Shown here one piece after another: positions 1 to 64,000 of a stretch of DNA of 64,000 bases. Numbering within the stretch: the stretch's first letter is position 1; the number at the start of each line of letters is the position of its first letter. The stretch is from Acidobacteriota bacterium (GTDB taxonomy: Bacteria; Acidobacteriota; UBA6911; RPQK01; JAJDTT01), in NCBI GenBank assembly GCA_965209055.1, contig OZ242374.1, forward strand, positions 2,752,001 to 2,816,000, written 5' to 3'. The position numbers and the translations under genes were made by a program. Below the pieces are notes generated by a model. It was not told the origin of the DNA, searched no databases, and worked only from the letters and a program-made list of their open reading frames with translations.

Positions 1-2
1 AG

Positions 3-2342
3 AGAGATGGTCTCCAGACGGTTTATGGAACGAGATCCCAGGTACCCCACCTGCAAGAGGACGCCCGGAGACCACCGGTGTTGAAGGCTCAGCCCCCAGG
101 AATGGGTGGCCGCCAGCCGAAGGGGCGTCTCCATCCCCGAGTGGTTGGGAGCTGCCGAGTCCGCCAGGCTTTCCGGAAACGGATCTGACAATCTCAAGGT
201 GGCCTCCTCCAGGGGCGCCAGGAACACTAGGCGCCGAGCCCCCGGACGTGGATTCTTGGCCATTTCCTGAACCATGTTCAGATCGGGCTCATTGGAATAG
301 ATTCCGTAGCCGCTTCTCAGCACCGTGGCGTTTCCGAGCCGATACGAAATCCCCAGACGGGGAAGGATGGCGGCGGCCCGGTTCCACTCGACCAGGGGGA
401 AACCGGGTTCGAAGCGGCCGGTTTGGGGAGCCGGCGGGTCCGCATCCACGAGCGGGGGAGTCAGACGTCCCTCGGCCACGTCGAAGTTGGCCATGAAGCC
501 CCGCTTGTCCCGCCAGGGGAGCCGAAGCTCGTATCGCAGTCCCAGCGTGAGGGTCAGCCTGGGGCGGACCCTCCACACGTCCTTGAAGTAGAAATAGAAG
601 CTGTTCTGGTGGAAGTTGCCCCGGAAGTCCTCGCCGCCCAACTCGGTGCGCGCCGGATGTCCCAGCAGAAAGTCGGCGAACGCGTTTCCCGTATACCGGC
701 TGAAGAACTCGAATCGGGAACGGCGCTGCATGACGTAGAAGTTGTAGTGCTGCCGGAATTCGACCCCTCCGCGCAGCGTATGGTTGCCGCGGGACCAGGA
801 GACGTCGTCCTTGACCTGCCAGTTCCCCAGGTTGGCGTGCCCCACGGCGCCCGAGTCGCCGATTCCGGTGTAACCCTGGATGACGATGGAGGGAACGCCG
901 CTCCGGTCGGCCTCGCTCTTCAGCAGTTGCGGAATGCCGAGACCCAGAGGGACTTGGGGCTTGGGTCGGGACGGACCGGCGATGTAGGGGCGGAAGAACC
1001 AGTGGATGCTGGCCGCGTTGATCAGTCCGTTGCCCAGGGTCCTGGTGTTGGAGACCGATTGTCCGTAGCTCCGCAGGGGCTGTACCGCAGAAAAGACGCT
1101 GAATGTCCGAGGGGAAACCTGGGGACTCGAATCCCAGATGAAGCGGCCGGCCCATCGGCTGCGGGGCGAGGTCGCAAGGTCCACGCGCGAGATGATCTGG
1201 GGATTGTCCAGGTTTGCCGTCGAATCGGGACTGGTGAAGTTCAGGGGGCCGGGCGTATTCGGAGACGGCCAGAAGTGGAGGAGCTTCGTAGACACGGGAT
1301 CCAGGCGTTGCCGGGGCAGCCGGCCGTCCGGGAACGGTTTCCCGGTCGTCGGGTCCAGGATGGCCGATGAGAACTCGCCCCGCTTTTCGGCGTCGGTGGG
1401 AACGACGCCGGTCAACGGCCGGGTCTCCCGAATCGACCGGAGCTGGTAGGAGACGAAGAACCAGGCCTGGTCCGCCCCGTCGTACAGACCGGGGATCAGG
1501 ACCGGACCTCCCAGGGTCGCACCCAACTGGTTGCGCTTGAATTCGGCCTTCCCCTGTTCGAAGAAATTGCGGGCGTCCAGGTTGTCGTTCCGGTGAAACC
1601 AGTACAGGTTTCCGTGAAACTGGTTGCTGCCGCTCTTCGTCACCGCCGTGATCTGGCCGCCGGGACGCACGCCGTACTCGGCCGAATAGAGGCCGGTCTT
1701 CACGTCGAATTCCTGCAAGGCGTCGGTGCTCGCCTTGAACGGGGTATCGCCGTCTCCGTGGGTGAAGAGGGTGCCGTCGATATAGGTGAGATTGTCCTTG
1801 AACCTCATCCCCATGACCTGGACGTTGCCCCCCCTCGAAGCCGAGGGAGCAGCCCCCGCCGCCAGACCGGCCAGCTTTCCCATGTCGCGGGCGTTGACCG
1901 GCAAAGAGTCGAGTTTCTCCTGGTCGATGACCTGTCCCAGATCCGTCCTCCCGGCTCCCAGCAGAGCCGGCCCCGCTTGTTCGACCGAGGTTTCGGCGGC
2001 GTCCCCCCGCCGGAGTCGGAAATCCGCCCGGAGGGACTGTCCCACCAACAGATCCAGGTCCCGAAGAACCATGGTCCCAAATCCCGACGACGCCACGGCC
2101 ACCTCGTACTTTCCCACCGGGAGGCCGTCGCGCCGAAAATAGCCCGCCGGGCTGGTGAGAAGCTCGACGGCCTGATTCGTGTCCTGGTGTCTCAGGCTGA
2201 CCTGGGCATTCGCCGCGGGAGATCCGTCCGGCAGCAGGACCCGGCCCAGAATGGTGCCGGTGTCGATCTGGGCCATCAGGAGAACGCCGGCCGCGAGGCA
2301 GACGGCCAGAGCCGGCGCCGGAAGTATTCGAATGAGCCTCAT
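3..2342 (-). CDS. TonB-dependent receptor with N-terminal carboxypeptidase-regulatory-like domain (partial, runs off window start; missing from ORF track)
   Basis: Manual translation from ATG at 2342: MRLIRILPAPALAVCLAAGVLLMAQIDTGTILGRV...DALQEFDVKTGLYSAEYGVRPGGQITAVTKSGSNQFHGNLYWFHRNDNLDARNFF...FKRNQLGATLGGP, typical of Acidobacteria-type TBDRs; signal peptide. Confidence 0.9.
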   Translation of the reverse strand, partial: MRLIRILPAPALAVCLAAGVLLMAQIDTGTILGRVLLPDGSPAANAQVSLRHQDTNQAVELLTSPAGYFRRDGLPVGKYEVAVASSGFGTMVLRDLDLLVGQSLRADFRLRRGDAAETSVEQAGPALLGAGRTDLGQVIDQEKLDSLPVNARDMGKLAGLAAGAAPSASRGGNVQVMGMRFKDNLTYIDGTLFTHGDGDTPFKASTDALQEFDVKTGLYSAEYGVRPGGQITAVTKSGSNQFHGNLYWFHRNDNLDARNFFEQGKAEFKRNQLGATLGGPVLIPGLYDGADQAWFFVSYQLRSIRETRPLTGVVPTDAEKRGEFSSAILDPTTGKPFPDGRLPRQRLDPVSTKLLHFWPSPNTPGPLNFTSPDSTANLDNPQIISRVDLATSPRSRWAGRFIWDSSPQVSPRTFSVFSAVQPLRSYGQSVSNTRTLGNGLINAASIHWFFRPYIAGPSRPKPQVPLGLGIPQLLKSEADRSGVPSIVIQGYTGIGDSGAVGHANLGNWQVKDDVSWSRGNHTLRGGVEFRQHYNFYVMQRRSRFEFFSRYTGNAFADFLLGHPARTELGGEDFRGNFHQNSFYFYFKDVWRVRPRLTLTLGLRYELRLPWRDKRGFMANFDVAEGRLTPPLVDADPPAPQTGRFEPGFPLVEWNRAAAILPRLGISYRLGNATVLRSGYGIYSNEPDLNMVQEMAKNPRPGARRLVFLAPLEEATLRLSDPFPESLADSAAPNHSGMETPLRLAATHSWGLSLQHRWSPGVLLQVGYLGSRSINRLETIS

Positions 2343-2478
2343 GACAACTAATCCGCGCTCCATGATACCTGTTGGCGAATTGCTTCCCATGTCCGCGGCA
2401 CTTGCTCCCGCTTGCGTAGCAATGGCCTTTCCTGGACACTCGGGTCCCAACCTGCCCAGCGACAAGAGGAAGGAAACC

Positions 2479-3702
2479 ATGAATCGAAGAAGCTTCGTCG
2501 GTTCGGTGGCCGGGACTGCCGGGTTTGCCGCCGCCATGGCCCAGGACGCTCAAGCAGAGGCGCATCAGGCCCTGTCGGAGATGCGAATCACCCGGATTCG
2601 CTTCTACGAGGCCCCCTCCCGCGTCATGTTCAATCAGAGCGCCCACGTTTCTCTCGTCGAAACCAATCAGGGCATCGTGGGGGTGGGCGAAGGGGGATCG
2701 GCGGACACCATCCGCCAGTGCGCCGGCCTGCTCATCGGAGAGAACCCGGCCCGCATCGAGCATCTGTGGCAGCTCATGTACCGGGGGCACTTCTATCCCC
2801 CCGGACGGGAGAAAATCCACGCCCTGGGCGCACTGGACCTGGCGCTCTGGGACATCCGGGGCAAGGCTCTCGGCGTCCCCGTCTACCACCTGCTTGGAGG
2901 CCCGGTTCGGAAGCACATCGAGTGTTATTCGACGGGATTCGGGGGCTACAAGACGACACGGGATGCAGCCCGCGCCTGCATGGACGCCGGTTTTCGGGCC
3001 TTTAGAACCAGCACTCGGGGTTCGGGTGACCAGTACAACCCACGCCAATCCGTTCGCGACACCTACAAGCTCTGCGTCGAGGTTCGAAAAGGGGTCGGCC
3101 CCGACGGCGATTGGGCCGTCGACTACCACACGCGTCTGGACATGCCCGACGCCATCCGGCTCTCCACCCTCATCGAAGACCTGGAGCCCTACTTCGTCGA
3201 AGACCTGATCCGCAGCGAGAATCCGGGCGTCTACCGGCAGTTGCGCCCTCAGGTGAAGGTGCCCATCGCCGTGGGCGAGCAGTTCGGCGACCGCTGGGAC
3301 ATCAACGAGCTGATCGAGGAACGGCTCATCGACTATTCGAGAGTCTCCCTCCCCAATGCCGGCGGCATCACCGAGTTCATGAAGATCGCCGTCCTTTGCG
3401 AGACCCACTACGTCGGATTGATCCCCCATTTCACCGGCCCGATTGCCACCGCCGCCCTGGTGCATGCCTGCAACGCCTTTCCGGGGCCCGTCCTGACGGA
3501 GATGCGGGGCAGCCGGAAAAAGGATCTGGCCCACCTGCCGGTGAGCTACGACTTCCGGGGGGGAAAACTCTGGCCCACCGACCGGCCGGGCCTGGGTGTC
3601 GTGGTCGATACGAAACCCCTGAAGCTGGTGGCCGAAGTCACGGAGCCGATGGCAGGCGCCCCTTTGAATCGGCGTCCCGACGGCTCCATCACGAACTGGT
3701 GA
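2479..3702 (+). CDS. Mandelate racemase/muconate lactonizing enzyme family (galactonate dehydratase-like) with Tat signal
   Basis: MNRRSFVG Tat motif; ALGALDLALWDIRGKALGVPVYHLLGG; VDYH, FVED, AVGE metal ligands; purine-rich RBS upstream. Confidence 0.9.
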   Translation: MNRRSFVGSVAGTAGFAAAMAQDAQAEAHQALSEMRITRIRFYEAPSRVMFNQSAHVSLVETNQGIVGVGEGGSADTIRQCAGLLIGENPARIEHLWQLMYRGHFYPPGREKIHALGALDLALWDIRGKALGVPVYHLLGGPVRKHIECYSTGFGGYKTTRDAARACMDAGFRAFRTSTRGSGDQYNPRQSVRDTYKLCVEVRKGVGPDGDWAVDYHTRLDMPDAIRLSTLIEDLEPYFVEDLIRSENPGVYRQLRPQVKVPIAVGEQFGDRWDINELIEERLIDYSRVSLPNAGGITEFMKIAVLCETHYVGLIPHFTGPIATAALVHACNAFPGPVLTEMRGSRKKDLAHLPVSYDFRGGKLWPTDRPGLGVVVDTKPLKLVAEVTEPMAGAPLNRRPDGSITNW

Positions 3703-3765
3703 CGATAGGAGCGGGGGTTGTTAACCCCCGATTCCGACTCGTCAATGACGAGAGGGATCGGTGAC

Positions 3766-5247
3766 ATGGCATCGCGGGTGAATCGTCGGATCTTCCTGGG
3801 GACCGGGATGGGTGGGGCGGCGCTCGTCTCACGGTTCTCTCACTCCCAATCGGCGTTGACTGTCGGCGACCGCGCCCAGTTGCTCTGGGACGATCACTTG
3901 GTGGACCGGAAAGCGGGCGTCCGGCTCAGCATCACCCCCGCCCGGGCCGACCACCTCCGCCTGGTTTCGCCCGACGTTCCGACCGACCAGGACGGCGTGT
4001 GGGCCTGGGTCACTGTCGGAGACGAGGGCGGCCGGGTGCGGATGTGGTACTCGGGCCGCGCCCTGGGCGATCCGGCCGAAGTCAGCCGGTTCTGCTACGC
4101 CGAGTCGGAGGACGGCGTCCATTGGGACAAGCCCGCCTGTGGGGTCACCTCGTTTCAAGGCAACCGGCGCAACAACATCGTCCTCACCGTCCAGCACGAA
4201 GGGGGCGTATTCCTGGATCCGTCCGCCGGACCGGGCCAACGGTACAAGTGTGTCTTTGGAGAACGGGACAGGAAGCGCGGTTACGGGCACCGGATGACCC
4301 TTCCGCTTCGGGGAGGATCCCGGGATTGGCTGGGCCCCACCATCGAGGGAGCGTCGTCACCGGACGGCATCCATTGGACCAAGGGGCCCGGTCCTCTGAT
4401 GGACTGGTACACCGACACCTGCAACGTCTGCTACTACGACACCCGGCTGAAAAAGTACGTCTGCTTCGTTCGCGACAACCAGTATCCCCGCTTCAAGGGC
4501 GGAGCCATCCGCTGTATCGGCCGCACCGAGAGCGAGACCTTCGGCGACTTCCCACGCCCGGAGCGTGTCCTGGCGCCCGACCGGGACGATCCGCCGGGGA
4601 TGGACCTCTACAATTCGGCGGCCCAGCCCTACCCGTTCGCCGACGGGTTTTATCTGCTGTTCCCGTCGGCCTACTACCACGACACGGACAACCTGGAGAT
4701 TCAGATCGCCACCAGCCGGGACAGCGTGCGTTGGCGGAGGCCCGACCGGAGTCCGTTTCTGAGTCCCGGCAGGGAAGGGGACTTCGACAGCCGCATGGTC
4801 TACATGGGCGTTGGAATGATTTCCCGCAGGGACGAGATCTGGATGTACTACGGCGGCTTCGACGTGGGCCATGAACAGGTCAAGCGGGCGCCCGGCATGG
4901 GAGGCGTCGGCCGGGTCAGGTTCCTGCGGCACCGGATCGTCGCCCAGGCGGCCGAGTCGGCCCTTGGCCACCTGGTCACGAAGCCGCTGATCTTCTCGGG
5001 CCGGCATCTGCAACTGAACGCCGATTGCGGAGCCGGCGGCCGGATCCGGGTCGGCGTCCTGGGGCTGGACGGCGCCCCGGTCCCGGGTCTCGGCTTGGAG
5101 GAATGCGAGCCGCTTATCGGCGATGTCCTGCGAGGCGTGGTCCGGTGGAAATCAGACGCGCGACTCTCCGACCTGGCCGGAAAACCGGTCCAACTCAGCT
5201 TTCGCCTGCAGCGGCGAGCCCGCCTCCACGCCTTCCGTTTCCGATAG
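3766..5247 (+). CDS. Tat-exported beta-propeller glycoside-hydrolase-like protein (GH32/43/130-like)
   Basis: NRRIFLG Tat motif; YAESEDGVHWDKP, SPDGIHW, SRDSVRW repeats; EIWMYYGG; C-terminal LQLNAD..GGRIRV domain. Confidence 0.65.
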   Translation: MASRVNRRIFLGTGMGGAALVSRFSHSQSALTVGDRAQLLWDDHLVDRKAGVRLSITPARADHLRLVSPDVPTDQDGVWAWVTVGDEGGRVRMWYSGRALGDPAEVSRFCYAESEDGVHWDKPACGVTSFQGNRRNNIVLTVQHEGGVFLDPSAGPGQRYKCVFGERDRKRGYGHRMTLPLRGGSRDWLGPTIEGASSPDGIHWTKGPGPLMDWYTDTCNVCYYDTRLKKYVCFVRDNQYPRFKGGAIRCIGRTESETFGDFPRPERVLAPDRDDPPGMDLYNSAAQPYPFADGFYLLFPSAYYHDTDNLEIQIATSRDSVRWRRPDRSPFLSPGREGDFDSRMVYMGVGMISRRDEIWMYYGGFDVGHEQVKRAPGMGGVGRVRFLRHRIVAQAAESALGHLVTKPLIFSGRHLQLNADCGAGGRIRVGVLGLDGAPVPGLGLEECEPLIGDVLRGVVRWKSDARLSDLAGKPVQLSFRLQRRARLHAFRFR

Positions 5248-5460
5248 GAGGGGGGACTTTCCTGTCCCCCCGTCTTCTTTCATCGGGGATGTAGAGGGAG
5301 GATTGCCGACCCCTTTACGAAATATTCTCTTAAGCATCTGATAATAAGAGAGTTATAGTCTATTCTCCCGAACTGGTTCCCTCATTGCATCCCACGTCCT
5401 AAACGGGATTCCATGCGACCGTATTGGAGGTTCGTGGACCCCATGGACGAGTTTCGAGCT

Positions 5461-5890
5461 TCGACTCCAATGTCTGAAGAGCTTGTGCGCTCCGGGAATT
5501 GGGGACCTACATTCGGTGCCGACCGGGGCCGTTTGGCCAGTACTTGCTGAAGACGTATCGGCTTCTTCCCCGGCGATCCTTCACCTTCTAGATGCCCATG
5601 CATCTCCTTCTTTCCGGATCCGGGTTCTTCGGCGTGGGACGGATCGTACCACGGCTTCCAGAGAATCAACGCAGGCGTTCAAGTCCTCCAGTGCGAAGGA
5701 GTCCGGCAGGCGGTGTCGAGTCCGGCTCTGGCGTTGATGAGGTTCAGCTCGGCCAGTTTGAGAATCGTGCCAATGGCCCTGCCCAGATACTGGGCGGCGG
5801 TGGACCCTCTGAAAAGCCTCCGGTCGGGCACCTTCCGGAACCTGAACGTAGACACGCCTGCGAGGGGGAACGGTGGCCAATGGCCCCCCT
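5461..5890 (-). pseudogene. Decayed excisionase plus integrase N-terminus, homologous to 59340-59663
   Basis: Clear nucleotide similarity to the int/xis junction at 59.3-59.7 kb; int start reads ATG GGC ATC TAG (stop at codon 4); upstream frame RLFRGSTAAQYLGRAIGTILKLAELNLI resembles an Xis HTH. Confidence 0.8.
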
Positions 5891-6102
5891 CAGTTTTGGC
5901 CAGAGAGCCAGGATGTCAGCCATACGTCGTGCTCCGCGCCGCCAGACTCATCGGATTCAATCAAGTCCCCCCGCCGATTTATGCCGATGCCTCACAGCAG
6001 CGGAGAAGAGGTACAAGCTGGGAGGATCGATCGAGGTCGAAAGCCGGCTCGATGGCGCGGGCAGCCTGCTGGAACCCAAACTTGAAATCACGCCACCGGC
6101 TG

Positions 6103-6360
6103 CTAAGGGATTTCCAGTTCTTCGAAGGTCAGATTCAGGATCGGATATTCTGACCAATCCTGGTAGTCGAAGTGCCACCATTCGTAAGGGTAGATGGTAA
6201 ATCCGTGCCTCTCCATGACCGTTCTGAGACGATTCCTGTTCTCACGCTCTTGAGCAGCTACTCCATCGTAGTCGGGGTAAGATCGCTCAGTGAATTCATC
6301 GTACCCGCTTCCCATGGCAGCCGGACGGCCCGATTCCAGGTGATAAAGGGTAGTGACCGG
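6103..6360 (-). pseudogene. C-terminal fragment of D-Ala-D-Ala dipeptidase (VanX/DdpX, M15)
   Basis: MGSGYDEFTERSYPDY...NRNRLRTVMERHGFTIYPYEWWHFDY; the N-terminal half with the SxHxxGxAxD motif is absent. Confidence 0.75.
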
Positions 6361-6644
6361 AAAGCGGATCCAGCAGAGTTGGGGATTTCTTGTCAACCAA
6401 TGATCAATTTCAGGCGGTTTCACGGGTGTCGTTGCAGTTCTCCAGAAACCGGTTTTCCCGAAGACTGCCAGCTCAAAGTATGAATGTTTTGACTCCCAAG
6501 GACTCGGCCCAGTCTCAGACCGCCAGGACCATTAACTCCAACGTCTCGCATCGGACTAGCGCGGACCAATGGAACTCATACGGTTCCTGATCTACCCAAC
6601 CCGCTGCCCGAGTCCATGGTAATCTCGCTCCAAATGATGCTCCC

Positions 6645-7691
6645 ATGAACATGAAAAAGATGCAGCGACGAAGTTTTCTAAACAGTTCGATTTGGCTTGG
6701 TTTTGGAGGAGTTCTTACTGGTACATCACAGAAGACCGGACCAGCGCTTGTAAAACCACGGCGGTTTCGTAAAGGAGACAAGGTGGCACTCATCAATCCT
6801 GCCGGTGCCATCGCCCACCGGATGGATTTGGAAATCGTCCAGGAAAGTCTGGAAGCTCTCGGCCTCAGGGTGAAGCTGGGGAAGCATGTCATGGACCGAC
6901 GAGGGTATCTAGCCGGCAGCGATGAAGATCGAGCCGCCGATGTGAACCGCCAGTTCGAAGATTCCTCGGTAACTGGCATCATCGCCGTTCGGGGAGGCTG
7001 GGGATGTGCCCGTATCCTGCCCCTTCTGGATTACCAACTCATCGGTCGGAATCCCAAGATTCTGGTGGGTTACAGCGATGTGACGGCACTTCTACTGGGT
7101 ATTCATTCCAAGACGGGGCTGGTCACCTTCCATGGGCCAGTCGGACTCGGCCCTTGGAATAGCTTTACAGTGGAACACTTCACCAAAATTCTTTTTGAAG
7201 GTCAGGCGGCCGAGTTGTCGAACCCTAAGGTTCTCGACGACAATTTGACCCAGGTCCAGAACAGAATCCAGACCATCGTCCCGGGAGTTGTCCGCGGTCG
7301 AATGCTCGGTGGCAATTTGACTGTTCTCTCAGCCATCGTAGGGTCTTCTTACCTGCCTGAATGGAATGATGCGATTTTGTTCCTGGAGGACATCCAGGAG
7401 AGTATTTACCGAGTGGACCGGATGTTGAGCCAGTTGGCGTTGGCTGGCATCTTGGATGAGATAAGCGGTTTCGTGTTTGGCCATTGCACCGACTGTGGTC
7501 CCGGAGAGGGCTACGGCTCTTTGACGATCGAACAGGTTCTAGCCGACCATGTAGGCGAACGAAACCTGCCCTCCTGGCGCGGGGCTATGATCGGTCATAT
7601 CAGCCAGAAATTTACCATCCCTCAGGGGATTCCGGCTGAAATCGACGCCACCACGGGAAGGATACAGTTGCTTGAGGCAGCCGTCGCGTGA
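6645..7691 (+). CDS. LD-carboxypeptidase, peptidase S66 family, Tat signal
   Basis: RRSFL; YLAGSDEDRAAD; RGGWG; GYSDVTAL; FHGP; GGNLTVL; FLEDI; IGH catalytic motifs. Confidence 0.92.
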   Translation: MNMKKMQRRSFLNSSIWLGFGGVLTGTSQKTGPALVKPRRFRKGDKVALINPAGAIAHRMDLEIVQESLEALGLRVKLGKHVMDRRGYLAGSDEDRAADVNRQFEDSSVTGIIAVRGGWGCARILPLLDYQLIGRNPKILVGYSDVTALLLGIHSKTGLVTFHGPVGLGPWNSFTVEHFTKILFEGQAAELSNPKVLDDNLTQVQNRIQTIVPGVVRGRMLGGNLTVLSAIVGSSYLPEWNDAILFLEDIQESIYRVDRMLSQLALAGILDEISGFVFGHCTDCGPGEGYGSLTIEQVLADHVGERNLPSWRGAMIGHISQKFTIPQGIPAEIDATTGRIQLLEAAVA

Positions 7692-8066
7692 AGCCGCTCA
7701 TCGTCTTGACCGCCTTCCTGCAAAGGACTGATGATGGACGGGAGAGACCCCCCTGGGGGTGTTTCGCAAATGTAAGTTGCGCGACGCCGCCGTGCCGATC
7801 CGGGAGGCAATAAGGGGGGCGCTCCCGTCCACCTCCGATTTCCCCGAGCGGCACAGCGAAGCCAGGAATATGGCCGTAACTGCTTGAGCGAAAAAGCGAT
7901 CGGGGAAATCGCGCGTGTAAATCGACAGTTCCCTGCGGTGTAAGTTGCCCTGATTGTCTCACTTACACTCCCCGATCGGCACGGAACCCCACTTTTCAGT
8001 GGTCAAGATCGAGTTCCCGGAAGCCAGCTCGAACGCCGTACCACAAAAAAGAAAATCGCCGCTCCT

Positions 8067-9215
8067 CTACTCCCCAGAATCCGGCTTGATGAAGAACACG
8101 TGCGTGTTGGTGTCGAGGCCGTCGTAGACGATGCTGTATTGCACCATCAGTTCATTGGGGACTTTGTCGTCATATTGGTTGATGACGCAGTTGTGACTGT
8201 ACCCGTCGGCATGCCTCTCATCCCCGCTGACGATGATCCCGCTCCCCCAATTGACGCCGTCGTCGGACTGGTAGAGGACGAAGCGGTCTTTTCCCTCGCC
8301 GTATTGCCCCGACCTGCCATGCAGATAGTATTTCCCCGCCAGGTAGGCGAGTTCGGGATCGCGAACCTTCTTGTCCAGATAGGCGCGCCTCTGCTCGGTC
8401 CAGGTCTTTCCCTGGTCGCGGCTGACGCAATAGTAAAAATGGTGTTCATCCTTTTCGGTGTAGGCGCCCGCCAGTAACCGGCCATCCTCCATGATGCTCA
8501 TGGCGCCGTACCATTTGTCGTCGTCCAGAGGCAGGGTGCTTCTCCTGCGCCAGCTTTGTCCGTCGTCGGTGCTGACGTACAGGACGTGGGGACCTTGGCT
8601 GATGTCGTAAAGCACGAAATTGGTGTCTTCCTTCACCTCCACCGCGCACGGGTACCCGACAAAATCTCCGTCGAGCGGTTCGTAGTCGATCCAGGTGACG
8701 CCGTGGTCCCGACTCCTCATGAAGCCGCTCCGGCTCCGGCCGTTGTCCACATGGGTAAGAAACAGGACGACGGTTCCGTTCCCGGTCGTCAGACCTTCTT
8801 CGACGATCACCGGCCGTTTCGGATCCTTCCGGTACGCCTGGTACGAATACTCGAACCTGTTGTACCTCTCCCACGTCCTGCCGCGGTCCTTGCTGAGGGC
8901 GTAATCGCTCCACCCGTCGGAGTTGTGGTCGCTGGTATTGGCATAGAAGGCCGCGATATGGCCGTTCGCGTACTCCAGGCAGACGGGCCCCCCGTGCGAG
9001 CACCGTCCCGGAGCGTCGTTCTCCAGATCGGCGATGATGTTGCCGAAGATGTCGTCCCCGAGCCGGGTGGCAGGATCGTGATCGTAGATCGACGCCCCTT
9101 CGATGGGATGGTAATGGACGTCCTCCTGCCCGGTTGAAGGAACCTGCGCGCACCCGGCGAGGATGGAACCGACCAGGCACAAAAGGAATACGGAAGACGG
9201 TATCGAGCGATTCAT
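8067..9215 (-). CDS. BNR/Asp-box sialidase-family lipoprotein
   Basis: Lipobox LAGC; Asp boxes SKDRGRTW, SRDHGVTW, STDDGQSW, SRDQGKTW, SDDGVNW; paralogue of 53560 and 54813. Confidence 0.8.
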   Translation of the reverse strand: MNRSIPSSVFLLCLVGSILAGCAQVPSTGQEDVHYHPIEGASIYDHDPATRLGDDIFGNIIADLENDAPGRCSHGGPVCLEYANGHIAAFYANTSDHNSDGWSDYALSKDRGRTWERYNRFEYSYQAYRKDPKRPVIVEEGLTTGNGTVVLFLTHVDNGRSRSGFMRSRDHGVTWIDYEPLDGDFVGYPCAVEVKEDTNFVLYDISQGPHVLYVSTDDGQSWRRRSTLPLDDDKWYGAMSIMEDGRLLAGAYTEKDEHHFYYCVSRDQGKTWTEQRRAYLDKKVRDPELAYLAGKYYLHGRSGQYGEGKDRFVLYQSDDGVNWGSGIIVSGDERHADGYSHNCVINQYDDKVPNELMVQYSIVYDGLDTNTHVFFIKPDSGE

Positions 9216-9334
9216 GGCGACTCCTTTCCCGCTCGTGGCTGCTCTCGCCGGACGACCGATCCACCAGTCGCCCCGGCCGCAGCCGGCATCGAGCCTTTTG
9301 GTGCGGACTGCTAGAATAGCCTCCATCTTCTGAA

Positions 9335-11722
9335 ATGAGAAAACGTTCGCGGAATATCTGCCCCTCCCGGGCTCGAATTCGTGATTCGGCGAGGCCGCCC
9401 GTCGCCCGTTTCGTGATCCTGAGTGTCCTCCTGTCGCCTCTGGCCATTGCGTCCGCCGCTCAGGATTCGATAGTCGACTTCCAACGGCAGATTCGGCCCC
9501 TGCTTTCCGACGCCTGTTTCCAGTGCCACGGTCCCGATCCCAAGGTCCGCATGGCCGGGCTGAGGCTCGATCTGCGTGAGGACCTCTTCCAGGCGCGGCC
9601 CTCCGGAGCGCCCGTCGTTCCCGGAGACCCGGACAACAGCCTGATCATTCAGCGCATTTCACATGAAGACGCGAACCTTCGCATGCCTCCCGCGTACTCG
9701 CAAAAGACGCTCAGCGACGATCAGATCGACCTGGTGCGCCGTTGGATCGCGGACGGGGCCGTCTGGCAGCAGCATTGGGCATTCACACGTCCGCGCCGAC
9801 CGGATCTGCCCGAAGTGAAGGACAACTCCTGGCCCCGGCAGGATCTGGACCACTTCGTCCTCAGCCGTCTGGAATCACACGGTCTGGCTCCTTCGCCTCC
9901 CGCGGAAAAGAGCCGGATCCTGCGCCGGGTGACGTTCGACTTGACCGGATTGCCGCCGACCCTGGAAGAACTGAACGCCTTCCTCTCGGACCCGTCCCCC
10001 GCCGCCTATGAGAAGGCCGTCGACCGGCTTCTGGCCTCGCCCCGCTACGGGGAACGCATGGCGGCCGTCTGGCTCGATCTGGCCCGCTACGCCGATACCG
10101 ACGGCTATCAGGACGACGAGCCGCGAATCATGTGGAGATGGCGCGACTGGGTCGTCGACTCGCTGAACCAGAATCTCTCCTTCGACCAGTTCACGATCCA
10201 GCAGTTGGCCGGAGACCTGCTGCCTGACCCGAACCCGGAACAAAAACTGGCCACCGGTTTTCTGCGCAACAACCGGGTCAACGGCGAAGGCGGGTCCATC
10301 GCCGACGAGTTCCGCGTCGAGTACGCCGTCGACCGCGTCAACACCGTCTCGACCGCCTGGATGGGGCTCACGGTCGGCTGTGCGCGTTGTCACGATCACA
10401 AGTACGATCCCATCTCCCAGACCGAGTTCTACCGCCTGTTCGCCTTCTTCAACAAAATTTCCGAACCGGGCACCTATCGGCGTAGCGCCGCGCCCACCAT
10501 CAAGGTGCCGCCGCGAGTCGTTCAGCGCCAATTGGACCGGATCCATCGAGAGCTTCAGGTCCTGGATCGGGATACGCCTGCGTACACCGAGCTCGAGACC
10601 CGGCATCGGCGGCTGTGGGAACAGGTTCCCGCCACCATGATCATGCGGGAGGACGAGGCCCGGGAGACCTTCGTCCTGGGACGCGGACAATACGATCAGC
10701 CGGGCGACAAGGTGACTCCTGGCGTCCCCGAGATCCTGCCCCCTCTGCCGCCTGGCGGGTCGGCCGATCGTCTGCTGCTGGCCCGGTGGCTGGTGGATCC
10801 GTCCCATCCCCTCACCGCGCGGGTGGCGGCGAACCGTTTGTGGCAAACGCACTTCGGGTCGGGACTGGTGCCGACGCCCGAGGACTTCGGCGTTCAGGGA
10901 GAGCCACCGACCCATCCCCTTCTGCTGGATTGGCTGGCCAGCGAGCTGATCCGGTTGAAATGGGACGTCAAGGCCTTCCAGCGAATGATCGTCACCAGCG
11001 CCACCTACCTGGAATCGTCGAAGCTCACGCCGGCCCTGCTGGAGAAGGATCCGGCCAACCTTCTCCTGGCGCGGGGTCCAAGATTGCGTCTGCCGGCCGA
11101 GATGATTCGGGATCAGGCCCTGGCGGTGAGCGGTCTTCTGGTCGGGTCGGTCGGAGGACCGTCGGTCAAACCCTATCAGCCGGCCGGAATCTGGGACGAG
11201 ATCGCCGGCGGCTCCACCGGCGCCTACAAGAAAGGCTACGAGCAGGGGACCGGCGCCCGTCTCTACCGCCGCAGCCTCTACTCTTTCTGGCGGCGCACCA
11301 TTCATCCTCCCGGGATGGAGGTCTTCGACGCTCCGAGCCGGGAGGTCTGCACCTCACGGCGCGAGCGAACCAACACGCCGCTCCAGGCGTTGACGCTCAT
11401 GAACGACGTGACCTACGTCGAGGCGGCTCGTGCTCTTGCCCAGCGTCTGATCCGGGAGGGCGGTCCCACCGACGAGGACCGCGTGGAATTCGGTTTCCGG
11501 CTGGTCACTTCGCGCCGGCCCGAGCCCGCGGAAATCGAGGTGCTGAGGCGCGGTCTCGAACGGCATCGATCGGCCTACGAGAACGATCCCGCGGCTGCCG
11601 CGAAGTTGGTAAGGGTTGGCGAGTCCGCATTGGGTCCTGAGATGGACCCCGTGGAACTGGCCGCCCACACCGCGCTGGCGAACGGACTATTGAATCTGGA
11701 CGAGACCATCCACCGGGAGTGA
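9335..11722 (+). CDS. Planctomycete-type cytochrome c, DUF1549/DUF1553 (PSD1) protein
   Basis: CFQCHGPD, WLDLARYADTDG, CARCHDHKYDP, HPLTARVAANRLWQ, RRSLY, TNTPLQAL. Confidence 0.93.
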   Translation: MRKRSRNICPSRARIRDSARPPVARFVILSVLLSPLAIASAAQDSIVDFQRQIRPLLSDACFQCHGPDPKVRMAGLRLDLREDLFQARPSGAPVVPGDPDNSLIIQRISHEDANLRMPPAYSQKTLSDDQIDLVRRWIADGAVWQQHWAFTRPRRPDLPEVKDNSWPRQDLDHFVLSRLESHGLAPSPPAEKSRILRRVTFDLTGLPPTLEELNAFLSDPSPAAYEKAVDRLLASPRYGERMAAVWLDLARYADTDGYQDDEPRIMWRWRDWVVDSLNQNLSFDQFTIQQLAGDLLPDPNPEQKLATGFLRNNRVNGEGGSIADEFRVEYAVDRVNTVSTAWMGLTVGCARCHDHKYDPISQTEFYRLFAFFNKISEPGTYRRSAAPTIKVPPRVVQRQLDRIHRELQVLDRDTPAYTELETRHRRLWEQVPATMIMREDEARETFVLGRGQYDQPGDKVTPGVPEILPPLPPGGSADRLLLARWLVDPSHPLTARVAANRLWQTHFGSGLVPTPEDFGVQGEPPTHPLLLDWLASELIRLKWDVKAFQRMIVTSATYLESSKLTPALLEKDPANLLLARGPRLRLPAEMIRDQALAVSGLLVGSVGGPSVKPYQPAGIWDEIAGGSTGAYKKGYEQGTGARLYRRSLYSFWRRTIHPPGMEVFDAPSREVCTSRRERTNTPLQALTLMNDVTYVEAARALAQRLIREGGPTDEDRVEFGFRLVTSRRPEPAEIEVLRRGLERHRSAYENDPAAAAKLVRVGESALGPEMDPVELAAHTALANGLLNLDETIHRE

Positions 11723-13200
11723 AGAAACCGATGACTTCTCCCACGCATCCAATCGCCAATGCCCGAGAGCTGTTGACCCGGCGTCACTTCTTCGGACGTT
11801 CCGGGATGGGAATCGGCGCCGCGGCACTGAACGCACTGCTGGCGGACGACCTCTCCGCCGCCCCGCTGGGGAGTCCCGGAGCAGCAGCCGGTGCTTCGGG
11901 TCCACCCCACTTCGAGCCCAAGGCCAAGCGGGTGATCTATCTGTGCCAGGCGGGAGGACCGGCCCAGATGGACCTCTTCGACTACAAGCCGGGCCTGAAG
12001 GAAATGTTCGACGTCGATTTCCCCGACTCGGTGCGGCAGGGCCAGCGCCTGACCACCATGACCTCGGGCCAGGATCGTTTTCCGGTGGTGCCCTCCATCT
12101 TCGAATTCCGCCGGCACGGAGAGTGCGGCGCCTGGGTCAGCGAACTGCTGCCCCATACGGCCGGCGTCGTCGATCGGCTCTGCCTGATCAAGTCGATGCA
12201 CACCGAGGCCATCAACCACGACCCCGCCATCACGCTGATGCAGACCGGCTTCGAGCGGTCGGGCCGGCCCAGCCTGGGGGCCTGGCTCTCCTACGGCTTG
12301 GGAAGCGGGAACCGGGACCTGCCCACCTTCGTGGTCATGACCTCCAACTCCAAGTCAGGGTCGCAGCCGCTGTACAAGCGCCTGTGGGGCAGTGGTTTCC
12401 TGCCCACCCGGCACCAGGGGGTGAGGTTCCGGGGCGTCGGCGATCCGGTCCTCCACCTCTCCAACCCGCCGGGAATGGACAGCGCCACCCGGCGGCACAT
12501 TCTGGACGACGTCGCCCGGTTGAACGAGTTGAAGCAGGCCGAGTTCGGAGACCCCGAGATCGCCACCCGAATCGCCCAGTACGAGCTGGCGTTCCGGATG
12601 CAGACCTCGGTTCCCGAGCTGGCGGACCTGTCCGGCGAACCGGAACACATCTTCAGGCTCTACGGTGAAGACGCCCGCGAGCGGGGCACCTACGCCTCCC
12701 ATTGCCTGATGGCCCGGCGGCTGGTGGAGAGAGGAGTGCGCTTCGTTCAATTGTTCCACCGGGGCTGGGATCAGCACCAGGACCTGCCCAAGGACCTGGC
12801 CGGCCAGTGCAAGAGCACGGACCGGGCCACCGCCGCCCTGATCCTGGATCTGGAGCAACGAGGGATGCTGGACGACACCCTCATCGTCTGGGGCGGCGAA
12901 TTCGGACGGACCATCTACTGCCAGGGAGATTTGACCAAGGAGAACTACGGGCGGGACCACCACCCGCGCTGCTTCACCATGTGGCTGGCCGGAGCCGGAG
13001 TCGCCGGCGGTCTGAGCTACGGCGAAACGGACGACTTCAGCTACAACATCGCCAAGGACCCGGTCCACGTTCACGACCTGAACGCCACCATCCTGCATCT
13101 CCTGGGCATCGACCACCTTCGGCTGACGTTCAAGTTCCAGGGCCGGGACCACCGCCTGACCGACGTTCACGGCAACGTGCTGAAACCGCTCCTGGCATAG
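11719..13200 (+). CDS. DUF1501 family (sulfatase-like) protein
   Basis: TRRHFFG Tat; AKRVIYL..GGP.QMDLFDYKP; ARRLVERGVRFVQ; WGGEFGRT; GRDHHP; usual partner of PSD1 genes. Confidence 0.93.
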   Translation: MKKPMTSPTHPIANARELLTRRHFFGRSGMGIGAAALNALLADDLSAAPLGSPGAAAGASGPPHFEPKAKRVIYLCQAGGPAQMDLFDYKPGLKEMFDVDFPDSVRQGQRLTTMTSGQDRFPVVPSIFEFRRHGECGAWVSELLPHTAGVVDRLCLIKSMHTEAINHDPAITLMQTGFERSGRPSLGAWLSYGLGSGNRDLPTFVVMTSNSKSGSQPLYKRLWGSGFLPTRHQGVRFRGVGDPVLHLSNPPGMDSATRRHILDDVARLNELKQAEFGDPEIATRIAQYELAFRMQTSVPELADLSGEPEHIFRLYGEDARERGTYASHCLMARRLVERGVRFVQLFHRGWDQHQDLPKDLAGQCKSTDRATAALILDLEQRGMLDDTLIVWGGEFGRTIYCQGDLTKENYGRDHHPRCFTMWLAGAGVAGGLSYGETDDFSYNIAKDPVHVHDLNATILHLLGIDHLRLTFKFQGRDHRLTDVHGNVLKPLLA

Positions 13201-13382
13201 GGCGAGAAAAGAGAAAGGAGCGGCGAAATGGAGCGACGGCATGGAGCAGCGGCATGGAGCGGCGGTTACCAACCGCCGAAAAGGGGGGTTAGGGGGACGG
13301 AGTCCCCCCTTACGCTTCCGCCGCAGTATAGACTCCGTCGACCTGTTCAAGTCGATTGCCAGGAACACCGTAGGTAAACCAA

Positions 13383-15695
13383 TTGATCTTCAGACCTTCC
13401 AATTGGAAAAGCCTGGTCCTTCTAACCGCCGTTTTGCCGCTGGCAGGCTGCAGCCGTGACGCCTCGGAGAATGGAAACACCCCCTATGGCCTGACCGAGC
13501 GGACCCTCTGGACCACCTCCCGCGTCGTAGGATCGCCCGAACCCCCGCCTCGGTATCAGCTCCGGCGCGTCTTCCCCCAGCACACCTTCGAGAATCCCAT
13601 CTTCATCGCTCAGGACCCCAATTCGGAGCGCCTGCTGGTGGCGGAGTACGGAGGCCGGATCTACAGCTTCCACGGAAACAATCCCGAGGCCGGAAAAGAC
13701 CTCTTCCTCGACTGGAACCGCCGGGTCTCCGCCTTTTCCTTCCATCCGCGCTACCGCGACAACGGCCAGGTCTTCGTCTTCAGCCCCACCAACCCCAAGC
13801 TGGAAGACCGGAAGGATGAAGACGGCAACCGGATCAAGCAGCTCAGCCGGGTCTCCCGATTCGAGCTGGAACCGGGCAGCGACCCACCACGCCTGCGTCC
13901 CGAATCGGAACGGATCATCATCCAGTGGCCCGCGGGAGGCCACAACGGCGGCGAAGCCATCATCGGTCCGGACGGCTACCTCTACATCTGCACCGGGGAC
14001 GGCACCAGTACCTCCGACCGGGAGCACACCGGCCAGGACATCGACGACCTGCTGGCGGTCATGATGCGCCTCGACGTGGAGAGGCCCGACCCCGGCCGGG
14101 CCTATTCCATCCCCCCGGACAACCCCTTCGTCGGCGTGCCCGGCGCCCGGGAAGAAATCTGGGCCTACGGCTTTCGCAATCCATGGCGGTTCAGCTTCGA
14201 CCCGATCACCGGACAGCCCTGGGTCGGAGACGTGGGTCAGGACCTCTGGGAGCTCATCGAGTTGGTCAGCCGGGGCAGCAATCATGGCTGGCCCGTGATG
14301 GAGGGCTCACACCCCTTTCATCCCAAAACGAAGCCGGGTCCCACTCCCATCGTCTCCCCCGTGATGGAGCATCACCATCGTGAGGCCCGGTCCATCACCG
14401 GCGGCTACGTCTACCAGGGAGACAAGTTTCCGGAGCTGAGAGGCGCCTACCTCTACGGGGATTACTCGTACGGGAAGATGTGGGGGTTGCGGTACGACCA
14501 CGACCGGAAGGAAGTGGTCTGGCACCAGGAACTCGCCGACTCGTCCGTCAACATCGTCAGTCTCGGCGTCGGGCGAGACGGTTCCTTCTATGCGCTGGAC
14601 TACGACACCGGGGAGGTCTACGAATTGGACCACCGGCCGGCGCCGGAGAAGATGCCGCCCTTTCCGCGGAAGCTGAGCGAGACCGGATTGTTCGCATCGG
14701 TGAAGGACCATCGGCCGGCTCCCGGCGTCATCCCGTATACGGTGAACGTCCCCTTCTGGTCCGACGGCGCCGCCAAGGAGCGGTTTCTCGCTCTGCCGGG
14801 CGAGATGCAGGTCAAGTTCAATAAGGAAGGCACCTGGGAGTTCGACGCCGGCGCGGTGATGGTGAAGTCGTTCACACTTGAGACCGAGGAAGGCAACCCG
14901 GAGACGCGCCGGTACATCGAAACCCGGCTCCTGGTGAATGAGGACGACCGGTGGGTGGGATACACCTACGCCTGGAACGACGAGCAGACCGATGCCGAGT
15001 TGGTGGAAGGGGAAGGCCGCGACCAGACCTATCAGATTCAGGACCAGCGGCTGCCCGCCGGACAGCGAAGCCAAGTTTGGCGCTATCCCAGCCGTGAGGA
15101 GTGCATGTACTGCCATTCCCGCGCGGCCGGCTTCGTGCTGGGAATGAACACCCGGCAGATGAACCGCGACCAGGACTACGCCGGGACCACGGACAATCAG
15201 TTGCGAACGCTCGACCACATCGGAATCTTCAAGGAACCGCTTGAGAAGACCCCCGCGGAATACCCGGCCCTGCCGGACCCCTTCGGGACGGATGCGGACG
15301 TGGAGGCGAGGACCCGTGCCTATCTCCAAGTAAACTGCGCCATGTGCCACGCCCCGAGCGGTGGAGGCAACTCTCGATTCAACCTGGTCTACACGGCGGA
15401 ACCGGACAAGGTCCGCCTGATCGACGAGTCGCCGATTCACGACACCATGGGAGTGGCCAACCCCCGGCTGGTGGCCCCGGGCGACCCCGACCGGTCGATC
15501 CTCTACCGACGGCTGTTGGTACGAGGCCTGAACCAAATGCCCCCGACCAGCACCAACCGGATCGACCAGCGCGGAGCCGAACTCGTGGCCGAATGGATCC
15601 GCCAACTCGGCACCGAGTCCAAACTAGCCGCGAAAACGCTAGGAGGGGCGACTTTCAGTCGCCCAGTGGAACGGCGGCTTCCAGCCGCCGAATAG
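13383..15695 (+). CDS. PQQ-dependent sugar dehydrogenase (GSDH) fused to c-type cytochrome domains, lipoprotein
   Basis: LAGC lipobox; HNGG..GPDGYLY..GDG; EIWAYGFRNPWRFSFD; CMYCH and CAMCH heme motifs. Confidence 0.88.
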   Translation: MIFRPSNWKSLVLLTAVLPLAGCSRDASENGNTPYGLTERTLWTTSRVVGSPEPPPRYQLRRVFPQHTFENPIFIAQDPNSERLLVAEYGGRIYSFHGNNPEAGKDLFLDWNRRVSAFSFHPRYRDNGQVFVFSPTNPKLEDRKDEDGNRIKQLSRVSRFELEPGSDPPRLRPESERIIIQWPAGGHNGGEAIIGPDGYLYICTGDGTSTSDREHTGQDIDDLLAVMMRLDVERPDPGRAYSIPPDNPFVGVPGAREEIWAYGFRNPWRFSFDPITGQPWVGDVGQDLWELIELVSRGSNHGWPVMEGSHPFHPKTKPGPTPIVSPVMEHHHREARSITGGYVYQGDKFPELRGAYLYGDYSYGKMWGLRYDHDRKEVVWHQELADSSVNIVSLGVGRDGSFYALDYDTGEVYELDHRPAPEKMPPFPRKLSETGLFASVKDHRPAPGVIPYTVNVPFWSDGAAKERFLALPGEMQVKFNKEGTWEFDAGAVMVKSFTLETEEGNPETRRYIETRLLVNEDDRWVGYTYAWNDEQTDAELVEGEGRDQTYQIQDQRLPAGQRSQVWRYPSREECMYCHSRAAGFVLGMNTRQMNRDQDYAGTTDNQLRTLDHIGIFKEPLEKTPAEYPALPDPFGTDADVEARTRAYLQVNCAMCHAPSGGGNSRFNLVYTAEPDKVRLIDESPIHDTMGVANPRLVAPGDPDRSILYRRLLVRGLNQMPPTSTNRIDQRGAELVAEWIRQLGTESKLAAKTLGGATFSRPVERRLPAAE

Positions 15696-15833
15696 GAGGC
15701 GACTTTCTTGCCGCCAAACAGGAGCGACAATTATCTTATCTCCGGCTGGGAACGGCGGTTTCCTAACCGCCGAACTCCAGAGAAACAACCCAACGAGTCC
15801 GAAACGGGCGACTCAACCTCGCCCCCTAAACCG

Positions 15834-17825
15834 ATGGCAATATCCAACAATTCCCTCCTGAGCATCTGTTTGCTCCTCCCCTTCCTGGCCTCCCTCCACG
15901 CCCAAAGCAAGCCCCGCCGGGTCACTCCCCTCTTGGAACAGGAAACCCTGCAGCAGGGGCTTCTCCACCACCTGCTCGGCGAATACCTCGTGACGCGATC
16001 CCCAAAATTACCACCCGTCCCCGCCCACGCCGAAGAATGGACGGCCCAAGCAAACGACATCCGCAGAAAGCTCCTCCAGGATGTCGTCTATCGCGGCTGG
16101 CCCCGCGAGTGGGTAGAGGCCCCCCTTCGTTTCCACGAGGTCGGTCCGCCCCAACAGCACCGCGGCTACCGCCTCCAGAAGCTCCTGATCCAAATCGTCC
16201 CCGGCCTGCAGATCTCCGCGTTGCTATACGAACCGGCGGGAGACCGGCATCCCCTGCCGGCGGTCCTCAACGTGAACGGCCACGCCCGGGGCCCTGGCAA
16301 GGCCGTCGAATACAAGCAGAAACGATGCATCAGCCTGGCTCGCCAGGGCGTAATGGCGCTAAATTTGGAATGGCTGGGCTGCGGTGAGTTGAATCTTCCC
16401 GAAAACAGCCACTGGTTCGGCGCCCATCTCGACTTGGTGGGAGCCAACGCCATCGGCCTCTTCTACCTGGCAATGCGGAAGGGGCTCGACTACCTGGAGC
16501 AGCATCCCCGGGTCGACCCGCAGCGCCTGGCCGTCACCGGGCTCTCGGGCGGCGGTTGGCAGACCATCATCCTCTCCTCCCTGGATGAGCGAGTCGCTGC
16601 GTCCATACCGGTCGCCGGCTACTCCGCCCTGATCTCAAGAGTCGAACGGCCGCAGGACACAGGGGACATCGAGCAGAACGCCACCGACCTGCTCCTGGGC
16701 CAGGACTACTCGACGTTGACCGCCATGCGCGCCCCCAAGCCGACTCTCCTGATCTACAACGCCGAGGACGAATGCTGTTTCCGAGCTCCCCTGGTCCGGC
16801 CCTACATCTACGATGACGTCAAGCCCTTCTTCGCCCTTTTCGGCAAGGGAGACCACCTGGGCTGGCATGAAAACACCGATCCCTCCACCCACAACTACCA
16901 ACTGGACAACCGGCTCCAGGCCTACCGCCACCTGTCTCGGCATTTCGGGCTCGGGCCCTGGGACCGGGAAGATCCCGTCGACCGGGAGATCCAGAGCTAC
17001 GAGGATCTGGTGGTCGGAATACCGGAGGACAACCTCACCATCGTGGGAGTGGCGCGCCAACTGGCGAACCAGAAGCTGCAGGAAGCGGCTCCGGACGAAG
17101 GCCGGGCGGCTGAAGATCTCAAGGACCGCCGGGCCCGACTTCGATCACTGGTCCGTTTCCAGCCGGTGAAGGTCAAGCATGGCTGGGCGCTCCACAACAC
17201 CAAGAACCGGGGGGTGGAATCGTATTCCTATCGAATCCACTTCACCGACGGACTCGTGGCGTCGGCCCTCTGGGGGAAGGGAATCGACACCCCGGAAGGC
17301 GCTCCAGCGTCGATCCTGATTCTTGACGAGGGCAAGGCGATGGCGGGGCAGCAAGCCTCGGACCGGATCAACTGGGGGGAGCAGGTGCTGACAGTGGACC
17401 TGATCCTGACCGGGGAAGCACAGCCGCGCAGGAGAAATACGTCGGACTCACATCGCTACGCTCAGCTCCTGGCCACAGTGGGGGACCGCCCGCTGGGCAT
17501 TCGAGCTTCGCATCTCCTGGCCCTGGCCAAATGGCTCAAGGACCATCACGGCGCGCCGGAAGTCCGGGTCGAAGCCCACGGTTTCCGGAGCCAAGTGGTC
17601 GCCCTGTTGGGAGCCGCGCTGGACCCAACGGCATTTTCAGAGGTCAAAGTCGACAAAGGAATAAAGAGCCTGGACCACCTTTTGGCCAAGCCGGTCCGCT
17701 ACGAGGAGGCTCCGGAACTGTTCTGCCTGGGGCTCTATCCTGCATTCGATCTGGAGCGTTTGGTCCAATTAGCTGAACCGGCCCATGTGGAGCAGCGCTT
17801 CAAATCATCAGATTCCCGAGATTGA
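15834..17825 (+). CDS. Secreted alpha/beta hydrolase (acetylxylan esterase-like)
   Basis: Signal peptide; PAVLNVNGH; VDPQRLAVTGLSGGGWQT nucleophile elbow; RAPKPTLL. Confidence 0.8.
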   Translation: MAISNNSLLSICLLLPFLASLHAQSKPRRVTPLLEQETLQQGLLHHLLGEYLVTRSPKLPPVPAHAEEWTAQANDIRRKLLQDVVYRGWPREWVEAPLRFHEVGPPQQHRGYRLQKLLIQIVPGLQISALLYEPAGDRHPLPAVLNVNGHARGPGKAVEYKQKRCISLARQGVMALNLEWLGCGELNLPENSHWFGAHLDLVGANAIGLFYLAMRKGLDYLEQHPRVDPQRLAVTGLSGGGWQTIILSSLDERVAASIPVAGYSALISRVERPQDTGDIEQNATDLLLGQDYSTLTAMRAPKPTLLIYNAEDECCFRAPLVRPYIYDDVKPFFALFGKGDHLGWHENTDPSTHNYQLDNRLQAYRHLSRHFGLGPWDREDPVDREIQSYEDLVVGIPEDNLTIVGVARQLANQKLQEAAPDEGRAAEDLKDRRARLRSLVRFQPVKVKHGWALHNTKNRGVESYSYRIHFTDGLVASALWGKGIDTPEGAPASILILDEGKAMAGQQASDRINWGEQVLTVDLILTGEAQPRRRNTSDSHRYAQLLATVGDRPLGIRASHLLALAKWLKDHHGAPEVRVEAHGFRSQVVALLGAALDPTAFSEVKVDKGIKSLDHLLAKPVRYEEAPELFCLGLYPAFDLERLVQLAEPAHVEQRFKSSDSRD

Positions 17826-18114
17826 GTCTCGGGCAGTCAAGCGCCGACATCCCCTTAATTTGCCAACCGCATAGTGCTGATGTGCTCGGGTCCGGTTGGA
17901 GCGGGGACATTCTTGTCCCCGTCTTCTTCGCCGACGCGGAGCAGGTGGCTGGAAGGGAATCAGAGGGTACTACTCAGAGAATGTACCTGCCCCCTTCTCA
18001 CGTTGCGTGCTGCCGGAAATCAATGGCACAGTCTGGAACCACGACTAGGAAACTGGTCGCTACAAGCAGCAAGAAACCCGTTCAGGGAGTCGTCAGATCA
18101 TTCTGGAGAGACTA

Positions 18115-18966
18115 ATGACACCCGGCTTCAAGTACTTTGATACCGGAGGTGATGGACCCGTCGTAGTGTTGCTCCACGGGGTGCTCATGAACGGTACCGT
18201 TTGGGACAAGGTCGTAGACGGCCTGCGAGATCGATATCGCTGCATTGTCCCGGACCTGCCATTCGGCGGACATAGTGTGTCGATGCCCGATGACGCCGAC
18301 CTCACACTTAAATCGATTGCAACTATGGTCGCCCGGTTCTTGGTCGAACTCGATTTGCAGGACGCCACTGTTGTCTGTAATGACTGGGGCGGCGCGCAGC
18401 TCATTGTAAGCCCTGGAGGGTCCGATCGTATTGCGAACCTTGTGCTCGTCTCCTGCGAAGCCTTCGACAACTATCCGCCCGGCCTACCGGGTCGGCTACT
18501 CCGTCTCTTCGCTGCCCTGCCAGGCGGCACATTTCTAACGGTCCAAATGTTGCGGCCTCGTTGGATCCGGCATCTGCCGCTCGTATTCGGTGACATGTCG
18601 AAACACCGGATTCCGAACGACCTCTTCATGGGCTGGATCCACAATGCGCGCCACAACAGGAAGATTCGTCGCGACCTGACGAAATATCTTCGAAACGTTC
18701 CGAAGAAGAAGCAATTGCTCAAGTGGGCGGAGCAACAGCGCTCGTTCCGTGGGGCAGTTCTTATCGTTTGGGCTCGCGAGGATAAGTTGATGCCGCCAAC
18801 TCACGCCGAACGACTAGCCGAGCACTTCGAGAACTCGAAGTTGGTGTGGGTGGACAATAGTCGGACTCTGATTCCTATCGACCAGCCGGACATCCTGACG
18901 GACCATATCCGCAAGTTTCTTGCTCTTAATACGTCCTCGCCAGCGACATCCTCCTCCGTCGAGTAG
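18115..18966 (+). CDS. Alpha/beta fold hydrolase
   Basis: VVLLHG, PDLPFGGH, CNDWGG nucleophile, VWAREDKL. Confidence 0.85.
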   Translation: MTPGFKYFDTGGDGPVVVLLHGVLMNGTVWDKVVDGLRDRYRCIVPDLPFGGHSVSMPDDADLTLKSIATMVARFLVELDLQDATVVCNDWGGAQLIVSPGGSDRIANLVLVSCEAFDNYPPGLPGRLLRLFAALPGGTFLTVQMLRPRWIRHLPLVFGDMSKHRIPNDLFMGWIHNARHNRKIRRDLTKYLRNVPKKKQLLKWAEQQRSFRGAVLIVWAREDKLMPPTHAERLAEHFENSKLVWVDNSRTLIPIDQPDILTDHIRKFLALNTSSPATSSSVE

Positions 18967-19040
18967 CGCTGGTCGGCGGCAGAGTTATTGGGAATGAAGG
19001 TGGCTGTCCGCTTCTTTCGTGTGTCGCTGAATCTGCTGAT

Positions 19041-19442
19041 CTATGCCCATTCCGGATAAACCTCTACAATACCGTTCTTGGTGAGCTTAGCGACAAACGG
19101 GGGCGGAGTGGAGTCGAGAAATCTACATATCTTCGGCATTGCGTCAATGAGAACCTGAGAGACCACATCAGTAGTCTGATCCTTCGTTGTAACAACAATC
19201 ATCCGGGCATTTCTGGAACGGATTAGATCCTTCGCCGTCTCTCGGAATCTGATTCTCTTGTCCTTCGTTATGAGTACCCATCCATGAGCGGCAGCCGTCT
19301 TGATAATATTCTCATCCGTTTCGTCTGGATTGAAATAGGTGTCATGAATCAATACTTCAATCCCGGATTTTAGAAGCCGCCTTGGAAGAGCTTTGCTTCC
19401 GAAATTTCTATCCAACAGGAATTGATGCTGATCTGCTGCCAT
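19041..19442 (-). CDS. PIN-domain toxin, VapC45-like
   Basis: FLLDRNFG, DENII, WVLITKDKRIR; overlaps upstream DUF433 gene; AT-richer than flanks. Confidence 0.8.
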   Translation of the reverse strand: MAADQHQFLLDRNFGSKALPRRLLKSGIEVLIHDTYFNPDETDENIIKTAAAHGWVLITKDKRIRFRETAKDLIRSRNARMIVVTTKDQTTDVVSQVLIDAMPKICRFLDSTPPPFVAKLTKNGIVEVYPEWA

Positions 19443-20118
19443 CTTCCCATTGAATTGCAGCTTCTATTTCTTTATCTGTCCTGTTGTAGTCTTCCATCAA
19501 ATCCTGAATTGATTCTCCCCCATTATATCTGTCAAAAACCGATTCTGTCATGATCCCAGTTCCACGAATCACTGGCAAACCGTATGAGATATTGGGATTT
19601 ATGACGATCAGATTATGTTCATTGATGGATTCATTTCCGGGAGTGAACATCGCAGGTCTGCCATGATAGTCGATTTCGATCCGGTTAAGGTGCGTCCGAA
19701 CAAACTCCATCTCATGCTGACCATATCGACTAGTATTAACAATGTGTTGGTTAATCTCCATCATCAGATAAACGCCATCTGTTTCTACTCGAAACGCCAA
19801 CAATGGATGTCTCTCATAGAACGAGTCCGCATAAGGCTCACTTAGATTATTTTTCCAGATATAACCCAGATGGTTGCGGAGATATCTCATCCGAACTCCA
19901 TAAACTCTTCGAATAATCGCTATTACGTAGAGTTCCATCAGGTTGTAAAATGAAACCACTGAGGGACGAAACTTCGGAGCCTGGATCAATGGGCGACTTG
20001 ATTCCCCACTTCCGAAAGCCCATCCCCGAAGAGTAGACGGGGCGACACCAATAAATCGGGACGCCTCAGATATCAGATAGGCCGGAAGCTCCCTGAATCC
20101 TGCTCGAATACTCTCCAT
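19408..20118 (-). CDS. DUF433-containing antitoxin, VapB45-like
   Basis: N-terminal HTH (EASRFIGVAPSTLRGW), SFYNLME, C-terminal INPNISYGLPVIRGTGI...GESIQDLMEDY. Confidence 0.85.
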   Translation of the reverse strand: MESIRAGFRELPAYLISEASRFIGVAPSTLRGWAFGSGESSRPLIQAPKFRPSVVSFYNLMELYVIAIIRRVYGVRMRYLRNHLGYIWKNNLSEPYADSFYERHPLLAFRVETDGVYLMMEINQHIVNTSRYGQHEMEFVRTHLNRIEIDYHGRPAMFTPGNESINEHNLIVINPNISYGLPVIRGTGIMTESVFDRYNGGESIQDLMEDYNRTDKEIEAAIQWEDGSRSASIPVG

Positions 20119-20231
20119 TCCATCAATTTACCACAGAGGAGTGCCGCACCTCTGTTGGCTTGGGGAAGTCGAGAACTCCTCGAGCTCGAGCACGAGCAGA
20201 GAATGTGACTGTCCTGCTCACGAGTCGAAGC

Positions 20232-20483
20232 CCTCCAGGTTTTCGGAGCGAAGTCGTGGGCTTGCTGAGCGCAGTACTCGATCCAGCGGCCTTTTCGGAG
20301 GTCAGAGTCGACAAGGGCATCCAGAGCCTGAATCACCTCTTGGCCAAACCGGTCCGCTACGCCGTGGCGCCCGAACTGTTCTGCCAGGGGCTCCTTCCTG
20401 GGTTCGGCTTGAAACGCTTGATCGTGTTGGCCAAACCAGTCCGGAAGGTGCAGTGCTTCGAGTCATCCGATTCCGGGGATTGA
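20232..20483 (+). repeat. Diverged copy 2 of the 3' end of the esterase gene (17570-17825)
   Basis: GFRSEVVGLLSAVLDPAAFSEVRVDKGIQSLNHLLAKPVRY...SSDSGD* versus native GFRSQVVALLGAALDPTAFSEVKVDKGIKSLDHLLAKPVRY...SSDSRD*. Confidence 0.9.
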
Positions 20484-20621
20484 GACGCTGTCCCTGAAAC
20501 GCTGCATCCTCCGATAAGCCGGGCGCCCAGGGCGCGGGGACATTCTTGTCCTCGTCGTCATCGCCGAAGCGCTTACGCAATTGTACGCAAATGGTAAGAG
20601 AGGTGAATGTCCCCTTTTCAT

Positions 20622-20872
20622 CCGCAGGGTTTCCGGAGCTAAGTGATCGCCCTGTTGGCCGCTGCACTGGACCCAAGAGCCTTTTCGGAGGTCCGGGTCG
20701 AAAAGAGCATGAAGAGCCTGAGCCACCTACTCGCCAAGCCGGTCCGCTACAGGGAGCCCCCAAAACTGTTCTGCTGGGGCTCTTTCCTGAATTCGATCTG
20801 GAGCGTTTGATCCCGTTGGCCGAACCGGTCCGGGCAGTGCAGCGGTTCGACTCATCAGATTTTGGAGATTGA
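20622..20872 (+). repeat. Diverged, frameshifted copy 3 of the esterase 3' end
   Basis: ggtttccggagctaagtgatcgccctgttgg...gccaagccggtccgctac...ttcgatctggagcgtttg...tcagattttggagattga. Confidence 0.9.
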
Positions 20873-21073
20873 GTCCCCAGCGATCACGCGGCGTCCAGGG
20901 AGCGGGGACATTCTTGTCCCCGTCTTCGGCGCCGACGCGGCTGGCCGGAGCGACTGAAGGCGACCATACTCAGCAGGAGCATCGCGTCTCTCAAGCGCCG
21001 CTGTTGGAATTTTGCAGACGGCCTTGGTCTACTGCGTGGTCTTCCCATGGGCGGTGCGACTTTCCTTACGTCT

Positions 21074-21261
21074 CTATCGGATCCGATCGACTCCGAGATC
21101 CCGCCAGATGTTTTTGCCAGGACGTCGACAATATCCCGGTGTCGTGGAATTGCAGAACGCCGGTCACCGCGGTCGTTCCGCCACCAAGAGTGTCTTCCTC
21201 CTTCGCGGACCGGTTCGCAGCCCTGCTTTCGAAGGTGTCTCACCAAGTTGATCCGTTTCAT
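21074..21261 (-). pseudogene. hicA: HicA toxin with -1 frameshift in an A5 run
   Basis: MKRINLVRHLRKQGCEPVREGGRHSWW...AIPRHRDI; one extra A restores the ending AKNIWRDLGVDRIR*. Confidence 0.75.
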
Positions 21262-21467
21262 GCAACAACGACCTTCTCCTCGATGTAGTCGTCTCCCGCA
21301 GCCAATAGAGCGTCCCGCCGGTTGAGTTCAAGCACTTCGGAGAGCGTTTCGGCGAGGCATTGCATCAACTCCTCATGCGTGCGTTCCTGACAATTCACGC
21401 CGGGGACTTCCTCAATCCAGCCGATCCACCATTCGCCACAATGCTTCACGATGGCCGTGAATTCCAT
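21258..21467 (-). CDS. hicB: HicB-like antitoxin (short, no HTH)
   Basis: MEFTAIVKHCGEWWIGWIEEVPGVNCQERTHEELMQCL; AAAGGAG RBS; ATGA overlap with hicA. Confidence 0.85.
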   Translation of the reverse strand: MEFTAIVKHCGEWWIGWIEEVPGVNCQERTHEELMQCLAETLSEVLELNRRDALLAAGDDYIEEKVVVA

Positions 21468-21559
21468 GGTCGCTCCTTTTCTCAAACTTATACGCTTTCC
21501 GGGCGGTCACTGAGTTTCCCTCGATCACCACGTGGCGCCTGTAACCCTGAAATGTCCTT

Positions 21560-21735
21560 CGGAAAGAGAACCGCTTCCCGGTGGTCTTGGTCGCAGCCCA
21601 AGTCAATGCCTCAAATTCCCAACGCTCTTCCGCAGTGAGCGTGACACGATAGCGTGGTGCCATGAGAACCCCTTCTTCCGAGTTCTCCAGCCTCCTGCAA
21701 TAATTTATGCCCAATTACATGTCATGGAGTACCAG
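21560..21735 (-). mobile_element. IS630-family remnant (left end plus transposase N-terminus)
   Basis: MAPRYRVTLTAEERWEFEALT from ATG at 21663; upstream terminal-like GTACTCCATGACATG. Confidence 0.65.
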
Positions 21736-21899
21736 CCGCGGTCCGAGCGGCCCGGGCGCGATTGGAGACGGCGCAATGAGCGGCAGATCGGGCCCGGGAC
21801 AGGATCGGCCTGCGAAGAGTGGGCCACGCTACAAACGAGCGTGCCGGGAACCGGGTCCGAAGGCGCAGAGCAACTTCACAGAACGGGAGAGCGGGAGTC

Positions 21900-23228
21900 A
21901 TGATTGACCAGTGCAGTCATCTGTCAAGGCCCGGGAAGAGGATCGTGATTCTCCTTGGGTCCTGGCTGTGGGTTTTCGGCTTTGCGCCGCAACTCCACCT
22001 TCTTGCCACCGGCGAAATGACTACGGTGTGGTTGCAAGGCCTGACCGTTCGTCTGGAACAGCCCATCCAGGTGACCCAAACCATCGGTCATGCCTGGTTT
22101 CCAACTCTGGCCAAGTTTCCTTCCGGTGAGTTGATGGTGACCTATGCCGTGTCAGCGGATTCCAACGCTAATCCCTATTCGGTTAGGGCCTTTCAGATCT
22201 CCAGAAATGGCGGCCGAAGCTGGGGACACCGCTATGACCTCATCCCCGACCTTCAACCATCCATTTTCGTACCTCAGGCAGATGGATCTCTACTGGCCAT
22301 CCTGGCCCACCTCTACCAACCCGATCGGGAGGAAAGACACAACCTTCACACGAGCTACACTTATTTCGAGCGCGGCGGGAGCCGCGTTGTTGTGGAACCG
22401 GGCGGTGTGCGGGTAACGGACTGGCCTTGGCCGGTGGGCACGTTTCCGAGCCAGATCCCTCGAACCAACTGGATTGCCCGACTGAAGTTCTGCGGCGATG
22501 CTCTTCAGATGGGCGATCGTCTCCTGGCCAGCGGGTACATGAGGACCGGGGGGAACCTGGAGCCTCGAAAGGAAGAGAAGGTGATCAGCCTGCTCTTTGT
22601 TTCTGAGGACAAGGGACGGACATGGCGCTACTTTTCAACCGTGGCTGATCCTTCAGTGATGACTGCTGACGCCCGGAGGCGGGATCCTGAAGATCCGCGC
22701 TACCAGGGTCGGCCCTGGCCTCAAGAACTCTTGGAAGCCAGTGAGACCTCGATGATCCAGCTCGCCGATGGAGACCTCATGGCTGTGTTTCGAGTCGGCC
22801 ATTTCCTGGACTTGGGCCGGACCTACAGCAATGATGGGGGCCGTTCCTGGACCCAGGTGGAGCCCATCCCCCCCTTCAGCGTAGCGCCGAGTATGCTTCG
22901 CACCCGGAATGACACCGTCGTGCTCTCCAGCGGCCGCCCCAGTCTACGTGTCTGGTTCTCGATCGACGCCCGGGCGCAGACTTGGCAGGACATCGACATC
23001 CTCGAACATCACAACCGTTGGGCTCCAGACGCCAGCTATCGCATTTCGCAGCAGGGCCGAAGGGGCGGAAGGGGTCAGACCACCTCTTACACGGAGATCG
23101 TGGAGACCTCGGCCGACCGGCTGCTGCTGGTGTACGACCGCGCTCCCTTCGGCTGGGATCCAACGCCCATCGATTCCGGCGAACGAAGCCGCATTTTCGT
23201 TTTACCGATCGAGGTGCACCGCGATTGA
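21900..23228 (+). CDS. BNR/Asp-box sialidase-family protein
   Basis: SRNGGRSW, SEDKGRTW, SNDGGRSW; DGDLMAVFR; TSYTEI. Confidence 0.78.
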   Translation: MIDQCSHLSRPGKRIVILLGSWLWVFGFAPQLHLLATGEMTTVWLQGLTVRLEQPIQVTQTIGHAWFPTLAKFPSGELMVTYAVSADSNANPYSVRAFQISRNGGRSWGHRYDLIPDLQPSIFVPQADGSLLAILAHLYQPDREERHNLHTSYTYFERGGSRVVVEPGGVRVTDWPWPVGTFPSQIPRTNWIARLKFCGDALQMGDRLLASGYMRTGGNLEPRKEEKVISLLFVSEDKGRTWRYFSTVADPSVMTADARRRDPEDPRYQGRPWPQELLEASETSMIQLADGDLMAVFRVGHFLDLGRTYSNDGGRSWTQVEPIPPFSVAPSMLRTRNDTVVLSSGRPSLRVWFSIDARAQTWQDIDILEHHNRWAPDASYRISQQGRRGGRGQTTSYTEIVETSADRLLLVYDRAPFGWDPTPIDSGERSRIFVLPIEVHRD

Positions 23229-23479
23229 CCGGAGAGCCCGTCGTGGTCTTGGGTAGAAGCTTCCCGGGTGATTGGGTTGAACGAAGTGCGAAATCGACGA
23301 ACGTTTCTTCAAGGGGCTGCCGGGCTGACCGCGCCGCACACACACAAGGTGACTGTCCCCTTTTCGCGTGTCCGCTTTCCTCATGGACTGGCACGGCCGG
23401 TGCGGAATCCGAAGATCACCAGACCGAGCCCTTGATGACCGCGCGGCACCGGGCCAAAGCAGCCGACTTCCCTTGAAGA

Positions 23480-23678
23480 TCCCCTGCTTGACAAGCGCCG
23501 TCTGCGCTCTCTCAGGTCGGACCTGTTAGCGGCGCGTAACGCTACGGGTTTTCGTCTGTATCCATTGAAGGGCGACCGAGCGGGTCAATGGAGCGTGCAT
23601 CTATTGGGCAACAGGCGCGTGGTGTTCCGCTACGATGACGACGAGGCCGTGGATGGGGACTTGGTCGACTACCACTGA
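23480..23678 (+). pseudogene. higB: HigB (RelE-like) toxin remnant lacking its N-terminus
   Basis: GFRLYPLKGDRAGQWSVHLLGNRRVVFRYDDDEAVDGDLVDYH*; no in-frame ATG before the upstream stop. Confidence 0.8.
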
Positions 23679-23695
23679 TGTAAGGAGGAAAGATC

Positions 23696-24016
23696 ATGAA
23701 CCGCACTGGCAGCGAGCGCGTGGGTCCGATGCTGAACCCCCCACACTTGGGCGTACTGATCCGTGAGAGCATGGACGAGGTCGGCTGGAACGTGACCGAG
23801 ACGGCGGCGCGCCTAGGCTGCGAGCGGGGCACCCTGTCGCGTCTGCTGAACGGCAAGGCGGGCGTGTCCGCGAACATGGCGCTCGCGTTGGAAGCCATCG
23901 GCTGGGGTACGGCCGATCACTGGGTGCGGATGCAGGCGAGCTATGAACTCGCGCAGGCGCGAACGGCACGCGGGCGGCAGGAGGACGTGAGCATATGTGG
24001 TGCGGTTCGACGATAA
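23696..24016 (+). CDS. higA: HigA antitoxin (HTH XRE)
   Basis: NPPHLGVLIRE...AARLGCERGTLSRLLNGKAGVSANMALAL...WVRMQASYEL; AGGAGG RBS. Confidence 0.9.
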   Translation: MNRTGSERVGPMLNPPHLGVLIRESMDEVGWNVTETAARLGCERGTLSRLLNGKAGVSANMALALEAIGWGTADHWVRMQASYELAQARTARGRQEDVSICGAVRR

Positions 24017-24410
24017 CATCGTGGAGCTCGAGTGCATTCCGGCGGTCGCTGGCTGATTGGCCTCGTCGCGGCCACGTCCCGTGACCGGTACATGCAGAAA
24101 AAGTCACTCAGAAATAGTGACTGTCTCCGTTCTCACACCCGGATGCGTTGGTGACTTGGCTCCGGCGCTGCTCTGGGCCTTGATCCCGGCTCTCAGCCAA
24201 GACGCGGACGGCTACGACCTGCGCTTGTCTACCATGTGCCCGGAGTGAGCAAGCCCAACCGCAGGCGGAAAAAGTGACGGTCCCCTTCTTGCGGTCGGAC
24301 CGCGCGGCATACGAGAAGGGCGAGACGCAGAGTATCTACAGCGACTTCTTCGCGTCTTCGTAGAGAAGGTGACTGTCCCCCTCTTGTGGTCCGATCGCGA
24401 TTTCTGGTCA

Positions 24411-27400
24411 TCAGAGGTCGCTATCCATGTTTCCCGATGGAGTGTACTCAACTGTCACGCTGCCACGCCGGAGTCGCAGACGGTGACCGACGCCCTCTTC
24501 GAACGGGTTGGGAAGCCAGTCGAGCTGGGGTTGCTCCTGGAACACCCTCCTTATGCGAAGAATACGCCACCGCCAATCTTTCTTGTTCGCGATACGGTTT
24601 GCCGTGTCGATTTGGCCCGACGAAAGATCGAAGCTGGTGCTGTCCTCCGTCGTCGACTTCACCTCGACACACCACGTCTTTCCGTCGTATGCGAATCTGA
24701 AGTCATAGCCGAGGCTGTCGCTTGTCTTGTCCCTCTCGCCTTCCTGCAGGGGCAGGACCTTAGTCCTGAATTCCGAAACCCAGGCACGTTCGTCGATATC
24801 GAACCGGGAGCGCAAGAAGCGGTAGGCGTGCATTTCGCCGACGACCCCCACTAGACCCGGGAGGTGGGGGGAGCCATGTCGTGTTGCGGTCTTGCGATTC
24901 GTAAGGTTCGCGTCGTCCCGGGTTCCGGTGTTCACGACGGGATGGATCGACCGCTCGGCGGATGGAGTGTTCAATGGAGTGAACTCGTCGAGATGGGCTC
25001 GCGGGCCGATTGGTTTTGGAAGATCTTCCAGCCGCGCAAACAAGGTACTCAACGTCTCGGCGCCGCCGACCTCGTAAGGCGTTCCTCCGACGTTGAATGT
25101 CCTGTCCTCTCTTGCCTTCTTGCGAGTCTGGCGTCGACGATTTTGGTGCGTGCGTTCCAAGGATTGGCTAGAAATGTCGAGTGTCGCGCGCATTTCTTCT
25201 ATCGTCTTACAACCGGAGCAGGCGCGGAGGAACTGCGGGTTGGTGAACTGACGCTTCGCCCAGTTGAACAGATCAGCTTCCGACCAGTCCTGTAGGTAAA
25301 TTGAGGCATCCAGACGGAGATCAGGTACTTCCGCGCCTTGCGCCGAATCGGCTCCCGGTTTCGCAAGCCAAGCTTCGTAGAGTTCGCGCACCGATTGGAC
25401 AACGACATCGAGACTCTGCTGGTTGCGACGCGCTATCTCAAGAGGGTCGGGCTGTAGAGTTACGCCTTGTCGCTTGAGCGACGAGTTGAGTTCGTCGATG
25501 GTTCTCACGCCGTCGAGGATATCGAGAAACGGCTTGACTTCTGGGATGGCTTCATATCGAGTTCGTAGCGTACTCAGCACAGCGTCGAACGGTACTTTCC
25601 ACCAGCGGAGAGCCCATTCAGCGTCCATCTCGACGCCCTCGTGCGCCGCCCGGATTTCGGAAAAGATTTTCGCCTTATCGTTCATCGTAGGGAGGTTGGG
25701 GACCGTGTTGGCGACGTGCCGAGCGAAGGCACGAAGTGGACGCGCCGCCTCTTCCAGGTGTCGCCTCACTTGGCCCTCGGAGTGCTTGTTTCCGACTGGG
25801 AGATATTCACCACCGAGCTCCCGGAGGGCGTCGTTCCAATTCGGGAGCGTAGCGGCATCACCGAGGGCATGCCACGCCCTGAGCCCCATCTCGAAGTCAT
25901 CTCGGCACTCTCGAGAGGCCGCTATCAGTTCCTCGGTGGACCATTGCGGGATTTTGGATGACAGCCAACTGGTCAACTGTGCGACATCGGTAGCGGCCGC
26001 ATCCAGACCGGCATCGGAGACATCGAGAAGCTTCACGACTGGCCGAATGCGGTCGACAAGCGTGGAGGTCTCGCCGTACCAACGGTGTCGGATGTCCGCC
26101 AGCGCTTCGGCATCGATCTCCGCTCGATCCAAGGCCTTCTCGATCTGGCACTGCTTCGGTTCGGGTGTTCCGGCGAGGGACCCCAACACTAAACGAAGAT
26201 CCTTGAGCAGATCTTGACGATCGAGAATCGCTTGGCACGCAGCGGCCATGTACTCGTACAAGCTCTGTCGAGCGACATCCCTATGCAAGAGCAGGATGCC
26301 GTCTTTCGACAGCCAATGGGCTCTTGGCGCGCTCCGTGCGACAGTCTGGCCGGCATCCAATAGTTCAATCTCGATGGAGAGGCACTGACGGACGCGGGCC
26401 CTGCGAAGTCGTAAGACGGCTCGTTGCCACCTATCGGTTGCAGGACCCCGTGGGTTCACACCCCCGTGCGCGGCCAGAGTGAGGAGGATGACAGGTAGCC
26501 ATTCGAGGTCCGCTTCGTCAAACGTTTTCATTGCGTCTGCTGCCAGAGCCCCGGAGTAACCGTCGATTAAGCAGCGTTCTTTCAACTCGTTTGCCCGCCT
26601 CGCTCCGAGTTCGTGGACGCGGACCCCGACTAGGCCCCTCGCTTCTTCCGGCCGCATCGCGACGATCGGCTGACCGTGTTCGCGAAGTGACCGTGTCCGC
26701 GCGGGATGATCCGGTAGGTAGGCATCCCCGAGTTCGCTGGCTGTGCGGACAGTCAACGTTCGCGGTTTCGTCCGCACAAGGATTCGCTTGGGGAGGCCTT
26801 GATCCGGGTCCAAATGCCTCCACGCATGACGAATCTGGCCTAGGAATACTTCGAATCCGCCGGCCGGCATCGCATTCCGGGCCTTGGCGTCGGCCAAGGC
26901 TTCGAGGAGAGCCGGCCCGGTCAAAGCGTTCTCCATCGGGTAAACTTCGAGTCCGAGCATCTCCAGAGCCTGAAGTAGCTTCTGGTCTTCGCCCAGGCGA
27001 TGTGCCACTTGTAGTGATAGGGGCGATAGGTGGCGAAAGCGGCCTCTCTGACCTCGCAGGAGAGCCTCGGATACGAACCATCGCTGTCGCAGAGGTTGTC
27101 GGCCGCAGTCGTGGCCGTCATCGAGCCATGGCAGGGTCGAAAGCCAGTGTTTGAGCGGTGATGTGACCCGCTGTGACCAGGACCGGCCCCCATCTTTTGT
27201 GATCCTGACTTTTTCCCAGCCTCCCTTCCATCGGGCAAGTGAGGTAAGGATCAGTTCCGACAAGGCTTTTCGGGCGGAATCTCCGAGGTCCTCACGATGA
27301 AGCACTGCGAGCACTTTGACGTCCTGCAGTTTGTATTGGAACCATCCCTCAAACCCGGGTCTGATCTGGGCTCGAACTTCATCTCGCCAGCTCTCCCAAG

Positions 27401-29975
27401 CTGGTTGGGGTGTGGTTCCGGGGGCGTCCTCGGGAAGATCTGGCCTGTAAGCGCTCATCCCGAACCCGATAGGATCCACGCTGTCGAGCCGGAGCCCATC
27501 CACGACGCCGGCATGTGCGAACAGATCACCGCGATTAGTCTGGTTGACGCCCCAGCGCGAGTCGTGAGGAGGCAGGAGCACATTCCGCAGGAGTTTGTCG
27601 CGGGCCTTGTCGGGAAGGCCGTCGGTCAGTTCCTTCAGATGTTCGCCGCAGCGACCAACCCAGCCCGGTCCGAACGTAGCCTCGCCCATTGCGAACCAAC
27701 CGCCGTAGCAGGCGACCGGCAGTCGCGAGATTAGCGGAAACAGGCTTTCCTGTCCGTCCTCGCCAATCATCTCCAACGTCCAAGCCAGCATGTCAGCGCA
27801 CGACGACGCCTCAAGGCTGCCATGCATGACCGGCAGTTCGGGCAGCGACGGGATGACAACCTCTCGCAGCAGATCCTCTTTGCGGAAGCTCTGCACGAAC
27901 CGCCCGTCGAGGAACTTCTGGATCTCAGTGTTCCGTTGGCGCGGTCCCTCGTGTGTCTTCACGTCGTGGTTGAGGAACGCGATCCGCTGTTTGAGTGAGC
28001 TTGGAATCGAACCGACGAAGTCCGCCGCGTCGTCGGTGCCGCGGCGCGGCCGAAAGAAGATTTGCACGTCGTCGGTCGCCGAAAGGAGCCGGTCGTCTTC
28101 GGTGGGTAGGAATCTGGCTGCGCTAAGAGGATCGCCAGCGAATACCTGCGGCGCGGATCGCAGCACCGGCGGAAGAACGGAGAGAACGCTGCTTAGGAAC
28201 TCATTCCATGTGGCATCGACTTGGCGTCCACGGACTTGCTCGGCCAATTGTTCCAACGTGTTCGTCCACTCCTGATTCCGCGGGCTTGGAGATCCGCCGA
28301 GGGATCGAAGCAGAACCTCAATTGCGTCGTGCCGGTCGTCGAGCGCGGAAGATACCACGTTGAATTCTGCCTGCCTGCGCCACGCTACGCGACCGATGGG
28401 ATCATCGTCGGGGATGGTCGGCATTGTTCGTGCGATTCCGGGTAGGCCCCAGCCATCGTCGCACAGGATCAGCGCAAATTCGTGTAGAGGGAGGCCCCGG
28501 TCGTGCGCCCGTTGACAAAGGCGATTCGTCAGCGACTTAGGGTCGTCGCCCATAGGCGACGCGACAAGATCGATCACCGCTCGTCCCATCCAAGGCTCTG
28601 GAGGCCCTTCCACGAGTTCGATGGTCGCATCGAGTATAAGATCCGCGACAAACTCCAGTAGAAGCTCGTTGTACCGGTCGTCGAAGTAGATCTGCCGACG
28701 GTTCAGTGACCCGTAGAACGGGGCGTTGATGTGCGCGCCGACGGTGGTCTCCTTGTCGGTCGGGAGGAAGATGACGTAGACGCCTGAGCATGACTTCGGC
28801 GTCTCCTCGACCGCGACGGCGAGTTCGACCTGCCGTACTTCCGGCCATCGGTTCGGCAGGTGGCGAACGGCGGTGGCGATCCGTTCCGCGTGGATGGAAT
28901 CGTCTTCACCGCCGACGATCCGACTCCAGACGTGGAAGGAGCGCTCCGTTGGATCGCTTCCGGCCGGTTCCGTCCTGCTGACCTGTAGTCGCTCTTTCCG
29001 CGTGGCCGGATTCGAGCACGAGAGCTCGGAATGGACCTTTCGAGTTAGCTCAACGCGGTCTTCGTCAACGTCGATGCGGAGCATAGACAGGTGATGCAGG
29101 AAGACCATCGCTGCTTCGTCCAACGACCGAAGTTGTTCCCGGACGGAGTCGACGGCCTCACCGGGGCTTCCTGTCTTTCCGCCGTCCAGAGGCAGGCGAA
29201 TGACTGTCACATGCCCGTCTTGGAGCAGACGGGCGACCTCAGCCGGAGGCTCTTCGAGAGACTGCGGGACCACATAGGGTGAAAGGTACTTGTTCACCTC
29301 TTCCATAGGATCGATGTCATTCTGGGCCAACTGGCTTTGGTACTCATTGATCTGTTCCTGAGACCAGTTCACGGCGGATTCCGTACCGAACGCTGGGGCG
29401 GTCGGTCGGTCACCGTCTAGAAGCAACCGGGCTACTCGGGCGATCGGTTCGCAAACGCGGGGGTCGAAGCCGAACGCGAAGGCAATGTTGCTTCCCGTCG
29501 GCGCCGTCGACCACACCTGCGGGCAGGTGGATAGTTCGAGAACACTCTGAAAGCCGAGTCCCTTGTTTCCGACGCTCTCATTGGGATCCTTTGGGCTTTG
29601 CGCGAGTTGGCAGATGCCGATGAAGTCGGATGTTAGAAAGGGTCGGCCGCTGTTGGCGACGAGTAGTTCAGGTTCACGAGCCGATCTCAGCACGAAGGAG
29701 ATTCGTCGCGGATCATGGTTGCTGGCGAAAGGAAGGACATCGTGGGCGTTCTGCAGCAGCTCAAGGATCGCCCTGCCCCTGTATTCCTGTGCGACTTGGT
29801 CCCGCAGACTCGCAACAGTCCGGTAATTCCGAGTTCCGTTCCTTAGCTCATCAAGGAAAGTCCGCACCTGCCGTAGGGCTTGAGCATCGATGATTTCTTT
29901 GCCCGCCAGTCTGCACCGGCGGTCGAACTCCTCCTGGTCTTCAGGAGTCATCGAGTGGGTCTCGCGTACAGTCAT
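24411..29975 (-). CDS. Sacsin-like GHKL ATPase with C-terminal DUF3883 (NO VEIN) PD-(D/E)xK nuclease, 1854 aa
   Basis: LELLQNAHD, VANSGRPF, GNKGLGFQS Bergerat motifs; HINAPF; C-terminal GVVGEMHAY...DSLGYDF...VEVKST. Confidence 0.8.
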   Translation of the reverse strand: MTVRETHSMTPEDQEEFDRRCRLAGKEIIDAQALRQVRTFLDELRNGTRNYRTVASLRDQVAQEYRGRAILELLQNAHDVLPFASNHDPRRISFVLRSAREPELLVANSGRPFLTSDFIGICQLAQSPKDPNESVGNKGLGFQSVLELSTCPQVWSTAPTGSNIAFAFGFDPRVCEPIARVARLLLDGDRPTAPAFGTESAVNWSQEQINEYQSQLAQNDIDPMEEVNKYLSPYVVPQSLEEPPAEVARLLQDGHVTVIRLPLDGGKTGSPGEAVDSVREQLRSLDEAAMVFLHHLSMLRIDVDEDRVELTRKVHSELSCSNPATRKERLQVSRTEPAGSDPTERSFHVWSRIVGGEDDSIHAERIATAVRHLPNRWPEVRQVELAVAVEETPKSCSGVYVIFLPTDKETTVGAHINAPFYGSLNRRQIYFDDRYNELLLEFVADLILDATIELVEGPPEPWMGRAVIDLVASPMGDDPKSLTNRLCQRAHDRGLPLHEFALILCDDGWGLPGIARTMPTIPDDDPIGRVAWRRQAEFNVVSSALDDRHDAIEVLLRSLGGSPSPRNQEWTNTLEQLAEQVRGRQVDATWNEFLSSVLSVLPPVLRSAPQVFAGDPLSAARFLPTEDDRLLSATDDVQIFFRPRRGTDDAADFVGSIPSSLKQRIAFLNHDVKTHEGPRQRNTEIQKFLDGRFVQSFRKEDLLREVVIPSLPELPVMHGSLEASSCADMLAWTLEMIGEDGQESLFPLISRLPVACYGGWFAMGEATFGPGWVGRCGEHLKELTDGLPDKARDKLLRNVLLPPHDSRWGVNQTNRGDLFAHAGVVDGLRLDSVDPIGFGMSAYRPDLPEDAPGTTPQPAWESWRDEVRAQIRPGFEGWFQYKLQDVKVLAVLHREDLGDSARKALSELILTSLARWKGGWEKVRITKDGGRSWSQRVTSPLKHWLSTLPWLDDGHDCGRQPLRQRWFVSEALLRGQRGRFRHLSPLSLQVAHRLGEDQKLLQALEMLGLEVYPMENALTGPALLEALADAKARNAMPAGGFEVFLGQIRHAWRHLDPDQGLPKRILVRTKPRTLTVRTASELGDAYLPDHPARTRSLREHGQPIVAMRPEEARGLVGVRVHELGARRANELKERCLIDGYSGALAADAMKTFDEADLEWLPVILLTLAAHGGVNPRGPATDRWQRAVLRLRRARVRQCLSIEIELLDAGQTVARSAPRAHWLSKDGILLLHRDVARQSLYEYMAAACQAILDRQDLLKDLRLVLGSLAGTPEPKQCQIEKALDRAEIDAEALADIRHRWYGETSTLVDRIRPVVKLLDVSDAGLDAAATDVAQLTSWLSSKIPQWSTEELIAASRECRDDFEMGLRAWHALGDAATLPNWNDALRELGGEYLPVGNKHSEGQVRRHLEEAARPLRAFARHVANTVPNLPTMNDKAKIFSEIRAAHEGVEMDAEWALRWWKVPFDAVLSTLRTRYEAIPEVKPFLDILDGVRTIDELNSSLKRQGVTLQPDPLEIARRNQQSLDVVVQSVRELYEAWLAKPGADSAQGAEVPDLRLDASIYLQDWSEADLFNWAKRQFTNPQFLRACSGCKTIEEMRATLDISSQSLERTHQNRRRQTRKKAREDRTFNVGGTPYEVGGAETLSTLFARLEDLPKPIGPRAHLDEFTPLNTPSAERSIHPVVNTGTRDDANLTNRKTATRHGSPHLPGLVGVVGEMHAYRFLRSRFDIDERAWVSEFRTKVLPLQEGERDKTSDSLGYDFRFAYDGKTWCVEVKSTTEDSTSFDLSSGQIDTANRIANKKDWRWRILRIRRVFQEQPQLDWLPNPFEEGVGHRLRLRRGSVTVEYTPSGNMDSDL

Positions 29976-30225
29976 CGCGCTCTGTCGTTACTCCGCGCGA
30001 CCGTGACGAATTTCGCCGCTTCGCGTAATCACCCGGCATGAGTCCGGTCCAAGTTGCCGTCCTGGGCCTTCGCGACTCCATCATTGTTTCTGTGTGCAAA
30101 AGCCAAGGTTTCACCCTGGCCCGCATCGTGAAGTTGTAGGTCACCATGGAACCCCCGGCCCAGGCAACGTCCGGTACCATGAGTTCTAATGAAAGGACGG
30201 TCGGACACCCAAGAAAACAGAGCGC

Positions 30226-32508
30226 CTATGCCCAGCGTTGTTTGACATACCCGACAAGATCGGGACCCTCGAGGATCCGAGTCGAGTTGTTCACTCGGAC
30301 GTAGAAGGCCCTGTTACGCTTGAAGACGTTGGCATAGATCGGCTCAGGTGATGGAGCGACGTGCACTAGGGCGACCTGAACGCCTTCGATAGCCTGTAGT
30401 TGAATCTTCGCCATCGTCGAGGCGAGTGGTCCGAGCGAACGCTGGACCGCGTTCGTGAGTGAATTTACGTAACGGTCTCCGTCCATGTTCTTCTTGTCCA
30501 AATCTGGTTGGATCCCGAGAATCCCGCCGTCATCAGCGATACCAATAGCGAGAGTGCCACCACTGGAGTTTAGGAATGCCGCGACGGTCTTAGTCACGGA
30601 CTCCGTGATAACCCTCTCAGGCACGTCCGGCTTGTAGCTGTAGTACGCGGACGACTTAAACTCGACCCGCTCGGTTTCCATCTCGGCTAAGAGATCTTCG
30701 ACCGTCCGTTCGGGCAGACCTACCGAAGGCGGCAGCGCCTCCTCCTCAGGAGGCTGGCCCGTGCGGAGCTTGCCGAACGCCGCTCGAACGACATCGGCAA
30801 TGAGAACACGCCGCTGTTGAAGGAAGTCCCCGTAGTCCATGTGTTCCCAGCCCTCGGGCAGGGCATGCCAGAATCGAGCTTGCTTCTGCTGCGGCCGTGT
30901 GAGTTGCTCGAAGAGTGGCTGGAAATACTCGCTGGGTGGTGAGTCACCGATATTCACGTTATCAGGCCATTCGACGAAGGTGTAATTGGCGATCTGATTC
31001 CGCTGTACAGTGCGGTTGATACCGATCGAAGTCAGGTACGCTTTGGGGAATAGATGGTGGCGTTCAACCGCGGATCGTGGCGCGTGTGTGGACGGATCCA
31101 GCAACTCGCCCAAGTGCAGCGGCGAAAACAGGGGCCGGGCATTGAGCAGAACAAGGCTTGCGTGGTAAGCAAAAACCGTCGGACCATAGGCCGACGATGT
31201 CTCGAGTGAGCTGGGGAGCTGAATGGTCCAATAGTCTTGTGTAAGCACTGTATCGATGATTCCGCTCAGCGTTGCCACAAACTCTTTACCGGTTTTCGCC
31301 TCCGCGACACGGCGGAGATCCTGTTCGACTCGGCTCTCGAAGTTGCCTGTATATCGGCCGGTAAGGGAGGTCATGAAGAACCATTGAGCGATCGCTTCGC
31401 GAAGTGTTCTGCGATCGAGGCCAAAGTCCCGATGTCCAATCAGGTACATTAGGTAGGAGAACATGAGGTTGTTCTCCGAGCTGATCATCGCTCGGCTTCG
31501 GTACCCGGCCCGGCGGACGGCCTTGAGAAATTCGTGCCAATTGGTCAGGCAAAGGGTCTCTGTCTGAGCCTCCTGTAGTGCGGCGAACTGCTTCTCTCGG
31601 ATTTCAGCCGAGACCTCACCAGTCTCCAGGTCTTTACCCCGGAGCACCTGATAGACGTATCGAAGTCGACCGCGACGCAGGGCAAGCCCCGCGACGACGC
31701 GCAGCATCTGGTCCGCTGACGGGTTGATGAATGGGTTAGCCGGAGAAGGGCCAGAGGGTGGAACCCTGGCGTCGCGAGCGAAGGTCTCCAGATGCTTACG
31801 GCCCTCCTCCCACCACACCGACATCAGGGTGAGTATGAAGTCAGCTTGGCCGAGTCGAACGCCCTCGCTATTGATGCGCACAAATACGTCTGCGACCTGT
31901 TCCTCGTCTACGTTTGATCCCAACTCCAAGACTTTGAATGGGTAGTTGCGGAGGTCATAAAGCCGGTCAATCGCCTCTTCAAGGTCGTCGCGTTGACGCT
32001 CCATCAGTTCACCCTTACTTGTCTCTAGACGCTTAAGGAACTGGCGTACCTTCTTGCCTCGACCACCGCCGTCCCAAAGAACCGATACATCGGGGATATA
32101 CTCGGGGTCCTTTACAACTGCGGCATCGGCGACCTCGAAGCTGCCGTCCCGGGGGCGAAACGCTATACGAATCCGCGAGGCGGTGTAGTCGCTACGGAGC
32201 ACTTCTTTCCCCGTTAGCACTGTGTAGAGACTGGTCAAGCGCTGCTGTCCGTCTACGATCATGAGGCGCGGTGCAGCTTCGTGGGCATGCGTGCCGATTC
32301 GACGGGCACCTATTTCGACGCCGGTTGCCCAGAAGAGCAGATTGCCAACGGGGAAACCACGGTACATCGAGTCAAAGAGGTCTCGGACCTTAGCCGGCTT
32401 CCAGACAAACGGGCGTTGGATGTCCGGCAGAGCGATCTCGCCTCTGTCGATCTCCTCAATTAGGGTGGACAGGCTGTAAGAGCTATCCTTGAAGACGGTG
32501 ATTGCCAT
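30226..32508 (-). CDS. GmrSD-type (DUF262 plus HNH) nuclease fused to a Schlafen/AlbA_2 domain
   Basis: LPDIQRPFVW, IVDGQQRLT, FVRINSEG (DUF262); ERHHLFPK..NQIANY (HNH); ETERVEFKSS..VAAFLNSSGGTLAIGIADDG (AlbA_2). Confidence 0.85.
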   Translation of the reverse strand: MAITVFKDSSYSLSTLIEEIDRGEIALPDIQRPFVWKPAKVRDLFDSMYRGFPVGNLLFWATGVEIGARRIGTHAHEAAPRLMIVDGQQRLTSLYTVLTGKEVLRSDYTASRIRIAFRPRDGSFEVADAAVVKDPEYIPDVSVLWDGGGRGKKVRQFLKRLETSKGELMERQRDDLEEAIDRLYDLRNYPFKVLELGSNVDEEQVADVFVRINSEGVRLGQADFILTLMSVWWEEGRKHLETFARDARVPPSGPSPANPFINPSADQMLRVVAGLALRRGRLRYVYQVLRGKDLETGEVSAEIREKQFAALQEAQTETLCLTNWHEFLKAVRRAGYRSRAMISSENNLMFSYLMYLIGHRDFGLDRRTLREAIAQWFFMTSLTGRYTGNFESRVEQDLRRVAEAKTGKEFVATLSGIIDTVLTQDYWTIQLPSSLETSSAYGPTVFAYHASLVLLNARPLFSPLHLGELLDPSTHAPRSAVERHHLFPKAYLTSIGINRTVQRNQIANYTFVEWPDNVNIGDSPPSEYFQPLFEQLTRPQQKQARFWHALPEGWEHMDYGDFLQQRRVLIADVVRAAFGKLRTGQPPEEEALPPSVGLPERTVEDLLAEMETERVEFKSSAYYSYKPDVPERVITESVTKTVAAFLNSSGGTLAIGIADDGGILGIQPDLDKKNMDGDRYVNSLTNAVQRSLGPLASTMAKIQLQAIEGVQVALVHVAPSPEPIYANVFKRNRAFYVRVNNSTRILEGPDLVGYVKQRWA

Positions 32509-32789
32509 GTGGAAATTCGGGTAATGGTGGTCTCATTATCCAACTGGGACGCGCAGGGCAACCGAGAGTATACAGACTGCCTCGTTTGCTCCGCAAAACC
32601 CTGAATTGACCTACAATAAAACGTCCTGAAGCGGATTCGTTATCTCAAAAGGAAGCTAACTGTCCCCGTTTCCCAACGCACCGTACCTCCCGCTGGGTAA
32701 CCGATGGCGACCACTTCGGTCAGGACTCGCTGCAAATTACCTTCGAATATGAGGTGCCGACGCACTCGCCGGCCCTATCCCTTTACGAC

Positions 32790-35363
32790 CTACCCCGGAA
32801 ACAGCATCCCATTCAGCCGCGCCTGCCACTCGTCCTCATCCACGACCTCGAAGCGCATTACCTTGTTTCGCATCGCGGGCACGAACTCGGTCCAATCGGC
32901 CTTGCGGGCGTGCTCTCCGCAGATGTCGAAAACGGACCGTTTGTATTCGGTGTCCTCCGACGCCTTCAGGTGAACGCCCTTGGTTTCCACGACGAACACC
33001 TGGCGGAATCCGTCGTCCGCCCCGGGCTCGTCATCCCGCAGCGTCACGATGAAGTCGGCGTAGATCCGCCGCGGCTTCCATCCCTGCACGTAATTGTCCT
33101 TGCGGGCGCGGTTGCGGTACCAGAAGAAGAGCCGCGCCTGCTGGTCCAAGTAGGTCGCGACCTTGTTCTCGAACTGGTTGAGATCGTCCTCCGTGATGGC
33201 GTCGAAGAGGTTGCGCTGGTAGGGGCTACCGTCCTCCCGGTTCGCCCTCTTCGCCTTCGAAACGTCGATCTCCTCGGGAAGACGATTGAAGTCGAGATCC
33301 TCCGCGACGACCAGAAAACGCATCGTCTCCGACTCCAGGAGATCTCGGAAGACCTCGCGCGACAGACGGTCGCGTTCCATCTCGACCGTTCGGCGCAGTT
33401 CTTCGAGTACGAAGACGTGATTGGCGGCCACGCGCTCGGCGGGATATTGCTCAAGCAGGGCCTCGAAGGTACGCCGGGCCAGATCACGTCCCCGCCACGG
33501 ATTGGGAACCAGGTCCAGGAGGTGGCTGGCCGCGAAAAAGTAGTCCACCGGATCCCCGCCATTGGCCGAGTCGGCGTCGTCATGGGCTGCCACGTTTCCG
33601 GGATAGCTGCCGCTCGCCACCTCCGGCTCAGGAACACGTATCTCGCCGGTCAGGTTCGTCCGCAGCAGGTCATCTTCGCGCTTCCCCTCGTCCAACTTCA
33701 GATTGCCCAGCGCCGAGAGGTCGATGTCGTCCCAGGGCAACCGCGAAAGGATGTCCGCTTCGTAGTGGACCAGACGCCAGCCGTCCACGTCCCAGATCAT
33801 GAAGGCGGGAAGGACGAGATCGCGTGCCGCCGCTCGATACTGCGGCGACTGCCGGGTCGCCAGTTTCTCCGTCGGGCCCGTCCGGCCGTCATCGGATACC
33901 ACCCTTCCTTCGAGGCCCTGCAGCCCTTCCATCCCGAATCCCTTCCGGACTTCCTTTAGGAGTTCGTTTCCCCGGCGGCTGAAGCAGAATACGTAGCTCT
34001 CGTCAAGAAAGGGCACTCCCGTCTTGCATGCGTAGGGCTGCCGCAGGATCCGGCCCACCAACTGCGTGATGCCCGTCTTGGACATCGGATTGGTGAGAAT
34101 GGTCAGGACGTAGGCGAACGGGCAGTCCCAGCCCTCCTGCAGCGCCTGTTTGGTGATGATGAAGCGGATTGGACAGTCGCGGGACATCAGGCCGCCAACG
34201 TCGTCCACCTCCTTGAGCTCGTCCTTCGAGCTGGTCTTGACCGCGATGTGCTCCGGGCTGATTCCCGGGTGCTGGAGCAGGTACTCGCGCACATCGTCGG
34301 TGTGAACGTACCCGGGCTTCCTTTGCTGTCTGCCGGTCCTCTCCACTTGAATCACGCAGATGGGCCGGATGTAGGTCCCGGACTCCGCTTCGTAAAGCTG
34401 TGCCTTGGCCTCAAGACTCTCGCGGTGTGCGACGGACTCCAGCAGGGTGTCGCTCCAGTCGCTGCTCGCCTTGTTGCGGATGTGCAGGTCGAGCTTGATC
34501 ATCTCCTCGGCGTTGAGTTCCCGGCCCAGGACCTCGACGAGCACGTTGGCACCTTTGGACGGAGTGGCTGACAGCTCGACGATCATGCAGGGGTTGAACC
34601 CTTCGAGCGTCGCCTTTGCGGTGGCGCTGTACGCCTTGTGGCCCTCGTCGAGAATGATCAGCGGCCGCAAGAGCCGAATCGTGTTGCCCAGGGAAGACTT
34701 GACGTACCGGCTCCAGAAGCCCGTGGTCTGCTCGAAGGTGTCCAGATTGGGGTGTTCCTCCAACATTTTGGTGTGCGCTGGAGGATCGTCGTCCGGGGGG
34801 AAGAACCGGTCGAAGCCGCCGCTGTCACGGAACATCCGGAGAGTGTCCTTCGTCTTCCGGGCGGCCGAGGGCAGCATGAGCAGGAGAACGCAGAGGTTCT
34901 CGGCCACATCGCGCGGGCCGAATGCCATGGTCTTCTCGAAGATGCGGGTGCGCTGACCCGACGACAGATCGAGTTGCTGGCGGTACGGGTGGTCCCGGTC
35001 CTTGAGCGCCTTGAGTGTCTGGTTGTAGATCTGCCTCGTGGGCACGATCCACAACACCAAGCCGCGCCGACTCTGCCGGAAGTGCGCGTTGACGAGATCG
35101 ATCACCCGCGTCGCGAGCAGCGTCTTGCCGCCACCGGTCGGGATCTTGAGGCAGAAGGCGGGAAGCCGCTCGCCAAGTCCGTTGTGGCGGGGCTGGTAGG
35201 GCCTCCCGGGCACAGTCCTGCTCCACGCCCGCTCCACCCAGTCGAATCCCCATTCGGGACCCTGGCTTCGCGCCGCCCTGTCGGTATCCCGCCACGTCGC
35301 GAGCCCTTCAAGGAAGCTGCGGATCGTCGCCAGCGTCCGCTTCTGGTATTCCTTCAGGATCAT
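32790..35363 (-). CDS. Type III restriction enzyme Res subunit (DEAD/DEAH helicase plus nuclease)
   Basis: MILKEYQ; KIPTGGGKT; ILDEGH; LSATP; LQEGWDCP; QLVGRILR; IYADF..VETKG. Confidence 0.88.
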   Translation of the reverse strand: MILKEYQKRTLATIRSFLEGLATWRDTDRAARSQGPEWGFDWVERAWSRTVPGRPYQPRHNGLGERLPAFCLKIPTGGGKTLLATRVIDLVNAHFRQSRRGLVLWIVPTRQIYNQTLKALKDRDHPYRQQLDLSSGQRTRIFEKTMAFGPRDVAENLCVLLLMLPSAARKTKDTLRMFRDSGGFDRFFPPDDDPPAHTKMLEEHPNLDTFEQTTGFWSRYVKSSLGNTIRLLRPLIILDEGHKAYSATAKATLEGFNPCMIVELSATPSKGANVLVEVLGRELNAEEMIKLDLHIRNKASSDWSDTLLESVAHRESLEAKAQLYEAESGTYIRPICVIQVERTGRQQRKPGYVHTDDVREYLLQHPGISPEHIAVKTSSKDELKEVDDVGGLMSRDCPIRFIITKQALQEGWDCPFAYVLTILTNPMSKTGITQLVGRILRQPYACKTGVPFLDESYVFCFSRRGNELLKEVRKGFGMEGLQGLEGRVVSDDGRTGPTEKLATRQSPQYRAAARDLVLPAFMIWDVDGWRLVHYEADILSRLPWDDIDLSALGNLKLDEGKREDDLLRTNLTGEIRVPEPEVASGSYPGNVAAHDDADSANGGDPVDYFFAASHLLDLVPNPWRGRDLARRTFEALLEQYPAERVAANHVFVLEELRRTVEMERDRLSREVFRDLLESETMRFLVVAEDLDFNRLPEEIDVSKAKRANREDGSPYQRNLFDAITEDDLNQFENKVATYLDQQARLFFWYRNRARKDNYVQGWKPRRIYADFIVTLRDDEPGADDGFRQVFVVETKGVHLKASEDTEYKRSVFDICGEHARKADWTEFVPAMRNKVMRFEVVDEDEWQARLNGMLFPG

Positions 35364-35500
35364 TGTTCCAGGCTCTCGATCGCCTTGTAGATCTGGAAGG
35401 GCAACTGCTGGAAGTCGATCTGGTACTTGTGGAGGAAATCGCGATCCAGGTATTTCGTGGGTGCGAAGACGAGCTTTCTTCTTGATCCGGCGCAGCGGAG
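35360..35500 (-). pseudogene. C-terminal remnant of the type III Mod methyltransferase
   Basis: KLVFAPTKYLDRDFLHKYQIDFQQLPFQIY...* overlaps the Res ATG (ATGA); truncated at the motif at 35503. Confidence 0.7.
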
Positions 35501-35661
35501 AGAAGGTGACCGTCCCCTTCTCACGTCCGGACTGTTGGTCGTGCGCGCTGACGATGAGCGCCGTCCGACCCAACATGCAAGCAGCCACGTAATCGGAGTT
35601 GTCGACCGCCGGACGCTCAACGCCCGATCATCGGCTTGGACACTCAAACGACGTTGTGGCG

Positions 35662-36582
35662 TCATCCAGGTTCCTGCCATTCATACCGCTCGTCCGACTC
35701 CGATTTGCCGCGAACATCCATAACCATCATGCGGCGTATGCCTAACTCTCGGAGCCGTTCTCCGTCGGACCGAAAGACCCGTTGACCTCCATCGCTCTCG
35801 GGCTCAAGCCTAGCCCTATCCTCTGCCGTTGTTTCCTCAACCCCCGTCCTATCGAAATTCCGTCTGGTGTCTTGATTAAGGTCATCGATCGTAGGGGCGT
35901 TCCACCCCGAGAACTCGGGTGGTACCACTACCTCATTGTCCGTAGCGACCGGCACATGGAGGCGTCCGACAGAAACAAACTGAACGAGATGCATATAGTC
36001 CACCTCGGCGATTTCCCACCTCCAGTGCATCGAGACGGATGGTTCGAACAGATAGTGCCAAGGTATGCACTTCTGCTCGACTTCGTCGAGCCTTCTGGTA
36101 AGAAGTGGCACGTCCGCCGCGTCGGCAAGCAAACAGCCAGTCTGGAAAGTCCTGTGACCTCGCCGTCCCTTGGGCTGTTTCCAGATCATTCGCTCTTGTT
36201 CGGTACTGTAGATGCAGTAGACCGGCTTCATTCTTGCAGTGCACGCCCCGGCAATAAGAAGGTCACGCTGTTGTCTGCCGGACGATTTCACTTTGTGTTT
36301 GACCTTCAGGACGCCGTTGCACTGCACCCGCTTTGCTTGTACCCGCATCTTAATTGTTCGCCTGTGCCCGACGATATGCCACTCCCAGTCCGCTCCGCTC
36401 TTCGCTTCCTCGCGCTTCGGGAACGTGCGGACACGTACGAGCTCTGGATGCCGCCGCCTGATTTCCAGAAGATTGCTCTCCGTAATGGTTTCTTCTCCGT
36501 AGCTCACCCAGACGTTGGACGGTGCGAGAATTCCAGATTGCGTGATGTCGAATCGCCCAGTCGGAGCAAGGTGGCAATCATG
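35662..36582 (-). CDS. DUF6615-like PD-(D/E)xK nuclease, probably frameshifted near its 5' end
   Basis: SYGEETITE, EEAKSGADWEW, RVQAKR, PVYCIY; N-terminal MIATLLRLGDSTSRNLEFSH lies in another frame. Confidence 0.65.
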   Translation of the reverse strand, partial: HDCHLAPTGRFDITQSGILAPSNVWVSYGEETITESNLLEIRRRHPELVRVRTFPKREEAKSGADWEWHIVGHRRTIKMRVQAKRVQCNGVLKVKHKVKSSGRQQRDLLIAGACTARMKPVYCIYSTEQERMIWKQPKGRRGHRTFQTGCLLADAADVPLLTRRLDEVEQKCIPWHYLFEPSVSMHWRWEIAEVDYMHLVQFVSVGRLHVPVATDNEVVVPPEFSGWNAPTIDDLNQDTRRNFDRTGVEETTAEDRARLEPESDGGQRVFRSDGERLRELGIRRMMVMDVRGKSESDERYEWQEPG

Positions 36583-36804
36583 GTTGATTTCAGGTTCTTC
36601 CTCCTCCCGGCACCTGCGGATGAAACTCTGCGATTCCTTACACGGACAGCAATCCGATCCCTATCCAGACACGTATGCACCGTATCCTGCCACATAGACC
36701 TCTTAAACTTTGAGTATAGGCTCGGGCCTGCAAGGGACGCCGGCTACAGCCACCCCTGACTGTCCGAGAGTCTTGGAGGAGCAGGCAGGGGACTGTCCCT
36801 TTGT

Positions 36805-37087
36805 GGACAATCCCGGCGCGACGGAGGTGGGGGGCGAAGCGCAGAGTTTCCGGACCCAGGTCGTGGTTTTGCTGGGCGCTGCAGTGGACCCGGCGGCCTT
36901 TTCGGAGATCCTGGTCGAGAAGGGCATTTGGAGCCTGAGTCTCCTGCTGGTCAACCCCGTCCGCTACAGCGAGGATCTGGAACTTTTCTGCTTGGTGCTC
37001 AATCGTGAATTCGACTTGGAGCGCTTAATCCCCTTGGCCGAACCGGTCCAGGTGGAGCAACGCATCGAGTCATCGGATTCCGGAGAA
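36805..37087 (+). repeat. Diverged copy 4 of the esterase 3' end
   Basis: DNPGATEVGGEAQSFRTQVVVLLGAAVDPAAFSEILVEKGIWSLSLLLVNPVRY...FDLERLIPLAEPVQVEQRIESSDSG. Confidence 0.88.
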
Positions 37088-37162
37088 TGGCACTGCGGCA
37101 GGGACGGGAACCCCGTATACTGATTGCTCTCGTGCAATAAATAGTGAGGACGAAATTATAGA

Positions 37163-39910
37163 GTGCCCCACCTACGCGAAGAGGTTCTAAACTCCTACCT
37201 CGGCTTGCTTCTTGACAGCTTCGACGGCATCAGCGCAACAACCGAGATGCGTACGTCGAGGTCTGCCATCGATATCACGGTCACTCACTCCGGCGTGCCG
37301 GATCCAGTTCCGATCTTAGTTGAAGCAAAGATTGGAGACTCTCCCGCCAACCGACGGAAGGCTGCCGACCAGGCTCGCTCCCGCCTGCATGGTGCATCCC
37401 GTTCACTTGCATTCGGGCTCTGCTATCCTCGTAACCTGAGGGACGCCTCCGTCTCGGCACACGAGACGCAGGAAGCACTTGCAAGTGCCTCTATTGCCTT
37501 TGCCCCCGTGCGCCGCACGGACTCGAAAACAACGTGGAGAGAAGGAACTGTCGCAGACCTTGCGAACAGCCTTAGAAACACCGATCTGTCCAGGCAGCGG
37601 GTCGCCGATGAGATCGAATGGACTGTTCGTAAAGCGGCCAAATTACTCTACGTGCAGGATTGCGCCAAAGTCGTCGCAAACGCCCTGACGCTACCGAATG
37701 TCAAGGACAAGGATCTGCGTGCCGCCGCGCTTGTGGGGTCGCTGATCCTGTCGAACGCCGCGCTGATTCACCAGCGCCTGCGACTGGTACCGACTCTCTC
37801 GACAATCCCGCCCTTGGAGACGATTCTGGCAGACCAAGGCAATGCGTCCTCGCGTATTCGAGACGCGTGGGGCGCGATTCTCGATATCGACTACCATTCA
37901 GTTTTTTTGCCCGCGCTGACTGTCGTCAACACTCTTTCCGACCGCCAACTCTGGCCCGCCATGGGCTGGATTTGTGAGAATGCCGTTGCCGTCGCCGATG
38001 AGCTTGCCTCGCTCCGCTTCGACCACGCCGGCCCGCTTTACCATCGCCTATTGGCATCCGCGCAATTCGACGGATCTTTCTATACCAACCATGTTTCCGC
38101 GCTCCTACTGGCCCGGCTTGCCCTCCCTGATGACTTGGTGGACTGGTCGGATGTGGACCTCCTCGCACGTCTGAAGGTCATCGATCCCGCCTGCGGGACC
38201 GGCACGTTGCTCATGGCGGCCATGCATACCATCCGCGACCGCCACGACGAGTCGGCACCGGATGGCGCCGAGTCCGACCTCCTGCATCTCGCATTGGTCG
38301 AGGACGCGCTCTATGGATTGGACATCAACCGCCACGGTGTTCAGCTTGCCGCCTGCAACCTGACTCTGGGAAACCCCCGCATCGACTACCGGCGCATGAA
38401 CCTGTTCACGATGCAGCATGGACCGCAGTCCGACGGCGAGGCCAAGGCGGGATCGTTGGAATTCTTGGCCACGGCGAGGGACGAGCGAGACCTCACGAGC
38501 TTCATCAGGCCGCTTGCAACGACCGGAGAGCTGGACGCGGAGCGGGCAGAGCCCGGGGATGCTTCCACCGGCTCGCTTACCGAGCAGTTCGATCTCGTCA
38601 TCATGAATCCTCCGTTCACCCGCAATGACATCCGGAACCGCCAGTACAGCTATCGAGACCGCCGCCGATTGCAGAAACGGGAGATCGAGATTGCGCAGTT
38701 CCTGAAACACCGCAAACCACTCGCATTCAGGGCCATCGACCAGACTAGTGTTAGCACCTTCTTCTCGCCTCTGGCCGACGCATTGCTCAAGAAAGAAGAT
38801 GCAACTCTCGCCAAGGTTGTTCCAACGACAGCGTTGACAAATGCATCAGGTCACTCTGAACGTAAGTTCCTCGCCGATCGATTCCAGATCGAGACTGTCA
38901 TTACGAGCCACGACCCGAGTCGAGTCAATTTTTCGGAGAGCACGACCATCCATGAGTCGCTTCTGGTCGCTCGGCGGCCAGAGACCGAACGTCGTGCCAC
39001 GCGCTTCATCTCCCTCCGGAAAATGCCAACGGACGCGCACGAGGCGATCTTGCTCTCGGACCGAATCAACCTCGGCGAGCCGCTGGGCGAATGGGGAACG
39101 GAACACAGGTGGCCATGGCCGAGAGTGCGCGAAGGAGACTGGACGGCTGCGCTCTACTACCACGCCGAACTGGCGGAGGCGATGCACGATCTGGCGGCCT
39201 TGGCGGCAACCGACCTCGTTCGCGCGGGAAAGATTTGCAGTATCGAGCCGGAGGGGCGGAGAGTTCGAGATGCATTCGTCCGCTATCCAAGGCGGTCAGC
39301 GCCTTGGACCTCGCCTGTGCTTTGGGACCATCCCACGGGGATTCAGACTACGATGCAGGCCGCGGCCGATGTCATGGCGGCCCCGAAGCCTGACAAAGAA
39401 CGATACGCGCATTACACGCTCCTCCCGAAAGCGAGCCGGCTGCTTATCGTCAATCGGCTGCGGACCAACACGGTGCGAGTGGCTGCCTGCTACGCGGACA
39501 ACCCGCTCTTGGGGTCGGCTTGGGTTCCAGTCCGTCCAAAGGCGGCGACTCGAATGTTTGAGAAGGCGCTATGTGCGTGGTGGAACTCGACGCCGGGTGT
39601 CTTGACGCTGCTCCATGCCCGTGCGAAGGCGCTGAACTATTCGCGCTATGCTCTCGATTCGCTTCGTGCTCTCCTCGTGCCCGATCCCGAGTCAGTCGAC
39701 GTCGCGGTACTGGCAGATGCGTTCATCGCTCATCAATCCAGTCCGCTGCAGCCTTGGCCACGCATGAATGAATGTCCCACCCGAGTCGCCCTTGACCGAG
39801 CCGCAGCACGAGTGCTTCGGCTCGACGGACATACCGTAGCGAGGTGGCGCAAGCTGATTGCGAACGAGCCGACAGTGTCAGGTAGTCGTCCCGTATACCC
39901 CATGTCCTGA
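37163..39910 (+). CDS. Type IIG-like fused restriction endonuclease / N6-adenine methyltransferase
   Basis: N-terminal DI..ILVEAK nuclease; GSFYT; VIDPACGTGTLL (motif I); VIMNPPF (motif IV). Confidence 0.82.
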   Translation: MPHLREEVLNSYLGLLLDSFDGISATTEMRTSRSAIDITVTHSGVPDPVPILVEAKIGDSPANRRKAADQARSRLHGASRSLAFGLCYPRNLRDASVSAHETQEALASASIAFAPVRRTDSKTTWREGTVADLANSLRNTDLSRQRVADEIEWTVRKAAKLLYVQDCAKVVANALTLPNVKDKDLRAAALVGSLILSNAALIHQRLRLVPTLSTIPPLETILADQGNASSRIRDAWGAILDIDYHSVFLPALTVVNTLSDRQLWPAMGWICENAVAVADELASLRFDHAGPLYHRLLASAQFDGSFYTNHVSALLLARLALPDDLVDWSDVDLLARLKVIDPACGTGTLLMAAMHTIRDRHDESAPDGAESDLLHLALVEDALYGLDINRHGVQLAACNLTLGNPRIDYRRMNLFTMQHGPQSDGEAKAGSLEFLATARDERDLTSFIRPLATTGELDAERAEPGDASTGSLTEQFDLVIMNPPFTRNDIRNRQYSYRDRRRLQKREIEIAQFLKHRKPLAFRAIDQTSVSTFFSPLADALLKKEDATLAKVVPTTALTNASGHSERKFLADRFQIETVITSHDPSRVNFSESTTIHESLLVARRPETERRATRFISLRKMPTDAHEAILLSDRINLGEPLGEWGTEHRWPWPRVREGDWTAALYYHAELAEAMHDLAALAATDLVRAGKICSIEPEGRRVRDAFVRYPRRSAPWTSPVLWDHPTGIQTTMQAAADVMAAPKPDKERYAHYTLLPKASRLLIVNRLRTNTVRVAACYADNPLLGSAWVPVRPKAATRMFEKALCAWWNSTPGVLTLLHARAKALNYSRYALDSLRALLVPDPESVDVAVLADAFIAHQSSPLQPWPRMNECPTRVALDRAAARVLRLDGHTVARWRKLIANEPTVSGSRPVYPMS

Positions 39911-40005
39911 GCGGTCTCCACGGGACCGTCCCCAGTAGCGTTCAGCAATACCATTCCTCTTTGTCGCTTCGTCGCGTGTCGGACTTCTGCGAAGATGCCA
40001 GCTCG

Positions 40006-42033
40006 TCAAGGTTTCGTATCGGCCGACCACGTGCGCAATGGTTGGACAATGTCGAAGGGCTCGCTCTTGGGAGCCCACGCCACAAACGGACTCGACGTGC
40101 GTGAGGCGGGTGCTGGATCCGGTAATCGGATTCTCGCTCGCGTCGGGACGTTGAAGGCGCTGCCAACGACAACCGCTTCGCCGGGAGCCAGGATGGTAAT
40201 CTGATCCATCAACCTTCGAGATTGGGAGGGCACGATCTTGCGAAAGTGATCGATGTCTTCGGGGTTCTGGAGGCGGTGAACAACGAAGTTTGCGCACTGC
40301 GAAAGAACGGTCGCGCTAACGTCGCTCGGGCGTTGGCTTGCGGCAATGAGAGAAAGGCCGAACTTGCGGCCCTCCTTTGCAATCCGCTCAAAAGTCTCAC
40401 GGGACACCGCAGAGCCCTTCGACTCGTCTTGGCGACGGGGGCGCACGTAGTTGTGTGCCTCCTCCAGGACGACAACCCACGGCTCCTTGAAACGTGCGGT
40501 GGCCAGCGCGTGTTCACGTACTTCGAGAAGTACCCGACCGATCATGCCGCAAACGTAGGGGAGAACCTCGTGGCCTAGCATTGAGCAATCGACTACGACG
40601 GTCGGTGCTGATTTGTAGTCTCCAATACCGAGCATTGAAAGCCAGTCTCCGATCGAGGTTATACCCAGCGCGTCGTAGTTGTAGAAGGCGTGCCAACGAC
40701 GGTCGTTCCTCCGGTTCTGAATTCGGAGCTGTAGCCCCTGAAGAAACTGTTTGATGCCCCGATCGCCGGGCGCAAGCTCGGCGGCGGCTTCGAGGTTCTG
40801 AGCGTTATCGAGTGTGCTGACCGCGAAATGAACTGGCTTGTCTGCTGTTTGCTCAATCGTGGTGGGTGAGGCATCCAGCCGCCGTTCGGCAGATTCTTTC
40901 ACGCGAAGCAGGGCATCTCGGAACGGGACTTGATCGGGTCCGAAGGACCTTGAGTGGGCCCACTCATTGTCCTTGGCGGGAGCGAGGATGTCATCGATCT
41001 TGTCAACAATCTCCTGCAAGTCCGTTTCCTGTAGTATCCACGGCAGGTAACCGAGGGTTGCCTCCCAGGCCCCGAGGCAGGATTCACCTTTTCTCGCCAT
41101 GTTGGGGTCGTTAATCCAGGCGAGCATTGCACCGATTTGGTTGACTCCGTGCTGAAGGTCCCTGCGTTCCAAAGCGACGCTCGCTCTGGCACCCTTGGCA
41201 AGCGCCCAGAGATTTACGAGGGCAGGCTGTTGCGTTTGCTCGGCGGCGCTCAGCCACTGGCATACCTCGTGAGCATTCATGAGCCAAATCGGCACTGTAG
41301 CCTCGCGTCCGTTTACGTAGATGCGGTTCGGCTGTTTGCCACCCGTGGGTTCCGGCACATCCATGGCCTGGGAATACTCGCCGTTCAGGTCAAGTATGAA
41401 GAAACGAGGTCTTGGCCAAGACTTACCGTGGACCGCCGCCGCCGACTGTAGGAGCGTTGCAATCGTACAGGATTTGCCGGAGCCGGTGTTACCAACTATG
41501 GCGAGAGGCCGCGAAAACAGATCATTGTATGAAGCGACAACTGTGCGATTGGTCGCGGCGGTGGCGCTTCCAACTTCAAGCGCGGAATCGAATGGGTCTT
41601 TCGACAACCAGCCGGCTGGCCTATTCCGAATTGGTGCTCGTTCAAGAACCGTTTGCAGGGTGTTCGTCGTGGCTGGCTGTGCCGGCGTATCCAGGGTTGG
41701 AAGGACAGTTACGCCGGGATCAAAGGCCATCTCACCACCGTGGGTCGATCGGACGACCCCGAGAAGCTGAACCGTTGCGGTGCGTCTCGGACGGACCAGT
41801 TCAAGGGACAGCCGCTGATCTTCTGGCTCAAAAACCTCCCGTGCGTAAAGGTCAGTAATGATTCCCAAGACATCCTCGCCGGCACCGATCGCAAAGGTGA
41901 TGAAGGCGTTGACCTTGACCTGAGTTGCCGCCCCGTCAAGCCCCGCTCGAATCGGGCTTCGATGGTCACGATTCAACTCAACCTTGACTCTGAATCCGTG
42001 CACTTCTACAACGCGCCCGAGCGGCTCAGTCAA
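40006..42033 (-). CDS. herA: HerA/DUF87 ATPase of a Sir2-HerA defence system
   Basis: N-terminal HAS-like barrel; AIVGNTGSGKS; LDLNGEY; VVLEEAHNY; ERIAKEGRKFG; SQRPS. Confidence 0.9.
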   Translation of the reverse strand: MTEPLGRVVEVHGFRVKVELNRDHRSPIRAGLDGAATQVKVNAFITFAIGAGEDVLGIITDLYAREVFEPEDQRLSLELVRPRRTATVQLLGVVRSTHGGEMAFDPGVTVLPTLDTPAQPATTNTLQTVLERAPIRNRPAGWLSKDPFDSALEVGSATAATNRTVVASYNDLFSRPLAIVGNTGSGKSCTIATLLQSAAAVHGKSWPRPRFFILDLNGEYSQAMDVPEPTGGKQPNRIYVNGREATVPIWLMNAHEVCQWLSAAEQTQQPALVNLWALAKGARASVALERRDLQHGVNQIGAMLAWINDPNMARKGESCLGAWEATLGYLPWILQETDLQEIVDKIDDILAPAKDNEWAHSRSFGPDQVPFRDALLRVKESAERRLDASPTTIEQTADKPVHFAVSTLDNAQNLEAAAELAPGDRGIKQFLQGLQLRIQNRRNDRRWHAFYNYDALGITSIGDWLSMLGIGDYKSAPTVVVDCSMLGHEVLPYVCGMIGRVLLEVREHALATARFKEPWVVVLEEAHNYVRPRRQDESKGSAVSRETFERIAKEGRKFGLSLIAASQRPSDVSATVLSQCANFVVHRLQNPEDIDHFRKIVPSQSRRLMDQITILAPGEAVVVGSAFNVPTRARIRLPDPAPASRTSSPFVAWAPKSEPFDIVQPLRTWSADTKP

Positions 42034-43397
42034 CGAATGTCTCCTTCATCGAATTCACCAGCCGACTTACCGCGCGGAGGTCCCTCGCGAACGAGATGTT
42101 CGACTCGGCGGAGACGAACGAAGTCATCTAGCCATCGGACGTGCGGCATGAGGTTCACTGCAAAGTCCTCGAAGGTGGCCCATTGAGGCGTTCCCTTGTT
42201 TTCTGAAGGGGCACTGGTTAGGAGAAAAGCGCGCTCGCCAGCGGTTTGATAGCGATCTAGACGTTTTTTCAACTGCGCAGGCGGCGTGGGATCAACGATC
42301 AGTACGACCAAGCTCGGGTTGGTTAGGGCCTCGTCGATGATTCGGTTGATGTGCTGATCTCCGAAGCCATAGCCAAGGATCAGAAAGAAAGTCTGAGGAG
42401 TCTTAAGGCGAACGTCGAGAGCTCGGAAGAGATGCGCGTATGGCATCCCGATCGACTGCAGGTACTTGCTCTCGGTCGGGAGAATGGCGGCAGCGTCCTC
42501 CGCATCGCTTCGAAGAAAGTCGAGTCTTTCATTTCGAGACCACCCCTGCCAATCTGTCCAGCGAGGAAGTGATCGAGAATCCGCACGTATAAGCTCACTC
42601 TGGGATTTCCGCCGCCAATCGACGGACCCGTGCAGCTTGTAGAGATGGAAGAACTTATCGAACCGCTGAACTCGACCCTCGGCTACCTCGCCCGGGTAGT
42701 ATAGATCTAGCGCATAGGCAGAGGAGTCGAACTTCGGCTCAACCGTTCCGATGAATCCGGTTGAGTAGCGAATTCGCAGATCGTCAGCTGCCGCCTCCAA
42801 GAGGAGATCGTAGTTGACTGTAAAGAGATGGGCTCTTCCAAGAGTAGGGTCGCGGGCGACGAGTTTCGCCACCAGAGCGTGATGACCTGACGGACCATCG
42901 GTTGAAAAACGTGGAAAAGGCAGTGAGCAGCGGGAGACTATGGTCCTTGAAATGGCCGCCATCAAGCTGGAAAGTTCGCCGGGCTTGAGTTGGACTCCCT
43001 TCGACCCGAAGCGTGCACCCACGGACCGAAACAGTGATCCTGACGCGTTAAGAGCATGTTCTGCGGTGGCAATGCTTGATAGCCACGTCTCAAATCCCAC
43101 AGCGGTGTTGCCTTGGTCCTTCCGAGCCCGCATTACGTCAAACGCCTTGCCGAGGTCGGGGATGCCAGGGCCCAGATCAAGAATGGTGTCCAAGACATGG
43201 TCCTGAAGTCCGGCAAGCGTGACACCGTTCTGTGAGATCGAACATCCAGCTCCAACGAGAATCACCATGTTCTCGATACGAAGCCAATCGGAGAGGAGAG
43301 CCTGGATCCGGTCGAGCGCGTCGGATCGGCTAAGTCCCTCAAGTAGGTCCCCTGATGATGCGTGAAGCTGGTAGACGTTGTCGCGTACCTCATGCAT
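42030..43397 (-). CDS. SIR2-family NADase of a Sir2-HerA defence system
   Basis: ILVGAGCS, FTVNYDLLLE, LYKLHGSVDW, LGYGFGDQHIN; 4-nt overlap with herA. Confidence 0.9.
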   Translation of the reverse strand: MHEVRDNVYQLHASSGDLLEGLSRSDALDRIQALLSDWLRIENMVILVGAGCSISQNGVTLAGLQDHVLDTILDLGPGIPDLGKAFDVMRARKDQGNTAVGFETWLSSIATAEHALNASGSLFRSVGARFGSKGVQLKPGELSSLMAAISRTIVSRCSLPFPRFSTDGPSGHHALVAKLVARDPTLGRAHLFTVNYDLLLEAAADDLRIRYSTGFIGTVEPKFDSSAYALDLYYPGEVAEGRVQRFDKFFHLYKLHGSVDWRRKSQSELIRADSRSLPRWTDWQGWSRNERLDFLRSDAEDAAAILPTESKYLQSIGMPYAHLFRALDVRLKTPQTFFLILGYGFGDQHINRIIDEALTNPSLVVLIVDPTPPAQLKKRLDRYQTAGERAFLLTSAPSENKGTPQWATFEDFAVNLMPHVRWLDDFVRLRRVEHLVREGPPRGKSAGEFDEGDIR

Positions 43398-43495
43398 GGC
43401 TGTTCCTTATGTCGCTCCACCGGCCAAGAGTCCGCGCTTTGTAAGACTTGGGACTAGTGGTATCAGCAGAAAAGGTGACTGTCCCCTTCTCACGT

Positions 43496-43894
43496 GCTGA
43501 GAGTCGTGCAAGAGGAACGCCAGTTGGCTGTAGGGCAGTTGCTGCCGGTGCTTGACGATGGCCGCGCGCAGGACCTGCTCCGCGGAGAGACCCGGAGCCC
43601 CTTGACCGGAGGTGGCGTTGTCACACAGATGGTGTAGAGCCAGATCCAGGATCGAGGGATTGCCGTCCAAGATCTTGGATACGGCTCTCAGTTCCTGGGC
43701 GAGTCGGTAATCGGGCCAGAGCCCGGGAAGCGGAAGCTGATTTTCCCGTTTTTGCCGCATTGTTCAATGCCTCGGTTTTGCGTAAGTCTTTTATTTGGCA
43801 CCGATAAACTAACAAACGACTGTGACAAAAACGGGGCATGAAAAGCCCCTTAGTCCTTATTTAACAATAACTTGCGGGTTTGCGGATGAGAACT
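43496..43894 (-). mobile_element. ISNCY-family IS remnant (left end plus truncated transposase)
   Basis: MRQKRENQLPL...ELRAVSKILD...GLSAEQVLRAAIVK...YSQLAFLLHDS, then breaks at the motif at 43472-43495; terminal-like gggtttgcggatgagaact. Confidence 0.72.
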
Positions 43895-43939
43895 CGATAA
43901 TTTCTTGGTCTCCACGGGTTCGCGAGAAGGGAGTGAGCA

Positions 43940-44698
43940 ATGGGATTAGATCAATTGGATCGTCAGTTCGAAGTGGCGCTGTCCATCATGGAAACGACCG
44001 TCAACATGTTAGCCGCTCAGGTTCCTCAACCGCAGTTCATAACAGCCAAGAGAAGCTTTCGCTATCGGGAGAAGTCCATTCATCAAGCGATTGTTCAGAA
44101 AATCGCCCGGATGGTGAGCACCCTCCATTCCGCCCGCTTGCTACTAGAGCATGGATTTGTTCAAGAGGTTTGTGTCCTCCAGCGCGTCCTGGGCGAATTT
44201 CAGAGTGATGTGTTGTTCCTAATAATCGGCATCCAAAATCCGACTGATCTGCACAAGAGGTATCTGGAGAGTTTCTACCAGGAGGAGTTCGATACTGAAG
44301 ATCCACTACAATCGACCCACAAGCGACCGTCAATTCCACGAAGGAAGATCGATGCCATGATCGTCAAGTTTCTCAAGAGCGTTCAAGGTTTGGAACTGGA
44401 TCAGAGCACGGTATCTCACTCGTTTATAGCGGTGCATAAGACATACTCGGGGTATGTCCACGGTGCGTCGCCCCAAATCATGGACATGTATAGGGGCTTC
44501 CCTTCCATGTACCATATGAAAGGAATGCGCGAGACGCCTCTATTCCAGACTCATCGGGAAGACCTGACAAACTATTTTATTCGGGGCCTATTTACGGTGG
44601 CAATGTCGGCAGTAGCGTTCGGCATGCCCCGCGAGTGGTCAGCTGAACTGATGAGATATGCGACTTGGTTTTGCAACACATTCGAGTCGCAGAAGTAG
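43940..44698 (+). CDS. Hypothetical protein, possibly HEPN/DUF5677-like
   Basis: 252-aa helical-looking ORF with GGAG RBS; LQRVLGE and YSGYVHG motifs. Confidence 0.55.
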   Translation: MGLDQLDRQFEVALSIMETTVNMLAAQVPQPQFITAKRSFRYREKSIHQAIVQKIARMVSTLHSARLLLEHGFVQEVCVLQRVLGEFQSDVLFLIIGIQNPTDLHKRYLESFYQEEFDTEDPLQSTHKRPSIPRRKIDAMIVKFLKSVQGLELDQSTVSHSFIAVHKTYSGYVHGASPQIMDMYRGFPSMYHMKGMRETPLFQTHREDLTNYFIRGLFTVAMSAVAFGMPREWSAELMRYATWFCNTFESQK

Positions 44699-44908
44699 AG
44701 TACGCTTTCTACCTTGAGACTAGGATTCTGGCCTCCAGAAAAGTCCACCAAGCGGACTAGGACCTCGATGTGGAGCAGCTTACCGGCGTGGACGTTAGGC
44801 GTCGCGGGCCAGGCTGCCCGCGCCGCGGTCGTTAACTCTGAATCCAGCGCTTCCAGGGATGTCCCCTGCTCGTCCATGCTCTACTCGTGCCCGCTCTAAG
44901 CTGCGCGC

Positions 44909-45565
44909 CTAACCGTCGACTCCAGCACAACGAGCTAACGAGCTCGCCGTAATTCTCAGAAAGTTCAGCCCGGCCAGCACGACCAGGATGAAGATCGCGT
45001 GTAATGCATTCTTCGAGGCCTCATGCGCCACCGCCATCACGCTGACCTTCTGGTTCCCCACCCATTCATTCGAGAGCATGTAGTTCACTTGGAGATTCAG
45101 TAGCCGGACCCGATACGCGTCGCAGGTCTCACCGTCTTGTGGAACGATATCTTCAGGAGAAAGCTCCTGGTAGGACTTCCGCTCAAGACCGGCCAAGGTG
45201 GCTCGTAACAAGAACCAGAGCTGTAAGACCACATAAAGGACGAAGAACATAGCGACAATCTTGATTTCCTCCTCGACTGCGCCCAACACCGAGGAGGCGG
45301 CTAGACCTGCTATGAATGCGGCAGAGAGTACGGAGGTCAAAGTGAACAGGGACATTAGTTTGGATTCCACGCTCTGGACACGCTCTTCTACCTTGGCCAA
45401 GCGCGAGGCAAGGATGCGTTCCACATGGTCTAGGAGATGAGCTTGCTTAGCACTGAAGTAGTCCAAGTATCGGGGCTTGGGCTCTGCATCTCCGATAAGA
45501 TGCGGCCATATCCAGTCCGGGATTCGGTCACAGAATCTTCGCATGCGACTTAGTTGCTTAGCCAT
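44909..45565 (-). CDS. Three-TM membrane protein resembling Pycsar TM effectors (DUF5706-like)
   Basis: VESK before TM1, TM1-TM2 hairpin, ~55-aa soluble loop, NQK before TM3; start overlaps the ATP-grasp stop. Confidence 0.6.
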   Translation of the reverse strand: MAKQLSRMRRFCDRIPDWIWPHLIGDAEPKPRYLDYFSAKQAHLLDHVERILASRLAKVEERVQSVESKLMSLFTLTSVLSAAFIAGLAASSVLGAVEEEIKIVAMFFVLYVVLQLWFLLRATLAGLERKSYQELSPEDIVPQDGETCDAYRVRLLNLQVNYMLSNEWVGNQKVSVMAVAHEASKNALHAIFILVVLAGLNFLRITASSLARCAGVDG

Positions 45566-46506
45566 GCTGCAATCCTGTCTGAGATGGGTAGGCCCAGTTG
45601 GTCTTCGATCCAGAGCCATTCACCGTTGGGGTTGATCTCGAAGAACACATAGGTCCCGTCCGGCTTGAGAGCAAAGTCTATAGCGCCAAAGCTGATTCGG
45701 AGGTGGGAGACCAACCGGCGGCAGCGACGAGCGAGTGTTGAGGGTAACTTGTGCGCCCTGTGCTGCAGGTTCGGGTCGTCAGTTGCCCGCCAATCCACTC
45801 TGCTCGATTCTCGGTCCTGGGACAGAATTTCGGCAGCAAAGACCTCCTCCCCCACCACGGTCACACGGATGTCGGAGGATTTCTCCACCTTTTCTTGTAA
45901 AGTGACCGGAGCAACCGCTAATCCGTCGAGGTCATCGAGGTCATCTGGAGCCATCTCGCTGGTGAAGATCGCCTGGTTCCCGTGCGCGCCCGATATGTAG
46001 CCTGAGCTTAAGGCCTTGGCCACTAGCCGAGAGCGGGCTTGGGCAACGCTCCGTGCGGCTGCCGGGTCATTGGTCATTATTGTGAGCGGGAGCGTGAAAC
46101 CTAGTTGGGCAGCCACTGCGAGCTGGTAAGGCTTCCGTTCCGCCCTCCAGATTGCCTGGGGCGAACTCAACCAGCGCTGTGTTGGCAATGCTGCTAGGGA
46201 CCCCAACAGGAACGTGCGGGTCTCCCGTTCGCAGAACTCACGGGTGCCCGAGTCTAGGCATTCGGGCAGATTCGGGGCAACGTTACGTCGATACCAGACG
46301 GACTTGACTTGCCTACCAGAAATGCTCCGTTCTCCGTCAGAGATCGTGAGGGTCCCCTGCGGATCGAAGCTCGCTCGAATTTCCGAAGGGAATCGGTCGG
46401 TGTCCAGCCTGAAGAAGGGAACAGAGCGCCGCTCCAGACCTGCGATCACGTACTCGGGGGCAAGGTCATAGGAGGCCGTCACAAGAAGGACGGTGTCAGC
46501 TGTCAT
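45550..46506 (-). CDS. ATP-grasp RiPP ligase (MvdC/MvdD graspetide synthetase family)
   Basis: FFRLDTDRFP, SVWYRR, ERKPYQLAVAAQLGF..P.T..TNDP, TLQEKVEK.SDIRVTVVG, VDWR, FGAIDF, FFEINPNGEWLWIE. Confidence 0.93.
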   Translation of the reverse strand: MTADTVLLVTASYDLAPEYVIAGLERRSVPFFRLDTDRFPSEIRASFDPQGTLTISDGERSISGRQVKSVWYRRNVAPNLPECLDSGTREFCERETRTFLLGSLAALPTQRWLSSPQAIWRAERKPYQLAVAAQLGFTLPLTIMTNDPAAARSVAQARSRLVAKALSSGYISGAHGNQAIFTSEMAPDDLDDLDGLAVAPVTLQEKVEKSSDIRVTVVGEEVFAAEILSQDRESSRVDWRATDDPNLQHRAHKLPSTLARRCRRLVSHLRISFGAIDFALKPDGTYVFFEINPNGEWLWIEDQLGLPISDRIAAWLSN

Positions 46507-46636
46507 CCGTCGTTTCGCGAGAAACCTTGGTCACGAGGGTTCCTCTCTTCGAAAGCGCGGCATCCGTGTTGGACTTGTCCTTTTCCTTAGGGAGATGTAG
46601 TGCGAACTTTGCTAGGAATGGTACATTTGCAGGCAT
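46496..46636 (-). CDS. Graspetide precursor peptide, 46 aa (below ORF-track cutoff)
   Basis: AAGGAGG RBS; MPANVPFLAKFALHLPKEKDKSNTDAALSKRGTLVTKVSRETTDDS*; PFLAKF resembles the microviridin PFFARFL leader; core rich in T/K/S and E/D; overlaps the ligase start. Confidence 0.9.
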   Translation of the reverse strand: MPANVPFLAKFALHLPKEKDKSNTDAALSKRGTLVTKVSRETTDDS

Positions 46637-46766
46637 CAAAATCCTCCTTATTCGTGCTTCCTCAAAGGCGATAGACTTGTCAGTTGTCGGCGCACTGGGT
46701 GCGCCCCTATTTGGCCGCCAATAGGCGTCTGAACCCTTGAGGTACCAATTCGCTTTGGCGAAAGGG

Positions 46767-46798
46767 ATTATATACGAGTCTTCCCAGAATTTTCACAA
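46767..46798 (-). promoter_or_regulatory. Putative sigma70 promoter for the graspetide operon
   Basis: Perfect TATAAT (46767-46772, minus strand) ~130 nt upstream of the precursor ATG; weak -35 (GTGAAA/TTGTGA). Confidence 0.4.
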
Positions 46799-47598
46799 CG
46801 CTGCCGGTGGTTTCTTTGGCGCCGTGACCGCACGGGATGTTCACCAGATCAAACTTGGAAATGGACGTCGGCAGTCAGGTGTTTACGGCGTTTCCGATCG
46901 TGCCAAGTTCTGGAATACTGTCCCTGTGATCCTGTTCTACGATGACTTGTTGAGAATAGCTCGGAAAACGACCCTTCCCTGGAACCCCTTGGCCGACTGG
47001 AGGCGGCGATCCTCACAATCGCAGTGCGGGACAGGAAAGTGACCGTTTCCTTCTCGCGATGTTCATTTTCTGGCCGCTCACGCCCCCTTTTCGCGGTCGA
47101 GAAGGCATTCGTGCAAAGAGGTGGTTGCACACTTCTCATCTGAGTTCCTATTTAAGACTGAAGTCAATTTCGTTGCCGTTGCAGTGAGCAATGGAGGCGG
47201 CCGATAAACCGAAATCGTCCGCCACATCAGAAGCAATGGGTCCAACGCCGGGGAGAATCAGGAAATCCAGAAGGGCAGGACCTGGCTTAACGAGGGTCAG
47301 AATCAAGTCTGCCCTGATGGCTACGAAAAATATCAGACTGCGCCGCCGTTGGGCCGCGGATCTCGAATGCTGTAAAGGAAGAAACCCCGGACGAGAAAGT
47401 GAATGTCCTTCTCCCAAGATAGGGACGGTCCACTTTCTGCGCCCGTCCTTCTCCCAACATTCCTGCCGGAATTTCAGTGGCTCCTGGTTCCCCTGGATTG
47501 GTGGCCTTGGTCACCGTGATTCGGAGTAATCCGGCGCGGTTTGTTTTCAGACCTCTTCCTCCCAGTAAAGATCCAAATAATAATCTCGACTATGAATT

Positions 47599-48651
47599 CT
47601 ATGAAGTATCCCATACCTTCTTGGCACTCTTCTCGGTGGCCTTTCTTATCGCACTGTCCCCCTTGACCACGGGCCGCATCGCACTGATGTGCTCAGGCCC
47701 CGACGCACAGCAACCGCCGACAACCTGCGCTCCCATCCGCTTCCAGTTCCGTGCGAATTCAGCCATCCGCGAGGGATAGTATTCGGCGTTCTGCAGAATA
47801 TCGGGACCCGAGCTGACCCTCTGGTTGGTCAGCATGGGAGGGTTAACTATCGGGCCTGTGGGATTGTAGCCCAGGTTGGGATAGGCCCCGACCGGACCGG
47901 AGAAAGCCCTCCGGAGGCGCGGCAATCCGACTGAGATCGCCTTCGGGTTGCTGCACATCAGCAGGATCGCTCCCACGCGACGTCCCTCCAGAGCGTCAAC
48001 CAGATCCTCCAGTCGCTCGCCATATTGCATGGTGCCGTCCGGCCGGATATGCCGAATGCCCAGAAACACGGTTGCGCCCGCCTCGGTACAGGCGTCGACG
48101 GCGGTCACCGCGTCCTCGATGAAGCCCACGTACTCAGCCTGGATCAAATCCACTCCCATCTCGACCAGGAGCTTGGCGTGTTCCGCCCACTCCCGGAAAC
48201 AGGCCTCCCGCCCCATCTGCCGGGTGTCGGACACCGCGCCCGATTCCGGCCGCCCCTGCAAGGTGGGAGCCGCGATGCCACCGGCCACGTAGGCTGCAGG
48301 GTTGTGGTTGTCCCGGGCCTTCAGCGCAATCTCGGCGGCCGCCCGCGCGTAGCGTCTCCACTCCCGGCCCAGCCCGCACCGCTCCAGCCGGGTCGGCGAC
48401 GTCCAGAAGTTGTTGCTGGTGATGATGTCTGCTCCGACGCGCAGGTAATCCTGATGGACCTGCTGCACGACGTCGGCGAATTCGAGGTTCGCGGTGGCCG
48501 ACCAGGCCTTCAGGCCGTCCTTCGCGCCCACGAGGACATCGACGCCGCGTCTTTGCAGTTCGGAACCGGTGCCCCCGTCCAGGAGCAGCGATTGACCCTC
48601 GTTCAACCGGTCCAGGATGGGAGGTCTGGGCATGGATCCAGTAGGGGACAC
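47599..48651 (-). CDS. Homocysteine S-methyltransferase family protein
   Basis: LLDGGTGSELQRRG, VHQDYLRVGADIITSN, GAYPN, VGGCC. Confidence 0.9.
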   Translation of the reverse strand: MSPTGSMPRPPILDRLNEGQSLLLDGGTGSELQRRGVDVLVGAKDGLKAWSATANLEFADVVQQVHQDYLRVGADIITSNNFWTSPTRLERCGLGREWRRYARAAAEIALKARDNHNPAAYVAGGIAAPTLQGRPESGAVSDTRQMGREACFREWAEHAKLLVEMGVDLIQAEYVGFIEDAVTAVDACTEAGATVFLGIRHIRPDGTMQYGERLEDLVDALEGRRVGAILLMCSNPKAISVGLPRLRRAFSGPVGAYPNLGYNPTGPIVNPPMLTNQRVSSGPDILQNAEYYPSRMAEFARNWKRMGAQVVGGCCASGPEHISAMRPVVKGDSAIRKATEKSAKKVWDTS

Positions 48652-48777
48652 GGTAGGCCTCAGAATATCATTGCGGCTTCAGGTGCGTTTGCCGGTACTT
48701 GGCGGGCAGGGCATAAACACTTTCCATTCAATCACGCCTCTGCGAAATAATGGGGGACAAACTAGGAGAGACACGCC

Positions 48778-51378
48778 ATGGAGACGAAGAGTCCTGTATT
48801 TGAGAATCTGGTCCGGATCGGCATCTGCGTCGGCATCGCCGCTTCACTGGCCACCGTTGTTCCCGCCCTGCCCCGCGCTCTGCTGCGTCAGGAGTTGGAG
48901 ACGTCGCTCCGGAAGTGGATCGTGCGGGACCGCCAGGGCAACTACCTCCTCTTGTCGCCACAGCATGGTTCCGGAAACCGCGGCGGATTCTCTCTGCGGA
49001 TGTCCCAAGGCTCGTCGCCTGAATCACTGGACGACTTCGGACCGCCTTATGCCCTGCAACCGCCGTTGAAAGAACGCGGTGTCCTCATCAGCGCCGGAAT
49101 CAGTCTGGATCGTCACGATCGCATCCATCTGGTCTGGAGCACCGTGACCGGACTCACCGGAGTTGCCGTCGTGGATTTTCCCGGCGCCGGCGGCACTGAC
49201 TTGGTCTGGCAAAACCCCCAGACCAACTCTCCCGGAGCCCTAATCCTGGCGGACGACTACTCCAGGATCGGGGACATCGCGACGGCAGCGGACGGAAGCG
49301 TCTGGTTCACCTGGACCGAGTCGATAACGGAACGCCAGGCCTCGATCCATCTGGGCCGTGTCCATGACGGCGGTTTGTCGTCTTGGCGCATCGCCCGCGG
49401 CGATGGCCTCTTTCCGGCCAGCCTGTTCCTGGATGAGCAGGAGCGTTTCCATCTGGGCTGGCACGACATTTACGAGGAGTCGTACTACGCTTCGGGGCGG
49501 TTGGCCCAGTTGGACGACCCCGAAGCGGTGACGGTCGTCCGCCTGCCGGGCCGCGCCTTCCAACCGGTCCTGACACGGACTCAAGGACGGACACTGGCCG
49601 TCTACGAGGACACCTATTCCCACCTGAGGACCGTTCTACCCCAAGAGGCGCCGCCGCGGGCCGTGCCCCTGACCGGGTCGCGGCCGCGCTTCGCCTGGCA
49701 CACCTTCCACTCGCCCCAATTCGTCCTGGACCGGTATGGCGTCGCCTGGTTGTTCTTCGTGGACAGCGCCCGCCAGCATGTCTTTCGCACCCGGTGGCTG
49801 GGCGAGGACTGGGGTCCCGTCCACAACACAGCCAAGCTGGTCCGGAACTCGCCCCGCATGGAAGACAACCACCTCTCCATCGAAAGTCTCGCCGTGGAGA
49901 CGGGCATGGGCGAGGGGGAGCCGGGAATCAAGATCCTGGTGACCCATGGGGACCAACAGGTCCTTCGTTCCGTTCCTGTTCCCTCGCTGGAGGCGTCTCC
50001 CGGGAAGAAGGTTCTCTTTCTGGATCTGGCGGAGGTGCAGGCGTTGGAGAATCTCCGCCTGCGGGTGAACCAAGCGCAGAAACACCCCGGGAATCCCGTC
50101 ATCCAGGCCGGCGAGGAGGGCGATCCGGATGTCCACGGAGCCGGGAACTTCCTGCGAGTACTGAAGGAAGATGGCGTCTATCGCATGTGGTATTCCACCA
50201 TGCGGCGGGATCGCAGCATTCCCTGGTGGGAGTGGTATGGAGCGGGCTACGCGGAGAGCACGGACGGTTACCGCTTCCGGAAAAAGGAACTCGTCCGGAA
50301 CACCCCCTATGTCCCCATGGTTCTCAAGGACGCGAACGCCCGGAATCCCAACCGCCGGTACAAGCTCCTCAATTTCCCGACCCACGGCAGCCGGGCCCAG
50401 GCCGCACGGGCCGGCCGCTACAATCCGTGGCAGGAGACCAACGCCGGAACATTGTCGACCTCGCGGGACGGGATCGAATGGGTTCCCGAACCGGCCATCA
50501 TGTTTTTCCCCGGGGGGCGGCCTTTTTCCGTCATACCCCAGTCGGTCCTCTACGATCCGGAGGAGAAAGATCCCGACAAACGATACAAGGCATACGGATT
50601 CTCGTCTCTGAACCTGGCCCGCCGAGGCGGCGGCTACGCCTACAGTTCGGACGCCTACCACTGGACCGCCCATCCCGACAACCCCATGCTCGATCCATTC
50701 GCCCGGGCGATTCCCGTGGTGAGGGGGGGCAAGGTCGAGCAGATTCACGACTGGGTGGTCTGGAAGGACGGAGACTACTACCTCTCCCTCTACCAGTATC
50801 AGCACAACGGACGGGAGCTGGACCTGGAGCTGGCAATCAGCCGCGATGGCGAGAACTTCGTCTTCGTGGATCCGGGACGGAAGGTGGTCCCTTCGGGTGC
50901 GGCCGGGGAATGGGACTGCGACCATATCGCCCCCTCTCTGCCTTTGGTGGACGACCGGGAGATCAGGGTCTACTACGGAGCGATCTGCGGCGAGGGAACG
51001 GGCGGGGAGAGGCGCTCGGGCGGAGTCGCGGTTTTGAGGCTCGACGGGTATACCCGCTTGGAGCTGAAAGAACCGGGAAGGGACGCCACGTTGACCACCA
51101 TCCCGGTGAGTCCGGCCGGGGCATCCCAGCTTCATGTCAATGCGGATTGCGGAGACGGAGGCACTCTTCTGGCCGAGTTGCTGGATCCCGAGAGTGGCAG
51201 GCCGCTAACCGGGTTCCACCGGTCCGACAGCGTCCCATTTCGGGGCAATACCGTGTCCCACCGGATGAGCTGGACGGGGGGCAGGAGTCTTTCCGACGTG
51301 GATCGCACGTTTCAGGTGCGCTTTCATCTCGTCGGGTCCGAGGGATATCCACACCTCTACTCCTTCAGCTTCAAGTAG
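48778..51378 (+). CDS. Large secreted beta-propeller glycoside-hydrolase-like protein
   Basis: KHPGNPVI, YRMWY, YAESTDG, SRDGIEW, SRDGENF, EIRVYYG, LRLDGY; C-terminal LHVNAD domain. Confidence 0.6.
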   Translation: METKSPVFENLVRIGICVGIAASLATVVPALPRALLRQELETSLRKWIVRDRQGNYLLLSPQHGSGNRGGFSLRMSQGSSPESLDDFGPPYALQPPLKERGVLISAGISLDRHDRIHLVWSTVTGLTGVAVVDFPGAGGTDLVWQNPQTNSPGALILADDYSRIGDIATAADGSVWFTWTESITERQASIHLGRVHDGGLSSWRIARGDGLFPASLFLDEQERFHLGWHDIYEESYYASGRLAQLDDPEAVTVVRLPGRAFQPVLTRTQGRTLAVYEDTYSHLRTVLPQEAPPRAVPLTGSRPRFAWHTFHSPQFVLDRYGVAWLFFVDSARQHVFRTRWLGEDWGPVHNTAKLVRNSPRMEDNHLSIESLAVETGMGEGEPGIKILVTHGDQQVLRSVPVPSLEASPGKKVLFLDLAEVQALENLRLRVNQAQKHPGNPVIQAGEEGDPDVHGAGNFLRVLKEDGVYRMWYSTMRRDRSIPWWEWYGAGYAESTDGYRFRKKELVRNTPYVPMVLKDANARNPNRRYKLLNFPTHGSRAQAARAGRYNPWQETNAGTLSTSRDGIEWVPEPAIMFFPGGRPFSVIPQSVLYDPEEKDPDKRYKAYGFSSLNLARRGGGYAYSSDAYHWTAHPDNPMLDPFARAIPVVRGGKVEQIHDWVVWKDGDYYLSLYQYQHNGRELDLELAISRDGENFVFVDPGRKVVPSGAAGEWDCDHIAPSLPLVDDREIRVYYGAICGEGTGGERRSGGVAVLRLDGYTRLELKEPGRDATLTTIPVSPAGASQLHVNADCGDGGTLLAELLDPESGRPLTGFHRSDSVPFRGNTVSHRMSWTGGRSLSDVDRTFQVRFHLVGSEGYPHLYSFSFK

Positions 51379-51442
51379 ATTTCCCCGAATCCGGCTTCCC
51401 GATCCCGTCCCTCCAAAGATTGGGGTTGGTATCCTTGCCCGC

Positions 51443-52477
51443 ATGATTTCCACTCCGTCCGCGGAAACGATCCTCCGAGACTCGATCGTCGTCGACGCCC
51501 ACGGCCATATGTTGGATATGGCCGCCAATTCGCGCCGGCGACTGCATGAGTCTCTCGGTGGGCTCACCGACGTGCCGCTGATGCGCGCCGGCGGCGTCAC
51601 CGCCCAGGTGACCGCCTGCTGGATGCCCGATGTCCGGATCGGCGGACCCCACGGCAGCCGGCAGCCCTTTCGGGACCTCATGAGGATGGTGGATTACGTG
51701 CATCGGGAGTTGGATGGTGAAGCGGGGGATCACGTGGTTCTGGCACGGACCGCCGGAGACATCGAGGGGGCGGCGGCGCAGTCGAAGGCCGCCCTGGTGT
51801 TGGGACTCGAGGGGGGCGACGCGCTCCGGGGCGATTTGGGACGGCTCCGGGAGCTTTACGAGGCCGGTCTGCGCCATGTCTGCCTCGTCCATGAGGGACG
51901 GAACGCGATGGGCACGGCGACGCAGGTCTGGAAGGATTCGACCATGCGGGTCTACGAGCCCGGGATCGATCCTCCGGGGGGGCTGAGTGACGCCGGCAGG
52001 CGGATCGTGCGTGAGATGAACCGGCTGGGCATGCTGGTGGACGTTACTCACATGGTGGAGGAGAGCTTCTGGGAGACGCTGGAGGTTTCGTCCGCGCCGG
52101 TAGTTGCTTCCCACGGGAATGCTCGTTCACTGCGGGATACCGTGAGGTACCTGACGGACGAGCAGATCGGGGCGGTGGCGGAAACCGGGGGGATGGTCTG
52201 TCCCAGTCCGTTTCCACTTGGGCCCACGCGGGAGCGGCCGAGTTTGGAGATGATGCTCCGGCATGTCGATCACGTGGTCGGTCTGGTTGGGCCGGACCAT
52301 GTTGGTTTCGGGACCGACTTTTTGGACCAGACGGGCGCGCGGCCTGCCGGGTTCGGGGATGTTGGTGAGACTCCGCGGGTTGTGGAGGGGCTGCTGGGGT
52401 TGGGATACGGAGCTACGGAGATTGGAAAGATTATGGGTGGGAATTTTTTGCGGGTGTTTGGGCAGGTGGCGGGGTAG
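51443..52477 (+). CDS. Membrane dipeptidase (peptidase M19, renal dipeptidase family)
   Basis: VDAHGH, LGLEGG, EMNRLGMLVDVTH, VASHGN, DHVGFGTDF, IMGGNFLRV. Confidence 0.9.
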   Translation: MISTPSAETILRDSIVVDAHGHMLDMAANSRRRLHESLGGLTDVPLMRAGGVTAQVTACWMPDVRIGGPHGSRQPFRDLMRMVDYVHRELDGEAGDHVVLARTAGDIEGAAAQSKAALVLGLEGGDALRGDLGRLRELYEAGLRHVCLVHEGRNAMGTATQVWKDSTMRVYEPGIDPPGGLSDAGRRIVREMNRLGMLVDVTHMVEESFWETLEVSSAPVVASHGNARSLRDTVRYLTDEQIGAVAETGGMVCPSPFPLGPTRERPSLEMMLRHVDHVVGLVGPDHVGFGTDFLDQTGARPAGFGDVGETPRVVEGLLGLGYGATEIGKIMGGNFLRVFGQVAG

Positions 52478-52535
52478 GGGACTGTAGAGCCGGACTCTGT
52501 CCCAGTGATTTGCGGCGACAAAAAAGTCGCCGTTC

Positions 52536-53105
52536 CTACCGTGCCGAGAGAGTTATGTAGAGTTCACCGAATATTGGTATGGCCAAGAGTAGGATCAGAA
52601 GCCAGATCACGCGCAACATCACGACACGCTGATCGTCGATTCGGGTCGTATTCGCTGCGATTCGGGCAGCCTGAACGTCAATCGCGGCTCTTGTTTTTGC
52701 CGCCTGAGCCTCCATTCGGGCGCCCAGCTCCTCCGTCCTGACGTCGATCTTGGTATGGAGTTCCGCGCTCTGTTTGTCGATCTTGGTTTCCAGGGCCGTG
52801 GCCTGAGCGTCCATTCGGGCGCCAAGCTGCTCTGTCCTGACGTCGATCTTCGCATGGAGTTCTGCGCCCTGTTTGTCGATCTTGGCTTCCAGGACCGTGG
52901 CCTGAACGTCCATTCGGGTGCAAAGTTCCTTGGTCTTGGCGTCCATCTTGGCGCCGATGATGGAGATCACGTTCTGGCCGGCCCGATTTCGCACTTCGTC
53001 GTCGGCTCGGTAGGCCACTTCAGGTTCGACGCCCGCGCTCCGCAGGGCTTGGAACAGTGTTCCGCCCGATTCGGTCTTGGGGGAAGTCTCAGGGGATGTC
53101 ACCAT
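52536..53105 (-). CDS. Coiled-coil repeat protein with C-terminal TM anchor (Bdr/DUF1640-like)
   Basis: LFQALRSAGV N-terminus; 11-aa periodic repeats with a 33-aa duplication (KIDKQ.AELH.KIDVRTE.LGARM.AQA); hydrophobic C-terminus. Confidence 0.6.
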   Translation of the reverse strand: MVTSPETSPKTESGGTLFQALRSAGVEPEVAYRADDEVRNRAGQNVISIIGAKMDAKTKELCTRMDVQATVLEAKIDKQGAELHAKIDVRTEQLGARMDAQATALETKIDKQSAELHTKIDVRTEELGARMEAQAAKTRAAIDVQAARIAANTTRIDDQRVVMLRVIWLLILLLAIPIFGELYITLSAR

Positions 53106-53559
53106 TGCTTTTGTCCAGTCTAGCAGGCGTTCAAATCAAACCTGACCGCTGGCACGAAAGATCCTCCGCTGTTGGCGGAAGGCCATTTGCAACAAAGCAA
53201 TACTCGTTCCAGAAGAGATACCCATTCCAGACAGCGCTATTCCAGTGGCTTCGGGGCTTTCGACACGGGCGTCGAAGCAGTTTGTCGCGTCAATTGCGGG
53301 AAAGACGTCACGCTGCGGTGGAAAAAAACGAGGAACTGGGAGTGGGAGTTGGCACCTTGGGATGGGTCTCGGCAGACTGGGTTATTGGGGCGGCGGGTGA
53401 CGGGGCAGGGGGCTGTAGAGGGGGGACTGCTGTCCCCCTAACCCCCCTATTGGCGACAGGAAAGCCGCCGCTCAATCGAAATTCTGCCATGGGGGTGGTA
53501 CTCTCCGAATCACGTTTGGATACCCGGTTTCAGTGGGAGAGAGGCATAAGGAGCGAACC

Positions 53560-54690
53560 ATGAATCTGAGGAGACTGTTGTTGGCTGTTTGCGTTTGCGG
53601 ATTGGCGGCGGGCGTCGCCTTGGCCCAGGACTACGAGTCCATCGAGGGGGCCGTCGTCTATGACTACGATCCGGCTACGAAACTGGGGGGTGACGTGTTC
53701 GGGACCGTCACTTCCAACCTGGAGCGCGACTTTCCCGGCCGGAACTCTCACGGCGGACCGGTCTGCATGCAGTATCCCGACGGCCGCATCGTGGCCTTCA
53801 ACACCAACACCAGCGACCATAACCTGGATGGCTGGAGCGAGCATGCCGAGAGCCGCGACGGGGGCCAGACCTGGAAGATGTACAACCGGTTTCCCTATTC
53901 GTTCGAGGCCTACTCGAGAGACCCAAAGCGGCCGGCCTGGATCGAAGCGGGCCTGGTGACTTCCAGGGGAACCGTGGTCGTCTTCGTGACCCATTTCCTC
54001 ACGGGCGGCAGCCGGACCATGAGCGGCTTCATGAGGAGTTATGACCAGGGCGCCACCTGGACCGCATACGAGTCGGTCGACGGAGTCCACATCGGCTACC
54101 CCGTTGGCACGGCGGTGGACGGCGACACCAACTACATCATCTACGATACCGATGCCGGTTCCGATGGCCGGCGCCCCCATGTGCTGTATGTCAGCACCGA
54201 CGACGGGCGGTCCTGGCAGAAGCGGAGCACACTGCCGCTGCAGGACGACGTCTGGTATGGGGCCATTACCTTGATGCCGGATGGCGGATTGCTGGCCGGC
54301 GCCTACCACTCGGAGGACGAGTACCACTTCTACTACTGCATCAGCAAGGACCAGGGCCGCACCTGGACCGAGGAGAGGAAGGCAAAGGTCGACCAGAAGG
54401 TTCGGGACCCGGAGCTGGGCCAAATCGGAGGCCGGTACTATCTCCATGGGAGGTCCGGAAGCTACGGAGAGGGTGCGGACCGCTTCGTTCTCTACGAGTC
54501 CCCCGACGGGGAGAACTGGGGCAGCGCCATCGTGGTCAGCAAACAGACCGGCCGGGGGGACGGTTACAGTTCCAACTGCCTGATTGACACCGACGACGAC
54601 GGGAAGCCCGACGAGCTGATGGTCCTTTTCAGCATCCAGTACAAGGGAGTCGACACCAACGAGCATGTCTTCTTCATCAGGCCCCAGTAA
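53560..54690 (+). CDS. Secreted BNR/Asp-box sialidase-family protein
   Basis: AAGGAG RBS, signal peptide, Asp boxes SRDGGQTW, SYDQGATW, STDDGRSW, SKDQGRTW. Confidence 0.82.
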   Translation: MNLRRLLLAVCVCGLAAGVALAQDYESIEGAVVYDYDPATKLGGDVFGTVTSNLERDFPGRNSHGGPVCMQYPDGRIVAFNTNTSDHNLDGWSEHAESRDGGQTWKMYNRFPYSFEAYSRDPKRPAWIEAGLVTSRGTVVVFVTHFLTGGSRTMSGFMRSYDQGATWTAYESVDGVHIGYPVGTAVDGDTNYIIYDTDAGSDGRRPHVLYVSTDDGRSWQKRSTLPLQDDVWYGAITLMPDGGLLAGAYHSEDEYHFYYCISKDQGRTWTEERKAKVDQKVRDPELGQIGGRYYLHGRSGSYGEGADRFVLYESPDGENWGSAIVVSKQTGRGDGYSSNCLIDTDDDGKPDELMVLFSIQYKGVDTNEHVFFIRPQ

Positions 54691-54812
54691 TAAAGGAGGG
54701 GCGATTTCAAATCGCCCGGTCTTCGGTGCCAAATTTGTCACACTGGAGTTCGGCGGTTAGGAAACCGTCGCTCCTTTCCTTTGCCATTGGTAAGAGTCAA
54801 AGAGAGCGATCC

Positions 54813-55934
54813 ATGAACCTGAGGAAACCGTTGTTGGTCGTATGCGTCTTCGGGTTGGCCGCGGGCGCGGCGTTCCCGCAGGACTACGAGTCCATCGACG
54901 GGGCCGTCATCTACGACTACGACCCGTCGACGAAGCTGGGGGACGGCGTTTACGGAACCATCGTTTCCTATCTGGAGCGGGACTTTCCCGGCAGGAATTC
55001 CCACGGCGGACCGGTCTGCATGCAGTATCCCGACGGGCGCCTCGTGACCTTCAACACCAACACCAGCGATCACAACCTGGATGGCTGGAGCGAGCATGCC
55101 GAGAGCCGCGACGGCGGCAGGACCTGGGACATGTACCACCGGTTCCCCTATTCGTTTGAGGCCTACGTGAGAAATCCCAAGCGGCCGGCCTGGATCGAAG
55201 CGGGTTTGGTGACTTCCAAAGGAACCGCAGTCGTCTTCATGAGCCATTTCATCACGGGCGGCACCCGGACCATGAGCGGTTTTCTGAGGAGCTACGACCA
55301 GGGGGCCAGTTGGACCCACTACGAGTCCATTGACGGGGTCTACGCCGGCTATCCCGTGGGCACGGCAGTGGACGGCGACACCAACTACGTCATCTACGAC
55401 TCCGATGGCGGAGGTCCGCATGTCCTGTACGTCAGCACCGACGACGGGCGATCCTGGCGGAAACGGAGCACCCTGCCGCTGCAGGACGACGTCTCGTACG
55501 GGGCGGTGACCTTGATGGTGGACGGCGGGTTGCTGGCCGGCGCCTACCAATTGAAGGACGAGTACCACTTCTACTACTGCATCAGCAAGGACCAGGGGCG
55601 TACCTGGACCGGGCAGAGGAAAGCCCGCGTAGACCAGAAGGTTCGGGACCCGGAGCTGGGCCAAATCGGAGGCCGATACTATCTTCATGGGAGGTCCGGC
55701 AGCTACGGGGAAGGCGCGAACCGCTTCGTTCTCTACGAGTCCTCCGACGGGGAGAACTGGGGCAGCGCCATCGTCGTCAACAGCAATACCGGCCGGGGGG
55801 ACGGATACAGCGCGAACTGCCTGATCCATACCGACGAAGACGGTGCGCCCGACGAGCTGATGGTCGTCTACAGCATCAACTACAAGGGGAAGGACACCAA
55901 CGAATACGTCTTCTTCATCAGGCCCGGCAAATGA
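54813..55934 (+). CDS. Secreted BNR/Asp-box sialidase-family protein (tandem paralogue)
   Basis: Colinear and highly similar to 53560-54690. Confidence 0.82.
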   Translation: MNLRKPLLVVCVFGLAAGAAFPQDYESIDGAVIYDYDPSTKLGDGVYGTIVSYLERDFPGRNSHGGPVCMQYPDGRLVTFNTNTSDHNLDGWSEHAESRDGGRTWDMYHRFPYSFEAYVRNPKRPAWIEAGLVTSKGTAVVFMSHFITGGTRTMSGFLRSYDQGASWTHYESIDGVYAGYPVGTAVDGDTNYVIYDSDGGGPHVLYVSTDDGRSWRKRSTLPLQDDVSYGAVTLMVDGGLLAGAYQLKDEYHFYYCISKDQGRTWTGQRKARVDQKVRDPELGQIGGRYYLHGRSGSYGEGANRFVLYESSDGENWGSAIVVNSNTGRGDGYSANCLIHTDEDGAPDELMVVYSINYKGKDTNEYVFFIRPGK

Positions 55935-56028
55935 GGGAAGAGGAGCCGGCGGGAGGCTCCTGACCACCATGGGCAACGGCCGGTTCGAATCCGATCCAGT
56001 CCAGAAGGCCACAGCGAACGCTCCGCCG

Positions 56029-58272
56029 ATGTCCCGTTTCCGGACTCGTGGACTGATTCCGGTTTTTCTTCTTTTCCTCCTGGTTCCAGCTTCACTGCCG
56101 CTGTCGGCTCAGGAATCTTTCCTGGGCGACTTGACCGGCCCCTGGCAACTCCTGGTGGACGACCACCTGATCGAGGAGAAGCGGGGGGTCGTCCGGACCT
56201 GGCATCCCCTGGAAAAGCATCCGGCCAATCCCGTCCTGGGCATGACAGGTTCCTGGGGCGAGCGGCGCACCACCCCCTACGGCACCGTCCTGCCGGGTGA
56301 GGGCGGCAGCGGTTACCGCATCTGGTATGACATCTGGGACGGGGACTGCCACAACTTCTACGCCACCAGCCGGGATGGCCTCCGCTGGATCCGGCCGCGC
56401 CTGGGCCTGGTCGAGCACCGGGGTTCCCGGGACAACAACCTCTTCTTTCACCGGACCCGGTTGGACCATATGCCCCAGATCATCCATACGCCCTGGGAAG
56501 AGGACGCCGCTCGACGGTACAAGATGGTCAATTTCGACTTCCGCGCCGACGTTCCCGGGCGCGCCGTCCGGGGCTACTGGGGGGCCACTTCTCCGGATGG
56601 CGTCCGTTGGACCGAGACTCCCAGGAATCCGGTCCTCCCTGATCCCGGAGATGTGGGGCACTTTCTCTGGGATCCCAACCGCCGGGCCTATGTGGGATAC
56701 ACGAAGCTCTACGCTCCGGTGCGAGGTTACCGGCGCCGTTCGGTGGCCATCAGCACCACGACTCGTTTCCAGCACTGGCCTCCGGCCGAGTTGATCCTGG
56801 TCGCGGACGAGTTCGATGACCGCTGGGTGACCGGGAGCGGGCAACACACCGACTTCTACGGCCTGTCGGCCTTTCCCTATCAGAGCCTGTACCTGGGGTT
56901 CCTCTGGATCTTTCGGATCGTGGACGGGAAAAACGACGGCCCCATCTTCTGTGAGCTGGTGAGCAGCCGGGACGGGGTCACCTGGGACCGCCAGGAGGGA
57001 GAGAGAACCCCGATTCTGGCGAACGGCCCGCCAGGCGCGTGGGACAGCGGTCAACTCCAGACCTTCAACCATCCGCAGATGGCCGGCGAGACGCTGCGCG
57101 TCTACTACGGGGCCTTCGACGCCACCCATGGGTTCCAGCGAGGGGATGGCGCCATCGGCTTGGCCACCTTGCGCAAGGACGGCTTCGTCTCGCTGGACGC
57201 CGGGTCCGAGGGCGGGGCGGTCACCACCCGCCTCCTGCTCGGCCTGGAGGGGGAGCTGCGGCTCAACGCAAACGCCGGCGGAGGAGAAATCCGGGTGGAG
57301 GTGCTGGACGGGGAGGGCCGGGTCCTGCCCGGTTATGCAAGGGAAGAGTGCCGGCCCATGACCGAAGACAGCGTGGACTTCGCTGTCAGGTGGAAGGCGC
57401 GGGACGAACTGCCCTATACGTCCGAACCCCGGCGGCTTCGTTTTTTCCTGACGCGCTCTTCGCTCTTCTCGTTCCGGGCCGGCGATTCGGTTCAGGTCGC
57501 CGGCCCGCCTGCGCCGCTGGAGGCTTTCTATACGTTCGAGTCGTCCCGCGGCGACGGATTCGACGACGTTGCGGCGGCGGATGGAGTCCAACCGGGACGC
57601 CGGCACGGCACCCTCTCCATCGTCCGGGATCCCGGGGCGGGAGCCGGAGGGTCGTCTACGCTGCTGTTTCCCGAGCCGGGACCGGGCGCGAACCGGCTCG
57701 AGGTGCCGGGCACCTTGCATCTCGGCCACCACTTTACGCTGGCGGCCCGGGTCAAGACGCAGAGTCGGAATCGGATGCGCCTCTTCAGCACCCAACGGGG
57801 CAGCGGCGCCGCAGCATTGGGGGAGCTGATCTTCGACTTCAGTCCCGGAACCGGGGTTCTGCGCCTGGTCGTCAACGGACAGGAGATCTCCTCCCAACCC
57901 GCTTCGTGGGCGGCCGGGATGTATCATCACCTGGTGGCCACCTATGATCGGGGCCGGGTCCATCTCTACCTGGATGGACGGATCGCGGGATCGGGCCAGA
58001 TCCTTTCCGGGGCCGCCCGCCTCGGCCGGGACGACACGGTCGTCGAGATGTTCGGTCCTCCGGATGCCGCGCCGCTGGCCGGCGTCCATTTGGCGGACAA
58101 TTTGCACCTGGGAGCAGACCAGGGCGGGACTTTCATCGGTCACGGGTGGCAGAGCGCGAGTTCGAATCGGCACCAGCTCACGGGCTGGGTGGACGATGTG
58201 CTGGTGGTGAAGAGAGTCTTGGACGCTGAGGAAATCCGGGACTTGAGCCGGCGCCCGCCGTTCGGGGATTGA
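56029..58272 (+). CDS. Secreted beta-propeller GH-like protein with C-terminal LamG/concanavalin-like domain
   Basis: Signal peptide; KHPANPVL, SRDGLRW, SRDGVTW, LRKDGF; YHHLVATYDRGRVHLYLDG...GWVDDV. Confidence 0.7.
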   Translation: MSRFRTRGLIPVFLLFLLVPASLPLSAQESFLGDLTGPWQLLVDDHLIEEKRGVVRTWHPLEKHPANPVLGMTGSWGERRTTPYGTVLPGEGGSGYRIWYDIWDGDCHNFYATSRDGLRWIRPRLGLVEHRGSRDNNLFFHRTRLDHMPQIIHTPWEEDAARRYKMVNFDFRADVPGRAVRGYWGATSPDGVRWTETPRNPVLPDPGDVGHFLWDPNRRAYVGYTKLYAPVRGYRRRSVAISTTTRFQHWPPAELILVADEFDDRWVTGSGQHTDFYGLSAFPYQSLYLGFLWIFRIVDGKNDGPIFCELVSSRDGVTWDRQEGERTPILANGPPGAWDSGQLQTFNHPQMAGETLRVYYGAFDATHGFQRGDGAIGLATLRKDGFVSLDAGSEGGAVTTRLLLGLEGELRLNANAGGGEIRVEVLDGEGRVLPGYAREECRPMTEDSVDFAVRWKARDELPYTSEPRRLRFFLTRSSLFSFRAGDSVQVAGPPAPLEAFYTFESSRGDGFDDVAAADGVQPGRRHGTLSIVRDPGAGAGGSSTLLFPEPGPGANRLEVPGTLHLGHHFTLAARVKTQSRNRMRLFSTQRGSGAAALGELIFDFSPGTGVLRLVVNGQEISSQPASWAAGMYHHLVATYDRGRVHLYLDGRIAGSGQILSGAARLGRDDTVVEMFGPPDAAPLAGVHLADNLHLGADQGGTFIGHGWQSASSNRHQLTGWVDDVLVVKRVLDAEEIRDLSRRPPFGD

Positions 58273-58390
58273 GGCCGGCTGCACGCGCGGAGAAAAGAAG
58301 AAGTGGGGGTAGGAAATCCGTCGCTCGGTCCAAATGATCTACGATCTAGATCCTTAATTATCAACCGGTTATCCCAAATATCCCCTCCAT

Positions 58391-59476
58391 TCATTGTCCC
58401 TTCATTCCGACCCGTTGCCTGTTTGTTGCCTGTTGCGTTTGTGAGTCTTCGTTAGCCTGTGCCTCTCGAATGCTCTGGAGCGCATGCGAACTGACGTAGC
58501 CCGCGTAGCGCATCGTCGTGCTGATCGATGAGTGTCCCATCAGCTTCTGCACCGTTCTCACGTCCACACCCTGCATCAGCCAATGGCTACAGCGGAATCG
58601 CCTCAGATCGTGAAACCCAACCTTCAACCCCACCCGCTCGGCAGCGCGACGTAGAGACTTGTCTGGATTCACCCATCTTGTCCCGGTCCGGCTGTTGACG
58701 AACACATACGGTGTGTTCAGGTAACGAACCAGCCCCGCCAGATATCGGGCGGCGTACTTCGAGAGCGGAATCTCTCTCGGTTCGTCGTCCTTGGTGAACT
58801 CCACCCACAACATCCGGCGGCCCAAATCCACCCGACTCCATGTGAGCGACAATCCCTCTCCCTTGCGAATCCCCGTTTCACCGATCACTGCGATCATGGC
58901 TTGCAGGGAAGGGTTGTCCACCGCCTCGACCAGGTCGCGGAACTGTTGGACCGTCAAAGGCCGGAAGACCTTCTTGGGCTCCTTCAGTTTGGGGAATCGA
59001 ACCAGCGGATGCGTGTCCACTTCCCCGCACTCCAGCGCGTAGGAAAACAGCTTGCTGAGGGCCGCAATGTCTCGGTTCACCGTGGCTGGCTGGACCTGTC
59101 CCTTCCGTTTCGCGACGTAGCGGTGGAGGTCCTTGCGCTGGAACTCCTTCAGGGGAATGTTCCCCAGCATGGCGTTGAGGCTCTTGAACGAGAGTGCGTA
59201 GCGGCGCAAGCAGCGTAGACGAGGTTTGCAATACTCCTCGAAAAAACGCTCGTAGAAACTCCGGACCGTCCAGATCTTGCGTTTCCCACCGGCGAGTTCC
59301 TGCTTGAGCCGCTTCCAGGTGCCGTCCAGGATACTGGACTCGATTCGTGTTTGAAGCGCTTGCGCGCTCCGGTAGTTGGGGGCGTACATTCGGAGCCGAC
59401 CGGATCCGTTCGGCCAGTACTTGCTGACGACGTACCGTCGTCTCCCCCGGCGATCCTTCACCTTATAGATGCCCAT
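58391..59476 (-). CDS. Tyrosine recombinase / phage-type integrase
   Basis: TVNRDIAAL, TGIRKGE, TK, FHDLRR, LMGHSSISTTMRY (catalytic R-K-H-R-H-Y). Confidence 0.95.
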   Translation of the reverse strand: MGIYKVKDRRGRRRYVVSKYWPNGSGRLRMYAPNYRSAQALQTRIESSILDGTWKRLKQELAGGKRKIWTVRSFYERFFEEYCKPRLRCLRRYALSFKSLNAMLGNIPLKEFQRKDLHRYVAKRKGQVQPATVNRDIAALSKLFSYALECGEVDTHPLVRFPKLKEPKKVFRPLTVQQFRDLVEAVDNPSLQAMIAVIGETGIRKGEGLSLTWSRVDLGRRMLWVEFTKDDEPREIPLSKYAARYLAGLVRYLNTPYVFVNSRTGTRWVNPDKSLRRAAERVGLKVGFHDLRRFRCSHWLMQGVDVRTVQKLMGHSSISTTMRYAGYVSSHALQSIREAQANEDSQTQQATNRQRVGMKGQ

Positions 59477-59723
59477 GCATCTCCTCCTTTCTGGATCCGG
59501 GTTCTTCGCCGTGGGGCGAATCGTACCACGGCTCCAGAGAAACGGAGTAGGTGTTCAAATCCTCCAAGGCAAAGCCGCGGCGGCGGCGTCCAGTGGTATC
59601 GAGTACAACTCTTGCTTTGATGATGTTCAGATCGGCGTATTTGCGAATCGTGCCGATGGCCTTATCGCGGAAATCATCCCTAAATTTCTCCGATTCCCGC
59701 GTGTCCGGCGCGTGCCGGTTCAT
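59463..59723 (-). pseudogene. Excisionase-like gene, N-terminally truncated or chimeric
   Basis: AIGTIRKYADLNIIKAR matches the 5.5-kb remnant, but the AAQYLG helix present there is replaced upstream of ~59663. Confidence 0.55.
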
Positions 59724-59796
59724 AGGCTTCAGTCGGCAGCGGAACTCTCATCCCTCCTTCTCTGGGTGTCTGCCCCTCATGGGATACTGGTGAACT

Positions 59797-61425
59797 ATGG
59801 CATCCAACACTCTGTACTATGGCGACAATTTGGATATTCTCCGGCGCTACCTGCGGGACAAAAGCGTTGACCTCGTCTACCTAGATCCTCCTTTCAAAAG
59901 CAACCAGACCTACAACGTCCTGTTTCAAGAGAAAGACGGATCACAGTCGGCTTCCCAGATTAAGGCGTTCGAGGACACGTGGCAGTGGGACGAAACTGCG
60001 GCCAGGGCCTATCAAGAGACGGTAGAAACTGGCGGCAGAGTAGCCGAGGCATTAATCGCCTTCAGGAAGTTCATGGGGACCAACGACATGTTGGCCTACC
60101 TGTCGATGATGGCACCTCGTCTCTTGGAACTTCGAAGGGTGCTGAAACTGACGGGGAGTCTATACCTGCACTGCGACCCAACGGCGAGCCATTCTTTAAA
60201 ACTCTTGCTCGATGCCGTCTTCGGACCAGAACGTTTCTTGAGCGAAATTGTGTGGAAACGCACGAGCGCCCACAGCAGTGCGAAGCGATACGGACCTGTG
60301 CATGACGTGATCTTATTCTATGGGAAAACGAACAAGTACAAGTGGAATCGAGTCTTTCAGGAATACGACACTGATTACATAGAAACATTCTTCGATCAGA
60401 CTGACCCGGATGGCAGACGGTGGAAGCGGGCCGATATGACCGGCGCAGGCATCCGATATGGCGAAACAGGTCTGCCATGGCGCGGGATTGACGTCACGGC
60501 AAAGGGACGGCATTGGAGATCACCCCCGTCTACGCTAGATGAACTTGACCGAAAGGATCGTGTTCACTGGCCAAAGAAGAAGGGCGGGATGCCTCGATTG
60601 AAGCAATACCCGGAAGACTCGCCAGGCGTTCCCTTGCAAGACGTATGGACGGACATTCGTCCATTGCACAATCTCGCTGCCGAACGTCTGGGCTACCCGA
60701 CGCAAAAGCCTCAATTGTTGCTTGATCGAATTATTCTTTCGAGTACTGACGAGGGCGAAATTGTGCTCGACCCCTTCTGTGGTTGCGGGACGACCATTGC
60801 GGCGGCTCAGAAACTCGATAGACGCTGGATCGGGATCGACATCACCCATCTAGCCATCTCTCTGATTCGTCATCGACTCCAGGATTCCTTCGGCAAGAAC
60901 TGTCGATTTGACGTCATCGGTGAACCGATCAGTCTCCAAGATGCCGCCACTCTAGCGGGGCAGGACCCCTATCAGTTTCAGTGGTGGGCTCTCGGCTTGG
61001 CCGGTGCTCGTCCCATTGAGCAGAAAAAAGGAGCCGACCAGGGTATTGATGGTCGGCTCTATTTCCATGACGAGGGCCGGAATGGGAAGACGAAGCAGAT
61101 CATCTTCTCGGTGAAGGCCGGACACGTCACAGTGTCCCAGATCCGTGACCTCGTGGGTGTTGTGAACCGTGAGAAGGCCCAGATAGGAGTCTTCCTGTCC
61201 CTGAATCCTCCGACCGCACCGATGCGTCGAGAAGCAGCCTCGGCAGGTTTCTACAAATCTCCATGGGGGAATCACCCTCGCATTCAACTACTCACGATTG
61301 AGGATCTCTTGGGCGGAATGAGCGTGGATTACCCCCAAGCCGCCGACGTGACATTCAAGCGAGCAAAGCGAGTAAGACCCACTTCATCGAAGAAGCAGAA
61401 TCACCTGCCGATGAAGCCTGACTGA
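59797..61425 (+). CDS. Site-specific DNA methyltransferase (N6/N4, beta class) with C-terminal Mrr-like nuclease domain
   Basis: LYYGDNL, VYLDPPF, YPTQKP, VLDPFCGCGTT; GADQGIDG...SVKAG. Confidence 0.9.
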   Translation: MASNTLYYGDNLDILRRYLRDKSVDLVYLDPPFKSNQTYNVLFQEKDGSQSASQIKAFEDTWQWDETAARAYQETVETGGRVAEALIAFRKFMGTNDMLAYLSMMAPRLLELRRVLKLTGSLYLHCDPTASHSLKLLLDAVFGPERFLSEIVWKRTSAHSSAKRYGPVHDVILFYGKTNKYKWNRVFQEYDTDYIETFFDQTDPDGRRWKRADMTGAGIRYGETGLPWRGIDVTAKGRHWRSPPSTLDELDRKDRVHWPKKKGGMPRLKQYPEDSPGVPLQDVWTDIRPLHNLAAERLGYPTQKPQLLLDRIILSSTDEGEIVLDPFCGCGTTIAAAQKLDRRWIGIDITHLAISLIRHRLQDSFGKNCRFDVIGEPISLQDAATLAGQDPYQFQWWALGLAGARPIEQKKGADQGIDGRLYFHDEGRNGKTKQIIFSVKAGHVTVSQIRDLVGVVNREKAQIGVFLSLNPPTAPMRREAASAGFYKSPWGNHPRIQLLTIEDLLGGMSVDYPQAADVTFKRAKRVRPTSSKKQNHLPMKPD

Positions 61426-61463
61426 GCCACTTTTGTATCCTTGGCTTGGGGGCAGAAAGAAGC

Positions 61464-62363
61464 ATGTGCGACGAGCTTACGGATTCGCTGAGTAACTGGG
61501 AATCCTATAGTACGATCATCCGCAATTTGGGTCTGGTTATCGCAGCGGGAATTGCTCTGCCCCTTGCCATATGGCGCAGCAGGATAGCTGAACGCCAAGC
61601 CGAAACAGCGCAGCGTGGGCTTTTGAACGAGCGCTATCAGAAATGCTCGGAAATGCTGGGCAGTGAGAAACTCCCGGTCCGGCTCGGCGGCTTGTATGCT
61701 CTCGAACGCCTCTCCGGGGAACACCCAGAGCAATACCACATCGAGGTCATGCGCCTATTCTGCGCGTTCGCTCGTCATCCGGTCGGGAAATCCGTTGAGA
61801 ACATTGCTCTGACAAACGGCGGCATCCTAACGGATGACGCTCAATTTGCTAGCGGCTCTGAGGAAGCTGCCAAAGAGATTGCTGCGGAAAGAGGGGAAGA
61901 ACATGATCATCGGCAATGGGTGCGCGAAGACGTGCAGGCCGTCATGGACTTGCTCCGCAGACGCTCAGAGAAACGTATCGAGCTTGAACGGGACGCCAAT
62001 TTCAGACTGGACCTACGCGGCGTCCACCTTCGTTATGGATCTCTTGCAAAGATAAACCTTGATGGGGCGTTCCTCATGAAAACCGACCTATCTAACGCGA
62101 TCCTGTCCGGTGCGTCTCTCGTAGACGCGGACCTGTCAGGCTCTAACCTTGAGAACGCCAATCTTGATGGGACCAATCTGTCTGGCACCCGATTCGCCGA
62201 GCTCGACGAAGCGGATCCCCGTAGTAGGCCTCCCGCGACCAACTTAACCCAAAAGCAACTTGATGGGGCGTTTGCATCTCCAGACAAGCCGCCACGTTTG
62301 AAAAATTGCATCGATGCGACGACCGACAAGCAGTTGGTCTGGCGCGGGCACCATTCAGACTAG
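61464..62363 (+). CDS. Pentapeptide-repeat membrane protein
   Basis: N-terminal TM; VRLGGLYALERL; ASLVD ADLSG SNLEN ANLDG TNLSG repeats. Confidence 0.85.
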   Translation: MCDELTDSLSNWESYSTIIRNLGLVIAAGIALPLAIWRSRIAERQAETAQRGLLNERYQKCSEMLGSEKLPVRLGGLYALERLSGEHPEQYHIEVMRLFCAFARHPVGKSVENIALTNGGILTDDAQFASGSEEAAKEIAAERGEEHDHRQWVREDVQAVMDLLRRRSEKRIELERDANFRLDLRGVHLRYGSLAKINLDGAFLMKTDLSNAILSGASLVDADLSGSNLENANLDGTNLSGTRFAELDEADPRSRPPATNLTQKQLDGAFASPDKPPRLKNCIDATTDKQLVWRGHHSD

Positions 62364-62619
62364 TAGAGAGGCTGCTTGAGAGCGTCTGAAATCCCGTAGG
62401 CGAAGGCAAGTATACGCCTCCAGATGTTTGTCCCCGTCATGCTGCGGTCCCGTTGTCCCACGGGAGGACTCCCAAGCGCTCAGCGCTCCCCGCTGTGGGT
62501 GCTAGTCCCTCATGGGAAACTGACAACATTAACCCTTCCAAGAAGCAGAAGATCGAGTACGGGAAGATGAAGGCCGCGTTCGGGTGGAACGCCTGGCAGT
62601 TACTACCGCCGCAGTCCTT

Positions 62620-62855
62620 CCGCCATTGGACCTCCGCTCGCCAGATCGATCATTTGGTCACGGGCCGCAAGGCGGAACTGGACCTCGGTTGGGTGGCCCG
62701 GCTACGGGCGCTGTCTACTCTACCGCGCACCAACCCACGCCGACGGAAGGAGTACAAGCGGGTCAATGGGCCATTCACGCACTATGTGATCGCGGGTGGC
62801 GGCAACCGTTTCCCGTACGGAAATCTTCCCCTGTTGCTTGTGGCATGCGTCTTCG
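62620..62855 (+). pseudogene. Plasmid RepA (RepA_C-like) remnant
   Basis: LGWVARLRALSTLPRTNP..EYKRVNGPF...PYGNLPLLL resembles RepA_C N-terminal motifs; truncated. Confidence 0.6.
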
Positions 62856-62945
62856 GCAACCAAGAAAGTAAATCCCGGCCGGACCAAGCAGCGTCGCGAT
62901 CCATGAGTTCTAGGGCATGCACGGTCTGGCACTCGATGGGACTAA

Positions 62946-64000
62946 GGAAGGTCTGATTAAGTCGAGTCAGCGTTCTGCACGATAATTCTTCCATCATCAC
63001 TGCATGGAGGATAGATGATGTCGCAACGAACGTTCGCAGATCTGGAATACGACGGCAAGAAGCGGGTGACCCGTCGGGAGAGATTTCTGGCCCGGATGGA
63101 CCGGTTGATTCCATGGGAGCAGTTGGAAGCCCGGATTCGGCCCGTTTACCCGAAAGCGGGACGGGGACGGCGTCCCTACCCGCTCTCGACGATGCTTCGG
63201 ATCCACTGCGTGCAGCTGTTTTACAACCTGAGCGATCCGGGGATGGAGGATCTGCTCTATGAGGTGGAGTCGGTGCGGCGGTTCGTGGGCCTGAAGCTCA
63301 CGGGGCCGCTGCCGGACGAGACGACGATTCTGAAATTCCGTCATCGGCTGGAGGAGCATGGTCTGGGGGAGGCGCTGTTCGAGGAGATCGGTTCTCACCT
63401 GCAGCGGCAAGGCCTGCGGCTGAGCCGGGGGACGATCGTGGACGCGAGTATCCTGGCGGCGCCTTCCTCGACCAAGAACAGGGAGGGGGCGCGGGACCCG
63501 GAGATGCATCAGACGAAGAAGGGAAAACAGTGGTATTTCGGAATGAAGGCCCACCTGGGGGTGGACGCCCAGACGGGGGTGGCGCACACGGTGGTGACGG
63601 CGCCGGCTAACGAGCATGACGTGACGCGAGCCGGTGAGTTGCTGCACGGCTCGGAGTCTCAAGTTTGGGGGGATTCGGGATACCAGGGAGTGGGAAAGCG
63701 GTCGGAGAATCGAGATCGGCCGGTGGATTGGCAGGTGATGATGAAGCCGGGGAAGCGTTGGCGGCTGCCACCGGAGAGTGAGGCGGCGTTGGCCGAGCGG
63801 CGCAAAGCGTCGGTTCGGGCCAAGGCAGAACATGTATTCGGGTACCTGAAACGGCATTTCGGCTACGCGAAGGTGCGCTACCGGGGGCTGGCGAAAAACA
63901 CCCAACGGATCTATTTGCTGGTGGGGTTCGCCAATCTGATGATCGCCGAGCGCTCTGGCGTGAACGCCTGATCCGGGCGCGGGAGAGGTGCGTCGAGATT
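62946..64000 (+). mobile_element. IS5-family element (right end beyond the window)
   Basis: CTAA target followed by left IR GGAAGGTCTGATTAAG; intact transposase. Confidence 0.88.
63015..63971 (+). CDS. IS5 family DDE transposase
   Basis: TRRERFLARM, NLSDPGMED, PDETTILKFR, IVDAS, WYFGMKAH.GVD, WGDSGYQG, RAKAEH. Confidence 0.95.
   Translation: MMSQRTFADLEYDGKKRVTRRERFLARMDRLIPWEQLEARIRPVYPKAGRGRRPYPLSTMLRIHCVQLFYNLSDPGMEDLLYEVESVRRFVGLKLTGPLPDETTILKFRHRLEEHGLGEALFEEIGSHLQRQGLRLSRGTIVDASILAAPSSTKNREGARDPEMHQTKKGKQWYFGMKAHLGVDAQTGVAHTVVTAPANEHDVTRAGELLHGSESQVWGDSGYQGVGKRSENRDRPVDWQVMMKPGKRWRLPPESEAALAERRKASVRAKAEHVFGYLKRHFGYAKVRYRGLAKNTQRIYLLVGFANLMIAERSGVNA

Follow-up and report, generated by a model that had tools for sequence, protein, structure and literature searches.

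A same-strand repeat of the TIRYT/TIRtron family delimits gene cassettes in a hypervariable, defence-rich locus of an Acidobacteriota genus

The window analysed is a stretch of 64,000 nt from an Acidobacteriota bacterium (genome G000). Its variable part lies between an esterase-like gene on the plus strand (15708-17825; weak AXE1 and GCE_fung matches), intact in 8/8 genomes, and a homocysteine S-methyltransferase gene on the minus strand (47599-48651), which forms the conserved right edge of the locus. The array begins 3' of the esterase stop codon and is punctuated by a repeated motif, one face of a 25-27 bp imperfect palindrome, (A)GAGAAGGTGAC-T-GTCCCCTTCTCA(CG), whose conservation is limited to about -12 to +14 around the centre. 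With a genome-wide position weight matrix, sites scoring at least 15 were counted. There are 15 of them in the window, centred at 17988, 19005, 20210, 20608, 23354, 24122, 24279, 24374, 32661, 35511, 36794, 43480, 47044, 47404 and 47427; the minus strand reads better for none, and no site of this score occurs elsewhere in the 64,000 nt. The original prediction had listed about 11 direct copies. All 11 were found, those at 32653, 36787 and 47396 being weak, while copies at 17980, 18997 and 20202 and a bare core at 39922-39933 had been missed. With up to 3 mismatches allowed, the originally predicted pattern matches the window five times (23346, 24271, 24366, 35503, 43472), against none in 100 shuffles; with up to 6, it gives ten plus-strand matches. 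The copy at 47421, thought to be inverted, scores higher when read directly (11.7 vs 6.9). Since the motif is an imperfect palindrome, it is also readable on the opposite strand at 35497.

The first copy (17976-18000; this and all further copies are on the plus strand unless stated otherwise) is degenerate and is followed directly 3' by an abhydrolase cassette (gene 18115-18966), as is motif 3625 in G001. The second copy (18993-19017), where a metagenome joint (18979->35497) begins, closes this cassette. A minus-strand PIN_10/DUF433 toxin-antitoxin cassette (19041-20118) is closed by the third copy (20198-20222), which is adjoined by a truncated 3' piece, or stub, of the esterase gene (20221-20571). 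A further stub (20625-20940) begins 4 nt 3' of the fourth copy (20596-20620), and the block 20627-21576 is 90% identical to the 3' end of the resident esterase of G001 and the DNA downstream. The fifth copy (23342-23366) closes a BNR cassette (21819-23228); a G000/G001 homology block stops at 23331, and X1 contigs diverge from the reference at 23361 and 23366. At the sixth copy (24110-24134), which closes a minus-strand HigBA-like pair (23542-24107), G000/G001 homology crosses into the motif and ends within its right arm. Copies 7 (24267-24291) and 8 (24362-24386) end empty units of approximately 150 and 95 bp, respectively, X1 contigs diverging at 24380 and 24383 in the latter.

Minus-strand cargo follows at 24411-32508, encoding a sacsin-like TmtA protein (Tiamat, PADLOC E 4e-207) and a GmrSD/Schlafen protein; one X1 contig joins across this block. 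At the weak ninth copy (32649-32673) a G000/G001 block begins (32670); the landing point of metagenome joints here is 32692. A type III restriction endonuclease gene (32790-35363, minus strand; PADLOC REase_III, E 9e-169) has no adjoining mod gene. The tenth copy (35499-35523) is the landing point of the metagenome joints 18979->35497 and 20868->35499. A type III mod gene had been proposed to be cut off at 35503; instead, res probably starts about 140 bp downstream of the motif (MILKEYQ, ~35363), and no remains of a mod gene were detected. Copy 11 (36782-36806), to which no strand was assigned, has a near-symmetric core, GGGGACTGTCCC, closes a DUF6615 cassette and is adjoined by another esterase stub (36805-37089). 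Stubs had been predicted after the motifs at 20601 and 36787; both are present, with a third after the copy centred at 20210. A core-only remnant, GGGACCGTCCCC (39922-39933, also unassigned as to strand), marks the end of a methyltransferase cassette (37163-39910), a G000/G001 block stopping at 39918. A HerA and SIR2 defence pair (40006-43397, minus strand; PADLOC E 7.5e-217 and 2.2e-130) precedes copy 12 (43468-43492), the best in the window. Next to it lies an N-terminal stub of an ISNCY transposase gene (43495-43760, minus strand; ~88 of ~444 codons). Comparison with the intact copy at G000 5263198 shows that the gene is cut exactly after ...CTTCTCACGTG, so that the predicted truncation at 43495 was correct to the base. 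Copy 13 (47032-47056) closes a block with an MvdD-type ATP-grasp gene (45550-46506); the weak copies 14 and 15 are adjacent (47392-47439), copy 15 being the one previously taken for inverted. In agreement with the original prediction, copies bracket the HigBA-like pair, the sacsin-like and GmrSD block and the ATP-grasp (graspetide) block. Beyond the homocysteine S-methyltransferase gene, a further copy is found in G004, G006 and G001.

That no copy lies beyond the island holds for the window but not for the genome, which contains approximately 187 sites on both strands, 65% of them intergenic, with clusters in low-GC islands. Clustering, proposed as a test, is evident from the finding that 107 of the 187 sites fall in 18 of 304 20-kb bins. 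The anticipated strand bias takes the form of local coherence: neighbouring sites no more than 5 kb apart are on the same strand in 64 pairs and on opposite strands in 19. Replication-strand bias of the sort known from IS608-type elements was not found (60+/47- and 29+/21-). The motif is enriched in 8/8 other searched genomes of the genus, and one genome from a different family shows the same enrichment. Compared with the copies in relatives, those of the window are more degenerate; some copies are adjoined by tandem duplications of the right half-site, and the hairpin formed by the DNA is weak (-1.2 to -8.1 kcal/mol; z +1.2 to -2.9).

The motif matches the inverted repeats around six RAYT-like HUH tyrosine-transposase genes of G000, paralogues with 72-83% identity. 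Five of these have one to four inverted units on both sides, GGGACAGTC on the left and GACTGTCCC on the right, and the sixth has left units only. The same layout recurs around the corresponding genes of G001-G007, G023 and G009-G012. In the sister genus the flanks, GGGACAGAC/GTCTGTCCC, are identical to its dispersed variant, and in G006 and G023 they are the island-type motif, the exact left arm of which is present on 0/6 of the G000 genes. The suspected linkage to RAYT genes is thereby borne out, their flanks being built of the motif; 26/187 sites lie within 1 kb of such a gene, an enrichment of only two to three times. The protein matches Pfam Y1_Tnp (37.5 bits), and its best NCBIfam model is the REP-associated tyrosine transposase (REP_Tyr_transpos; E 4e-14, positions 3-145 of 146), although its 52.6 bits are below the RAYT equivalog cut-off of 80. 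Across 17 sequences, neither the first histidine of the HUH motif (H69) nor Y168 varies, and the second histidine (H71) is present in at least 90%. Among fold matches, E. coli TnpA-REP ranks first (4er8_A, E 1.3e-6). At the C terminus lies a conserved domain of about 130 residues, partly well modelled, that matches none of the Pfam HTH families Bac_DnaA_C, HTH_23 and HTH_28 at E<=1.

The flank repeats carry GGGGACAG, fitting GGGGWSAS, the TIR consensus of the elements described as TIRYT/TIRtron (Di Nocera, De Gregorio and Rocco 2013, PMC3733652; also PMC6006769). The motif is thus the dispersed end-repeat of an element family of a kind already described, which is why it is not specific to the island. 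As far as the available parts of these two papers describe them, the elements agree with ours in having a RAYT-like Y1 HUH gene between inverted repeats, multiple paralogues per genome that each have a repeat variant of their own, moderately abundant dispersed repeats that are single, paired or grouped, and no strong hairpin. They probably correspond to TnpA-REP subclass 2.1 as outlined by Quentin et al. 2018 (PMC6006769); for the C-terminal HTH of that subclass Pfam gave no match in our proteins, whose C-terminal domain is nonetheless conserved. Likeness to REP/REPIN systems with RAYT (E. coli TnpA-REP, PDB 4er8; Pseudomonas REPINs) extends from the closest solved fold and NCBIfam model to a transposase gene bracketed by its own inverted repeats and to mostly intergenic dispersed copies. 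In canonical REP/RAYT, a GT[AG]G tag marks the base of a stable imperfect hairpin; here the consensus has no such tag, hairpins are weak and the protein scores under the equivalog cut-off.

If the island were a heap of broken TIRtrons and the apparent cassettes just DNA between wrecks, debris of the transposase genes should be visible. However, tblastn of all six proteins against the window gave only noise (best E 2.2), TIRtron flanks match the window solely through the motif, and the orientable copies are all direct, without inverted pairs. The window copies are therefore solo sites, and the transposon-litter account is scarcely credible. We also considered that the motif might be the attachment site of another recombinase, such as that of a multi-copy tyrosine-integrase element which targets GGGGGGAC-loop-GTCCCCCC hairpins in this genome. 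These hairpins share GGGAC/GTCCC stem letters with the motif, and the window contains an end of one such element near 58302-58492. Yet their loop is 5-7 nt and their sequence is that of a different family, none of 30 island ORFs tested matches Phage_integrase, and the motif covaries with the TIRYT flanks, making this origin very improbable. Slightly better placed, though still improbable, is a regulatory or insulating role, in which a domesticated TIRYT or another dimeric DNA-binding protein would sit on the palindrome and terminate, insulate or co-regulate accessory genes; junctions would coincide with the motif because every mobile module brings its own copy. The palindromic, 65% intergenic sites, the conserved C-terminal domain of unassigned role and the divergence among paralogues, which fits retained genes and not active insertion sequences, are in line with such a role. 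It sits poorly with the presence of sites in all four intergenic contexts at variable distances from gene starts and ends, with empty units and arrays of up to ~25 copies that are free of genes, and with the truncated genes abutting the motif, which it leaves unexplained.

The esterase-methyltransferase locus is a hypervariable cassette array. The gap between the two genes ranges from 5.4 to 37.5 kb in eight genomes, and what is new here is that a motif in a single orientation punctuates arrays filled differently in seven relatives. Altogether, 65 motif sites in the eight loci comprise 53 on the esterase-sense strand, 12 ambiguous and none on the opposite strand. When sites are compared in pairs, the left flank alone is shared in 51, the right alone in 33 and both in 14. 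In this genus, solo repeat copies, on one strand per locus, delimit one- or two-gene cassettes, each cassette being DNA with the motif at its 3' end. This arrangement goes beyond TIRYT/TIRtrons as presented in the available portions of PMC3733652 and PMC6006769, where no role is ascribed to the repeats; across this genus, solo copies cluster in variable islands and occupy cassette boundaries and truncation junctions, one strand per locus.

Breakpoints coincide with the motif between species as well as within populations, as had been predicted. Of 25 homology boundaries, seven are no more than 30 bp from a motif, where 0.73 would be expected (p<=5e-5); the other 18 are away from it, many being natural ends of esterase homology. 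Nine of 14 long metagenome joints touch the motif, in contigs placed at 90% likeness, where several joints have a side as short as 22-29 nt. Results for a second island are alike, and arrays in G023 show shuffling of two non-coding units at the motif. Among 17 truncated esterase stubs, 14 begin 0-13 nt 3' of a motif, at differing positions of the esterase gene, and 3 have no motif directly upstream; with such offsets, no single cleavage position emerges. With homology blocks and metagenome joints ending at the motif, and these 14 stubs and the ISNCY gene beginning 0-13 nt beyond its 3' end, its role as a cassette junction is well supported.

Junctions of this kind might also be produced by a passive repeat, that is, a selfish or neutral TIR/REP-like motif, merely spread by TIRYT, whose 25-27 bp of portable homology host recombination reshuffles, with truncations arising from breakage at the palindrome and illegitimate joining. 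REP sequences are known at duplication join-points in enterobacteria. Breakpoints fall in or near the motif and not at one nucleotide, direct repeats account for deletions and duplications (the tandem units shuffled in G023 are an example), the window copies are decaying, and no activity was seen. But 25 bp of identity is a poor RecA substrate, and a passive repeat predicts neither the strict orientation of 53/53 orientable sites in eight species nor a variable partner always on the 3' side of the motif (14 stubs and the ISNCY gene). Right-arm tandem duplications beside copies resemble, moreover, staggered site-specific events. On balance we regard a passive repeat as rather unlikely, though deserving serious weight.

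The explanation we prefer, with belief and doubt about equally divided, adds to the observed arrangement cassette joining in trans by TIRYT, one-ended events and array growth on the esterase side; that the transposases catalyse the joining is what we infer. A TIRYT enzyme acting in trans would bind the motif and nick one strand a few nucleotides 3' of ...CTTCTCA(CG). The nicked end could then be rejoined to the equivalent position of another same-strand copy, resulting in integron-like excision, insertion and reshuffling of cassettes. Without use of a second site, the end might be joined to an arbitrary point, a one-ended event as in IS91/ISCR, which would yield the motif|truncated-gene junctions of the esterase stubs and the cut ISNCY gene. 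Circles consisting of an esterase 3' piece, cargo and motif might enter the resident esterase gene by homologous recombination, with the former 3' end left behind the motif as a stub, so that the array would grow on the esterase side. No excision product, circle or strain-level pair of empty and filled sites was seen.

Tentatively, TIRYT enzymes may be the recombinases of an integron-like gene capture that employs HUH chemistry on single-stranded DNA and builds the defence and accessory islands of these sponge-associated bacteria, a broader proposal that we consider possible. Any DNA 5' of a motif copy could leave together with it and be reinserted 3' of a different copy, in addition to one-ended capture of anchor-gene pieces. 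If so, RAYT-type "domesticated" transposases and their repeats would gain a concrete function. The locus resembles an integron in that an array of one- or two-gene cassettes, each ending in a same-strand imperfect palindrome, lies beside a fixed anchor, varies in content and order between relatives and includes empty units. Integron attC sites, however, are 57-141 bp long with R''/L''/L'/R' boxes, whereas the site here is 25-27 bp without attC boxes, GTTRRRY included. As predicted, neither an attC-like site nor a local recombinase was found among the ORFs and sites tested in the island, an IntI-type gene included, and the candidate enzyme belongs to the HUH nucleases and not to the tyrosine recombinases. 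Integron cassettes are co-oriented behind a single promoter; island cargo genes lie on both strands and are therefore not driven by one promoter. IS91/ISCR, one-ended rolling-circle elements, share with this system the HUH enzyme class, one fixed and one variable end, and incomplete copies of a conserved neighbour that are cut short at varying positions. Unlike them, no IS91-type Rep gene was found, no target tetranucleotide was seen, and the enzyme would be supplied in trans by a gene located elsewhere in the genome. IS200/IS605 elements occur as near-identical mobile copies with same-strand subterminal hairpins and a lagging-strand bias, unlike these 72-83% identical paralogues with inverted flanks and no replichore bias.

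In Pseudomonas, strain-specific DNA and mobile elements are reported to occupy "REP deserts", REPs marking old, stable DNA (PMC3390384); on that account, in the part available, the repeats studied here do the reverse and mark variable DNA. As regards the integron-like defence-cassette assembly site originally envisaged, the junction role stands and enzymatic joining is conjectural, while restriction to the island and to defence cargo do not hold. The stub at the DUF1501 locus faces the opposite side of the motif. Cargo is defence-rich, though not defence alone, that of other islands including P450, Nramp-like protein, BNR and DUF1501 genes.

The pattern put forward in the original prediction matched the window five times when up to three mismatches were allowed, against none in 100 shuffles; inspection and a scan allowing six mismatches revealed related copies at all twelve of the coordinates claimed. 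An iterated position weight matrix yielded a longer and nearly palindromic unit, (A)GAGAAGGTGAC-T-GTCCCCTTCTCA(CG), whose conservation extends from about -12 to +14 relative to the central T. Its arms are consistently asymmetric at one position (GGTGAC versus GGGGAC). At a score of at least 15 the window contains 15 sites, all within 17988-47427; 12 or 13 of them score higher in the plus orientation and none in the minus. The copy at 47421, originally described as inverted, is near-symmetric and scores better as direct, while weak copies at 17980, 18997 and 20202 and a bare core at 39922-39933 had been overlooked. No Rfam family was found at gathering scores between 15000 and 50000, and the window has no tRNA genes. 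In a full-text literature search, 10-mers of the motif retrieved primers and unrelated matches only. A promoter reading, considered because of hexamers near several copies, was rejected by inspection only, since the -10 element is inconsistent among copies.

In the source genome (G000; a single 6.08-Mb contig, 62.8% G+C), where the window covers 2752001-2816000, the matrix identified 187 distinct sites at a score of at least 15. The reversed genome, used as null, gave 7 strand-hits against 313 real ones at score 16, and 41 against 401 at score 14. That the motif has no copy outside the island thus holds for the window only. A crude ad hoc gene caller (4435 genes, 87% coding) placed 122 of the 187 sites between genes, with all four gene contexts represented. 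Clustering is strong, 107 of 187 sites falling in 18 of 304 20-kb bins; the DNA around the sites is lower in G+C (61.5% versus 62.8%) and poorer in confidently called genes. Overall, 89 sites lie on the plus strand, 68 on the minus and 30 are ambiguous; neighbouring orientable sites no more than 5 kb apart share the same strand in 64 cases and are opposite in 19. Motif orientation in G000 has no replication-strand (replichore) bias, with the minimum of cumulative GC skew lying at 1.44 Mb and the maximum at 4.20 Mb. From these counts, clustering and orientation, the motif is neither private to the island nor uniformly scattered.

Relatives were searched with the half-site GACTGTCCCCTTCTC, allowing one mismatch, and the same sequence read backwards served as control. 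The tallies span 31 genomes, including the unpublished G016, on which no claim is based. G000 has 39 matches (control 0), each of the other eight genus members 29-129 (control 0-2), and G023, from another family of the same order, 77 clustered in about 70 kb (control 0). Sister-genus genomes have 6-21 matches, mostly to the variant GTCTGTCCCCTTCTC (control 0-5), and most other genomes searched in the order are at control level.

Across the genus, the corresponding locus is bordered by orthologues of the genes at 13383-15695 and 48778-51378. The gap between them measures 33.1 kb in G000, 37.5 kb in G001, 10.4 kb in G002, 7.7 kb in G003, 5.4 kb in G004, 11.6 kb in G005, 11.0 kb in G006 and 5.9 kb in G007; in G008 the locus is broken across contigs. 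An esterase-like gene marks the start of every locus and a homocysteine methyltransferase gene its end, with 2-15 motif copies per locus. The copies are coherent in strand: when the loci are pooled, 53 of 65 copies scoring at least 15 are in the esterase sense, 12 are ambiguous and none is opposite. We read the window as a series of about 14 units, each comprising one or two genes. Cargo comprises an abhydrolase, a PIN_10/DUF433 pair, a BNR protein, a HigBA-like pair, TmtA (Tiamat) together with a GmrSD-like protein, a type III endonuclease lacking a neighbouring mod gene (32790-35363; PADLOC E 9e-169), an arrangement common to G001, DUF6615, an Eco57I-like methyltransferase, HerA-SIR2 and an ATP-grasp block; there are also two empty units and three esterase stubs.

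Blocks common to G000 and G001, at 90-95% identity, end at the motif at G000 20627, 23331, 24130 and 32670, and G001 shows corresponding cases. Of 25 distinct homology boundaries, seven are no more than 30 bp from a motif centre; 0.73 would be expected at random, and the maximum in 20000 trials was 6. Among 69 sites scoring at least 13, 51 pairs share the left flank only, 33 the right flank only and 14 both. In the cleanest pairs (G005 3308/G006 3517 and G000 24122/G001 13114), homology spans the left flank and the motif and breaks at or within the right arm, so that the motif moves together with the DNA lying 5' of it. In the esterase-locus array, the 3' edge of the motif is the junction.

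Truncated genes provide junctions with one fixed and one variable end. Each genome carries extra truncated 3' copies of the esterase, 17 in all, of which 14 begin 0-13 nt past the 3' end of a motif-like copy (...CTTCTCA). The points at which these 14 enter the esterase vary (window equivalents 16939-17735). No motif stands directly upstream of the remaining three: G004 3758, the almost complete G005 5094, and G001 36324. In G000 the stubs are merely 74-79% identical to the resident gene, and the block at 20627-21576 is 90% identical to the resident esterase 3' end and downstream DNA of G001; the present 3' end of the G000 esterase is therefore the incoming one and the stub the old. The ISNCY transposase was correctly described as cut: the reading frame at 43407-43760 matches positions 11-84 of the 444 in the transposase model and nothing further, and identity to an intact copy at G000 5263198 ends exactly after ...CTTCTCACGTG. 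Truncation of the mod gene at 35503 was not confirmed, a mod remnant being absent from the Pfam, NCBIfam and PADLOC results. A second ISNCY-like fragment (G000 3200723-3200864), 73% identical to the window stub, terminates about 10 nt before a motif copy centred at 3200853. Truncation junctions and gene-free arrays led us to discard a LexA/operator or parS-like role for the motif.

Metagenome contigs leave or enter the reference array at the motif. Four runs contain 96-97% of the window stretch and are probably its source; 19 sponge or marine metagenome runs contain 8-19%. Contigs from four metagenome runs (X1-X3 and X20) were placed on positions 17001-37000 at 90% likeness; uncovered parts in X1-X3 were discounted, and only contig joins across them were used. 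Joints connect 18979 to 35497, 20868 to 35499, 23285 to 23345, 23361 to 20625, 23366 to 21324, 23366 to 32692 (an X1 contig spanning the whole TmtA-GmrSD unit), 24380 to 17523, 24383 to 36893 and 32993 to 23349. At least one side lies within 35 bp of a motif in 9 of 14 long joints, and 12 of 28 sides do so (expected 3.9%), in contigs assembled from mixed communities, with several sides of just 22-29 nt and a likeness threshold below 95.

A Pfam Y1_Tnp search of G000 identified a gene at 3750216-3751166 that has motif copies to its left and to its right. With its protein as query, six full paralogues, 72-100% identical, were found in G000; each genus relative gave 3-12 matches, and G023 has two complete copies. 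For five of the six G000 paralogues, one to four short units lie within about 400 bp on each side of the gene. These units carry GGGACAGTC in the left flank and GACTGTCCC in the right, in a flavour specific to each paralogue. The sixth (2674674-2675594) has units on the left only; to its right, a P4-type integrase-like reading frame starts from 2675594 onward, and this looks like an island inserted at the right end of the element. The same layout of gene and flanking inverted units recurs in loci of G001-G007 and G023. Sister-genus flanks (GGGACAGAC/GTCTGTCCC) are the variant dispersed there, and those in G006 and G023 are identical to the island-type motif. The protein scores 37.5 bits against Pfam Y1_Tnp; its best NCBIfam model is the REP-associated tyrosine transposase (E 4e-14, under the model cut-off). 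H69 and Y168 are invariant in an alignment of 17 sequences, and H71 is found in at least 90%. The predicted fold (pLDDT 79) has as its top solved match 4er8, E. coli TnpA-REP with a REP hairpin (E 1.3e-6), followed by the IS200, ISDra2 and IS608 transposases.

This combination of gene type, inverted repeats and a shared GGGGWSAS, here as GGGGACAG, places the motif in a known kind, the TIRYT/TIRtron. In the literature searched, these names are used only by Di Nocera et al. 2013 and Quentin et al. 2018 (PMC3733652, PMC6006769). The available portions of both papers describe RAYT-like genes whose terminal inverted repeats share GGGGWSAS and, in some genomes, occur as dispersed families of moderate abundance, with no function assigned. 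The titles and abstracts searched contain no RAYT, REP or TIRYT repeats acting as cassette boundaries. The family is known; its behaviour at cassette junctions is new as far as the literature searched goes. The window has no TIRYT gene debris, and an origin of the island as litter of broken TIRtrons was rejected.

HUH Y1 enzymes cut and join sites lying on one strand, as established for IS608 and TnpA-REP. We infer that TIRYT catalyses the joining, acting in trans: it would nick one strand just 3' of the motif, and the nicked end would be joined to another motif copy on the same strand or, failing that, to an arbitrary point. Such one-strand chemistry would explain how direct copies can exchange cassettes while the inverted flanks of the gene hold it in place. 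The main rival is host recombination acting on a portable repeat. Catalysis by TIRYT has against it the weak folding of the motif, with a stable hairpin unsupported, the absent replication bias, and junction offsets whose 0-13 nt spread does not fix a single cleavage nucleotide. If TIRYT does the joining, it would represent a second solution to gene-cassette capture beside integrons, mechanistically unrelated to them; if it does not, the locus nevertheless shows clearly that a short repeat can organise turnover of the accessory genome. Combining a single anchor gene with eight species, as many as 15 cassettes and a site of 25-27 bp, it is a compact natural experiment touching on two questions, the purpose of RAYT/TIRYT-type transposases and their repeats and the module-by-module assembly of defence islands. 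In Pseudomonas, as far as the available text of PMC3390384 goes, variable DNA is located in REP deserts; here the repeats accompany variable DNA, so that motif-organised turnover reverses the 'REP desert' rule.

A second island of G000 (2014001-2032000; locus L035) has seven motif copies, all on the minus strand, and blocks 93% identical to relatives start and stop at the copies at 2995, 4791, 7263 and 7312-7681. Between L035 2995 and 7263 (G000 2016995-2021263), Nramp-like, DUF5916 and CBM9 cassette blocks share 93% identity with five other species; the core genes flanking the window locus reach only 83-88%, and this difference suggests that the L035 cassettes were recently exchanged between species. 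A DDE transposase element (L035 793-2706) adjoins a motif copy at 2969 and has three additional 100% identical copies in G000 (1179910, 3009719 and 5284722). Other G000 clusters carry defence-type or mobile cargo (toxin-antitoxin pairs, restriction-modification pieces, an OLD-type nuclease, GmrSD, transposases) as well as P450, Nramp-like protein, BNR, PhyH and DUF1501/PSD1 genes. Two such loci (L036 12722-15481 and L037 365-1837) contain two full DUF1501 genes and one 3' stub (profile positions 304-390), alternating with motif copies on the minus strand and with toxin-antitoxin genes of ParE/HTH and FitA-like type; the stub lies on the 5' side of the motif, opposite to the esterase stubs.

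Non-coding arrays were also found. In G023, locus L002 4150-5900 (G023 1459150-1460900) consists of repeated units of about 200 and 133 bp in mixed order, which end in ATGACTGTCCCCTTCTCC and start with a partial motif copy, GTCCTTCTCC or ACAGTCCCCC. In G000, 1751900-1752500 contains about 25 half-site units on one strand (GACTGTCCCCATTTCC or variants of it) within 600 bp, gene-free between units, upstream of a gene and 10 kb from a TIRYT paralogue. Finally, 191 bp of the window outside the island (58302-58492; minus-strand reading frame at 58391-59476) are 83% identical to the DNA immediately right of the TIRtron at G000 3139781; because they resemble an element end, the window may carry a copy of a multi-copy integrase element there.

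Follow-up and report, generated by a model that had tools for sequence, protein, structure and literature searches.

The window analyzed here, a stretch of DNA of 64,000 nucleotides, harbors on its minus strand three consecutive genes: a graspetide precursor of 46 aa (46496..46636, with the ATG at 46636 and the stop codon ending at 46496), an ATP-grasp graspetide ligase of the MvdC/MvdD type with 318 aa (45550..46506), and a membrane protein of 218 aa with three transmembrane segments (3-TM; 44909..45565), which falls in no Pfam family and appears distantly PycTM-like. A preliminary description of this DNA had presented the three genes as overlapping. Reading of the sequence places all of them at the positions given there, with reading frames that overlap by 11 nt between precursor and ligase and by 16 nt between ligase and membrane protein. 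The small peptide had also been credited with a strong ribosome binding site, and a Shine-Dalgarno motif AAGGAGG can indeed be read at 46643..46649 of the minus strand, with 6 nt between it and the precursor ATG. A promoter-like site (46767..46796, minus strand; GTGAAA, 18-nt spacer, TATAAT; 10/12 matches) lies ~130 nt upstream of this ATG; its position is good but it is statistically not special, two such sites being found in the region vs. 1.1 expected from shuffles. Regarding the third gene, its longest ORF opens at 45619; because 59 homologs begin at the MAK... methionine, the likely start of the protein is 45565. According to a Pfam and PADLOC scan of the neighbors, no ABC exporter, peptidase, or tailoring enzyme adjoins the cassette, as the preliminary description had stated for exporters, leader peptidases, and tailoring genes, and none recurs in the 16 loci compared either.

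The precursor exhibits a leader motif, PFLAKF, at residues 6-11 and a C-terminal core, TLVTKVSRETTDDS, at residues 33-46. Both hallmarks of a graspetide precursor can be found in it, namely a Phhx(1,2)h leader, as this motif is defined in the available text of Makarova et al. (2022; PMC8939145), and a core with Thr/Ser/Lys ahead of Asp/Glu. In 18 aligned precursors, P6, F7, T33, T36, V38, R40, E41, T42, D44, and D45 are invariant, and the peptides share a PFLxxF leader, which is of the kind recognized by MvdC/D-type ligases, and a C-terminal core of 13 residues, T..T.V.RETTDD. Ahead of the core, this alignment shows one conserved Gly and no conserved GG cleavage site. Related loci harbor one to three separate precursor genes ahead of the ligase gene, and paralogous precursors with diverged leaders all keep the same core. 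The window precursor has a single core, as have all precursors of its clade; tandem multi-core precursors, of the form LLTKT....E.DDD, occur only in proteobacterial plasmid relatives.

The ligase matches the MvdD pre-ATP-grasp domain PF21068 (E 1.8e-20, 73.6 bits, cut-off 27). Its best NCBIfam matches are the ATP-grasp RiPP maturases TIGR04187, TIGR04185, and TIGR04184, of which the curated cut-offs are all missed, with 272.2 vs. 350 bits for TIGR04187 (SAV_5884 type), 242.9 vs. 425 bits for TIGR04185 (MvdC), and 229.4 vs. 475 bits for TIGR04184 (MvdD). Judged by these scores, the enzyme is a relative, but no member, of the three families. Putatively, it closes rings within the core by forming side-chain esters from Thr to Asp/Glu.

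Occurrence and neighborhood of the three genes

The ligase gene can be found directly upstream of the membrane protein gene in 8 of 9 genome loci, the ninth retaining a ligase remnant only, and in 17 of 20 metagenome loci, the remaining three of which begin at a contig edge (17/17 informative loci). The pairing holds likewise in 4 of 6 loci with distant membrane protein matches from a scan of the phylum (just a fragment is present in the remaining two), in distant Chloroflexota relatives, and in the three proteobacterial plasmids inspected (3/3). The preliminary description had proposed to check whether the membrane protein gene stands beside ligase homologs, and the genome and metagenome loci answer this in the affirmative. 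Since the three-gene arrangement recurs in dozens of independent loci, it is more than a chance association. In the ligase tree, TM-linked ligases cluster (4 label changes vs. 14.5 in shuffles, with 0/500 shuffles as low), and within the same phylum the membrane protein gene accompanies only 10 of the 30 ligase loci listed. The ligase and membrane protein genes are translationally coupled, to each other and to the precursor gene, and co-inherited, and the ligase keeps its membrane partner over deep divergence. A recurrent fourth gene was considered as a further part of the module and rejected, none being common among 16 loci.

Of 401 genomes scanned in the phylum, 7 have the membrane protein family, and none of five from the same genus does; the family can also be found in five plasmid records, none of them from Bacillus. 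In the window, the G+C content falls to 0.54-0.56 at 42-48 kb. The trio is a self-contained, horizontally mobile three-gene module. In one locus (L004), most of the ligase gene has given way to an IS1380 transposase and the TM ORF is intact; in two others (L003 and L007), the match to the ligase is spread over two frames, which may be assembly errors, and the TM ORF is intact as well.

Further genes of the window encode TmtA (24411-29975), a GmrSD-Schlafen fusion (GmrSD/HEC-05; 30226-32508), a type III restriction subunit (32790-35588), a MTase (37163-39910), HerA (40006-42033), SIR2 (42030-43397), and a homocysteine S-methyltransferase (47599-48651), together with an ORF (43940-44698) that has no Pfam or PADLOC match and no homolog in the other loci. 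The nearness of the cassette to Sir2-HerA and RM genes, already pointed out in the preliminary description, is thereby located precisely. No cyclase appears among the PADLOC matches listed for the eight flanking window proteins.

Close relatives of the cassette are flanked by varied defense genes, including SIR2-HerA, RM, Tiamat, CBASS, HmaC, and a TIR protein. A type II MTase and a TIR protein (PDC-S35) can be found next to L001, a CBASS cyclase with a patatin effector next to L003, HmaC with a LmuB-like protein next to L005, and large IIG-like MTases next to L002, L003, and L008. Because the identity of the window MTase to the latter three is no more than 26-28%, the shared defense context is not simple shared synteny. 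A fixed unit of MTase and cassette was also considered and rejected, the window MTase being, at this identity, no ortholog of those in L002, L003, and L008. The contexts of close relatives are not fully independent, since these relatives are kin. Other neighbors are a radical SAM protein (L007), an amidohydrolase and an integrase (L009), and a fused isobutyryl-CoA mutase (L086).

For the wider family, 103 neighbors from 16 TM-type loci gave matches to 85 PADLOC families, and 101 neighbors from 14 graspetide loci without the membrane protein gene gave matches to 36, many of them reflecting one kinase that matches many models. Counted by protein, PADLOC-positive neighbors amount, among the matches listed, to ~12-14 for the TM-type loci vs. 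~9 for the others. This comparison, a crude one, reveals no clear defense enrichment of TM-type over other graspetide loci, so that the enrichment which the preliminary description had named as a check is not shown for the wider family.

The membrane protein and its likeness to PycTM

Hydrophobic segments of the membrane protein lie at about residues 72-97, 101-125, and 187-207. The N-terminal part carries a WPH motif; the TM1-TM2 hairpin follows, and a conserved loop, ~60 aa long, leads to TM3. Hydropathy and charge place the N-terminus, as a prediction, inside the cell, and for this reason the WPH-motif N-terminus and the TM2-TM3 loop would both face the cytoplasm. Collagen-like C-terminal tails, which would lie extracytoplasmically, can be found in 16 of 102 family members, and some members have a conserved C-terminal extension; a domain scan of ten long members yielded no informative domain.

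No Pfam, NCBIfam, or PADLOC model matches the protein, and PADLOC-DB v2.0.0, its Pycsar models included, at E<=1 gives 0 families for precursor, ligase, and membrane protein alike. Pfam scans of the family (59 and 102 relatives) yielded scattered sub-threshold matches only. A Foldseek search, which the preliminary description had recommended, brought no structural match in either database: the AF2 model of the protein (pLDDT 74.9) has no match in the PDB at E<=0.001, and its best E-value against BFVD is 0.32, with a SLATT-domain protein first appearing at rank 39 (E 3.7). Comparison with 48,161 chains by VIA-align returned generic helical bundles only, with Z up to 10.0, a value that helical models often exceed by arrangement alone. 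A profile search of PDB sequences gave 0 matches, and a scan of viral contigs gave 19 pattern matches, none of which is a relative. Complex prediction of the membrane protein with the precursor scored 0.00 in two runs in which the controls did not fold, and is evidence neither way.

The Pycsar likeness had been judged by eye in the preliminary description. When the 102-member family is aligned by hhalign with 21 PycTM ORFs (PF18967), the probability is 76.4% (score 40.2, 145 collinear columns), while it is 2.0% and 1.7% with one side reversed; 60 shuffles within hydrophobic/soluble segments score 15.7±3.7, with a maximum of 30.2, and none of them (0/60) reaches 40.2. Against SLATT_1 (PF18181), the only SLATT family covered and an alignment of only 6 sequences, the probability is 0.6%. 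In the alignment with PycTM, E67/K69 coincide with the D.K before TM1, and N166, K173, and A180 with the N...K...A before TM3. The WPH motif region is specific to the family, lies outside the PycTM-like region, and is absent from PycTM. A PycTM HMM built in this analysis gives weak matches to family members (best 1.7e-5), and one homolog has a precomputed PF18967 match. Among protein-language-model neighbors, 9 of 30 matches listed and 17 of 30 named matches listed belong to the PycTM-bearing set (top score 0.93), PycTM being the only family to which the clusters of these neighbors pointed.

PF18967 itself has no match to the protein at E<=1, its gathering score of 27.2 bits not being reached; it leaves the gene unmatched even at E<=10 when scanned over the whole genome, and it is absent among the 25 families listed for the 59 or 102 relatives. 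A hhalign probability of 76% is moderate for a membrane protein, and the controls are home-made. The likeness first seen by eye thus gains an alignment that the controls fail to reproduce, but no PycTM match at the Pfam threshold, and the sequence comparisons are suggestive, though not proof, of a remote relationship with PycTM.

Possible functions of the cassette

Remote PycTM similarity and the defense-island setting together suggest a ligand-gated membrane-disrupting effector, and it is from these that we propose the cassette to be a peptide-gated, PycTM-like membrane effector module, with a probability of roughly 0.4. On infection, the ligase would cyclize the ribosomal peptide, and the product would stay cytoplasmic with its leader attached; since no leader peptidase or exporter lies nearby, it is in the cytoplasm that the cyclized peptide would meet the membrane protein. 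The macrocycle might bind the cytoplasmic face of the PycTM-like protein and open or assemble a membrane-disrupting pore, so that a peptide made, or made active, during infection would switch the effector on and abort the infection, filling the role of cCMP/cUMP in Pycsar. In this specific form, i.e., with a RiPP as an immune second messenger, cyclized at the time of infection and still bearing its leader, the proposal seems to us somewhat unlikely. More speculatively, the multi-core precursors of the proteobacterial relatives could be multivalent ligands that cluster effector subunits. The operon measures 1.7 kb, and the claim is directly testable.

The ligase-TM pairing, the lack of a fourth gene, the PycTM similarity, the context of close relatives, and the patchy distribution were counted for the effector reading. 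Counted against it were the collagen-like tails (16/102 members), for which a pure suicide effector has no obvious use, the absence of the family from the viral contigs scanned, and the resemblance of the plasmid multi-core precursors to plesiocin and thuringinin, which are treated as natural products in the available text of PMC12291112. So were the missing PycTM match at the Pfam threshold, the negative PADLOC and fold searches, the lack of clear defense enrichment in the wider family, and the protease inhibition that PMC8939145 gives as the activity of the graspetides characterized.

Alternatively, the locus may be an ordinary thuringinin-type graspetide cluster of which the peptide is used outside the cell, e.g., as a protease inhibitor, with the 3-TM protein acting as dedicated exporter or channel, in place of the missing ABC/MFS transporter, or in self-immunity, a possibility that we regard as doubtful yet serious. 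In the available text of Makarova et al. (2022; PMC8939145), every characterized graspetide inhibits proteases, and "cluster 18" membrane proteins, for which transport is proposed, are specific to thuringinin loci and mostly found in loci without known peptide transporters. The tandem multi-core precursors of the plasmid relatives are like those of known multivalent graspetides (PMC12291112, available text), no other exporter can be found in the 16 loci, and some family members bear extracytoplasmic collagen-like tails or a conserved C-terminal extension. That some distant family loci adjoin metabolic genes, and that graspetide loci without the membrane protein gene likewise have some PADLOC-positive neighbors, would also fit. 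However, leader peptidase and conserved GG cleavage site are lacking, a single conserved Gly preceding the core, and both conserved soluble parts of the membrane protein are predicted to be cytoplasmic. The core is moreover invariant, where secreted inhibitors would be expected to vary at their target contacts; an invariant core behind diverged leaders is more in keeping with a fixed receptor than with a variety of protease targets. The only family that the membrane protein resembles is a defense effector, and we know of no RiPP-exporter precedent for a 210-aa 3-TM protein without an energy-coupling domain.

A role of the membrane protein as a biosynthetic partner or scaffold, tethering or stabilizing the ligase at the membrane for efficient cyclization and having no effector or transport role, appears improbable. 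Partner-dependent graspetide biosynthesis does exist, with MirC for rosaritide (PMC13097080, available text), and PMC8939145 lists a study (Weiz, 2011) on membrane-protein scaffolding of microviridin biosynthesis. The coupling of ligase and TM genes (16-nt overlap), their co-inheritance, and the family-specific N-terminal WPH motif outside the PycTM-like region would agree with such a role. Nevertheless, the partner is missing from most graspetide ligases of the same phylum, 10 of the 30 ligase loci listed carrying its gene, and the PycTM-like core and the defense-island setting are left unexplained. In E. coli, moreover, the thuringinin ligase reportedly needed no membrane partner to modify its precursor. 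Less credible still is a toxin-antitoxin-like arrangement, in which the membrane protein would be a constitutive membrane toxin checked by the cyclized peptide, and infection, by loss of the unstable peptide, would free the toxin. A membrane protein gene that lies, within a defense island, downstream of the gene for a small and labile product would agree with it, such operon logic and setting being typical of TA-type abortive-infection modules, and one to three precursor genes per locus could raise dosage. Yet the TM ORF is intact in L004, where the ligase is destroyed by the IS1380 insertion, and in L003 and L007, with their ligase match divided between two frames (possibly through assembly errors). 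If the modified peptide served as an indispensable antitoxin, cells in such states should not survive, which counts against this arrangement. For a peptide-gated effector, survival of the L004 TM ORF after ligase loss is allowed by a membrane protein that would be harmless without its ligand.

To our knowledge, all known signal-gated membrane effectors of phage defense (Pycsar, CBASS) respond to nucleotides, and the native role of most graspetides is unknown. The membrane proteins of thuringinin-type loci have so far only been guessed to be transporters. If the membrane protein is a diverged PycTM and phage protection holds true, a ribosomal macrocyclic peptide can be an intracellular immune signal, and effectors of the PycTM type can be adapted to an entirely different chemistry. 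A second-messenger role would make it the first peptide-signal analog of Pycsar or CBASS and would provide a native intracellular function for a graspetide. An export or immunity role, if true, would make the family a novel and minimal type of protein for RiPP export or immunity, a less surprising outcome that would still be useful for annotating graspetide clusters.

Comparison with known systems

The association of membrane proteins with graspetide loci is already known and not new, uncharacterized membrane proteins specific to thuringinin loci having been described with a predicted role in peptide transport (Makarova et al., 2022; PMC8939145, available text). Thuringinin-type loci (precursor cluster 13 of Makarova, "cluster 18") share with the cassette a three-part layout, in which one MvdC/D-type ligase is accompanied by its precursor(s) and by a small membrane protein, an ABC transporter being absent, as well as a leader with the Phhx(1,2)h motif and Thr ahead of Asp/Glu in the core. 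They differ by having several tandem core repeats per precursor, whereas the precursors of the window clade are single-core, with C-terminal T..T.V.RETTDD, and are encoded by one to three separate genes. The comparison of "cluster 18" with the present membrane protein family is by description only and reached no Bacillus locus; the available text of PMC8939145 reports neither homology for the membrane protein nor a defense context.

The microviridin system (MdnA, MdnB/MdnC, MdnE) resembles the cassette in its leader (PFFARFL vs. PFLAKF), in the MvdD pre-ATP-grasp domain, and in the side-chain macrocyclization chemistry expected. It has two ligases where the cassette has one, the core is different, and the cassette harbors no ABC transporter, scaffold, or acetyltransferase. 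The window ligase stays below the MvdC and MvdD equivalog cut-offs.

In the literature searched, no link was found of an ATP-grasp/graspetide module to PycTM or SLATT, nor any such module as an antiphage system. The anti-phage lanthipeptides of Streptomyces, which we take to be secreted compounds acting on phage, belong to another RiPP class, whereas the window peptide is proposed as an intracellular signal for a membrane effector. Common to both is a RiPP proposed or shown to be anti-phage (bioRxiv 10.64898/2026.08.26.747419, available text).

With Pycsar, the cassette shares a defense-island location and a gene for a signal-making enzyme, putative in the cassette, that adjoins a gene for a ~200-aa protein. 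In both proteins the elements follow one another alike, beginning with an N-terminal helix that bears an acidic-x-basic motif; next come a TM hairpin and a soluble stretch of ~60 aa and finally, behind N...K...A, the third TM. No ligase, precursor, or membrane protein homolog can be found in the 23 PycTM loci fetched. The window membrane protein differs by its additional N-terminal WPH-motif region, absent from PycTM, and where Pycsar relies on the nucleotide cyclase PycC (cCMP/cUMP), the cassette has an ATP-grasp ligase with a ribosomal peptide as substrate.

Architecture of the cassette

The three genes of the cassette overlap one another on the minus strand (44909-46636), as reported with correct coordinates in the preliminary description, and all three ORFs can be read from the sequence. 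The first encodes a 46-aa peptide (ATG at 46636, stop ending at 46496), and the Shine-Dalgarno sequence AAGGAGG ascribed to it is present at 46649-46643, 6 nt upstream of the ATG. The 318-aa ligase ORF (46506-45550) overlaps the precursor by 11 nt and is itself overlapped by 16 nt by the 218-aa ORF of the 3-TM protein (45565-44909). The longest ORF of the latter starts at 45619; since all 59 homologues begin at the methionine of MAK..., 45565 is the most likely start. A motif scan detected a promoter-like site on the same strand (GTGAAA, 18 nt, TATAAT) ~130 nt upstream of the precursor gene, favourably positioned and statistically not special.

By its sequence, the middle gene encodes a graspetide-type ATP-grasp ligase, in line with its early designation as MvdC/D-type: it carries the MvdD pre-ATP-grasp domain (PF21068, E 1.8e-20, Pfam scan), and its best NCBIfam models are three ATP-grasp RiPP maturase families. 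Each score lies below the curated cut-off (272 vs 350, 243 vs 425, and 229 vs 475 bits), which makes the ligase a relative of these named families and a member of none. The 46-aa ORF is a credible graspetide precursor, with a leader, PFLAKF, and a C-terminal core, TLVTKVSRETTDDS. The leader fits the Phhx(1,2)h motif, the counterpart of microviridin's PFFARFL according to Makarova et al. (PMC8939145). Across 18 aligned precursors, leader residues P6 and F7 and core residues T33, T36, V38, R40, E41, T42, D44, and D45 are invariant, while the stretch between leader and core varies freely in sequence and length. The core is always at the protein end, usually preceded by Gly, and no GG site is found before it in these 18 sequences. 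Each locus has one to three precursor genes, with different leaders and an identical core. No leader peptidase is encoded near the cassette, nor is an exporter, as had been noticed before. By every feature testable here, the cassette is, as far as its sequence tells, a graspetide cluster.

Recurrence of the trio

Precursor, ligase, and TM gene form one co-inherited, translationally coupled unit. Homologues of the TM protein number 59 in a word-indexed search and 294 representative clusters at E<=0.001 in an exhaustive HMMER search, and the TM gene was found to recur beside ligase homologues. Among nine genome_contigs loci encoding a TM relative, eight have a ligase directly upstream (41-82% identical), itself preceded by one to three precursor genes. 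In the ninth, L004, an IS1380-family transposase (L004:4263-6016; 54% identical to annotated ones) replaces all but the last 52 ligase codons, and the TM ORF is intact downstream of the remnant. Two other loci, L003 and L007, have a ligase match broken over two reading frames, possibly by assembly error. The ligase is directly upstream of the TM gene in 17/20 loci on metagenome contigs, the other three beginning at the contig edge. Six loci of distant TM hits display an adjacent ligase at 28-38% identity in four cases and a fragment only in two.

Within the phylum, the TM family profile matches 7/401 genomes, none of them among the five from the window's own genus. Reciprocally, 26 of these 401 genomes contain graspetide-type ligases, and a family member lies immediately downstream in 10 of the 30 ligase loci listed, some of these matches being weak (E up to 0.007). 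The same layout can be found on megaplasmids of Pseudomonas aeruginosa, Croceicoccus marinus, and Sinorhizobium americanum, where the TM proteins match the family at 1e-17 to 1e-18 and the precursors (69-174 aa; L082, L083, and L084) have 3-6 tandem cores, LLTKT....E.DDD. On P. aeruginosa RW109 plasmid 1 (L082; LT969519.1: 334225-336211), the ligase bears the annotation RimK, and its two companions are listed as hypothetical proteins. Only five plasmid records contain the TM family vs 74 with such a ligase. A maximum-likelihood tree was built from 52 ligases; those linked to a TM gene group together on it, with 4 label changes vs 14.5 for shuffled labels (0/500 shuffles as low), many TM-linked rows having been found via the TM protein and hence being enriched for kin. 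The tree is compatible with a single origin. When the neighbours of 16 loci were compared all against all, no recurrent fourth gene emerged, the only exception being a large MTase common to three close relatives.

A congeneric genome (G088) lacks the window's cassette and carries a distant version instead (L088), whose ligase shows 35% identity and whose TM protein matches the family profile at no better than E 2.8e-4. Two or more diverged forms of the module, at separate loci, are therefore present in the genus.

The membrane protein and its probable relation to PycTM

Three hydrophobic segments, as anticipated, are found in the TM protein at residues ~72-97, 101-125, and 187-207. The short TM1-TM2 loop has no Lys/Arg and three acidic residues, while 13 Lys/Arg occur in the N-terminal 70 residues and 6 in the 60 residues leading up to TM3; the positive-inside rule would place the two conserved soluble parts in the cytoplasm. 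No Pfam, NCBIfam, or PADLOC family was matched. An AlphaFold2 model (59 sequences, pLDDT 74.9) has long helices at 39-93, 99-127, and 148-213; it matched nothing significant in PDB or BFVD, and VIA-align returned generic helical bundles only. A feature found only in the ligase-linked family is the stretch of 40 N-terminal residues with its conserved WPH motif.

PycTM (PF18967) is the membrane effector of Pycsar, and three sequence-based leads converge on it. One TM-protein homologue has a precomputed PF18967 hit. In the ESM Atlas, 9/30 nearest and 17/30 named clusters fall in the PycTM-bearing set (top score 0.93; PycTM family on 11-13% of members). Finally, hhalign of the 102-member TM family against 21 aligned PycTM ORFs (from 23 loci in 22/401 proteobacterial genomes) gave 76.4% probability and a score of 40.2 over 145 collinear columns (residues 45-200), with E67 and K69 paired with the D.K before PycTM TM1, and N166, K173, and A180 with the N...K...A before TM3. 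Reversing one alignment gave 2.0% and 1.7% probability, and 60 shuffles of PycTM columns within hydrophobic/soluble segments gave 15.7±3.7 (maximum 30.2). The suspected Pycsar resemblance gains moderate support at the profile level, above controls, but not as a Pfam-threshold match, reached by no family member among the scan matches listed, nor as a fold match. Also against it, a genome-wide PF18967 scan at E<=10 gave no match to the window's TM gene, and none of the 23 PycTM loci contains a ligase. The TM protein is a probable but unproven remote homologue of PycTM. Against an alignment of only six SLATT_1 (PF18181) proteins, hhalign gave 0.6%.

Five long distant family members (P0131, P0134, P0156, P0185, and P0189; 378-514 aa) share a conserved C-terminal extension of ~170 aa after the PycTM-like part (...GWQ.VG.VDK..L..D.AAIYG.NQ.LAMARA.WV...). 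It has no Pfam match at E<=0.01 and, by eye, recalls OmpA/MotB-type peptidoglycan-binding motifs.

Genomic setting, possible roles, and known systems

The window is a defence island, and the reported proximity of Sir2-HerA and RM genes was confirmed. The cassette is preceded by TmtA of Tiamat (24411-29975, minus strand; 1854 aa, PADLOC E 4.4e-207, nearly full length), a 760-aa protein (30226-32508, minus strand) fusing GmrSD (PF03235, 2e-30) to C-terminal Schlafen AlbA_2 (PF04326, 7e-18), with candidate family HEC-05 as its best PADLOC match, a type III restriction subunit (1e-168), DUF6615 and MTase genes, and HerA (8e-217) and SIR2 (2e-130); it is followed by a homocysteine S-methyltransferase. 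TmtA, type III RM, and SIR2-HerA make up an unbroken run of defence genes of ~20 kb. Two ORFs without Pfam match separate SIR2 from the cassette, of 117 aa (43407-43760, minus strand) and 252 aa (43940-44698, plus strand, convergent with the TM gene), the latter with no PADLOC match and no homologue by the cassette in 18 other loci. G+C is 0.54-0.56 at 42-48 kb vs 0.60-0.65 around.

The cassettes of close relatives are flanked by differing defence genes: a type II MTase and a CAP12/PycTIR-like TIR protein (L001), IIG-like MTases of 900-950 aa (L002, L003, and L008), a CBASS cyclase with patatin effector (5e-108; L003), and HmaC (4e-94) with an LmuB-like ATPase (L005). The window MTase shares only 26-28% identity with its counterparts in L002, L003, and L008, so that these neighbourhoods are not one inherited block. 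In L001, the 416-aa TIR protein (L001:3375-4625, plus strand; PF10137, 9e-26; PADLOC PDC-S35, 3.5e-17) is immediately upstream of the precursor genes. Elsewhere, neighbours include a fused isobutyryl-CoA mutase (L086), an amidohydrolase and an integrase (L009), and a radical SAM protein (L007). PADLOC scans at E<=1e-10 yielded 85 families for the TM-type loci (16 loci, 103 neighbours) vs 36 for graspetide loci without TM gene (14 loci, 101 neighbours), a gap stemming largely from a single protein matching many related models; among the matches listed, PADLOC-positive proteins number roughly 12-14 vs ~9. The data thus hint at enrichment near defence genes in the clade of the window, with no clear enrichment across the wider family, some distant members of which have metabolic neighbours.

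Judging from its family, the ligase would bind the PFLxxF leader and close Thr-to-Asp/Glu ester rings in the core, and the topology suggests that the product may encounter the TM protein at the cytoplasmic face of the membrane. A peptide-gated PycTM-like effector in phage defence is tentatively favoured (probability about 0.4), given the similarity to PycTM, the location of close relatives in defence islands, a core that does not vary, and the missing export machinery. Only slightly less likely, the TM protein may be dedicated to exporting an ordinary thuringinin-type graspetide or to conferring immunity to it; this role is helped by the multi-core precursors of plasmid relatives, by the collagen-like Gly-X-Y repeats ending 16/102 family members, predicted to be extracytoplasmic, and by the neighbours of distant loci, which are not defence genes. 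Transport was proposed for thuringinin-locus membrane proteins by Makarova et al. (PMC8939145). That it is a biosynthetic partner or scaffold appears improbable, and a toxin-antitoxin-like arrangement is very unlikely, as the survival of the TM protein in L004, whose ligase gave way to a transposase, argues against the modified peptide as an essential antitoxin.

Regarding known systems, uncharacterised membrane proteins and co-occurring proteins without Pfam matches are already recorded in graspetide surveys (PMC8939145; PMC13097080), so that the association itself is not new. Among the papers searched, none brings ATP-grasp ligases or graspetides together with PycTM, SLATT, or antiphage systems. 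What appears to be new is the connection between the membrane protein and PycTM, and likewise the placement in a defence island. The layout of the cassette is like that of thuringinin-type loci, but with a single-core precursor.
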